A stretch of 33,945 nt of DNA, from assembly GCA_035948045.1 (NCBI GenBank), contig DASZJN010000259.1, positions 1 to 33,945 of the forward strand, read 5' to 3'. The notes under the pieces are model-generated. The model did not search any database and was not told the origin of the DNA. It saw nothing but the letters and a program-made list of their open reading frames with translations. Below, piece by piece: positions 1 to 33,945 of the stretch. Every line of letters begins with the position of its first letter. Positions within the stretch are counted from its first letter, which is position 1. The stretch comes from Acidimicrobiales bacterium. Lineage in GTDB: Bacteria > Actinomycetota > Acidimicrobiia > Acidimicrobiales > RAAP-2. Position numbers and translations under genes: made by a program.

Positions 1-2
1 TG

Positions 3-182
3 GCTGTCCAGAATACGGGCAAGAGCCACTCTGGGTCGGACACGGCCAAGGAGGAGCAATATCGAATCATCATGCTCCTCCTAGAACACGGCGCCAGCCC
101 TCACGATCTCGACGCCAAGGGCAAGACCGTTGCGAGCGCTGCATTGAGCGATTGGATCCGTGAACTGCTCAACAGCTACTGA
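3..182 (+). CDS. ankyrin-repeat protein, C-terminal fragment (5' end outside window)
   Basis: Frame 3 is open from the window edge to TGA 180-182. The translation ...EEQYRIIMLLLEHGASPHDLDAKGKTVASAALSDWIRELLNSY shows the ankyrin signature LLxxGAxxxxxDxxGxT. It is absent from the ORF track because it has no start in the window. Confidence 0.6.
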   Translation, partial: AVQNTGKSHSGSDTAKEEQYRIIMLLLEHGASPHDLDAKGKTVASAALSDWIRELLNSY

Positions 183-183
183 C

Positions 184-210
184 ACGGATGTCGTGACGAT
201 AACAATCCGT
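184..210 (+). terminator. possible stem-loop just after the ankyrin gene stop
   Basis: ACGGAT (184-189) pairs with ATCCGT (205-210) around a 15-nt loop, beginning 2 nt after the TGA. No T-tract follows. Confidence 0.2.
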
Positions 211-277
211 CAACCGCATTGGCGGGGCGAGTCGGCCAGAACCATCGCCTGCCGACGAACCCCCGGAACGCTGGTTG

Positions 278-306
278 TTGACAATACCGGCGGCCATCCT
301 GAAAAT
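278..306 (+). promoter_or_regulatory. candidate sigma-A-type promoter for the DHFR-family gene
   Basis: Perfect TTGACA at 278-283, a 17-nt spacer, then GAAAAT at 301-306 (4/6 to TATAAT). It lies about 110 nt upstream of the preferred start at 416. Confidence 0.35.
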
Positions 307-415
307 AACGTACCGAGTGGATGCGAAGGGTATCCCTACCGCAGGATCGGTGGGGCAGTTCTGGCCGTGGCCGATGCCAACTAACGTGGGCCAGGTCCTG
401 GTCGGAGGAGTCGCC

Positions 416-973
416 TTGGCCAAGCTGATCTACATAGCTAACACGTCACTGGACGGTTACACCGAGGACCCTGACGGCGGCTTCGATTTCGGCCAGCCTG
501 ATGAGGAGTACTTCGGATTCATCAACGAGCTCGAGCGCCCGGTGGGTACCTATCTGTACGGCCGCCGGATGTATCAGACGATGGTCTACTGGGAGACCGC
601 ACCCGTTGCTGATCAGCCGCACTGGATCGTGGAGTTCGCCAACCTCTGGCGAGCGGCTGACAAGGTGGTGTTTTCGAAGACCCTGACATCGGTGTCAAGC
701 GACAAGACCACCCTTGAGCAGGAGTTCGAGGCTGAGGCGATTCGGCGCCTGAAGACCGGGGCAGACCACGATCTAACGGTCGGTGGAGCAGATCTCGCAG
801 CTCAAGCGATTGAGGCTGGGGTGGTGGACGAGTGCCACCTGTTCTTCTGGCCTGTCGTGCTGGGTGGTGGCAAGCACGCTCTACCGCTGCGCACCCGCCT
901 CGACGTCGAACTCCTCAGTGAGAGGCGCTCCCCCAGCGGAGTCGCCCACCTCCACTTCCGAATCAACTACTGA
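416..973 (+). CDS. dihydrofolate reductase family protein (RibD C-terminal domain, YyaP-like)
   Basis: Part of ORF 275..973. KLIYIANTSLDGY..., LTVGGADLAAQAIEAGVVDECHLFFWPVVLGGGK and a length near 185 aa fit this family. TTG 416 is preferred as start because GGAGGAG lies 5 nt upstream and family members begin M-x-KLIY. In-frame ATG 374 is the alternative. Confidence 0.8.
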   Translation: MAKLIYIANTSLDGYTEDPDGGFDFGQPDEEYFGFINELERPVGTYLYGRRMYQTMVYWETAPVADQPHWIVEFANLWRAADKVVFSKTLTSVSSDKTTLEQEFEAEAIRRLKTGADHDLTVGGADLAAQAIEAGVVDECHLFFWPVVLGGGKHALPLRTRLDVELLSERRSPSGVAHLHFRINY

Positions 974-997
974 GGATCATTCCTCGGGGAAGGATCC
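974..997 (+). terminator. stem-loop immediately after the DHFR-family stop
   Basis: GGATCATTCC-tcgg-GGAAGGATCC gives a 10-position stem with one A/G mismatch and a tetraloop, starting 1 nt after TGA 971-973. There is no clear U-tract. Confidence 0.35.
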
Positions 998-1154
998 ATT
1001 GCCACGTTGTTCTGCCACACGATTTGATGTGTGCCCCAGAACGCCGGGAGCGGGTCAGTTGCTAAACGAGGCGTACGGCACGCGTGGGACAGTCGCACAG
1101 GCCACCGCGCTAGTGCACGCATGCCGCCGAGCCCTCGCATGACACCATGGGAGC

Positions 1155-1508
1155 ATGAGCGACGGAAGCCAAGAGCGCTACTACCACGGTACGCGTGTTG
1201 ACTTGAAGCCTGAAGATCTGATCAAGCCCGGCTACAACTCCAACTTCGGCAGCCGCAAGGAGGCCAACTACGTCTATCTGACGGCCACTATGGACGCCGC
1301 TGTCTGGGGAGCAGAATTGGCAATCGGCGAAGGCCCCGGCCGGATCTACATCGTGGAACCGACTGGCCCCATTGAGGACGACCCGAACCTGACGGACAAA
1401 AAGTTCCCCGGCAACCCGACGAAGTCGTACCGCTCTCGTTACCCGCTAGCGGTAACGGACGAACTCACGAACTGGGTGGGGCATGGTCCCGATGTCTTCA
1501 GGCGATGA
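1155..1508 (+). CDS. arr: NAD+-rifampin ADP-ribosyltransferase (Arr family), 3' end disrupted by a 1-nt frameshift; the conserved C-terminus continues at 1505..1561 in another frame
   Basis: The 117-aa ORF matches Arr-2/Arr-ms by eye along its whole length: YYHGT, AVWGAELA, RIYIVEPTGPIEDDPNLTDKKFPGNPTKSYRS. It ends ...GHGPDVFRR* at TGA 1506-1508. The Arr-like tail MKDNIDRLKQLGIEAIGD* is read from ATG 1505 to TGA 1559-1561. Confidence 0.85.
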   Translation: MSDGSQERYYHGTRVDLKPEDLIKPGYNSNFGSRKEANYVYLTATMDAAVWGAELAIGEGPGRIYIVEPTGPIEDDPNLTDKKFPGNPTKSYRSRYPLAVTDELTNWVGHGPDVFRR

Positions 1509-1848
1509 AGGACAATATCGACCGCCTCAAGCAGCTCGGCATCGAAGCAATCGGCGACTGACAATTCATGCAAAACGGGGCCAGTCCTGGTCGAGCCGGT
1601 TGAGCGAAGATCTCCGACAGCATCCCGTCTGTAGCTGTCACGACTCGGCACAGCGCGCCCCCAGATTGACCGGATGGTGGGGCGCTTGGCCCCATCGCGT
1701 ATCTCACCTTGCTTGCACGCACCCCGCTTAGCTCCGGAGAGGCCGATGACGGAGCGGTGCTCCTGCCTCGAACCTGTATTGCAGCCCACACAACGGGCGC
1801 GATCAACACTCCGTGATCGTACAAACAGCGCACACCTGCCGCTGGCGA

Positions 1849-3120
1849 CTAGTTGTGGCGGACCTCGTCGAAGGGCTTGTCCCGATCGGCGGCGTACTCC
1901 CTTGGCATGCCCAGCACCCGCTCGCTGATGATGTTGCGCTGCATCTCGTTGCTGCCCCCGCCCAGGCTGCTGCCTTGGCGATTGAGGTAGACCTCCCCGA
2001 GGGGTGGGGCGTCGTCGTCGATCCAGGCACCGATGTCGGCTCCCGCGATCTCCAGGGCAATGTCCAGATGGCGCTCGGTGTTGGTGGCGGCAAAGAGCCG
2101 GGGCAGTGCTCCGGCGGGGCCAGGAAACGCCCCGGTGCGGATGCCCGTCGTCACCCGCTCGATCAGCTGGCTCTGGATCCGCTCGTTGATCCGGTCCTCC
2201 GCCACCAGCTGGCGGACCCGGGGATCGCCCGTCTGACCGGTGGCCCGAGCCAATTCGAGCAGTTCCGACCGCTGGCCGCCCTGGCCGGCTGCCGCGATGA
2301 TGGCTCCGCTGGCATAGGGGGACCCGCCCCCCACCGCGTTCCGTTCGTGGAACAGCAGGCGCGAGGCCACCGTCCAACCGTCGTTGATCTCGCCCACGAC
2401 GTCGGTGACCGGGACGGGCACGTCATCGAAGAACTCCTGGCAGAACTCGGCCGTGCGGTTGGACATCTTGATCTGCTGGACCTCGACCCCGGGCTGGTGG
2501 ATCTTGAGGATGAACATGGTCAGGCCCCGGTGTTTGGGCACGTGCCAATCGGTCCGGGCCAGGCAGAGCGCATAGTCGGATCGGAACGCGCCCGAACTCC
2601 AGATCTTCGATCCGTTGAGGACAAACACGTCCCCGTCCCTGGTCGCCCTGGTCACCAGGCCGGCGAGGTCCGAACCGCCACTGGGCTCGGACAGGAACTG
2701 GACCCACAGCTCGTCACCCCGGAGCATGGCCGGGATGTGGCGGAGCTTCTGCTCCTCGGTGCCGAAGTCGAGGAGGGTTGCGGCCAGGATGGTGAAGGTC
2801 GGAACGTTGAAGGTGGTGGGCATCCGGTAGGGCAGCGACTCTCGGGTGAAGGCCCGCTGGTGGGCTCGGGACAGGCCCTGGCCGCCATAGGCGACCGGAA
2901 AGCAGAGACCGGCGAACCCGCCGTCGAACAGGATGCGCTGCAGGCGGCGGGCACCCTTCCCCGACTCGTCCTCCCGGGACAATTGCTGATTGGTGTATCC
3001 CTCGGGCAGCAGCGGCATGGAGTCGGCCAGCCAGGCTCGCGCCCGTTGGCGGAATGACTCGACGTCCTCTTGGGAGTCCACCCTCTCCTCGGGTACATCC
3101 GTGCCAGTGTGCGCGCTCAT
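1849..3120 (-). CDS. acyl-CoA dehydrogenase, alpha-type (catalytic) subunit
   Basis: 423-aa ORF with FLSEPSGGSDLAGL, GWTVASRLLFHERN and the C-terminal GGGSNEMQRNIISERVLG. Its ATG (3118-3120) overlaps the upstream gene's stop by 4 nt (ATGA). Confidence 0.92.
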   Translation of the reverse strand: MSAHTGTDVPEERVDSQEDVESFRQRARAWLADSMPLLPEGYTNQQLSREDESGKGARRLQRILFDGGFAGLCFPVAYGGQGLSRAHQRAFTRESLPYRMPTTFNVPTFTILAATLLDFGTEEQKLRHIPAMLRGDELWVQFLSEPSGGSDLAGLVTRATRDGDVFVLNGSKIWSSGAFRSDYALCLARTDWHVPKHRGLTMFILKIHQPGVEVQQIKMSNRTAEFCQEFFDDVPVPVTDVVGEINDGWTVASRLLFHERNAVGGGSPYASGAIIAAAGQGGQRSELLELARATGQTGDPRVRQLVAEDRINERIQSQLIERVTTGIRTGAFPGPAGALPRLFAATNTERHLDIALEIAGADIGAWIDDDAPPLGEVYLNRQGSSLGGGSNEMQRNIISERVLGMPREYAADRDKPFDEVRHN

Positions 3121-4259
3121 GGAACTTCCCTCTCCATCCCCATGGCCATAGCCACACGCTCCCGGTGGTCACGGGGCGTCCCCCACTGGGTGCGGTCCAC
3201 CACCACCCGGCGGAGGTAGAGGTGGAGGTCGTGGTCCCAGGTCACCCCGATGCCGCCGTGAATCTGCACGCAGTCCTGCAGGATGACCGGGCCGCGGTCG
3301 CCGATATAGGCCTTGGCCACGCTGACCAGCTCGGCGGCATGGGTGGAGTCCGAGTCCACGGCCCGGGCCGCGGCGCCGGCGGTGGCATGGGCAGCCTCGA
3401 GCCACACCTTCATGTCCGCGAACCGGTGCTTCAGGGCCTGATACGAGGCCAGGGGCCGCCCGAAGGAGTACCGGTCGGCGGCGTACTCGACGGTGAACTC
3501 GAACACCCGGTCCATGGCCCCGACCATCTCCGCACACTGGAGCACGGCCACGGTCTGCAGCTGGTGCTCGATGTCGGCCACGGTGGTCTCCGCCAACCCG
3601 AGGGCGGCGTCCTGTCCCACCGCCACCTGATCGAAGCGGATCTGGGCGAAGCGTCTCACCAGGTCGAGGCTGTTCGCCGTATCCACCGTGACTCCGGGGC
3701 TGTCGGAAGGCACGATGAATTGAGCCACGCCGTCCTCTGTGGCTGCTGTCACCAGGTAGACGTCGGCCTGTCCCGCGGCCTCGACCGGACCAGACACGCC
3801 GTCGAGGACCACGCCGGTGTCACCGAGCTTCGCCCCTACCCTGCCTCCGGAGTCGATGCCGGCGGCGGGGGCGCCGAGGCACCATGCGGCCACCGAAGTG
3901 CCGTCCATCAGCCCGGGGAGCAGCCTCCGCCGTTGGTCGGCAGATCCCGACCGGGCCAGCGCCTCGGCCACGACATTGGTGGGCACCAGTGGCCCGGGCG
4001 AGACCAGGCTGCCCATCGACTCGGCCACCAGCACGAGGTCCAGCAGCCCGTGACCCGAGACGCTGCCCCCACCGTCGGCTTCGGAAACCAGCAGCGAGGT
4101 CCATCCCAGTTCGGCCCCGGTCTTCCACCAGCCCCGATCGAACCCTGCGGGCTCCTCATCGGCCAGGCGGCGGACCGTCTCCAGGGGAGCCGTGCTCTCG
4201 AGGAACTTCCGAGTCGTGTCCAGCAGCAGCTGCTGGTCGTCAGTGATACGAAGGTCCAC
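3117..4259 (-). CDS. acyl-CoA dehydrogenase family protein, beta-type (non-catalytic partner) subunit
   Basis: The ORF 3117..4556 is trimmed to GTG 4259 (VDLRITDDQQLLLDTTRKF..., the typical ACAD N-terminus), 7 nt after the P450 stop. It carries IHGGIGVTWDHDLHLYLRR but lacks the SEPxxGSDLA and HER motifs. Confidence 0.85.
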   Translation of the reverse strand: MDLRITDDQQLLLDTTRKFLESTAPLETVRRLADEEPAGFDRGWWKTGAELGWTSLLVSEADGGGSVSGHGLLDLVLVAESMGSLVSPGPLVPTNVVAEALARSGSADQRRRLLPGLMDGTSVAAWCLGAPAAGIDSGGRVGAKLGDTGVVLDGVSGPVEAAGQADVYLVTAATEDGVAQFIVPSDSPGVTVDTANSLDLVRRFAQIRFDQVAVGQDAALGLAETTVADIEHQLQTVAVLQCAEMVGAMDRVFEFTVEYAADRYSFGRPLASYQALKHRFADMKVWLEAAHATAGAAARAVDSDSTHAAELVSVAKAYIGDRGPVILQDCVQIHGGIGVTWDHDLHLYLRRVVVDRTQWGTPRDHRERVAMAMGMEREVP

Positions 4260-4266
4260 CCAGGCC

Positions 4267-5469
4267 CTACCCTTGTGAGCCTGACGCCGTGAAGACGAGC
4301 GGCAACGTATCGATCTGGCGCAGTCCCGCCTGATAGACCAGCTTGGTCCCGGGGGCGAGCGAGTAGTCCGGGATCCGCAGATGCCACTCCCGCAGCGCGA
4401 TGCGGAGCTCCATGCGGGCCAGATGCGAGCCGAGACACCGGTGGATGCCGCCGCCGAAGGCCAGGTGCTTGTTCGGGTTGCGTTCCAGGTCGACGGTGAA
4501 GGCATCGGGGAGGGCGTCCTCATCGATGTTGGCCGCACCGATGCTGACTCCCACACTGGAGCCCTTGGAGACCGGGCAGCCCTCGATCTCGACGTCGGCG
4601 ACGGCGGTGCGGGCCACCGCGGTGACCGGCGATTCCCAGCGCAGGAGCTCCTCCACCGTCGACGGGATGATCGAAGGGTCGTCCACGATGCGCCGACGCT
4701 GCTCGGGGTACTGGGCCAGGTAGGCGAAGAAGCACTCGAGGCTGTCGGTCACCGTGTCGAGGCCGGCCAGGATGAACAGGAAGCAAATCCCGACGATTTC
4801 GTCCACGGTGAGCCGCTGGCCGTCGATTTCGGCGGTGAGGAACAGGCTCAGGATGTCGTCCCGGGTATCGGCGCTCGCCTTTCGCTCCCTCACCACCTCG
4901 GCGAAGTACTCCTCGATCTGCCGGGCCGCCACCTTCTGGCTGGCCTGGATCTCGTCGAGGTCTGACCCCGAAGGGCGCAGGATCCCGTCCTTCATGCTCA
5001 AGAACAGGTCGAGCTGGGACAGAGGCAGGCCGACCAGCCGCAAGAACACGGCCGACGGGAGCGGCACAGCCAACTCGTCGGAGAATTCGCACCGTCCCGT
5101 GTCGATGAACCCATCGATGCGCTCGTTGACCAACCGGGCGATGTCGGGCTCCAGAAGGTTCATCTGTCGGGGGGCGAAGATCGGATCCAGGAGGCGGCGG
5201 TAGTTCCGGTGGTTCGGAGGGTCGACCTGAAGGGGGATCAGTGGCACCGATTGCCCGAGGTCGACGGCTTGCATGGCCGAGGAGAACTCCTCGGGGTGCT
5301 GGAGGACGTACTCCACAGCCGATCGGCGGACGACCTGGGGCCCGAACGTACCTGGGACCACCGATCCCTCAGCCTGGGCCCGGCGGTAGTAGGGCTGGGG
5401 ATTGGCGCTCACGTCCGAATCCATGAACCCCTCGGGTTCGAAGACCTCGGACTCTTGGGCCTGCGACAT
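4267..5469 (-). CDS. cytochrome P450
   Basis: Heme loop FGGGIHRCLGSHLA, I-helix LFILAGLDTVTDS and ExxR motif EELLRWESP. Start is ATG 5469 (MSQAQESE...), preceded by AAGGAGG. The longer ORF reaching 5607 has no supporting features. Confidence 0.93.
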   Translation of the reverse strand: MSQAQESEVFEPEGFMDSDVSANPQPYYRRAQAEGSVVPGTFGPQVVRRSAVEYVLQHPEEFSSAMQAVDLGQSVPLIPLQVDPPNHRNYRRLLDPIFAPRQMNLLEPDIARLVNERIDGFIDTGRCEFSDELAVPLPSAVFLRLVGLPLSQLDLFLSMKDGILRPSGSDLDEIQASQKVAARQIEEYFAEVVRERKASADTRDDILSLFLTAEIDGQRLTVDEIVGICFLFILAGLDTVTDSLECFFAYLAQYPEQRRRIVDDPSIIPSTVEELLRWESPVTAVARTAVADVEIEGCPVSKGSSVGVSIGAANIDEDALPDAFTVDLERNPNKHLAFGGGIHRCLGSHLARMELRIALREWHLRIPDYSLAPGTKLVYQAGLRQIDTLPLVFTASGSQG

Positions 5470-5535
5470 GGCTGCCTCCTTTGCAGTGTCCCGGTGCGGC
5501 GGACCCGGGGACGGCGAGGTGAGAATCGGCTTTTC

Positions 5536-5548
5536 AGTAGACTCTACT
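5536..5548. promoter_or_regulatory. operator-like palindrome in the AT-richer patch upstream of the P450 operon
   Basis: AGTAGA-c-TCTACT has perfect 6-bp arms, 67-79 nt upstream of the P450 ATG. On the minus strand it contains TAGAGT, a plausible -10 hexamer. Confidence 0.3.
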
Positions 5549-5643
5549 CGGACGGCCCCGCCCACCACATGTCCGACGTGCCGCCTGGCCCCATCGCCGG
5601 CAGGCATCCGCTAGTGGAATGGCCCGATGGATGGTCCCGGCGC

Positions 5644-6690
5644 TCATTTCTCCACGATCTCGTCGATGAGCCCCCAAGCGCGTCCCGTGACGGCGCCGAT
5701 GAAGTGGCCGGTGAGAGCCAACCAGGCCGTACGGTGGCGTCCGATGCGTCTGGGGAGCGTTGCCGTACCGCCGGCCCCGGGGATGAGGCCCATCGCCACC
5801 TCGGGCAGCCGCAGCCGGGTGTCCGGTCTGGCCACGATCCGGCCCGCCATGGCGGGCAACTCAACACCGGCACCGACACACGCTCCGTGAAGGTGGGCGA
5901 CAACACGGTCCCCGACGACGCCGAGCAGGCGGGCGGCGCTGCGGGTGGTGCGGACCAGGTGGGCGGTGGCGGGATCGGTGAGCGTTCCGAATTCGTTGAG
6001 GTCGCCGCCGCTGCAGAAATCGGGTCCGCCTCCGAACAGATGCACCTCGAGGATGGTGGGATCGGCGCACACCACGGACAGGGCTTCGCACAGCCCGTCC
6101 CGCATGGCGCCGTTGTAGGCGTTGCGGACCCGGGGTCGGTTGAGGGTGATCGAGAGGCGGTCGCCGTCCCGCTCGACCACCAGGACGCCGTCGCCCGGCG
6201 ATGGAGGGGAGGCCGGCGGCCTGGCCGCGAGCCACTGCCCGAACTCCGGCCCCTGCTGCAAGGTCGAATAGGCCAGCGACTCGAGGATGAGGTCGTGATC
6301 GAGCGAGTCATGGCGCCCCGAGCGGAGGACCTGGACCAGTGCGACCGATGCGTTCGGAGAGCGGTGCGCCGCCGTCCTCATCGTCTCCAGCACCACGTCG
6401 AGGTCGGCCACCTGGACCCACGGGATCTCCCGTCGATCGGCCTCGGTGAGGGCGACGTCCACCCCCGAGAAGGATCCGTCCACCGCTCCGGAACGACTGA
6501 CCCCCACGATGACGCAGGGGAGCTGTGCGGGGATGTCGAGGCTGCCGACGTCGCCCGCGCTGTCGAGGTCGACGACCAGCAGCGGTCGTTGGGCCAGCGC
6601 TCCGAGGACCTCGGCCCAACCACCTTGGACCTGCTGGTACAGGCAGGCCAGCGCGTTGATGTCGAGCATGGTCGCACCGGTGGGCACCAT
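5644..6690 (-). CDS. enoyl-CoA hydratase/isomerase (crotonase) family protein with an atypical ~165-aa N-terminal region
   Basis: The crotonase core runs from VLVVERDGDRLSITLNRPRVRNAYN through HLHGACVGAGVELP and LPEVAMGLIPGAGGT to WGLIDEIVEK*. The start is ambiguous: ATG 6690 or ATG 6669 (MLDINAL...). Confidence 0.85.
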   Translation of the reverse strand: MVPTGATMLDINALACLYQQVQGGWAEVLGALAQRPLLVVDLDSAGDVGSLDIPAQLPCVIVGVSRSGAVDGSFSGVDVALTEADRREIPWVQVADLDVVLETMRTAAHRSPNASVALVQVLRSGRHDSLDHDLILESLAYSTLQQGPEFGQWLAARPPASPPSPGDGVLVVERDGDRLSITLNRPRVRNAYNGAMRDGLCEALSVVCADPTILEVHLFGGGPDFCSGGDLNEFGTLTDPATAHLVRTTRSAARLLGVVGDRVVAHLHGACVGAGVELPAMAGRIVARPDTRLRLPEVAMGLIPGAGGTATLPRRIGRHRTAWLALTGHFIGAVTGRAWGLIDEIVEK

Positions 6691-6750
6691 CCAGCGAGCG
6701 TAACGTGCCCCGTCTCGCGCCCTGGTCGTCCAGTCCAGGGGTCACGGACC

Positions 6751-6762
6751 ATCATGCATAAT
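6751..6762 (+). promoter_or_regulatory. AT-rich near-palindrome containing a -10-like CATAAT upstream of the FGGY kinase
   Basis: ATCATGCATAAT is a 12-nt palindrome with one mismatch pair. CATAAT at 6757-6762 lies 28 nt upstream of GTG 6790, in the 99-bp divergent intergenic region. Confidence 0.25.
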
Positions 6763-6789
6763 GGCGGTCCATGACGCCGGGTCCGCACA

Positions 6790-8247
6790 GTGAGCGCTGA
6801 CGGTAACCCCCTGCCCGTCACCGTGGGCATCGACATCGGGACCACCTCGGTCAAGGCCTTGGCCGTGACGTCAGAGGGTCAGGTGGTCGGGCGGTCGCGG
6901 GTACCCCACCGGATCATCCACACGTCGGGTGACCACATGGAGCACGACGCCCTGGCCGCGTGGCGCAGGGGCCCGCGTCGCGCCCTGGCCGCCGTCAAAG
7001 CGGCCATCACGGGTTCCGGCTCCACCGCGGGGACCAGGCCGGACGGGATCCGTATCGCGGGAATCTGCGTGGCCGGCATGGTCCCTTCCCTGACCGCCGT
7101 GGATCGTCGGGGCATCCCGCGCACCCCCGGACTCCTCTACGGCGACATCCGGGGGCGCACCGGGGGGACACGGTCGGAGGACGGTCTGGCGGGGCCCATG
7201 CCCGACGCCGAGGGATTCCTGCAATGGACGGCCCAGGAGATGCCAGAAGCCTTCGGGTACTGGCCCGCCCAGGCGGTGGCGACCCACGCCCTGGCCGGCC
7301 ACGCCGTCATCGACACCGCGGTGGCGTCGACACTCGGGGACCTCCAGCGGTCCGGACGTTGGAACGACGAGATGATGACCCGTCTCGGGGTGGATCTGAG
7401 CCAGCTTCCCCGGGTGGTGCCGACCGGCCAGGCCGCCGGCACGTTGCGTCGTGCTCAGGGGTCCGTCTCGGCAACGACCGCGGGGTGGGACGACGGCGAG
7501 GCGGTGGTGGCGGGCGGCACCATCGATGCCTTCTGCGACCAGATCGTCGCCGGGGCGGACCGGGTTGGGGACGTGATCGTCATCTTCGGTGCCACCTTGA
7601 TCGTGTGGGTCGTGACCGACACCTGGGTCGAGGTCCCCGGGCTGTGGACCGTACCCCACACCGTGCCCGGCCTGGTGCTGATCGGGGGCCCGAGCAACGC
7701 CGGCGCCCTGTTCGTGGACTGGGCCCGGTCCTTGCTCCGGTTGGTGCGCACCAACCACGCCCAGGGTGATGGTCGATCGGGTGATCCGCGGCGGGTGCCG
7801 CTGTGGCTCCCCTACCTCCGTGGCGAACGGGTGCCGTTCCACGACACGACACTGCGGGCGGGGCTGTTCGATCTCGACATCACCGATGGGCCGTCGGGCG
7901 TGGCCCGCGCCGCCTACGAGGCCAGTGGCTTCGTGGTGCGCAGCATGATCGACCGCGCCGGCCTCGGGGCGCGACGGATCGTGGCCAGCGGAGGCGGCAC
8001 CCAGGTGCAGGCCTGGATGGCCGGCATGGCCGATGCCACGGGCCTGCCCGTCGACACGGTGGCAGTTCCCGAAGGTGCCGCCCTCGGTGCGGCCTTCCTG
8101 GCCCGCATGGCCGCCGGGTTGGAGCCGTCGCTGGATGGATCGATGCGATGGGCTCGGCGGGGTGGCCGGTTCGACCCCGATCGCCGGTGGCAAGAGGCGG
8201 CCGAGGGGCGCTATCAGCGGTTCACCGCCCTCGGGACGGGGCCCTAG
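6790..8247 (+). CDS. FGGY-family carbohydrate kinase (xylulokinase/glycerol-kinase-like)
   Basis: 485-aa ORF with a GTG start. The N-terminal VTVGIDIGTTSVKALAV is the actin-fold phosphate-1 motif. GGPSNAGALF and the C-terminal SGGGTQVQAWMAGMADATGLPV are typical of FGGY kinases. Confidence 0.88.
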   Translation: MSADGNPLPVTVGIDIGTTSVKALAVTSEGQVVGRSRVPHRIIHTSGDHMEHDALAAWRRGPRRALAAVKAAITGSGSTAGTRPDGIRIAGICVAGMVPSLTAVDRRGIPRTPGLLYGDIRGRTGGTRSEDGLAGPMPDAEGFLQWTAQEMPEAFGYWPAQAVATHALAGHAVIDTAVASTLGDLQRSGRWNDEMMTRLGVDLSQLPRVVPTGQAAGTLRRAQGSVSATTAGWDDGEAVVAGGTIDAFCDQIVAGADRVGDVIVIFGATLIVWVVTDTWVEVPGLWTVPHTVPGLVLIGGPSNAGALFVDWARSLLRLVRTNHAQGDGRSGDPRRVPLWLPYLRGERVPFHDTTLRAGLFDLDITDGPSGVARAAYEASGFVVRSMIDRAGLGARRIVASGGGTQVQAWMAGMADATGLPVDTVAVPEGAALGAAFLARMAAGLEPSLDGSMRWARRGGRFDPDRRWQEAAEGRYQRFTALGTGP

Positions 8248-8316
8248 CCTCCGCCGGGCCGTCCGGGCACCGCGGGGCGACCGAGTCTGGAGATCCGTGG
8301 GCCGTTGACCCCTGGG

Positions 8317-9561
8317 CTAGCCGGAGGTGGCCGGCTCGAAGGCCACCTTCACGGCCCCGCTTTCCTCCTGGGTGGAGAGGGCCCGGAGCGCGTCGTGCCA
8401 GTGATCCAGAGGGAAGCGGTGGGTGAGCATCCCGGTCAGGTCGACCCGCCCCGCCATCACCAGATCGAGATAGTGGCGCAGGGCGTGCTGGCGCACGCCC
8501 TCGACCTCCTCGACACCGAACGCGTTGGAGCCGACGATGGACAGCTCCTTGAAGTAGATGGGCGTGTACTCCCATCGCCCGGGGGTGTGCACCCCGGTCT
8601 GCACCAGCGAGCCCCGCTCGGCCAGCACCCGGACGCCGACCTCGAGCGTCTCGGGACGCGCCACCGTGTCGTACACGACGTGGATGCCCCCCGGGTGGGC
8701 CATGGGCAACCCGGCGTAGGCGGTGTGCAGCACTCCCCCCGACCATTCGGCCAGGGCCTCGATCAGCTCGAGCCTGGGCTCGTGGGCGAGCACCAGTGCG
8801 GCACCGAACTTGGCCGCCAGGTCGGCCTGGGCCGGGAACCGGGCCACCACTGCAACCTCGACCTCCGGGTAGAGGGCCGAGAGGATGGCCATGCTGGTCA
8901 CCCCGAGTGCGCCGGCGCCGTACACCAGGGCGCGACCGGCAGGAGGGGGCGGGCACCGGAGGATGGCGTGCAGGGACACGGCGAACGGATCGGCCAGCAC
9001 CGCCTCCTCGTCGGTGATCGAATCGGGGACGGGGATGAGCATCGAGTCGTGAGCAGCCATCAGATCGGCCCAGCCGCCCGGGGCGTCGGTGGCCACGCCG
9101 ACGTGGACCCCCGGGCCCAGGGCCCCGGCGGTGAAGCTCCAACACAGGTTCAGATCCCCGCGCTGGCAGGCCGGGCAGGGCGGATCCACCCCCCGGGGAC
9201 CGCACGTCAGCCAGGGGTTGAGCAGCACTCGCTGGCCGACCTCGAGGCCGGTGGCCTCCGGACCGAGCGCCACGACCTCGGCCACCACTTCGTGGCCGGG
9301 AATGTGGGGAATGGATGAGAAGGCGGCCATCGGGTTGTCGATGTCGCCCGTGTCGAAGTCGCCCAGCACCAGCTTGGTCTCCGACCCGCACACGCCGGAC
9401 AGGAGGGGCCGGGTGATCACCCAGTCGGGCCGGACCAACCTGGCGTCATCGACCTGGTGGAGGCCGAATGGCAGCGTGTCCAATCGCCGGTCCAGGTCGT
9501 CGCCCGGCCCGTCACTCGCCTCGGAGGGGTCACGGGGGCGTCCGAACACGAGGGCCTTCAT
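8317..9561 (-). CDS. zinc-dependent alcohol dehydrogenase (MDR superfamily)
   Basis: Start is ATG 9561 (MKALVFG...). Motifs present are CGSE, the GHE catalytic Zn site, a structural Zn cluster CGPRGVDPPCPACQRGDLNLC, and the Rossmann motif LVYGAGALG. Confidence 0.9.
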   Translation of the reverse strand: MKALVFGRPRDPSEASDGPGDDLDRRLDTLPFGLHQVDDARLVRPDWVITRPLLSGVCGSETKLVLGDFDTGDIDNPMAAFSSIPHIPGHEVVAEVVALGPEATGLEVGQRVLLNPWLTCGPRGVDPPCPACQRGDLNLCWSFTAGALGPGVHVGVATDAPGGWADLMAAHDSMLIPVPDSITDEEAVLADPFAVSLHAILRCPPPPAGRALVYGAGALGVTSMAILSALYPEVEVAVVARFPAQADLAAKFGAALVLAHEPRLELIEALAEWSGGVLHTAYAGLPMAHPGGIHVVYDTVARPETLEVGVRVLAERGSLVQTGVHTPGRWEYTPIYFKELSIVGSNAFGVEEVEGVRQHALRHYLDLVMAGRVDLTGMLTHRFPLDHWHDALRALSTQEESGAVKVAFEPATSG

Positions 9562-9670
9562 GAGCCCGCCCCTTCGAGCGGGCCGAACGATGCTGCCAGC
9601 CCGATGCACCCGTGCTCGTCCATGATCGACACGGTAGCCAACCTGAGGGAACCGAGCGCCCGGCCGTCGG

Positions 9671-11326
9671 TCAGCCGACCATGGCGGCGGCGGAGCGGGC
9701 GGCCAGGGCGGCCAATGTCAGCGTGGGCCCGTAGCCGGCGGAGGTCACGAAGACCGACGAGTCGGCGATGACCACATTGGGCAGCTGGTGAAGGCGCCCG
9801 CTGCTGTCGGCCACCGATGTTGCCGGGTCATCCCCCATCCGGGCCGTCCCCATCACATGGCGACTGATGGGTGCGTGCTCACTGGTCCTGTCTCCCGGGC
9901 CCCCCGGGGTACCCGGCGAAGTGACGATCGAGGTCCACTCCGCGCCCATCTCCGCCAGGATGGCCGCCAACCGGGGTCCGTGGTGGGCCGAGGCGGCGAG
10001 CTCGTGAGGGTGGGGCTTGTAGGTGTAGCGGGCCACGGGGAAGCCCCTGACGTCCCGGATGGTCGGGTCGAGGTCGATCCGGTTGGTGGGCACCGGGAGG
10101 TCCTCGCCCTGCATGGTGAAGGCCCACAGCCGGTCGCGCATGGGCGACGACCGCATGTTCTCCTTGTGGGAGCGACCCCATCGGTAGATCTTGGCCTCGA
10201 GGATCGGGAGGGCGGGACCACCGTGCTCCACCATGCCTCCCCGCATCCAGGGGAGGCCGGCTTCCTTGGCCGCAGCCCGAGCGCGGTCGTCGGAAACTAT
10301 GGCGTCGTCGTGCACCTCGGTCACCGCTCGTCCGCGCTCACCGTGCAGGCGGAGATCGGCGAACCCGCCGACCACGATGGTCTGGAAATGGGTCATGAGG
10401 TGCCGCCCGATGAGCGGATGCTCGAGCCCCGACAGCAGCAAAAGGCGCGGCGTCTCGACAGCCCCACCGGCCACCACCACGTAACGGGCATCCATGGAAT
10501 GCTCGACGCCGTCCGGACCGATGAAGTCCACTCCGGTCGCCCGTTTGCCATCGGTGCGGATCCGGGACACGAACGTCTCCGGCCGCAGTTCGGCGTTGCC
10601 GCTCAGCAGAGCCTTCTGCAACATGGCCACCGGGTCACCCTTGGCGTGGATGGGACAGCCGAAGTAGGCGCAGAACCCACAGTTGTTACACGCCGGTCGA
10701 CCATCGTACGGCTCGGAATTGGTGGCGCCGGGGGCCGGATACGGGTGGAACCCGAGGGAAACGGCTGCGGCCGACGACAGCTTCGAACCGTACATGGACG
10801 GTCCGGGCGGCATCGGGTACGGACCCGATCGCCATGCGGCGAAGGGATTGGCACCTGCCTCCCCCGACACACCGATCCGACGCTCCACGTCGGCGTAGAA
10901 CGGCTCGAGCTCGGCGTAGCCGAGGGGCCAGTCGGCGACCGAGGCACCATCTTGGGGACCGAAGGTGGACAGCAGGGAGAAGTCCTCCTCCCGGAAGCGC
11001 GGGACCTTGCCGTCGGCGTGGGTGCCGCCGCCGCCGACCGTCGTCGGGATGGAGTTGACCTCCCCCACGAAGGAGTGATCGCCCTCCTCGGGGCCGATCC
11101 GGAACGTGCGCGGCTCGAGGAAGGGGTCGGGGCCGAGGAAGTACCGGTCGATGAACTTGATCTCGTCATTGGAGTAGTCGCCGAGGAGCCGGCTCGGGTC
11201 CTCCAGGTCGATGAGGTGGTTCCGGCCCTTCTCAAAGATCACCACCGACCAGCCGGCTGCGGTCAGCACGTCGGCGGCCGTCGAGCCCCCGGGCCCGGAC
11301 CCCACGATGATGGCGTCGACGGTCAC
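9671..11326 (-). CDS. GMC-family FAD-dependent oxidoreductase (gluconate 2-dehydrogenase flavoprotein-like)
   Basis: The 850-aa ORF is trimmed to GTG 11326 (VTVDAIIVGSGPGGSTAADVL, a GxGxxG FAD fold), which overlaps the upstream gene's TGA as GTGA. The C-terminal HVMGTARMGDDPATSVADSSGRLHQLPNVVIADSSVF is GMC-typical. Confidence 0.9.
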   Translation of the reverse strand: MTVDAIIVGSGPGGSTAADVLTAAGWSVVIFEKGRNHLIDLEDPSRLLGDYSNDEIKFIDRYFLGPDPFLEPRTFRIGPEEGDHSFVGEVNSIPTTVGGGGTHADGKVPRFREEDFSLLSTFGPQDGASVADWPLGYAELEPFYADVERRIGVSGEAGANPFAAWRSGPYPMPPGPSMYGSKLSSAAAVSLGFHPYPAPGATNSEPYDGRPACNNCGFCAYFGCPIHAKGDPVAMLQKALLSGNAELRPETFVSRIRTDGKRATGVDFIGPDGVEHSMDARYVVVAGGAVETPRLLLLSGLEHPLIGRHLMTHFQTIVVGGFADLRLHGERGRAVTEVHDDAIVSDDRARAAAKEAGLPWMRGGMVEHGGPALPILEAKIYRWGRSHKENMRSSPMRDRLWAFTMQGEDLPVPTNRIDLDPTIRDVRGFPVARYTYKPHPHELAASAHHGPRLAAILAEMGAEWTSIVTSPGTPGGPGDRTSEHAPISRHVMGTARMGDDPATSVADSSGRLHQLPNVVIADSSVFVTSAGYGPTLTLAALAARSAAAMVG

Positions 11327-11883
11327 GCCTCCGAGACCTCCTGGTCCGTCCATCCCCGGGGTTGGACGTCGCCGGCGAACCCGATGTTCGACCATCCGAC
11401 GCCGTCCCGATTGCCCCCGTACTCCGGCGCGCCGTACATGCCCTCGCAGGCGTGCCCGTAGACGAGCTCGGTGAAGTCCGAGTTGGCGTGGAGCCGGCGG
11501 TCCTGTTCCTCGCCCTCGCAGTGGGCGAAATCGGGTCCGAGCATGGCGAGGCCTGAGCGGTACTGCTCCTGGAGGCCCACCACCGCTCCGTTGAATTCGC
11601 GCTCGGGCCGGCCGAGTGAGCCCTCGATCCGGGTACGCCAGGCCAGTTCGTCCAGCGCCGTCAGCGGATGGAAGGCGGCGAAGCCCGCCGTCCCGCCGAA
11701 CCGGCCCGAGGAGGGCCCGCCGGCCCAGATCCGCGGTGGATCGAACGAGAACGCCCCCAGCAGGCCGTCGATGTAGTCGGCCACTCCCGCCTCTGTCGCA
11801 CCCGGAGTGTGGTCGGCCGGGATGAGCCGCTCGCACATCGCTGTCAGTGCTCGGTACTCGTCCTTGGTCAACCAGGTGGGCAT
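11323..11883 (-). CDS. gluconate 2-dehydrogenase subunit 3-family protein (small partner of the GMC flavoprotein)
   Basis: 186-aa ORF. The N-terminus LTKDEYRALTAMCERLIPADHTPGATEAGVADYIDGLL matches the family signature. It is translationally coupled to the GMC gene. No twin-arginine signal is visible. Confidence 0.8.
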   Translation of the reverse strand: MPTWLTKDEYRALTAMCERLIPADHTPGATEAGVADYIDGLLGAFSFDPPRIWAGGPSSGRFGGTAGFAAFHPLTALDELAWRTRIEGSLGRPEREFNGAVVGLQEQYRSGLAMLGPDFAHCEGEEQDRRLHANSDFTELVYGHACEGMYGAPEYGGNRDGVGWSNIGFAGDVQPRGWTDQEVSEA

Positions 11884-11908
11884 TGCCAGGGGAAACTAAC
11901 AGAACCCG

Positions 11909-12391
11909 ATGAACGCGGTCTTGGCTAGCATCCCCCGGGTGTACGCCAACGGCCCCGCCATCCGCCTGCTGCCCCGGCTCGATCCCGACAACGAGTTCTT
12001 CTGGACCTCGGGGCGTGACGGAGTCCTCCGCTTCCTGCGGTGCCGATCGTGCCGCCAGTTCATCCATCCACCGGTTCCTCGGTGCCCCGAGTGTCTCAGC
12101 GACGACCTGGGACCGGAAGCGGTGAGTGGTCGCGCCACCGTTCACTCGTTCACCGTCAACCACCAGCAGTGGATACCGGGATCGGATCCCTACGTCATCG
12201 GGCTGGTGTCCATCGACGAGCAACCCGACGTGCGCCTCATGACCAACCTGGTCGACTGCCAGCCCGACGACTCCCTCGTCGGCAGCCCCGTCGAGGTCGT
12301 CTTCGAGCAGAGCGACGACGTGTTCCTCCCCCTGTTCCGACCGGCGTCCACCGGGCCGGAGGGCCGGCGCGGCGACGAGGGCCGGCTATGA
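11909..12391 (+). CDS. DUF35 (Zn-ribbon + OB-fold) acyl-CoA-associated protein
   Basis: FFWTSGRDGVLRFLRCRSCRQFIHPPVPRCPEC is a rubredoxin-like CxxC...CxxC, followed by the OB-fold GRATVHSFTV...PYVIGLVSIDE...VRLMTNLV. Its TGA overlaps the next gene's ATG (ATGA). GTG 11939 is an alternative start. Confidence 0.85.
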   Translation: MNAVLASIPRVYANGPAIRLLPRLDPDNEFFWTSGRDGVLRFLRCRSCRQFIHPPVPRCPECLSDDLGPEAVSGRATVHSFTVNHQQWIPGSDPYVIGLVSIDEQPDVRLMTNLVDCQPDDSLVGSPVEVVFEQSDDVFLPLFRPASTGPEGRRGDEGRL

Positions 12392-13602
12392 GCGCGGCGT
12401 CACCCGCGGAACGCCAGGCCGCCATCACCGGCATCGGTCAGTCGCAGGTCGGGCGGCGGCTCGGTCGCACCGATCTCGACCTGACCCTCGACGCCTGTCT
12501 CGATGCCATCGCGGACGCCGGTCTCACCAGGGACGACATCGACGGCTTGGCCACCTACCCGGGCGGAGGCCTGGGCGGTGGTGGATTCGCCGGCCCGGGG
12601 ACGCCCGAGGTGCAGGACGCCCTGCGCCTCAAGCTCAACTGGCACGACGGTGGCTCCGAGGGCCCGGGCCAGATGCGGGCGGTCATCGCCGCCTGCTTCG
12701 CCATCGCCGCCGGGGCCGCCCGGCATGTGCTCGTCTACCGGACCGTCACCGAGTCCACCGCCCAGGGCAAGGGCGGCCGGCAGGGGATCGGGGGCAGTGG
12801 TGGCGGGTCCGGTGGCGTCCCCCGCTTCGGCGGCTTTCTCCAGTGGTCGCTCCCCTTCGGTGCGGTGTCGGCGGTCAACTGGATCGCCCTGGTGGGCCAG
12901 CGCCGGGTCCACGAATTCGGGCTCACCCGTGAGCAACTGGCCCACGTGGCGTTGAACGGTCGGCGCAACGCCGCCCTCAACCCCAAGGCCATCTACCGGG
13001 AGCCGATGACCCTCGACGACTACCTGGCCGCACGGATGATCTCCTCGCCCCTGTGCCTGTTCGACTGCGATGCCCCCTGCGACGGATCGACGGCGTTGGT
13101 CGTCTCCCACGCGGACTCCGCCCCGGACGCACCGCATCCCGCCTGCCATGTCAACGCCGTGGGCACCGCCCTGCGGGGGCGTCCCAGTTGGGACCAGTTC
13201 GACGACATGACCTCCATGGCCGCCAGGGACGCGGCCGCCAGCATGTGGGAGCGCACTGAACTGAGCCCCGCCGATGTGGACATCGCCCAGCTCTATGACG
13301 GCTTCAGCGTGCTGCCCCTCGTCTGGTTGGAGGCGCTCGGCTTCTGCGGGCGCGGCGAGAGCGGGCCCTTCGTCGATGGCGGTTCCCGCATCGCCCTCGA
13401 CGGCGAGCTTCCGCTCAACACGGCCGGTGGTCAGCTGTCGGCGGGACGGCTGCACGGGTTCGGCCTGTTGCACGAGGCCTGCGTCCAGTTGCGGGGCGAG
13501 GGGGGTGAGCGCCAGGTCCCGGGCCGTCACGAGGTCGCGGCCGTGGCCAACGGCGGAGGACCCATCGCGGGGACCATGCTGCTCACCAGAGGGTCGGGCT
13601 GA
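12388..13602 (+). CDS. thiolase-like lipid-transfer protein (SCP-x/Ltp type) lacking the nucleophilic Cys
   Basis: ATG 12388 lies within ORF 12040..13602. Thiolase-fold motifs are AITGIGQSQVGR, LFDCDAPCDGSTALVV and LNTAGGQLSAGRLHGFG. At the Cys89-equivalent position, EGPGQMRAV aligns with LCGSGLRAV and the residue is Gly. Confidence 0.85.
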   Translation: MSAASPAERQAAITGIGQSQVGRRLGRTDLDLTLDACLDAIADAGLTRDDIDGLATYPGGGLGGGGFAGPGTPEVQDALRLKLNWHDGGSEGPGQMRAVIAACFAIAAGAARHVLVYRTVTESTAQGKGGRQGIGGSGGGSGGVPRFGGFLQWSLPFGAVSAVNWIALVGQRRVHEFGLTREQLAHVALNGRRNAALNPKAIYREPMTLDDYLAARMISSPLCLFDCDAPCDGSTALVVSHADSAPDAPHPACHVNAVGTALRGRPSWDQFDDMTSMAARDAAASMWERTELSPADVDIAQLYDGFSVLPLVWLEALGFCGRGESGPFVDGGSRIALDGELPLNTAGGQLSAGRLHGFGLLHEACVQLRGEGGERQVPGRHEVAAVANGGGPIAGTMLLTRGSG

Positions 13603-13694
13603 ACGTCCGTCGCCACCGGTCTGCGGGGTCGGACCGCCCGGTCCACTGGATGCACGAGGCCGCGGTGCGGGCTCTGTCCTCTGCGGCTCACCGA

Positions 13695-14825
13695 TCAGAA
13701 CAGGTCGGCGTAGTCGCCCTTTCGATCGGACAGCAAGGTAGCGATCCGCTCGCGGTGGAACACAGCATCACCCCAACTCGACTGGTCGAGCTGGGACCGC
13801 TTGACGAACAGGTGAAGGTCGTGCTCCCACGTGAACCCGATACCACCGTGGACCTGGAGACCCGATGCCATGACCCGACGGGCCGCATCCGAACACCACG
13901 CCTTGGCCGCTGACGCGGCCAGGGATGCCCCCGGCTCCCCGGCGGCGATGCACCAGGCGGCGTAGTAGACGCTCGACCGCATTCCCTCGACGTCAACCAG
14001 GGCGTCAGCCAATCGGTGCTTGATGGCCTGGAAGCTACCGATGGGCTTGCCGAACTGGATGCGGTCCTTGGCGTACTCGACGCTCATGTCCAGCACCCGG
14101 CCGGATGCCCCGAGCATCTCCGCGCTCAGGGCGGTGGCGGCGCGGTCGACTGTGCGACGTGCCGCCGCCGCACCTCCGATCCGACGGGCCGGGGTCTGCT
14201 CGAGCCGCAGCCACGCCAGGGGCCGGGTCCGATCCATGGCCGGCTCGGGGCTCGGGCCTTCCCCGGGAGCCAGCTTGACCTCGTAGACGGCGTCACCGGT
14301 GACCACCACGACCACATCGGCGACCGAGGCGTACAGCGTGGGCTCCGGGCGGGCGGTGAGGAGACAGGTGTCATCCGCCGCCACCGCGGTGGTGCCCCCG
14401 GGGGTGGGCGACCACGCCAGACACCCGACCGCCTTGCCGGTCACCAGCCGGTCGAGCCAGGCCGCGGCGCCGTCCCTCGTCTCGGGCGAGAGGGTGTCGT
14501 CGGCGGCGGCGGCCCGGAACGCGCTCTGGGCCAAGCTGGTCCCCGCGAACGGAGCCGGCGCCAGGCGTCGCCCGAGTTCCTCGCACAGGAGACTCACCTC
14601 GACCATCCCCAGCCCGAGCCCACCCCGGTCCTCGGTCTGTTCGAGCGCCAGCCATCCCTGCTCGGCCATGGCGTCCCACAGTCGACGGTCGAGTGCCTCG
14701 GGTACGGGGCGTGAGTCCGCCGCTCCGACGACGGTGCGCACCCGGTCGTGGGACGCGTGGCGATCCAGCACCCGGCCGGCGGCGTCGCGGAGGGCCACCT
14801 GTTCCGACGACAACTCGAAGTCCAC
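13695..14825 (-). CDS. acyl-CoA dehydrogenase family protein, beta-type subunit
   Basis: The ORF is trimmed to GTG 14825 (VDFELSSEQVALRDAAGRV...). ATG 14876 is the alternative start. It has VHGGIGFTWEHDLHLFVKR but lacks the SEPxxGSDLA and HER motifs. Confidence 0.85.
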   Translation of the reverse strand: MDFELSSEQVALRDAAGRVLDRHASHDRVRTVVGAADSRPVPEALDRRLWDAMAEQGWLALEQTEDRGGLGLGMVEVSLLCEELGRRLAPAPFAGTSLAQSAFRAAAADDTLSPETRDGAAAWLDRLVTGKAVGCLAWSPTPGGTTAVAADDTCLLTARPEPTLYASVADVVVVVTGDAVYEVKLAPGEGPSPEPAMDRTRPLAWLRLEQTPARRIGGAAAARRTVDRAATALSAEMLGASGRVLDMSVEYAKDRIQFGKPIGSFQAIKHRLADALVDVEGMRSSVYYAAWCIAAGEPGASLAASAAKAWCSDAARRVMASGLQVHGGIGFTWEHDLHLFVKRSQLDQSSWGDAVFHRERIATLLSDRKGDYADLF

Positions 14826-14922
14826 GAGCGGGCAGTCTACGGGTGCCGCAACCCCGTCACCGGGCCCGCCGACCATCCTCGACCCCGGATCCCGAGCAAA
14901 CCGGTGTGTCAAGCTGACCGGC

Positions 14923-16104
14923 ATGGACCTGCGGATGACGCCGGCACAGCGGGACCTTCGCCACCAGCTCCAGGAGTGGCTGATGGCCAACCTGCCCTGG
15001 GAGTACGGCGTCGGCATGCCACCCCGTTCCCCCGATCTCGACGAAGAGGTGGCCTTCGGTCGCCGGTGGCAGGGCTTGTTGGCCGCCGACCATTGGGTGG
15101 GGATCACGTGGCCCGTCGAGCTCGGCGGGCGTGGTCTCGGACCGACCGAGCATTTCGTGGTCACCGAGGAGCTGGCCCGGGCCCGGGCCCCTGAACTGGT
15201 GGGCCGGATCGGCATCAACCTGGTCGGCCCCACCCTGTTCACCCACGGAACCGACGAGCAGCGCCAGCGCTGGCTCCCGCCCATCCTGGGCGCCGACGCC
15301 CTGTGGTGCCAGCTGTTCTCCGAGCCCGACGCCGGCAGCGACCTGGCGTCACTGACCACCCGGGCCGAGCGGGTGGAGGGCGGCTACCGGGTCACGGGGC
15401 GAAAGGTCTGGACCTCCTATGCCCAGTTCGCCGATTGGGGCCTGTGCCTGGCGCGCAGCCACCCCGACGCTCCGAAACGGCAGCTGGGCATGACCTGCCT
15501 GGTGGTGGACATGCACGCCGACGGGGTCGAGGTCCGGCCCCTGGTGCAGATCACCGGCGAGGCCGAGTTCAACGAGGTGTTCCTCGACGGCGTCCTCGTC
15601 CCGGACGACCACGTGGTCGGTACCCCCGGCGAGGGATGGACGGTGGCGAACTCGACCCTGTCCCACGAGCGCGGGGTCAATCCGCGGCAACTCGGGATCC
15701 ACTGCCAACTCCTGTTGGGGTTGCTCGAGATGGCTCAGGACAGTGAGCGCGGGTTCTGCGACGACGGGATGCGCCAACGGTTGGCCGAGGCCTACCTCGA
15801 GGTGAAGCTGTTCCAGCTGCACAACTGGCGGACCCTCACCCGACTTGAGCGCGGAGAGCCGCCCGGGCCCGAGGGAAGCACGCTCAAGCTGTACTGGAGC
15901 GAGATGTCCAAGCGTTTACACGAGACCGTGCTGGCCGTGCTCGGGCCGAGCGCGGGCCTGTGGCAGGGCGCGGCCGACAACCCAGGGGACGGCATGTGGC
16001 AGCGATCGTGGCTCTACTACCAGGCATCGTCGATCTTCTCGGGGACGAACGAGATCCAGCGGACCCTGGTGGGCGAGCGGGTGCTCGGCCTCCCGAGAGG
16101 CTGA
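14923..16104 (+). CDS. acyl-CoA dehydrogenase, alpha-type subunit
   Basis: ATG 14923 (MDLRMTPAQRDLRHQL...). Motifs are LFSEPDAGSDLASL, GWTVANSTLSHERG and FSGTNEIQRTLVGERVLG. It is divergent from the beta-type gene, 97 bp away. Confidence 0.92.
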   Translation: MDLRMTPAQRDLRHQLQEWLMANLPWEYGVGMPPRSPDLDEEVAFGRRWQGLLAADHWVGITWPVELGGRGLGPTEHFVVTEELARARAPELVGRIGINLVGPTLFTHGTDEQRQRWLPPILGADALWCQLFSEPDAGSDLASLTTRAERVEGGYRVTGRKVWTSYAQFADWGLCLARSHPDAPKRQLGMTCLVVDMHADGVEVRPLVQITGEAEFNEVFLDGVLVPDDHVVGTPGEGWTVANSTLSHERGVNPRQLGIHCQLLLGLLEMAQDSERGFCDDGMRQRLAEAYLEVKLFQLHNWRTLTRLERGEPPGPEGSTLKLYWSEMSKRLHETVLAVLGPSAGLWQGAADNPGDGMWQRSWLYYQASSIFSGTNEIQRTLVGERVLGLPRG

Positions 16105-16134
16105 GCACCGGCGCCGGTCGGCCCGACGGCACCG

Positions 16135-16159
16135 CCCCACGATCCATCGGTGCGTGGGG
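16135..16159. terminator. stem-loop between convergent ACAD genes
   Basis: CCCCACG (16135-16141) pairs with CGTGGGG (16153-16159), giving a 7-bp GC-rich stem that can extend with a bulge. It sits in the 63-bp gap between stops at 16104 and 16168. Confidence 0.35.
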
Positions 16160-16167
16160 CCTGGTGC

Positions 16168-18387
16168 TTACATCCCGGGTTCGGGATCGCGGGGAAGACC
16201 GAGCAGGCGCTCGGCGATCACGTTGCGTTGGATCTCACTGGTCCCACCGGCGATGGTGAGGCATCTGGTGACCAGAAAGCCGTGGGCCCACCGCTTGGCG
16301 TAGCCGTCGAGGGCGGCGCCTTCGGGGCCGAACATGGCCAATCCCATCTCCTGTACCCGTTGCTCGTGCTCGGCCCCCAGCAACTTCCGCACGCTCGTTC
16401 CCGGCCCGGGGTCGGTGCCGGCGAGAGTCCGCAGCATGGAACGGTGGGCGACGAGGCCGAGTGACTGCGCCTCGACCAGGAGCGAGGCGAGCTTGAGCAT
16501 GGTGCCCGCCGACACCGGCTGGGTCTGTCGTTGGGTCAGATGGAGCAGGGACTCGACGCCGATGCCGAAGGTCGATCCCGACGACATCGACACCCGTTCG
16601 TTGGCCAGGGTGGCGCGGGCCATCTTCCAACCCTCGCCCTCCCCTCCGATGACGCAGTCGTCGGGCACGAACAGGTCATCGATGAAGACCTCGTTGAACA
16701 TGGCGTCCCCGGTGATCTCCCGCAGGGGCCGGATGTCCAGCCCCCGGGAGCGCATGTCGACGATGAAGTAGGTGATGCCCTCGTGCTTGGGAACGGTGGG
16801 GTCGGTCCGGGCCAGGCAGATCCCCCAGTCCGATTCGAGGGCCATCGACGTCCAGACCTTCTGGCCGTTGAGCAGCCATCCGCCGTCGGTCCGCTCTGCC
16901 CTGGTGGTCAGGCTGGCCAGATCGGATCCGGCGCCGGGTTCCGAGAAGAGCTGGCACCACTTCAACTCGCCGAGCAGTGTCGGGCGGACCCACCGCAGGC
17001 GCTGCTCCTCGGATCCGTGGGCGATGATCACCGGCAGGGCCCAGGCCCCGACCCCGAGGTGGGGTCGCAGGACGCCGGCCTCGGCCAAGTCTGCGTCGAT
17101 CACCAGCTGCTCGACGGCGGAGGAGTCCCGTCCCCACGGGGTCGGCCAGTGGGGAACCACCAACCCGGCATCCACCAGAGCCCGCCTCCGGTCCTGGCCC
17201 TCCGACTCCCGCAGCGTCCCGAGCACCGGCGCCAGCTCCGAGCGGACCCGGTCCGCCTCCTCGGGAAGATCGGTGGTCAGGGCCCGACGCACGCCCCGGA
17301 GGGCCAACCCCACCACCTCGGTCAGATAGCCCTCGGGCCCACCGAGCAACTGGCGGGCGGCCAACGCCCGGCGCAGATGGAGATGGGCATCGTGGTCCCA
17401 GGTGAAGCCGATGCCGCCCAGGAGTTGCACACAGTCCTTGGCGCTGTCGACGCACCCGTCGAACACCAGGGCGCCGGCGGTGCCGACGGCCAGCGCCGTC
17501 TCGTCGGACGGGCCCGACGCCGCGGCCAGGGCTGCGTCCCAAGCCACGGCGGTGATCTGCTCCGTCCGGACCAGCATGTCGGCCAGCCGGTGCTTCACCG
17601 CCTGGAACTGCCCGATCGGACGTCCGAACTGCTCGCGCACCTTGGCGTACTCGGCGGCTGTCTCGAGGCACCACCGCGCCCCCCCGGTGAGCTCGGCCGC
17701 ACCTAGGGCGACCACGAGTTCGTGCACCCGCTCACCGGTGACGGAACGGAGCTGGCGTTGGGCGGCGACGGTCACGGACTCGGCCACGATCGTGCCCACC
17801 CGCCGGGTCGGATCGAGGCTCTCGAGCGGGCCCGCCTGCGCCGCTCCCCCACCCGTGCCCACGTCGAGGAGGCACCAGACCGCCGGTTCGTCACCGTCCC
17901 GCGCCGGCACCAGCACCAGCGAGGCCGTCGAGGCACCCAACACCGGTCGGAGGGCACCGGAGACCACCAGGCTGCCGTCGTCCCCGCGGCTGACGATGTC
18001 GAGATGGGAGGATCCGGAGTAGACGGCCCCGGCGACACTCCCGTCAACCAGCCCCGGCAACAGGTCGGCGGCCTGGTCGTCCGTGCCGGCCTCGGCCAGG
18101 GCGGCGGACAGGGTGACGGTGGGGAGGAGGGGCCCGGGAAACAGGAAACGGCCCGACTGCTCGAGCACGACCGCCAGCTCGAAGAGACCGTAGCCCTGGC
18201 CACCCCACCGCTCCGGGATGTGGAGCCCGAGCCAACCCTGGGCGGCGAACTCCTTCCACACCGGTTGCAGCACCTCGTCCTCGGCATCGAGCAGGGCCCG
18301 CGGGACGTCGGGCGGACAATGGGCGTCGAGCCAGCGACGCGAGGTGGCCCGGAGGGCCTCGTGCTCCTCGGAGATGGCCAGTGACAT
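16168..18387 (-). CDS. fused two-domain acyl-CoA dehydrogenase (beta-type N-terminal half + alpha-type C-terminal half)
   Basis: 739-aa ORF starting at ATG 18387. The N-terminal half has LLGGIGFTWDHDAHLHLRR and no SEP/HER motifs. The C-terminal half has LFSEPGAGSDLASL, GWKMARATLANERV and AGGTSEIQRNVIAERLLG. Confidence 0.92.
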   Translation of the reverse strand: MSLAISEEHEALRATSRRWLDAHCPPDVPRALLDAEDEVLQPVWKEFAAQGWLGLHIPERWGGQGYGLFELAVVLEQSGRFLFPGPLLPTVTLSAALAEAGTDDQAADLLPGLVDGSVAGAVYSGSSHLDIVSRGDDGSLVVSGALRPVLGASTASLVLVPARDGDEPAVWCLLDVGTGGGAAQAGPLESLDPTRRVGTIVAESVTVAAQRQLRSVTGERVHELVVALGAAELTGGARWCLETAAEYAKVREQFGRPIGQFQAVKHRLADMLVRTEQITAVAWDAALAAASGPSDETALAVGTAGALVFDGCVDSAKDCVQLLGGIGFTWDHDAHLHLRRALAARQLLGGPEGYLTEVVGLALRGVRRALTTDLPEEADRVRSELAPVLGTLRESEGQDRRRALVDAGLVVPHWPTPWGRDSSAVEQLVIDADLAEAGVLRPHLGVGAWALPVIIAHGSEEQRLRWVRPTLLGELKWCQLFSEPGAGSDLASLTTRAERTDGGWLLNGQKVWTSMALESDWGICLARTDPTVPKHEGITYFIVDMRSRGLDIRPLREITGDAMFNEVFIDDLFVPDDCVIGGEGEGWKMARATLANERVSMSSGSTFGIGVESLLHLTQRQTQPVSAGTMLKLASLLVEAQSLGLVAHRSMLRTLAGTDPGPGTSVRKLLGAEHEQRVQEMGLAMFGPEGAALDGYAKRWAHGFLVTRCLTIAGGTSEIQRNVIAERLLGLPRDPEPGM

Positions 18388-18398
18388 GGTCGAGCCTT

Positions 18399-18412
18399 TC
18401 GAACCGGTTGAT
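18399..18412. promoter_or_regulatory. KstR-like palindrome (TnnAACnnGTTnnA, 7 of 8 constrained positions) upstream of the fused ACAD
   Basis: TCGAACCGGTTGAT has the perfect 8-bp core AACCGGTT and begins 12 nt upstream of ATG 18387. It could occur by chance; see the findings. Confidence 0.2.
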
Positions 18413-18518
18413 CGGGGGCCAGTGTCCCATCGGTCCCACCGTCCCGCCGGGACAGCACGGCGGCGGTCGGCGTGGGCCCCCTCGACGACATCCTGTCATC
18501 TGGGAGTTCACCGCGCAC

Positions 18519-20051
18519 CTAGGGCGACGGGGCGGCTCCACCCTCGGGACGGTGGGCCTGGCGCAGCAGCCGCTTCAGGACCTTTCCGTTCTGGTCGCGG
18601 GGGAGCTCGTCGACCACCTCCCACACGCGGGGGACCTTGTACCCGGCCAGCCTGTGGCGGACGTGGGCCTCCAGCTCGCCGACCTCGACGCTCCGGCGCA
18701 GCTGCACCATGGCCTTCAGACGCTCGCCGTCGCGCTCGTCGGGGATGCCGAAGACGGCACAGTCGACCACCTCGGGGTGTTCGTAGAGGGCCTCCTCGAT
18801 CTCGCGAGGGGCGATGTTGACGCCGCCCCACAGCACCATGTCCGAGACGCGGTCGGTGATGGTGAGGTAGCCGTCCTCGTCGAGGTGCCCGATATCCCCG
18901 ACGGTGAAGGCGTCGTCCCGCCAGGCGCCGGCGGTGGCGGCATCGTCGTTGCGATAGGAGAACCGGACGCCCCCCGCAGGCCGGATGTACACCAGTCCGG
19001 TCTCCCCGGTGGCCTTGGCCGAACCGTCCTCGCCCAGGATGCGGATCTCGACGCCGGGCCACGGTCGGCCGACGCTGCCGGGATGGGTCCGCCACTCCTC
19101 CGGGGAGATCTTGGTGGCCCCGCCTTCGCTGGCTCCGTACAGCTCATGGATCTCCGTATCGGGAAAGGCCTCCATCATCCGGGTTTTCACCACGATGGGG
19201 CAGGGCGCGGCGGCGTGCACGATCAGCTTGAAGCTGGAGAGGTCGATGGCAACCCGCTCCTCCTCGGGGATCTCGAGGATCCTGATGAAGTGGGCCGGCA
19301 CCATGAACGACCGGGTGCCGCGGGTCCGGCTCACCTCGGCCAGCCACGACCTCGCCTCGAAGTGATCGGTGATGACGGTGGCGGCGCCGATGTAGAGGGC
19401 GCACAGGGCCCAGCCGCAGTGGGCGGCGTGGTACGACGGGCCGCTCATGACATAGACGTCGTCGGGGGTCCAACCCCACAGGGCAACCTGGCCCTCGGTC
19501 CCCCGGCGGCGGCCGGCGGCGTTGGCCAGGGCGCCGTGCACCACCCCTTTGGGTCGGGCCGTGGTGCCGGAGGTGTAGAAGATCAGCCCGGGCCCGGAGC
19601 CGCTGTCGGCGTCGGGCAGCGGTGGGGCAGCGGCGACGGCACGTTCGTAGTCCCCCCCCACCAGGAGGAGGGGGAGGTCGCGCTCTGCCATGGCCCCGTT
19701 CAGGGCGTCCTCGAACTCGGTGTGACCCACGACCACGGCCACGTCGGCATCGGTGAAGATGTAGGCCAGCTCCCCGGCCTTCAGGTGCCAGTTCACCGGC
19801 AGGTACGGGGCGTCGAGCATGGCGGCCGCGGTGGCCACCTCGAACTGTTCCGCCCCATTGGGGAGCACAGTGGCCACCGGGTGCCCGGGCCCGGCGCCCT
19901 TGTCGGCCAGGACGGAGGCCAGCCGGCTGGCCCGGTCGTCGAGCTCACCGTAGGTATGGATGACGTCGCCCACGATGATCGCCGGTCGGTCAGGCCCGTT
20001 GCGGGCATGGGTGGTGACCCCGCGCGGCTCGGCAGAGGTCGGGTCGTCCAT
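18519..20051 (-). CDS. AMP-dependent acyl-CoA synthetase/ligase
   Basis: The ORF is trimmed to ATG 20051 (MDDPTSAEPRG...). Motifs are the AMP-binding IFYTSGTTARPKGV, YGASEGG, GDIGHLDEDGYLTITDR and the C-terminal PRDQNGKVLKR. Confidence 0.92.
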   Translation of the reverse strand: MDDPTSAEPRGVTTHARNGPDRPAIIVGDVIHTYGELDDRASRLASVLADKGAGPGHPVATVLPNGAEQFEVATAAAMLDAPYLPVNWHLKAGELAYIFTDADVAVVVGHTEFEDALNGAMAERDLPLLLVGGDYERAVAAAPPLPDADSGSGPGLIFYTSGTTARPKGVVHGALANAAGRRRGTEGQVALWGWTPDDVYVMSGPSYHAAHCGWALCALYIGAATVITDHFEARSWLAEVSRTRGTRSFMVPAHFIRILEIPEEERVAIDLSSFKLIVHAAAPCPIVVKTRMMEAFPDTEIHELYGASEGGATKISPEEWRTHPGSVGRPWPGVEIRILGEDGSAKATGETGLVYIRPAGGVRFSYRNDDAATAGAWRDDAFTVGDIGHLDEDGYLTITDRVSDMVLWGGVNIAPREIEEALYEHPEVVDCAVFGIPDERDGERLKAMVQLRRSVEVGELEAHVRHRLAGYKVPRVWEVVDELPRDQNGKVLKRLLRQAHRPEGGAAPSP

Positions 20052-20055
20052 GGTC

Positions 20056-20073
20056 GGCGACGCTAGCGCCGCC
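20056..20073. promoter_or_regulatory. 18-bp near-perfect palindrome in the ligase/amine-oxidase divergent region
   Basis: GGCGACGCTAGCGCCGCC has 16 of 18 positions self-complementary, centred on CTAG. It lies 5 nt from the ligase start in the 88-bp divergent intergenic region. Confidence 0.3.
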
Positions 20074-20139
20074 AAGCTCAGGTGCGCACGGAGCGTGGCA
20101 CCACGGATCGGGGCCCACCAGTCCGGTACGGTTGCGGCC

Positions 20140-22053
20140 ATGACTGAGCTGGACGGAGCAGTGGGTACCGCCGTCCACCCCCTCGAGCCCCTGACCGCGG
20201 ACGAGATACGAGGGTCGGTGGCGGTGGTTCGGGCGGACGGTCGAATCGACAAGCGGGCCCGGTTCGCCACCATCACCCTCGAGCCCCCCTCCAAAGAAGT
20301 GGTGGCCGCCCACCGCCCGGGCGACCAGGTGCGACGGCTGGTCCGACTCATCATCGTGCCCGGCACCGACAGCACCGTCATCGAGGCAGTGGTGGCCGTT
20401 CCGGCCCAGGAGCTGGTGTCATGGGTGGAGCGGCTCGATGTCCGCCCCGCCCTCCTGTTCGACGATTCGCTCCGCTCGATCGTGGCCCTGGCAGAGGATC
20501 CGGACTGGCAAGAGGCCATGCGGCGGCGGGGCATCACCGACTTCGACAAGGTCCAGATCGATCCGTGGCCCACCGGCAACTTCGGCCGGGCGATCGAGGA
20601 GAACCGCCGTATCACCCGGTGCCTGTCCTATTACCGCGAGGACCCCACCGACAACGGATACGCCCGGCCCATCGAAGGGGTGATCGCCACCGTCGACGGC
20701 GGTAGCGGGGAGGTCCTCGAGGTCCTCGACTACGGGATCGTCCCCCTTCCCGTCGAGACCGGCGGCTACTTTGCCGAGGACCACCAGCCGTTGCGAACCG
20801 ACCTGCGGCCCCTCGAGATCGTCCAGCCGGAAGGGCCCAGCTACACCATCGAGTCCAACCTGATCCGCTGGCAGCGCTGGTCCCTGCGGGTGTCGATGGA
20901 TCCCAACGACGGCTTGGTCCTGCACACCGTCGGCTACGGCGACGGAGACCGGGTGCGACCGGTCCTGAACCGGGCCTCGATCACCGAGATGGTCGTCCCC
21001 TACGGCGATCCGGGCCCACTGCACGGATGGAAGAACGCCTTCGATGCCGGCGAGTGGGGCCTAGGTCGGATGGTCAACTCCCTCGCCCTGGGCTGCGACT
21101 GCCTCGGGGAAGTGTCCTACCTCGACGCCACGTTCGCCACTGAGCGCGGGGAGCCGTACGTGGTGGAGAACGCGGTGTGCATCCACGAGGAGGACTACGG
21201 CATCCTCTGGAAGCACCAGGACCAGCGCATCGGGCGCACCGAGGTGCGGAGGTCGCGGCGTCTGGTGGTCTCCTCCATCTCCACCGTCGGGAACTACGAG
21301 TACGGCTTCTACTGGTATTTCTATCTCGACGGCAGCATTCAACTCGAGGTGAAGCTGACCGGCATCCTCTCGACGCAGGCCATGGCTCCCGATGAGCGCT
21401 CTCCCTTCGCACCTGCGATCGCCCCGGGACTGGCCGCCCCGGTGCACCAGCACCTGTTCTGCGCCCGGCTCGATGTGGAAGTGGACGGGCCACTGAACGA
21501 GGTCTTCGAGGTCTCCACCGAGCCACTCCCGCCGGGGGATGACAATCCGTGGTCCAACGGATTCGTCCCGGTGGCCCGGAGACTCGACTCCGAGCTCGAG
21601 GCCCGGCGCGACATCGACCCGGCCTCGGGCCGCTTCTGGAAGTTCGTCAACCCCGGTGTCAGCAATCGGTTGGGCGAGCCCGTCGCCTACAAGCTGCTTC
21701 CGTCATCCACTCCCACGCTGCTGGCGCACCCCGAGTCCAGTGTGGGCCGACGGGCGGGATTCGCCCGCCACAACCTCTGGGTGACCCCGTTCGCAGCTTC
21801 CGAGCGCCGAGGTGCCGGCGACTATCCCAACCAGCACGCCGGGGGCGACGGGCTGCCTCGTTGGACAGCGCAGGACCGTCCCCTGATCGACACCGACATC
21901 GTGGCGTGGCACACCTTCGGCGTGACCCACATCCCCCGGCCCGAGGACTGGCCGGTGATGCCCGTTGAGTACTGCGGGTTCCACCTCGTCCCGGTGGGAT
22001 TCTTCGACGCCAACCCCGCCCTCGACGTCCCTCCGCCCGAAGCCTGCCACTGA
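20140..22053 (+). CDS. copper-containing primary amine oxidase (topaquinone enzyme)
   Basis: ATG 20140 (MTELDGAVG...), 637 aa. It has the TPQ precursor motif TVGNYEYGFYWYF, copper-ligand histidines in APVHQHLF and HTFGVTHIPRPEDWPVMP, and WKNAFDAGEWGLG. Confidence 0.93.
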   Translation: MTELDGAVGTAVHPLEPLTADEIRGSVAVVRADGRIDKRARFATITLEPPSKEVVAAHRPGDQVRRLVRLIIVPGTDSTVIEAVVAVPAQELVSWVERLDVRPALLFDDSLRSIVALAEDPDWQEAMRRRGITDFDKVQIDPWPTGNFGRAIEENRRITRCLSYYREDPTDNGYARPIEGVIATVDGGSGEVLEVLDYGIVPLPVETGGYFAEDHQPLRTDLRPLEIVQPEGPSYTIESNLIRWQRWSLRVSMDPNDGLVLHTVGYGDGDRVRPVLNRASITEMVVPYGDPGPLHGWKNAFDAGEWGLGRMVNSLALGCDCLGEVSYLDATFATERGEPYVVENAVCIHEEDYGILWKHQDQRIGRTEVRRSRRLVVSSISTVGNYEYGFYWYFYLDGSIQLEVKLTGILSTQAMAPDERSPFAPAIAPGLAAPVHQHLFCARLDVEVDGPLNEVFEVSTEPLPPGDDNPWSNGFVPVARRLDSELEARRDIDPASGRFWKFVNPGVSNRLGEPVAYKLLPSSTPTLLAHPESSVGRRAGFARHNLWVTPFAASERRGAGDYPNQHAGGDGLPRWTAQDRPLIDTDIVAWHTFGVTHIPRPEDWPVMPVEYCGFHLVPVGFFDANPALDVPPPEACH

Positions 22054-22069
22054 GCCGGAGCCCACCCGG

Positions 22070-22088
22070 CCGCTCGCGTTCCGAGCGG
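22070..22088. terminator. stem-loop between the convergent amine oxidase and ACAD genes
   Basis: CCGCTCG-cgttc-CGAGCGG gives a perfect 7-bp stem and a 5-nt loop, within the 35-bp gap between stops at 22053 and 22089. Confidence 0.4.
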
Positions 22089-23183
22089 TCAGTCCGCGTC
22101 CACCAACATCGCCGCCAACCGCTTGCGGTGGGTGGCGTGGCCACCGAGCAACACGTCGTTCTGCTTGGCCCGCTTGAAGAGGAAATGGGCGTCGGACGCC
22201 CAGGTGAAGCCCACTCCCCCGTGGAGCTGGATGTCCTCCCCAGTCACCTTCACCGCCGCCTCGGTGGTGTAGCCGGCGGCCATGGCCGCCGACCGCTGGC
22301 GACGGGGATCCTCGGCGTCGGACGCCCAGGCCGCGAACTGCACGGCCACCCTGGCCATCTCGATCTGGTGGAACATGTCGACGATCTTGTGCTTGACCAC
22401 CTGGAACGACGCCACCGGCCGATCGAAGACCACCCGCTCCCTGGTGTAGCCGATGGCCAACTCCAACGCTCGGTCTGCCGTCCCCAGTGTCTCCGATGAC
22501 AGTGCCACTGCCGTGTCGTCCATGACGCGGCGCCAGATCGAGGTCTGGCTCCCTCCCGGCCCGATGGGCATACACGGACGATCGTGCAGCTCGAGGCGCG
22601 CCACCTTGCGGAGCGGGTCGAGCGCCGGGACCGGCTCGCCGTCGGGATGCTCGACCAGGAAGGCGCGCCGACCCTGCTCGGAGCCGGCGACGACGATGAC
22701 CCAGTCCGCGGTGTGGCCGTCCAGCACCAGTGGCTTCAGCCCGTCCAGGACCCATCCGGCGCCCTTCCGGCGGGCGCGGGTGCGCACCGTCTCCAGCGGG
22801 TCGCCGTGGCCGGACTCGTGCAGGGCCACCGTGCCCCGAGTCCGTCCGGCGGCGAGGTCGGCCAGCAGATCGTCGGCTCCGAGGGCGCGGGCGGCCAGGG
22901 TGGCGAACACCGCTGAGGAGAAGAAGGGGCCCGGCAACGGCACCCGCCCTGTCTCGTAGAGGACGATGCACAGCTCGGCCAGGCCGGCCCCGGCCCCACC
23001 AGCCTCCTCGGGTACGACCAGACCGGTCCAGCCCAGATCGACCAGCTTCGCCCACAGGCCGGCGTCCACGCCGTCGGGATCATCGGCCATCTGGCGCAAC
23101 AGCGCGCCCCCGATCTCGCGGTCCATGGCCTGCCTGGCCACGTCGCGGAGCACCTCCTGTTCGGTGTCGTACGTGAAGTCCAT
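22089..23183 (-). CDS. acyl-CoA dehydrogenase family protein, beta-type subunit
   Basis: 364-aa ORF beginning MDFTYDTEQEVLRD... It has LHGGVGFTWASDAHFLFKR but lacks the SEPxxGSDLA and HER motifs. Confidence 0.88.
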   Translation of the reverse strand: MDFTYDTEQEVLRDVARQAMDREIGGALLRQMADDPDGVDAGLWAKLVDLGWTGLVVPEEAGGAGAGLAELCIVLYETGRVPLPGPFFSSAVFATLAARALGADDLLADLAAGRTRGTVALHESGHGDPLETVRTRARRKGAGWVLDGLKPLVLDGHTADWVIVVAGSEQGRRAFLVEHPDGEPVPALDPLRKVARLELHDRPCMPIGPGGSQTSIWRRVMDDTAVALSSETLGTADRALELAIGYTRERVVFDRPVASFQVVKHKIVDMFHQIEMARVAVQFAAWASDAEDPRRQRSAAMAAGYTTEAAVKVTGEDIQLHGGVGFTWASDAHFLFKRAKQNDVLLGGHATHRKRLAAMLVDAD

Positions 23184-23369
23184 GCGCTCCGTGGCCTCGC
23201 CTTTCCCCCATGGTCAGTGATCGCAATGGGCACCGCGGAGGCGACGCCACCCTGACAGGGACGTCAGTGTAGACCCGACCCCGGACAAGCACGGGAGCGT
23301 CACCGCCAGGTCGTCGCCGGGCCGGACGTCCCGTCCCGAGGCCGCCCCTCGTACACTGGCCGAACCGCC

Positions 23370-24314
23370 ATGGTCTATCTGTTCGCACTCTCAGGCGCAC
23401 TCTCCAACGCACTGGTGAGCGTCCTCCAGCGCATGGGCGTGGAGGACGCCAAGGAGGACGACACCCTCAGACTGAGCCTGTTGGCCCATGCCGTGCGGCG
23501 CGGGGTGTGGTTGGCCGGCTTCGCCTTCATGATCGCAGCCTTTCTCTTCCAGGCGCTGGCTCTCCACGTGGGCGACCTCACCGAGGTTCAGCCCATCATG
23601 GTCACCGAGCTCCTGTTCCTGGTGTTCATCCTCTCGACCTGGTTCGGCTACCGGTCCGGGCCACGCGAGTGGTTGGGCGTATTGCTGGCTTCGGCGGGCC
23701 TGTCCGGGTTCCTGGCCTTCTCGGCGCCGACCGGAGGGGACGGGGTGCCGGGAACCCTGGGATGGGTGATCGTCGGGGCGTCGTGCACGGTGGGCATGGC
23801 CGTGACCGTGATGCTCGCCCTCCGAGGCCCGCGGTGGTGGCGCGCCGCCATGTTCGGAGCGGCGTCGGCCATCGGCTACGCCTTCACCGCGTCCCTGACC
23901 AAGGTGGTGTCCCACTTCGTGGCCATGGACTGGACGAGCATCTTCTCGCACTGGGAGACCTACGCCCTGTGCATCTTCGGGGCCGTTTCGGTCTTCCTGA
24001 CCCAGAATGCATTCCACGCCGGGCCGATCGGTGCCTCCCAGGCCGCCCTGGTGCTGGTCGACCCACTGGTGAGCATCGTCATCGGCATCACGCTGTTCGG
24101 TGACAACCTCCAGACCAATGGCGCCCGCGGGCCCCTCGAAGCCGTGTCGCTCCTCTTCCTGATCGTGGGCGGCTTCGTGCTCTCGAACTCCGCGGCGGTG
24201 TCCATGTTGAAGGGCGACGAGGGGCCAGCCGGTGATCTCCTGACTCCGCGACTGCACGCTCATCGCGTGCCTGCGGCGCACCCTGACGCAGTGCCGCCGG
24301 GGCTCACCCCCTGA
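23370..24314 (+). CDS. polytopic membrane protein, DMT (drug/metabolite transporter)-like
   Basis: 314-aa ORF with about 9-10 hydrophobic segments, for example WLAGFAFMIAAFLFQALAL, VTELLFLVFILSTWF and LLFLIVGGFVLSN, plus a hydrophilic C-terminal tail. The family assignment is by general resemblance only. Confidence 0.7.
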   Translation: MVYLFALSGALSNALVSVLQRMGVEDAKEDDTLRLSLLAHAVRRGVWLAGFAFMIAAFLFQALALHVGDLTEVQPIMVTELLFLVFILSTWFGYRSGPREWLGVLLASAGLSGFLAFSAPTGGDGVPGTLGWVIVGASCTVGMAVTVMLALRGPRWWRAAMFGAASAIGYAFTASLTKVVSHFVAMDWTSIFSHWETYALCIFGAVSVFLTQNAFHAGPIGASQAALVLVDPLVSIVIGITLFGDNLQTNGARGPLEAVSLLFLIVGGFVLSNSAAVSMLKGDEGPAGDLLTPRLHAHRVPAAHPDAVPPGLTP

Positions 24315-24344
24315 GCGGCGGAGGCGTTCGCTACACTCACGTCC

Positions 24345-25553
24345 GTGGATTTCTCCCTGACCGCCGAGGACGAGGCCTTCGGCGTCGAGCTCCGGGGTTG
24401 GCTCGACGAGAACCTCGAGAAGTTCCTGACCGAGACGGAGGACGAGGACCAGCGAAACGCCGGCGTCCCGTCCCAGTCGCGCCGCAAGGCGTGGCAAGGG
24501 GTCATGAACGACGGGGGCTGGGCCGCTGTCCACTGGCCTACGGAGTGGGGCGGCCGCGAGACGACGCCCGTCCAACGCCTGCTGTATTCGGAGATCATGG
24601 CCGAGTACCGGACGCCGGGGATGTTCAACGCCAACGGCATCTGGCAGATCGGCCCCATGCTCATCCAGTGGGGAACCGAGGAGCAGAAGAACCGCTGGCT
24701 CCCCTCCATCATCAACGCCGACGATCACTGGTGCCAGGGGTTCTCGGAGCCCGATGCCGGAAACGACCTGGCCAACCTCCGCACCATGGCCATCCTCGAC
24801 GGCGACCACTACGTGGTCAACGGGCAGAAGATCTGGATCTCGACCGCACACCTGGCCAAGTGGGGCCTCTTCCTGTTCCGTACCGATCCGACGGCCATCG
24901 AGCGCGGGGCCAAGCACGAAGGCATCACCGCCTTCATCGTCGACCTCGAGTCACCGGGAGTCGAACGCCGACCCATTCGGGACATGTCGGGCGACGAGAT
25001 GTTCAACGAGGTCTACTTCCGCGACGTCCACGTACCGGTCGGCGACCGCCTGGGAGGCGAGGGCGAGGGCTGGATGGTGGCCATGGGCACCCTCGGCCAC
25101 GAGCGGGTCGGCATCGCGGGCCAGATCACCGCCCTGGCTGCCGACCTCCGGGCCATGATCGAGGCGGCCCGGGCGGTCAATCCCGATGCGCTGGCCGATC
25201 CGGGTATCGCCGATCGGCTGGCTCGGGCCTGGACGGAGATCGAGCTGACCCGGCTGTTGGTGTACCGGGCGCTCAGCAAGGTCATGCGGGGCGAGAAGAA
25301 CTGGCCCGAGGTCCCCTTCTCCAAGCTCCAGTACTCGATGCTGGCCCAGACCCTGGCCGAGCTGGCCGTGGACCTGCTCGGACCGGTCGGACTCCTGGCC
25401 CGGGGCGGCCCCGAGGCCGTCGACCGGGGGAAGTGGACCCGGCTGTACTCGTTCCAGCGGTACACGACCATCGGTGGCGGGTCCACCGAAGTCCAGAAGA
25501 ACATCATCGCCGACCGGGCTGTGAAGCTGCCCGGTCAGACCCGGCTGTCCTGA
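24345..25553 (+). CDS. acyl-CoA dehydrogenase, alpha-type subunit
   Basis: GTG 24345 (MDFSLTAEDEAFG...). Motifs are GFSEPDAGNDLANL, GWMVAMGTLGHERV and GGGSTEVQKNIIADRAV. Confidence 0.92.
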   Translation: MDFSLTAEDEAFGVELRGWLDENLEKFLTETEDEDQRNAGVPSQSRRKAWQGVMNDGGWAAVHWPTEWGGRETTPVQRLLYSEIMAEYRTPGMFNANGIWQIGPMLIQWGTEEQKNRWLPSIINADDHWCQGFSEPDAGNDLANLRTMAILDGDHYVVNGQKIWISTAHLAKWGLFLFRTDPTAIERGAKHEGITAFIVDLESPGVERRPIRDMSGDEMFNEVYFRDVHVPVGDRLGGEGEGWMVAMGTLGHERVGIAGQITALAADLRAMIEAARAVNPDALADPGIADRLARAWTEIELTRLLVYRALSKVMRGEKNWPEVPFSKLQYSMLAQTLAELAVDLLGPVGLLARGGPEAVDRGKWTRLYSFQRYTTIGGGSTEVQKNIIADRAVKLPGQTRLS

Positions 25554-25565
25554 CCGGTCGGGTCC

Positions 25566-27146
25566 GTGCCTCCCCGCGGTGACGGTCGCGCTCCGTGCCT
25601 GATCGGCGTGGGCCGCCGGACGTGGCGGCCCGAGGAGTGCGGGCCCGACGGGGCGCCCGAACCGCTGGAGATGTGGGAGTCGGTGGCTCGGTTGGCCGAT
25701 GCCGACACCGGCAGGCCCGGGGCCATCCAAGGCGTCCAACGGATCGACGTCGTCTACTGCCAGGCCTGGCAGTACGACGATCCCGCGGGCAGGCTGGCCG
25801 AGCGGCTGGGCGTCCATCCGCAGACCCTGCACTATTCGGGGATCGGGGGAAACGTCCCCCAGTCGCTCGTCTCCAGTGCCGCTCGGGACATTGTGGCCGG
25901 CGACCTCGACCTGGCGCTGGTGGTCGGGGGCGAGGCCCTGGCCACCACCAGGCGGTTGAAAAAGGAGGGGCGCAAGCCGGCCTGGAGCCACCCGCCGGAC
26001 ACGAAACGTCGCTTTCCGTTCGACACCCCGTTGGAGCCGGGCGAGGTGGCTCACAGTATCTTCGAGGCCTGGCTCACCTTCGCCCTGTTCGAGAACGCCC
26101 ATCGGGCCCACCTCGGCACCGGCCTGGACGAGTACCGCCACCAACTCGGTGAACTCCTCTCACCCCTGACCGCAGTGGCTGCCGCCAATCCTCATGCGTG
26201 GTTCCGGGTGACACGCGGCGTCGAAGAGGTCATCGGCCCGACCGGCCAGAACCGGATGGTCGGCTATCCCTACTCCAAGTTGATGACCGCCATCATGGAC
26301 GTGGACATGGCAGCAGCCGTGCTGGTGGCCAGCGATGCCACCGCCGACTCCCTCGGGGTGCCCGACGACCGGCGGGTGTACCTGCGGGGATGGGGGTACG
26401 CCGAGGACCCTCCAGCCCTGGCCCGGCGGTCCGACCTCTGGCGGTCGGGGGCGATGGAAGCGGCCAGCAGCGCAGCCCTGCTGGGCGCCGGGGCCGAGGT
26501 GGACGACATCGCACACTTCGATCTGTACTCGTGCTTCGCCAGTTCGATCGGGTTCGCCCTCGACGCGCTGGGGATCGACCCGGCGACGGCCCGGAGCGCG
26601 GACCCGGGCACGGCACCGGAACGCTCGGTCTCGGTCACGGGGGGCTTGGCCTACCACGGCGGGCCCGGAAGCAACTATCTGACCCACGCGCTGGCCACCA
26701 TGGTCGAGATCCTCAGGGCCGACCCGGGCTCGTTGGGCATGGTCTCCGGGGTCGGGATGCACATGCACAAACACGTCTTTGCCACGTATTCCACCACGCC
26801 CGGGGTCCTCGTCCCCCCCGAGGATGCGGCGGTGTCGGCGCGGGGCGCCATGGCCCAGACCCCGATCGTCGATACCTTCGACGGGCCGGCCACCGTGGCC
26901 AGCTACTCAGTGATCCACGGGCGGGACGGCGAGCCCGAGTGGGCGGCGTTGATCTGTGACCTCGCTCCACCAGCCTGTGGTGGCGCTCCCCGTGATCGGA
27001 CCTCCGGCGCCGCAGAAGTCGGAGCCAGGTGCTATGCCCGATTGACTGACCCCGCGGCCCTGCGCGACGCCGAGTCCGACGAGTTGATCGGGCGCCCCGT
27101 GCATCTCGCCACCGACGCCAACGGCATCAACACGGCCCACCTCTGA
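25566..27146 (+). CDS. thiolase-like protein lacking the nucleophilic Cys, with a C-terminal DUF35-type OB-fold extension
   Basis: 526-aa ORF with a GTG start 12 nt after the preceding stop. The thiolase-fold segment GIGGNVPQSLVSSAARDIVAGDLDLALVVGGEA has Gly at the Cys position. DLYSCFASS and VTGGLAYHGGPGSNY are present. The tail reads TVASYSVIHGRDGEPEWAALICDL...GRPVHL. Confidence 0.82.
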   Translation: MPPRGDGRAPCLIGVGRRTWRPEECGPDGAPEPLEMWESVARLADADTGRPGAIQGVQRIDVVYCQAWQYDDPAGRLAERLGVHPQTLHYSGIGGNVPQSLVSSAARDIVAGDLDLALVVGGEALATTRRLKKEGRKPAWSHPPDTKRRFPFDTPLEPGEVAHSIFEAWLTFALFENAHRAHLGTGLDEYRHQLGELLSPLTAVAAANPHAWFRVTRGVEEVIGPTGQNRMVGYPYSKLMTAIMDVDMAAAVLVASDATADSLGVPDDRRVYLRGWGYAEDPPALARRSDLWRSGAMEAASSAALLGAGAEVDDIAHFDLYSCFASSIGFALDALGIDPATARSADPGTAPERSVSVTGGLAYHGGPGSNYLTHALATMVEILRADPGSLGMVSGVGMHMHKHVFATYSTTPGVLVPPEDAAVSARGAMAQTPIVDTFDGPATVASYSVIHGRDGEPEWAALICDLAPPACGGAPRDRTSGAAEVGARCYARLTDPAALRDAESDELIGRPVHLATDANGINTAHL

Positions 27147-27220
27147 TGGGTGCAATTAAGCGGGCGCGATACAGCCTTGCCGTGGCCGCCCACCCCTCGT
27201 CCATCTGTAGCTAGTCTCTA

Positions 27221-27234
27221 TGACACCGGCGTCA
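27221..27234. promoter_or_regulatory. 14-bp near-palindrome upstream of the amidohydrolase-crotonase pair
   Basis: TGACACCGGCGTCA has 12 of 14 positions self-complementary. It lies in the 148-bp intergenic region, 61 nt upstream of ATG 27295. Confidence 0.25.
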
Positions 27235-27257
27235 GACTCCCAGGGATTCGGGGAGCC

Positions 27258-27281
27258 GGGCACAACACGGCGGGCACAACA
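27258..27281 (+). repeat. perfect 10-nt direct repeat GGGCACAACA x2 (14-nt period) abutting the RBS
   Basis: The copies are at 27258-27267 and 27272-27281, separated by CGGC. They are followed directly by the GGGAGG Shine-Dalgarno (27283-27288) and ATG 27295. Confidence 0.5.
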
Positions 27282-27294
27282 AGGGAGGATGCCG

Positions 27295-28596
27295 ATGCGG
27301 GCCGAGGATCTGATTCTGGTGAGCGTGGACGATCACATCGTCGAGCCACCTGAGATGTTCGAGGGGCGGCTGCCGGCCAAGTACCAGGACCTCGCACCCA
27401 AGCTCGAGCGCAAGCCCGACGGCACGGACGTCTGGCAGTACGACGGAAGCGAGATCCCCAACATCGGGCTCAACGCCGTCGTCGGTCGCCCGCCCGAGGA
27501 GTACGGCATCGAGCCGACGTCGCTCGACCAGATGCGGGCGGGGTGCTTCGACGTCCACGAGCGGGTCCGGGACATGAATGCCAACGGTGTGCTCGGCTCG
27601 ATGTGCTTTCCGTCCTTCCCGCAGTTCTGCGGCCAGCTCTTCGCCCGCACCAAAGACAAGGACGTGGCCCTGGCCATGATCCGCGCCTACAACGACTGGC
27701 ACATCGAAGGCTGGTGCGGGGCCGAACCGGGCCGTTTCATCCCGCTGTCCCTGCCAGTGCTGTGGGATCCGGCGCTGGCGGCCGACGAGGTCCGGCGGGT
27801 AGCGGCCAAGGGATGTCACGCGGTGACGTTCTCGGAGAACCCGGAGAAGCTGGGGTGGCCGAGCTTCCACTCCGATCACTGGGACCCGTTCTGGCAGGCG
27901 TGCGCCGACGAGGGAACCGTCGTCTGCCTGCACATCGGTTCGTCGTCCCAGCTGGTGATCACCTCGGTGGAGGCGCCCATCGACGTCATGATCTCCCTGC
28001 AACCCATGAACGTGGTGCAGGCCGCGGCTGACCTGCTGTGGTCACCGGTGCTCCGCAAGTTCCCCGATCTGCGGATCGCCCTGTCCGAAGGGGGCATCGG
28101 TTGGATCCCCTATCTGCTCGAGCGCGTGGACTACGTCTACGAGCACCACCGCGCCTGGACGGGTCAGGACTTCGGCGGTCTCCTGCCCAGCCAACTGTTC
28201 AAGGAACGGATCGTGACCTGCTTCATCGATGACGCCTTCGGGGTAGACAACCGTCGCTATCTGAACCTCGACAACATCACCTGGGAGTGCGACTACCCGC
28301 ACTCCGACTCGACCTGGCCCCACGCCCCCGAGTCGGCCATGAAGTACCTGGCCGACGTGCCCGACGACGAGATCGACAAGATCACGCACCTCAACGCCAT
28401 GCGCATCTTCGCCTACGACCCGTTCCCCATCCGGCCACGCGAGCGCTGCACGGTGGAGGCCCTCCGGGCCGAGGCCACTGACGTCGACCTCTCGCTCATG
28501 ACCCGTTCAGCCGGCGGGAATGATCGGCCCCGGGGCCACGTGGCCCTCGACCTGTCGTCCATCGGGGCGAAGTCCCCGGCCGGGGGGAACGACTGA
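27295..28596 (+). CDS. amidohydrolase-2 family metal-dependent hydrolase
   Basis: MRAEDLILVSVDDHIVEPPEMF..., with CFPSFP, AVTFSENP, VVCLHIGSS, ALSEGGIGWIPY and ITWECDYPHSDSTWP. Start is ATG 27295, 6 nt after GGGAGG. In-frame ATGs at 27289 and 27220 are alternatives. Confidence 0.88.
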   Translation: MRAEDLILVSVDDHIVEPPEMFEGRLPAKYQDLAPKLERKPDGTDVWQYDGSEIPNIGLNAVVGRPPEEYGIEPTSLDQMRAGCFDVHERVRDMNANGVLGSMCFPSFPQFCGQLFARTKDKDVALAMIRAYNDWHIEGWCGAEPGRFIPLSLPVLWDPALAADEVRRVAAKGCHAVTFSENPEKLGWPSFHSDHWDPFWQACADEGTVVCLHIGSSSQLVITSVEAPIDVMISLQPMNVVQAAADLLWSPVLRKFPDLRIALSEGGIGWIPYLLERVDYVYEHHRAWTGQDFGGLLPSQLFKERIVTCFIDDAFGVDNRRYLNLDNITWECDYPHSDSTWPHAPESAMKYLADVPDDEIDKITHLNAMRIFAYDPFPIRPRERCTVEALRAEATDVDLSLMTRSAGGNDRPRGHVALDLSSIGAKSPAGGND

Positions 28597-28598
28597 CC

Positions 28599-29408
28599 AT
28601 GCCCATCCACTACCACCTGGACGACGACCACATCGCCCGCATCGTCATCGACCGCCCCGAGGCGAAGAACGCCATGGACATGGACCACTTCTTCCAGCTC
28701 CGCAGCGCCTGGGACCGGTTCGGGGAGGAGGAGGAGGCCTGGGTGGCGGTGATCACCGGGGTCAAGGACGTCTTCTTGGTGGGGGCGGACCTCAAGACGT
28801 ACATCCCCCAGATCACCGAGCACCAGAAGAAGATCACCTCCGGCGAGGTGGACACCATCGGCGGCTACCGCCTGGATGACGGCACCCGGGCCGTCCTGCG
28901 CGGCGTGAAGCTCTACAAGCCCATCATCGCCGCGGTCAACGGGACGTGTGTGGCCGGGGGCATGGAGATGCTCGGCGGATGCGACATCCGGGTGGCCGCC
29001 GACACCGCCACCTTCGGGGTGCTGGAGCCAAAGCGGGGCTTGTTCGCCGGCGGCGGGACCACCGTCCGCCTGCCCCGCCAGATCCCCTATCCGGCGGCCA
29101 TGGAGTTCCTTCTGTGCGCCGACCAGATCGGGGCGCAGCGCGCTTTCGACATGGGCCTGCTCAACGAGGTGACCCATCCCGACCGGCTGATGGAGCGCGC
29201 CGATGACTACGCCCGCCGGATCATCGCCAACGGCCCCCTGGCCGTCCGAAAGACGAAGGAGTCAGTGCTCCGGGGGTTGGCCACCGACATGCGGGAGGCC
29301 TACCGCATCGAATCGGAGCTGGCCGGCGAGGTCTTCGGCAGCGAGGACGCCAAGGAAGGGCCGAAGGCATTCAAGGAGAAGCGCCCACCGCTCTGGACGG
29401 GCCGGTAG
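28599..29408 (+). CDS. enoyl-CoA hydratase/isomerase (crotonase) family protein
   Basis: 269-aa ORF starting 2 nt after the amidohydrolase stop. Motifs are IVIDRPEAKNAM, PIIAAVNGTCVAGGMEMLGGCDIRVA, VLEPKRGLFAGGGTT and EGPKAFKEKRPP. Confidence 0.92.
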   Translation: MPIHYHLDDDHIARIVIDRPEAKNAMDMDHFFQLRSAWDRFGEEEEAWVAVITGVKDVFLVGADLKTYIPQITEHQKKITSGEVDTIGGYRLDDGTRAVLRGVKLYKPIIAAVNGTCVAGGMEMLGGCDIRVAADTATFGVLEPKRGLFAGGGTTVRLPRQIPYPAAMEFLLCADQIGAQRAFDMGLLNEVTHPDRLMERADDYARRIIANGPLAVRKTKESVLRGLATDMREAYRIESELAGEVFGSEDAKEGPKAFKEKRPPLWTGR

Positions 29409-29809
29409 CCCTACGCTCGGCCGGTGAGCGAGCCGGAGAGCACGGGTTCCCCGATTCGGGCCCACAGACCCGACCGATTCCGAACAGCTCCGATCACTGC
29501 CTGCCGACCCGGTCTCGAACGGCTGACGCGTTCAACGTCCACCCAATCTCACGTCCGGGCACGGTTTCCCCGGCCAGGGCCACAATGCGGTCGTCCGTGG
29601 TCCCATGCCTCGCGGGTCGTCAGAATCGCGACATTTCTGCTGGTCAGACTCTCTTTTTGGTGCCATTGCACGCACTCTTCGTTCCCGTGTTCAACCCGCC
29701 GCTGCGTAGAGCGACTCGCGAACATGGGCCGCCCCTCCGTCGGATCCCACCGCGCACAGGCGACGAGTTTGCTGACCCTGGCGTCATGTCCAACGACTAG
29801 CGTTGGAAC

Positions 29810-31681
29810 ATGCCCGGGTTCGATGCAACGGCGCCTTCATCGTCGCCACCGGGACCGGCGGCGGGAGCGAGCGGAGCCGCGGCCTACGACCCCGAGGCCG
29901 TCCGCGCCAAGTACCTGGCCGAGCGGGACAAGCGGCTCGTCCCCGGCCGCGCTGACATCCGCGACCTGGGGACCGATGAGCACTTCGCTCGCTACCGCGA
30001 CGATCCGTTCACACCATTCATCGAGCGCGAATCGGTCGCCGACGACGTCGATGTGGTGATCGTCGGCGGGGGAATCGCCGGGGTCCTCGCCGGTGCCCGC
30101 CTCCGCCAGGCCGGCATCGAGCGAATCCGCATCGTCGACCAGGCCGGTGGCATCGGGGGTACCTGGTATTGGAACCGCTACCCGGGCGTGATGTGCGACG
30201 TCGAGTCGTACAGCTACCTTCCGATGCTGGAAGAGCTCGACTACATCCCTACCCGGCGCTACGCGTTCGGTGAGGAGATCCGGTGCCACCTCGAGGCGAT
30301 CGCCGACCGGTTCGACCTGGTGGCCGAGGCCATGTTCCACACCGGGGTCACCCGCGCCGAGTGGGACGAGGATGCGGCCCGGTGGCTGATCCACACCGAC
30401 CGTGGCGACGAGATCAGCTGCCGCTGGTACGTGCTGGCCGTCGGGATCCTCAACCTGATGAAACTGCCGACCCTCCCGGGCATGGAGGACTTCGCCGGGC
30501 GCTCGTTCCACACGGCTCGGTGGGACTACGAGTACACCGGCGGCGGGCCGCACGAGCCCCTCACTGGCCTCAAGGACAAGGTCGTCGCCCTGATCGGCAC
30601 GGGGGCGAGCGGCATCCAGTGCGTGCCGCCCCTGGCCGAGTCGGCGAAGCACGTCTATGTGTTCCAGCGCACGCCGTCGGCCATCGGCGAGCGGGGCAAC
30701 CGGCCGACCGATCCCGACTTCGCCCACGGGCTCGAGCCGGGCTGGCAGCGGGCCCGAATGGACAACTTCCAGTCCATCATCATGGGCCGGCCCGTAGAGC
30801 TCGACCAGGTCGACGACGGGTGGACGCACCACTACGCGGCCGTCCAGCACCCCCCGCGGTGGGAGGGAATGACAACCGCCGAGTACGTGCGCAGTGGCGA
30901 GGAGGTCGACTACTCGATCATGGATGCGCACCGACGCCGGATCGAGGAGCTGGTGGCCGACCCGGCCACGGCCGAGATCCTGAAGCCGTACTACCGCTAT
31001 CTCTGCAAGCGGCCCTGCTTCCACGACGAGTACCTGCCGGCATTCAACAACCCGAACGTCACCCTGATCGACTGTCCCGCTGGGATCGACCGGATCACCA
31101 AGCAAGGACCGGTCATCGACGGGAGGCAGTTCGATGTCGACTGCATCCTCTACGGCACCGGCTTCGAGCGCGAGCTCACCCCGCTCTTCCGTCGTGCCGG
31201 CCACGAGATCGTCGGTCGCGGCGGTGTCACCCTGGCCGAGAAATGGTCCGACGGTGCCGCCAGCCTGTTCGGGATGATGAGTCGTGGCTTCCCCAACATG
31301 TTCGTCATGCCGGCTCCGGGGCAACAGGCGGTGGTGACCGTCAACTACACGCAGCTGGCCGTGCTGGGCGCCGAGTTCATCGGCCATGCCGTCGGAATGC
31401 TGGAGCAGCAGGGGGTGGAGGTGGCCGACGTGAGCGCCGAGGCCGAGGAGGCGTGGACACAGAAGATCGTCGACTCCTACGTCGACAGCAGCGCCGTCAT
31501 GTCCGCCTGCACGCCGTCGCGCATCAACAACGAGGGCCACCCGGAAGCGAACAACCCCCGCAACGGCAACTACGGCCGCGGGTTCGGCGACTGGTTCGCC
31601 TACCGCGAGGTGCTCGAGCAGTGGCTCGAGGCCGGCGGGTTCGAGGGCCTGGAGCTCGAGGTCCGGTCGACGGCATCGTGA
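29810..31681 (+). CDS. type I Baeyer-Villiger monooxygenase (FAD/NADPH-dependent)
   Basis: 623-aa ORF. It has the FAD fold VVIVGGGIAGV, GGTWYWNRYPG, the BVMO fingerprint FAGRSFHTARWD (FxGxxxHxxxW[P/D]) and a second Rossmann motif ALIGTGASGIQ. Confidence 0.93.
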   Translation: MPGFDATAPSSSPPGPAAGASGAAAYDPEAVRAKYLAERDKRLVPGRADIRDLGTDEHFARYRDDPFTPFIERESVADDVDVVIVGGGIAGVLAGARLRQAGIERIRIVDQAGGIGGTWYWNRYPGVMCDVESYSYLPMLEELDYIPTRRYAFGEEIRCHLEAIADRFDLVAEAMFHTGVTRAEWDEDAARWLIHTDRGDEISCRWYVLAVGILNLMKLPTLPGMEDFAGRSFHTARWDYEYTGGGPHEPLTGLKDKVVALIGTGASGIQCVPPLAESAKHVYVFQRTPSAIGERGNRPTDPDFAHGLEPGWQRARMDNFQSIIMGRPVELDQVDDGWTHHYAAVQHPPRWEGMTTAEYVRSGEEVDYSIMDAHRRRIEELVADPATAEILKPYYRYLCKRPCFHDEYLPAFNNPNVTLIDCPAGIDRITKQGPVIDGRQFDVDCILYGTGFERELTPLFRRAGHEIVGRGGVTLAEKWSDGAASLFGMMSRGFPNMFVMPAPGQQAVVTVNYTQLAVLGAEFIGHAVGMLEQQGVEVADVSAEAEEAWTQKIVDSYVDSSAVMSACTPSRINNEGHPEANNPRNGNYGRGFGDWFAYREVLEQWLEAGGFEGLELEVRSTAS

Positions 31682-33342
31682 GCGCGCGACAGCGAGTCGC
31701 CGTCGTGACCGGCGGCGGGGGCGGGATCGGGGCGGCGGTCGCCGAGGAGCTCGGCCGCGGCGGTTGGTTCGTCGTCACCGTCGATCCCCTCGTGACCCTC
31801 GACGGCTCCGAGCGGCTGCCGGAGCCGGAGGAGACCACTGCCGGCCGCATCGTGGCGGCCGGCGGCTCGGCCCGGGCATCATCGGCATCGGTGACGGACG
31901 CCGAGGCGGTCAGCGGTCTGTTCCGGGAGTTGGTCGACGAGCGCGGCGGGCTCGACGCCGTCATCAATGTCGCCGGCATCACCCGGCAGACCTACTTCGG
32001 GCTGGGCACCGAGGAGGACTGGCTCACGTTGCTGGCCGTGCACCTCGGGGGCTACCTCAACGTGCTCAACGCGGCACTGCCGCTCATGGCTGCCGCCGGG
32101 CACGGACGCATCGTCGGCGTCACCTCTGGATCGGGGTGGCGGGCCGCCGATGCCGGCGCGTACAGCTGCGCCAAGCGGGCCGTCGCCTCGGTCACCTGGC
32201 AGCTGGGCGGGCAGGCGCCCCCGGGGGTGACCGTCAATGCAATGTCGCCCATCGCCGCCACGCGAATGGTCGCCGCCGCGGCCGAGCGCGCTCGTCAGGC
32301 GGGCACGACTGGAGGCGGAGGCGGAGTCTCCCTCTTTGCATCGATGCCGGGCCCCGAGGACCTCGCACCGCTGGCCGCGCACCTGGTGGGCGACGAATTC
32401 GGGTGGTGCAGCGGTCGGGTGCTGTTCGCCGGCGGTTCGGAGGTGGCGGTCATCGACGAGCCCCGGCTCCTCGAGGTGGTGCGCACTGACGGGGCGGTCT
32501 CGCTGTCCCGGGTGCTCGAGGCCGTGCTCCCACGGGCCTTCTCGACAGCCGAGACCGCCCAGGCGACCGGCGGGGGCGGCAACCCCCGGTTCAGGTCCAT
32601 CTTCGACGAGCCGGCCCCCGCCGAGGTCGCTTCGTCACAGGTGCGATCCTGTGCCGTGGTCACCGACCGCCCGCGGTTGGCCGCATCGCTGACGGCGGCG
32701 CTCGAGGCCCGGTCCATCACCTGCCACCGCCTCGATGTCGCTCGCGGCTTCGCCCAGGCCGCCGACGCGCTGCACTCGATCGTCGCCTCTAACGGGCCGG
32801 TCGATGCCATCGTCGTCGCGCCCGCCGGTCGTCAGCCGACGGCCATCTCGACGGACGGTTGGGAGCGAACCCTGGCCGAGCACCACGGCATCGTCGAGGA
32901 CATCCACACCGACGCCGGCTGGGCCCGGGCGGCGGCCGAATACGCCACCAGGGCCGCTCGCCCGGTCCGGCTAGTGACCCTCACGGAGGCGGCAACGGGT
33001 GGAGGTCGTAGTCGAGCTCAGGCCTCGGCACAGCATGCGCGAGCTGCCGCGGGCACCACGAAAGGGCGAGTCACGGCTTTCGCGGCCGGCATCGAGGCCC
33101 CGGAGGCGGCCGCGGTCCAGCCGGTCGGCGAACTGGTCGGCCACCTGCTCGGCCATCCCGAAGCGGGGTCTCTCGCGGGTGCTGAGCTGGTGATCGGCGC
33201 CGGCTGGGTGGGCCTCCGCGGCCACCCCCGGCCACTCGGCAGCATCACGTACGGTGGCCCGGCCGTGCCCGATTGGCTCGACGCCACGCTCCGGGAGATG
33301 GTCGGATCCGCCGCCCGGCCACCGCACACCGAGGCCGGATGA
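31678..33342 (+). CDS. two-domain SDR-family oxidoreductase: MFE-2/Hsd4A-like N-terminal dehydrogenase domain + degenerate C-terminal Rossmann-like domain
   Basis: GTG 31678 overlaps the BVMO TGA (GTGA). The N-terminal domain has VAVVTGGGGGIG, INVAGI, GVTSGSG, the YSCAK motif (YxxxK) and PIAATRM. The C-terminal ~270 aa has no glycine-rich or YxxxK motif. The rest of ORF 30283..33342 is an out-of-frame overlap with the BVMO gene. Confidence 0.85.
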   Translation: MSARQRVAVVTGGGGGIGAAVAEELGRGGWFVVTVDPLVTLDGSERLPEPEETTAGRIVAAGGSARASSASVTDAEAVSGLFRELVDERGGLDAVINVAGITRQTYFGLGTEEDWLTLLAVHLGGYLNVLNAALPLMAAAGHGRIVGVTSGSGWRAADAGAYSCAKRAVASVTWQLGGQAPPGVTVNAMSPIAATRMVAAAAERARQAGTTGGGGGVSLFASMPGPEDLAPLAAHLVGDEFGWCSGRVLFAGGSEVAVIDEPRLLEVVRTDGAVSLSRVLEAVLPRAFSTAETAQATGGGGNPRFRSIFDEPAPAEVASSQVRSCAVVTDRPRLAASLTAALEARSITCHRLDVARGFAQAADALHSIVASNGPVDAIVVAPAGRQPTAISTDGWERTLAEHHGIVEDIHTDAGWARAAAEYATRAARPVRLVTLTEAATGGGRSRAQASAQHARAAAGTTKGRVTAFAAGIEAPEAAAVQPVGELVGHLLGHPEAGSLAGAELVIGAGWVGLRGHPRPLGSITYGGPAVPDWLDATLREMVGSAARPPHTEAG

Positions 33343-33945
33343 CCGCTCAGCCCACCCGTGTCGTCGACGCCCACGTACACCTCTGGGACCCCGCCCGCAC
33401 CGACTGGTACCCGTACCTTTCGCGGCCTCCGACGCAGGGCGCCGGTGATGCGTTGAGGATGTATCGCCGCTTCGATGCCGGCACCTATCGGGCGGAGACG
33501 GCCCGGTGGAACGTCGAGAAGTTCGTGAATGTCGCCGCCGCCACCGGTCGTCACTCGATCGAGGAGACCATCGAGCTCGACGGTGACGCGCATTCGACCG
33601 GCGGCCCCGACGCCATCATCGGCGGTTTGCCTCCGACCGATACCGTCGCCGAGGCCATCGATCTCCTCGAGCGGCAGATGACTGCTTCGCGCTTCCGCGG
33701 GGTCCGCCCGATGGGTGTCCACGATGGTCCGCTCCCCGACGTCGAGGTCCTCCAGGCGCTGCAGGATCGGAACCTGGTGTTCGAACTGATGGCCCATACC
33801 GACCAGCTTCGAATGGCGGCGACGGGGCTCGCCGGCTTCGACGGTCTGACCGTCGTCGTCGAGCACACCGGATGGCCCCGCTCGAATTCCGACGAGGAGC
33901 GTGCCCTCTGGCGGCCTGGCATCGACGCGCTGGCCAGCCTGGGCG
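33339..33945 (+). CDS. amidohydrolase-2 family hydrolase, N-terminal part (3' end outside window)
   Basis: ATG 33339 overlaps the SDR TGA (ATGA). My own translation reads MTAQPTRVVDAHVHLWDPARTDWYPYL...VVVEHTGWPRSNSDEE... and is open to the window end. It is absent from the ORF track because no stop is reached. Confidence 0.8.
   Translation, partial: MTAQPTRVVDAHVHLWDPARTDWYPYLSRPPTQGAGDALRMYRRFDAGTYRAETARWNVEKFVNVAAATGRHSIEETIELDGDAHSTGGPDAIIGGLPPTDTVAEAIDLLERQMTASRFRGVRPMGVHDGPLPDVEVLQALQDRNLVFELMAHTDQLRMAATGLAGFDGLTVVVEHTGWPRSNSDEERALWRPGIDALASLG

What the first reader, a model, noticed from the sequence alone, without database searches (positions are those of the whole stretch)
1849..25553. 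Four alpha/beta acyl-CoA dehydrogenase sets in four different genetic architectures within 24 kb
The ACAD reading frames split cleanly into two classes. Alpha-type frames carry (F/L)SEPxxG(S/N)DLA plus L(x)HER/NER and GxxE(I/M/V)Q(R/K)N: 1849-3120, 14923-16104, the C-terminal half of 16168-18387, and 24345-25553. Beta-type frames lack those motifs but share GG(I/V)G(F/V)TWxxDxH(L/F)xx(K/R)R: 3117-4259, 13695-14825, the N-terminal half of 16168-18387, and 22089-23183.

Each alpha has exactly one nearby beta, in four arrangements:
- an ATGA-overlapping operon
- a divergent pair 97 bp apart
- a single fused polypeptide
- a pair split by a DMT transporter gene

Heteromeric alpha2beta2 ACADs with one active site per dimer are known from ChsE1-ChsE2 (FadE28-29) and ChsE4-ChsE5 (FadE26-27) of the M. 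tuberculosis cholesterol pathway. They are regarded as a hallmark of bulky steroid-type acyl-CoA substrates. In all four alpha frames the position equivalent to MCAD Glu376 (YEGT) reads G or S, so the HER/NER Glu (IVD/LCAD-type position) is the likely base. Four such sets together suggest successive dehydrogenations on one complex substrate.
Basis: partly seen in the sequence, partly recalled or inferred. Interest (0 to 1): 0.7.

Follow-up and report, generated by a model that had tools for sequence, protein, structure and literature searches.

The report
Four two-part acyl-CoA dehydrogenase sets
A soil Acidimicrobiales bacterium carries four two-part (alpha plus beta) acyl-CoA dehydrogenases in one lipid-breakdown gene cluster.

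Summary
The window holds seven ACAD genes with eight ACAD domains, and no others. They split into four alpha-type and four beta-type domains.

- Alpha domains keep the flavin-ring motifs and a Glu that aligns with the HER Glu of M. tuberculosis ChsE4 (residue 247 by counting). I recall Glu247 as the published catalytic base but could not check the source.
- Alpha domains lack the motifs that hold the FAD of the partner subunit. Beta domains show the exact opposite pattern. Each pair can therefore build only one FAD/active site.
- The proposed pairs are conserved neighbours elsewhere. B1->A1 is co-directional in 46 of 47 metagenome loci. A4/B4 is divergent in 40 of 42 genomes and A2/B2 in 37 of 52.
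- The fused protein has more than 100 full-length homologues.
- The DMT gene is a recent insertion into an otherwise ~82-bp divergent A4/B4 spacer. There are really three architectures, not four.

All three have precedents: operon (ChsE4-5), fusion (CasC) and non-adjacent genes (IpdE1/IpdE2). The enzymes are only about 30% identical to characterised steroid ACADs, and no ring-degradation genes were found nearby. The substrate is therefore probably a bulky or branched lipid side chain, not demonstrably a steroid. These are new members of a known kind, of modest interest.

The parts
1849..3120 (-). A1, alpha-type ACAD subunit (423 aa): LSEPSGGSDLA, KIWSS, LFHER, GGGSNEMQRN
   Evidence: Pfam ACAD N/M/C domains. 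Motifs. Alignment with ChsE4 and Tcur3483. The ER Glu is present in all 12 most frequent sequence variants of its orthologues and [HNQ]ER matches 74 of 75 orthologues.
3117..4259 (-). B1, beta-type ACAD subunit (380 aa). Its stop overlaps the A1 start (ATGA). It has RYSFGRPLASYQ and QIHGGIGVTW, and no Glu at either catalytic-base position.
   Evidence: (best NCBIfam model pimD_small). It lies co-directionally and immediately upstream of A1 orthologues in 46 of 47 metagenome loci.
4267..5607 (-). Cytochrome P450, directly upstream of B1-A1 on the same strand. The likely true start is near 5472.
   Evidence: Pfam p450. Best solved relatives are the CYP101 family, a reconstructed CYP125 ancestor and CYP143. 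P450-B1-A1 order is kept in closer relatives at 61-93% identity. Start estimate.
11909..12391 (+). Stand-alone DUF35 / ChsH2-type zinc-ribbon plus OB-fold protein, 4-bp overlap with the thiolase-fold gene
   Evidence: Pfam zf-ChsH2 and OB_ChsH2_C. Gene calls on an identical contig.
12388..13602 (+). Thiolase-fold protein most similar to the steroid side-chain aldolase Ltp2. Motif reads YDGF (Ltp2 has YDHF), and Ltp2 Tyr344 is replaced by Arg.
   Evidence: PDB best hit 6ok1_A at 2.5e-53, with alignment. Catalytic motifs of Ltp2, Sal and thiolases from PMC12329534.
13695..14825 (-). B2, beta-type ACAD subunit (376 aa, GTG start)
   Evidence: (best NCBIfam model IpdE2, 174.7 bits, below the cutoff of 450). 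Divergent from A2 in 37 of 52 genome loci.
14826..14922 (.). 97-bp divergent spacer between B2 and A2. It holds the conserved boxes AGCTTGACACA and CCGTAGACT.
   Evidence: Sequence. Alignment of 33 orthologous spacers. The exact CCGTAGACT occurs once in the window, here.
14923..16104 (+). A2, alpha-type ACAD subunit (393 aa): FSEPDAGSDLA, KVWTS, LSHER, FSGTNEIQRT
   Evidence: (best model pimC_large). HER is present in 49 of 49 orthologues.
17314..18387 (-). F3 N-terminal half (residues 1-358), beta-type domain: REQFGRPIGQFQ, QLLGGIGFTW
   Evidence: The best structural match of the AlphaFold model is the beta chain of the Tcur3481-Tcur3483 steroid ACAD (target-normalised TM-score 0.89).
16168..17187 (-). 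F3 C-terminal half (residues 401-739), alpha-type domain: FSEPGAGSDLA, KVWTS, LANER, GGTSEIQRN
   Evidence: The model's low-confidence loops are exactly the flavin/substrate loops 483-492, 595-605 and 713-715. NER is present in 79 of 79 orthologues.
18519..20051 (-). Acyl-CoA synthetase downstream of F3 on the same strand
   Evidence: Pfam AMP-binding. NCBIfam hits are all below cutoff. 510-aa gene call on an identical contig.
22089..23183 (-). B4, beta-type ACAD subunit (364 aa)
   Evidence: Best PDB hit is 6wy8_A, the beta chain Tcur3481. Divergent from A4 orthologues in 40 of 42 genome loci.
23253..23266 (.). Operator-like palindrome TGACAGGGACGTCA in the B4/DMT spacer
   Evidence: The window has 4 matches to TGAC-N6-GTCA against 0.62 expected. 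The same palindrome is conserved in the A4/B4 spacer of 28 relatives. Nearly all of 204 hits in 80 loci are intergenic, next to cluster genes.
23370..24314 (+). DMT/EamA-type transporter inserted between the divergent promoter region and A4
   Evidence: NCBIfam DMT_1. It is present between A4 and B4 only in the window's close relatives. In about 29 more distant genomes A4 and B4 are about 82-174 bp apart.
24345..25553 (+). A4, alpha-type ACAD subunit (402 aa): FSEPDAGNDLA, KIWIS, LGHER, GGGSTEVQKN
   Evidence: Best PDB hit is 4x28_A (ChsE4) at 3.3e-53, and its HER aligns with ChsE4 H246-E247-R248. Orthologues read (H/F/Y)ER with the Glu invariant.

Best explanation
The window comes from an uncultured soil Acidimicrobiales bacterium. 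It encodes four heteromeric acyl-CoA dehydrogenases of the alpha2beta2 (ChsE/IpdE/PimCD) type.

How each set works. The alpha polypeptide or half carries the substrate pocket, the flavin-ring contacts and the catalytic Glu on helix G, the IVD/LCAD/ChsE4-type position. The beta polypeptide or half has lost these. It keeps the C-terminal-domain motifs that clamp the ADP-ribose part of the FAD bound to its partner. Each alpha-beta unit should therefore have one FAD and one active site.

Three genetic solutions deliver the two halves together:
- a translationally coupled beta->alpha operon (B1-A1);
- divergent transcription from a short shared promoter region (B2/A2 and B4/A4, the latter with a DMT transporter gene inserted later);
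- a beta-alpha gene fusion (F3).

Pathway context. The sets sit among acyl-CoA synthetases, crotonases, thiolase-fold proteins (one Ltp2-like with a DUF35 partner), a P450 and a Baeyer-Villiger monooxygenase. The most likely role is successive beta-oxidation-type dehydrogenations of CoA-activated bulky or methyl-branched lipid side chains, analogous to actinobacterial sterol side-chain degradation.

Shown versus inferred. Shown here: domain classes, motif complementarity, conserved pairing and structural similarity. Inferred: heterotetramer formation, FAD stoichiometry and substrate.
For: Motif complementarity:
- Alpha domains keep SEPxxG(S/N)D, KxW(S/T)S, (H/N)ER and GG(S/T)xE(I/V)Q. They lack RxxFGxP(I/L)xx(F/Y)Q and QxHGGxG. 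Beta domains show the reverse. Canonical homotetrameric ACADs (1ukw, 3pfd) have both sets.
- The alpha Glu aligns with the HER Glu of ChsE4 (residue 247), and the beta domains have V, A, L or T there.
- These patterns hold in 35-79 orthologues per protein.

Closest solved relatives:
- A4 best matches ChsE4 (alpha). B4 and the N-terminal half of F3 best match Tcur3481 (beta).
- NCBIfam best models are pimC_large for every alpha, and pimD_small or IpdE2 for every beta.

Conserved pairing:
- B1->A1 in 46 of 47 loci, A4/B4 in 40 of 42, and A2/B2 in 37 of 52, always in the same orientation.
- The fused protein has at least 120 full-length database clusters.
- Its model has mean pLDDT 82.7 and pTM 0.82 over both halves.
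- Alpha is more conserved than beta in every set, including the two halves of F3. This fits a catalytic subunit plus a scaffold subunit.

Context:
- Pfam, NCBIfam and PDB hits for the neighbouring genes.
- A census of 120 ORFs from relatives found ACAD 23, AMP-binding 12, P450 8, thiolase-like 7, TetR 6, CoA-transferase III 5 and ECH 5.
- The palindrome TGAC-N6-GTCA lies in the A4/B4 and A2/B2 spacers and upstream of the P450 and of a further alpha ACAD in relatives.
Against: - No biochemical data exist. Heteromer formation and FAD stoichiometry are inferred from sequence only.
- The alpha and beta domains are only 27-33% identical to the solved steroid ACAD subunits. That is no closer than they are to each other.
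- Every NCBIfam hit is far below its curated cutoff, so no orthology to a characterised enzyme is established.
- No MaoC-type hydratase was found in the window. No steroid ring-degradation gene was found in the window or among the 25 commonest families within +/-10 kb in eight relatives.
- Unrelated-looking genes are interspersed: a copper amine oxidase, an FGGY kinase, and a GMC oxidoreductase with a small subunit.
- In the window itself the palindrome is found only at the B4/DMT spacer, at the amidohydrolase start and upstream of the BVMO. It is absent from the A2/B2 spacer and from upstream of the A1/B1 operon.
Confidence: 0.8

Rival explanations
1. The cluster is a true sterol or bile-acid side-chain pathway. 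A4/B4, F3 and A2/B2 would be the functional equivalents of ChsE4-ChsE5 (C8 side chain), ChsE3/CasC (C5) and ChsE1-ChsE2 (C3, working with the Ltp2-like aldolase). A1/B1 plus the P450 would serve a further step.
For: - A4's best solved relative is ChsE4.
- Some F3 homologues at 64-77% identity are named 3-oxochol-4-en-24-oyl-CoA dehydrogenase by JGI.
- F3 has the CasC-type order, with the beta half N-terminal and the catalytic half C-terminal.
- The thiolase-fold gene next to B2/A2 best matches the steroid aldolase Ltp2 and has a DUF35 partner.
- Both crotonases score best against EchA19.
- A reconstructed CYP125 ancestor is among the top P450 matches.
- TetR and family III CoA-transferase (racemase-family) genes occur in relatives.
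Against: - Identities to ChsE4 and Tcur3483 are only 27-32%, while those two share 52% with each other.
- The EchA19, IpdE2 and CasG models are all missed by wide margins.
- The P450 is equally close to the terpenoid-hydroxylating CYP101 family.
- The Ltp2 catalytic Tyr344 is Arg, and the YDHF motif reads YDGF.
- No MaoC hydratase, Rieske oxygenase, KstD-type, extradiol dioxygenase or IpdAB-type gene was seen in the window, or among the 25 commonest of 65 families found around eight relatives. The rarer families were not listed.
Confidence: 0.3
2. The four sets are independent catabolic modules for different non-steroid acyl-CoAs, such as terpenoid or alicyclic acids, methyl-branched acids or dicarboxylates handled by PimCD-type enzymes. 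They have merely accumulated in one catabolic island and do not act successively on one substrate.
For: - A1/B1 orthologues occur in many unrelated neighbourhoods, and no A1 or B1 orthologue appeared in the labelled gene strings within +/-10 kb of F3 in the 80 genome loci.
- PimCD-like two-subunit ACADs act on dicarboxylyl-CoAs, and pimC/pimD are among the best NCBIfam models.
- The BVMO scores 657 bits against PtlE, a terpenoid lactone-forming enzyme, and the P450 resembles the CYP101 camphor-type enzymes.
- A copper amine oxidase, an FGGY kinase and a GMC oxidoreductase are interspersed.
Against: - F3, A2/B2 and A4/B4 remain within about 20 kb of each other across genomes whose F3 is only 55-60% identical.
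- In those genomes one palindromic motif sits in both divergent spacers and upstream of the P450(-thiolase-F3) genes. This points to a single regulon for at least three sets.
Confidence: 0.35
3. The beta-type frames are not partners of the alpha frames. They would be decaying paralogues or stand-alone proteins with another function, and the alpha frames would work as ordinary homotetramers.
For: No direct interaction data exist. One alpha-type ACAD without an adjacent beta occurs downstream of F3 in distant relatives.
Against: - Beta genes are intact, have coding-type GC3, and are conserved with their FAD-clamp motifs in 35-48 orthologues.
- Their position and orientation relative to alpha are conserved.
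- Alpha frames lack the trans FAD motifs that every homomeric ACAD has.
- The natural fusion F3 joins one domain of each type.
Confidence: 0.04

Closest known systems
ChsE4-ChsE5 (FadE26-FadE27) of M. tuberculosis, PDB 4x28
   Same: Two ACAD-fold subunits. Alpha carries SEPxxGxD, HER (the Glu is residue 247 by counting) and GGGTNEVQR. According to PMC10925408, the alpha subunit binds the flavin ring and holds the catalytic Glu and substrate site, while the beta subunit contacts the ADP-ribose of FAD. ChsE4 is A4's best solved relative.
   Different: Only 28-32% identity to the window's alpha domains. fadE26-fadE27 are adjacent genes (own knowledge), whereas A4/B4 are divergently transcribed. 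The ChsE4 substrate is a C8 sterol side chain; the substrate here is unknown.
Tcur3481-Tcur3483 steroid ACAD of Thermomonospora curvata, PDB 6wy8/6wy9
   Same: Best solved relative of B4 and of the beta half of F3, by sequence and by fold (target-normalised TM-score 0.89). Same alpha/beta motif split.
   Different: 29-33% identity to the window's beta domains and 27-31% to the alpha domains. It prefers C3 steroid side chains, which was not tested here.
CasC of Rhodococcus jostii RHA1, and ChsE3/FadE34 of M. tuberculosis (the FadE34 fusion is from my own knowledge)
   Same: One polypeptide with two ACAD domains. The N-terminal domain serves FAD binding and only the C-terminal domain has the catalytic Glu. 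This is the same order as F3.
   Different: The F3 lineage is a large Acidimicrobiales family.
IpdE1 (FadE30) - IpdE2 (FadE33)
   Same: A heteromeric ACAD whose two subunits are encoded by non-adjacent genes. This is a precedent for the split A4/DMT/B4 arrangement. The IpdE2 model is the best NCBIfam hit of B2 and B4.
   Different: Scores of 175-180 bits fall far below the cutoff of 450, so B2 and B4 are not IpdE2 equivalents. IpdE1-IpdE2 acts on the 5-OH-HIP-CoA ring-fragment side chain.
PimC-PimD pimeloyl-CoA dehydrogenase and related dicarboxylyl-CoA dehydrogenases
   Same: Large/small subunit ACAD pair in one operon. Best NCBIfam models for all alpha frames and for B1. Shows that the architecture is not restricted to steroids.
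   Different: Scores of 156-222 bits fall far below the cutoffs of about 624-653. The gene context here (P450, Ltp2-like protein, BVMO) is not a dicarboxylate pathway.

Membership tests
alpha2beta2 heteromeric ACAD family (ChsE/IpdE/PimCD type) | Two different ACAD-fold polypeptides or domains encoded together | tested here: met
   Pfam ACAD N/M/C domains in all seven frames, with two copies in F3. Conserved neighbourhood.
alpha2beta2 heteromeric ACAD family (ChsE/IpdE/PimCD type) | Only one subunit (alpha) has the catalytic Glu, at the helix-G position (the HER Glu of ChsE4, residue 247), together with the flavin-ring motifs | tested here: met
   Alignment with 4x28_A and 6wy8_B. Beta domains have no Glu at this position or at the MCAD Glu376 position.
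alpha2beta2 heteromeric ACAD family (ChsE/IpdE/PimCD type) | Beta keeps the motifs that contact the ADP-ribose part of the partner's FAD (RxxFGxP..., QxHGGxG), and alpha has lost them | tested here: met
   The pattern holds in orthologues: 0 of 49-75 alpha orthologues have FGxP, against 34-44 of 35-48 beta orthologues. Subunit roles.
alpha2beta2 heteromeric ACAD family (ChsE/IpdE/PimCD type) | Forms an alpha2beta2 tetramer with two FAD, and activity requires both subunits | not testable with these tools
   Needs co-expression, sizing and flavin quantification. Only the fused F3 could be modelled (pTM 0.82).
Fused ACAD (CasC / ChsE3-FadE34 type) | A single polypeptide of about 700-750 aa with an N-terminal non-catalytic ACAD domain and a C-terminal catalytic ACAD domain | tested here: met
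   F3 is 739 aa, with beta motifs at residue 324 and alpha motifs at 481, 594 and 715. CasC description.
Fused ACAD (CasC / ChsE3-FadE34 type) | Orthology to CasC/FadE34 and activity on C5-side-chain steroid CoA esters | not tested
   No reference sequence was obtainable. The only hint is JGI's name '3-oxochol-4-en-24-oyl-CoA dehydrogenase' on some homologues at 64-77% identity.
Actinobacterial sterol side-chain catabolic cluster (Cho/igr type) | MaoC-type ChsH1-ChsH2 hydratase partnering the Ltp2 aldolase | tested here: not met
   No MaoC domain appeared in any Pfam scan of window genes. DUF35 is a stand-alone 160-aa protein.
Actinobacterial sterol side-chain catabolic cluster (Cho/igr type) | Equivalog-level similarity to EchA19, IpdE2, CasG or FadD3, and Ltp2 catalytic residues | tested here: not met
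   EchA19 scores 255 and 106 bits against a cutoff of 400. IpdE2 scores at most 180 against 450. CasG scores 219 against 750. The Ltp2 YDHF motif reads YDGF and Tyr344 is Arg.
Actinobacterial sterol side-chain catabolic cluster (Cho/igr type) | Linked steroid-ring degradation genes (KshA, KstD, HsaC, IpdAB) | tested here: inconclusive
   None were found in the window, or among the 25 commonest of 65 families in +/-10 kb around eight relatives. The other 40 families were not listed. Whole genomes could not be searched.
PimCD pimeloyl-CoA dehydrogenase | Score above the curated cutoffs of TIGR03204 and TIGR03203 | tested here: not met
   Alpha frames score 156-222 bits against 623.85. B1 scores 171.7 against 652.7.

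The most novel reading that the evidence does not exclude
Abundant, uncultured soil Acidimicrobiaceae may carry a conserved regulon marked by the operator-like palindrome TGAC-N6-GTCA. It holds three to four heteromeric ACADs, a P450, Ltp2-like and TLP1-like thiolase-fold proteins and several CoA ligases. This regulon could degrade sterol-, hopanoid- or isoprenoid-type side chains in a bacterial class with no known steroid or terpenoid degraders. Obligate enzyme partners would routinely be expressed from opposite strands of one 70-80-bp bidirectional control region.
Probability: 0.25. Interest if true: 0.55.

Novelty: new member of a known kind. Interest (0 to 1): 0.3.

Why it matters
The result shows that alpha/beta ACAD sets can be recognised and paired from raw sequence by the complementary loss of the two classical ACAD signatures. 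It extends this enzyme type, including the fused and the divergently encoded forms, to a large group of uncultured soil Acidimicrobiales.

If the substrate turns out to be a sterol, a hopanoid or another bulky lipid, it would point to a so far unrecognised group of degraders of recalcitrant soil lipids. As it stands, it adds members and a gene-order variant to a family described since 2013. It does not add a new mechanism.

Tried and rejected
- Primary papers. I tried to read the primary papers on the family (PMC3807453, PMC7081610, PMC4489319, PMC4372739). None is held. Statements about CasC, IpdE1/E2 and ChsE4 come from reviews and later papers and from the PDB alignment.
- Phylogeny. Placement against FadE26-34, CasC and PimCD was not possible, because those sequences could not be fetched. 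Only the PDB chains 4x28_A, 6wy8_A/B, 1ukw and 3pfd were recovered from alignments.
- Bulky-substrate proline. I checked the helix-E proline of ChsE4 (Pro91) as a marker. Only the alpha half of F3 has Pro in the aligned column, and the region aligns poorly in A1, A2 and A4. The result is inconclusive.
- Repeats in the spacers. An inverted-repeat search in the window's two divergent spacers gave only weak 11-nt palindromes. The informative motif emerged only from aligning the spacers of relatives.
- Literature. A search for steroid degradation in Acidimicrobiia gave nothing useful.
- ECH frameshift. I considered whether the ECH gene at 5644-6690 is frameshifted. No continuation exists in another frame, and orthologues have the same form, so I rejected that idea.
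- TetR regulator. A search for a TetR regulator in the window found none.

Full report
**What is in the window.** The window is about 70% G+C. Real genes were picked by third-position GC and annotated with Pfam and NCBIfam. Gene order is:
- 275-973 (+): RibD_C-like protein
- 1155-1508 (+): Arr rifampin ADP-ribosyltransferase
- 1849-3120 (-): A1
- 3117-4259 (-): B1
- 4267-5607 (-): P450
- 5644-6690 (-): an unusual crotonase
- 6790-8247 (+): FGGY kinase
- 8317-9609 (-): Zn-dependent alcohol dehydrogenase
- 9671 to about 11326 (-): GMC oxidoreductase
- 11323-11883 (-): its small subunit
- 11909-12391 (+): DUF35 protein
- 12388-13602 (+): thiolase-fold protein
- 13695-14825 (-): B2
- 14923-16104 (+): A2
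- 16168-18387 (-): fused F3
- 18519-20051 (-): acyl-CoA synthetase
- 19960-22053 (+): copper amine oxidase
- 22089-23183 (-): B4
- 23370-24314 (+): DMT transporter
- 24345-25553 (+): A4
- 25566-27146 (+): TLP1-like thiolase-fold protein
- 27220-28596 (+): amidohydrolase_2
- 28599-29408 (+): crotonase
- 29810-31681 (+): Baeyer-Villiger-type monooxygenase
- from about 31690 (+): an SDR

Contigs that encode an identical F3, and loci 96-97% identical, come from soil metagenomes and Acidimicrobiales MAGs.

**Check of the observation.** There are two small caveats. A2 ends its C-terminal motif in T rather than N. B2 starts with GTG, and a gene caller placed its start 51 bp further upstream. No further ACAD-like sequence exists in the window. 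Pairwise identities separate the classes cleanly: 30-39% among alpha domains, 29-36% among beta domains, and 15-22% between classes.

**What the two classes are.** I aligned the eight domains with two ordinary homotetrameric ACADs (1ukw, 3pfd) and with the solved heteromeric subunits ChsE4, Tcur3483 (alpha) and Tcur3481 (beta).
- Ordinary ACADs carry two groups of flavin motifs. The cis group is SEPxxGSD, KxWIS/TN and YEGTxEIQR. The trans group is RxxFGxPIxxFQ and QxHGGxGY.
- From the MCAD structure literature (my own knowledge), the cis group contacts the flavin of the same subunit. The trans group contacts the ADP-ribose part of the FAD bound to the neighbouring subunit.
- The alpha frames keep only the cis group and the beta frames keep only the trans group.
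- A paper on LCAD states the same division of labour for ChsE4-ChsE5. Alpha binds the isoalloxazine and holds the catalytic Glu and substrate site, and beta contacts the ADP-ribose.
- An alpha-beta unit can therefore assemble one FAD site, and the reciprocal site is degenerate on both sides.

**Catalytic base.**
- In the phmmer alignment of A4 with 4x28_A, the HER of A4 aligns with H246-E247-R248 of ChsE4 (residue counting checked). I recall Glu247 as the published catalytic base of ChsE4, but the primary paper was not held.
- All four alpha domains have this Glu, and the four beta domains have V, A, L and T there.
- At the MCAD Glu376 position the alpha domains have G or S and the beta domains have W or L.
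- The helix-G position of the base in IVD and LCAD, against the J-K loop position in MCAD, is described.
- Among orthologues the Glu-Arg pair is present in every sequence variant listed for A2 (49 sequences), A4 (41) and F3 (79), and in the 12 commonest variants listed for A1. The preceding residue varies (H, N, F or Y).

**Solved relatives and the fused protein.**
- A4's best PDB hit is ChsE4 (3.3e-53), followed by Tcur3483.
- B4's best hit is Tcur3481 (1.8e-35).
- In F3, the N-terminal half matches Tcur3481 and ChsE5, and the C-terminal half matches ChsE4 and Tcur3483.
- An AlphaFold2 model of F3 built on 44 homologues has mean pLDDT 82.7 and pTM 0.82 over all 739 residues. The few segments below pLDDT 50 include the SEPGAGSDLA loop (483-492), the NER loop (595-605) and the GGT loop (713-715). 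These are the loops that need cofactor and substrate to order.
- Foldseek ranks the beta chains of 6wy8 first, and ChsE5 (4x28_C) matches equally well (target-normalised TM-score 0.89 for both).
- F3's order, non-catalytic domain first and catalytic domain second, is that described for CasC of R. jostii.

**Are the proposed pairs real?** Eighty genome loci around F3 homologues (all but one titled Acidimicrobiales or Acidimicrobiaceae MAGs) and eighty metagenome loci around A1 homologues were compared with all window proteins by tblastn.
- B1 lies co-directionally and immediately upstream of A1 in 46 of the 47 loci that have enough upstream sequence.
- A4 orthologues have a divergently oriented B4 orthologue in 40 of 42 loci. 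In about 29 of these the two genes are only 82-174 bp apart. The 1.15-2.0 kb gap that holds the DMT gene occurs only in the window's close relatives.
- A2/B2 are divergent, usually about 71 bp apart, in 37 of 52 loci. Seven of the remaining loci end at the locus edge.
- The DMT-split pair is therefore a derived state of a plain divergent pair.
- In every set the alpha partner is more conserved than the beta partner. Median identities are 61 vs 57, 74 vs 56 and 70 vs 64%. The two halves of F3 behave the same way, at 74 vs 63%.

**Control regions.** Aligning the divergent spacers of relatives revealed conserved boxes.
- The A4/B4 spacer holds CGTGTACT(C/G)TGACGCC(A/G)GTGTCAGG.
- The A2/B2 spacer holds AGC(A/T)TGGCACA, TGACACCCGTGTCA and CCGTAGACT. 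The last box lies 8 nt before the B2 start, which would fit a -10 box of a leaderless mRNA (inference).
- Both spacers share the palindrome TGAC-N6-GTCA.
- In the 80 genome loci this palindrome occurs 204 times in 1.67 Mb, almost always intergenic. It lies between A4 and B4, between A2 and B2, upstream of the P450 (in L045, in the spacer next to a TetR gene), and upstream of an extra alpha-type ACAD that follows F3.
- In the window it occurs four times against 0.62 expected: in the B4/DMT spacer (23253), at the start of the amidohydrolase gene (27221), 37 nt upstream of the BVMO (29773), and once inside the unrelated RibD_C gene.
- The window's own A2/B2 spacer keeps the two outer boxes but not the palindrome, and the window has no TetR gene.

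Co-regulation of several ACAD sets is therefore well supported in relatives. In this window it is supported only for A4/B4 and the genes downstream.

**Which pathway?** Several neighbours have a sterol side-chain enzyme as their best characterised relative.
- The thiolase-fold protein with a DUF35 partner best matches the aldolase Ltp2 (6ok1_A, 2.5e-53).
- Both crotonases score best against EchA19.
- The P450's top hits include a reconstructed CYP125 ancestor.
- The second thiolase-fold protein matches M. smegmatis TLP1.
- Relatives add TetR regulators and family III CoA-transferases. From my own knowledge, the latter family includes alpha-methylacyl-CoA racemase.

None of these reaches a curated cutoff.
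- The Ltp2 catalytic Tyr344 is Arg, and the YDHF motif reads YDGF.
- The P450 is equally close to terpenoid-hydroxylating CYP101 enzymes.
- The BVMO resembles PtlE.
- No MaoC hydratase or ring-degradation gene was found.
- Two-subunit ACADs also serve dicarboxylate catabolism.

I therefore commit to 'beta-oxidation-type degradation of bulky or methyl-branched lipid side chains, analogous to sterol side-chain degradation'. A true steroid substrate remains a minority possibility of about 0.3. A1/B1 with its P450 occurs in many different neighbourhoods elsewhere, so it is best seen as a separate module.

**Comparison with what is known, and verdict.**
- The alpha2beta2 family was described for ChsE1-2 and ChsE4-5.
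- The fusion is known from CasC.
- Non-adjacent subunit genes are known from IpdE1(FadE30)/IpdE2(FadE33) and the R. jostii HIP-CoA ACAD.
- Several sets per cluster are the rule in steroid catabolic regions (table).

The finding is a correct and careful sequence-only deduction. Biologically it adds new members in a little-studied lineage. The one mildly unusual and conserved feature is that obligate partners are transcribed divergently from a 70-80-bp control region. Interest is 0.3, and the novelty class is 'new member of a known kind'.

Noticed in passing
window 23253-23266, 27221-27234, 29773-29786 (also 684-697); L045 2958, 7247, 12688: The palindrome TGAC-N6-GTCA is over-represented in the window (4 against 0.62 expected). 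In 80 related loci, nearly all of 204 copies lie in promoter-proximal intergenic regions of cluster genes. These include both divergent ACAD spacers and, in the one locus annotated (L045), a TetR/P450 spacer. It is probably the operator of a TetR-family regulator, which is absent from this window.
   Followed up: partly
window 12388-13602 with 11909-12391: A thiolase-fold protein with a stand-alone DUF35 partner is closest to the steroid aldolase Ltp2. It has YDGF in place of the catalytic YDHF motif, and Arg in place of the Ltp2 general acid Tyr344. It fits neither the Ltp2, Sal nor SCP2-thiolase catalytic patterns described in PMC12329534.
   Followed up: partly
window 23370-24314: The DMT/EamA transporter gene is a lineage-specific insertion between the ancestral bidirectional promoter region and A4. 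More distant relatives have A4 and B4 only about 82 bp apart.
   Followed up: yes
L045 12705-13970 (and the same position in about 38 other loci): Distant relatives carry an extra alpha-type ACAD directly after the fused gene, with no beta gene adjacent to it. It has SEPNAGSD and HER, and lacks the FGxP and QxxGGxG motifs. It is preceded by the same palindrome. Its partner is unknown.
   Followed up: partly
window 5644-6690: This crotonase-family protein has a roughly 165-aa N-terminal extension with no Pfam match. Its crotonase core stops at profile position 174 of 251. No frameshift was found, and the form is conserved in relatives at 45-94% identity.
   Followed up: partly
window 19960-22053: A full-length copper amine oxidase (Pfam 519 bits) sits between the acyl-CoA synthetase and B4, and the two reading frames overlap at their 5' ends. 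It is conserved at this position in close relatives and lies next to F3 in some others. It hints at an amine-to-aldehyde entry step.
   Followed up: no
window 27220-31681: An amidohydrolase_2 protein (no NCBIfam match), an EchA19-like crotonase and a BVMO scoring 657 bits against PtlE lie downstream of A4. Two of them are preceded by the palindrome. This could be a ketone-to-lactone-to-acid ring-opening module.
   Followed up: no
window 6790-11883: An FGGY kinase, a Zn-dependent dehydrogenase (best but weak NCBIfam hit scyllo-inosose 3-dehydrogenase), and a GMC oxidoreductase with a gluconate-2-dehydrogenase-subunit-3-like small subunit form a sugar- or polyol-type module inside the lipid cluster. 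The module is conserved in close relatives.
   Followed up: no
window 1155-1508: An Arr-type rifampin ADP-ribosyltransferase gene (Pfam Arr-ms, 159.5 bits) lies just outside the cluster.
   Followed up: no
L045 15701-17236 and 17341-18819: In a distant relative's version of the cluster, two adjacent genes of about 500 aa have coding-type GC3 but no Pfam match.
   Followed up: no
window 13695-14876: The public metagenome gene call for B2 is 393 aa, starting 51 bp upstream of the start favoured by homology (376 aa). This changes the divergent spacer from 97 to 46 bp.
   Followed up: yes
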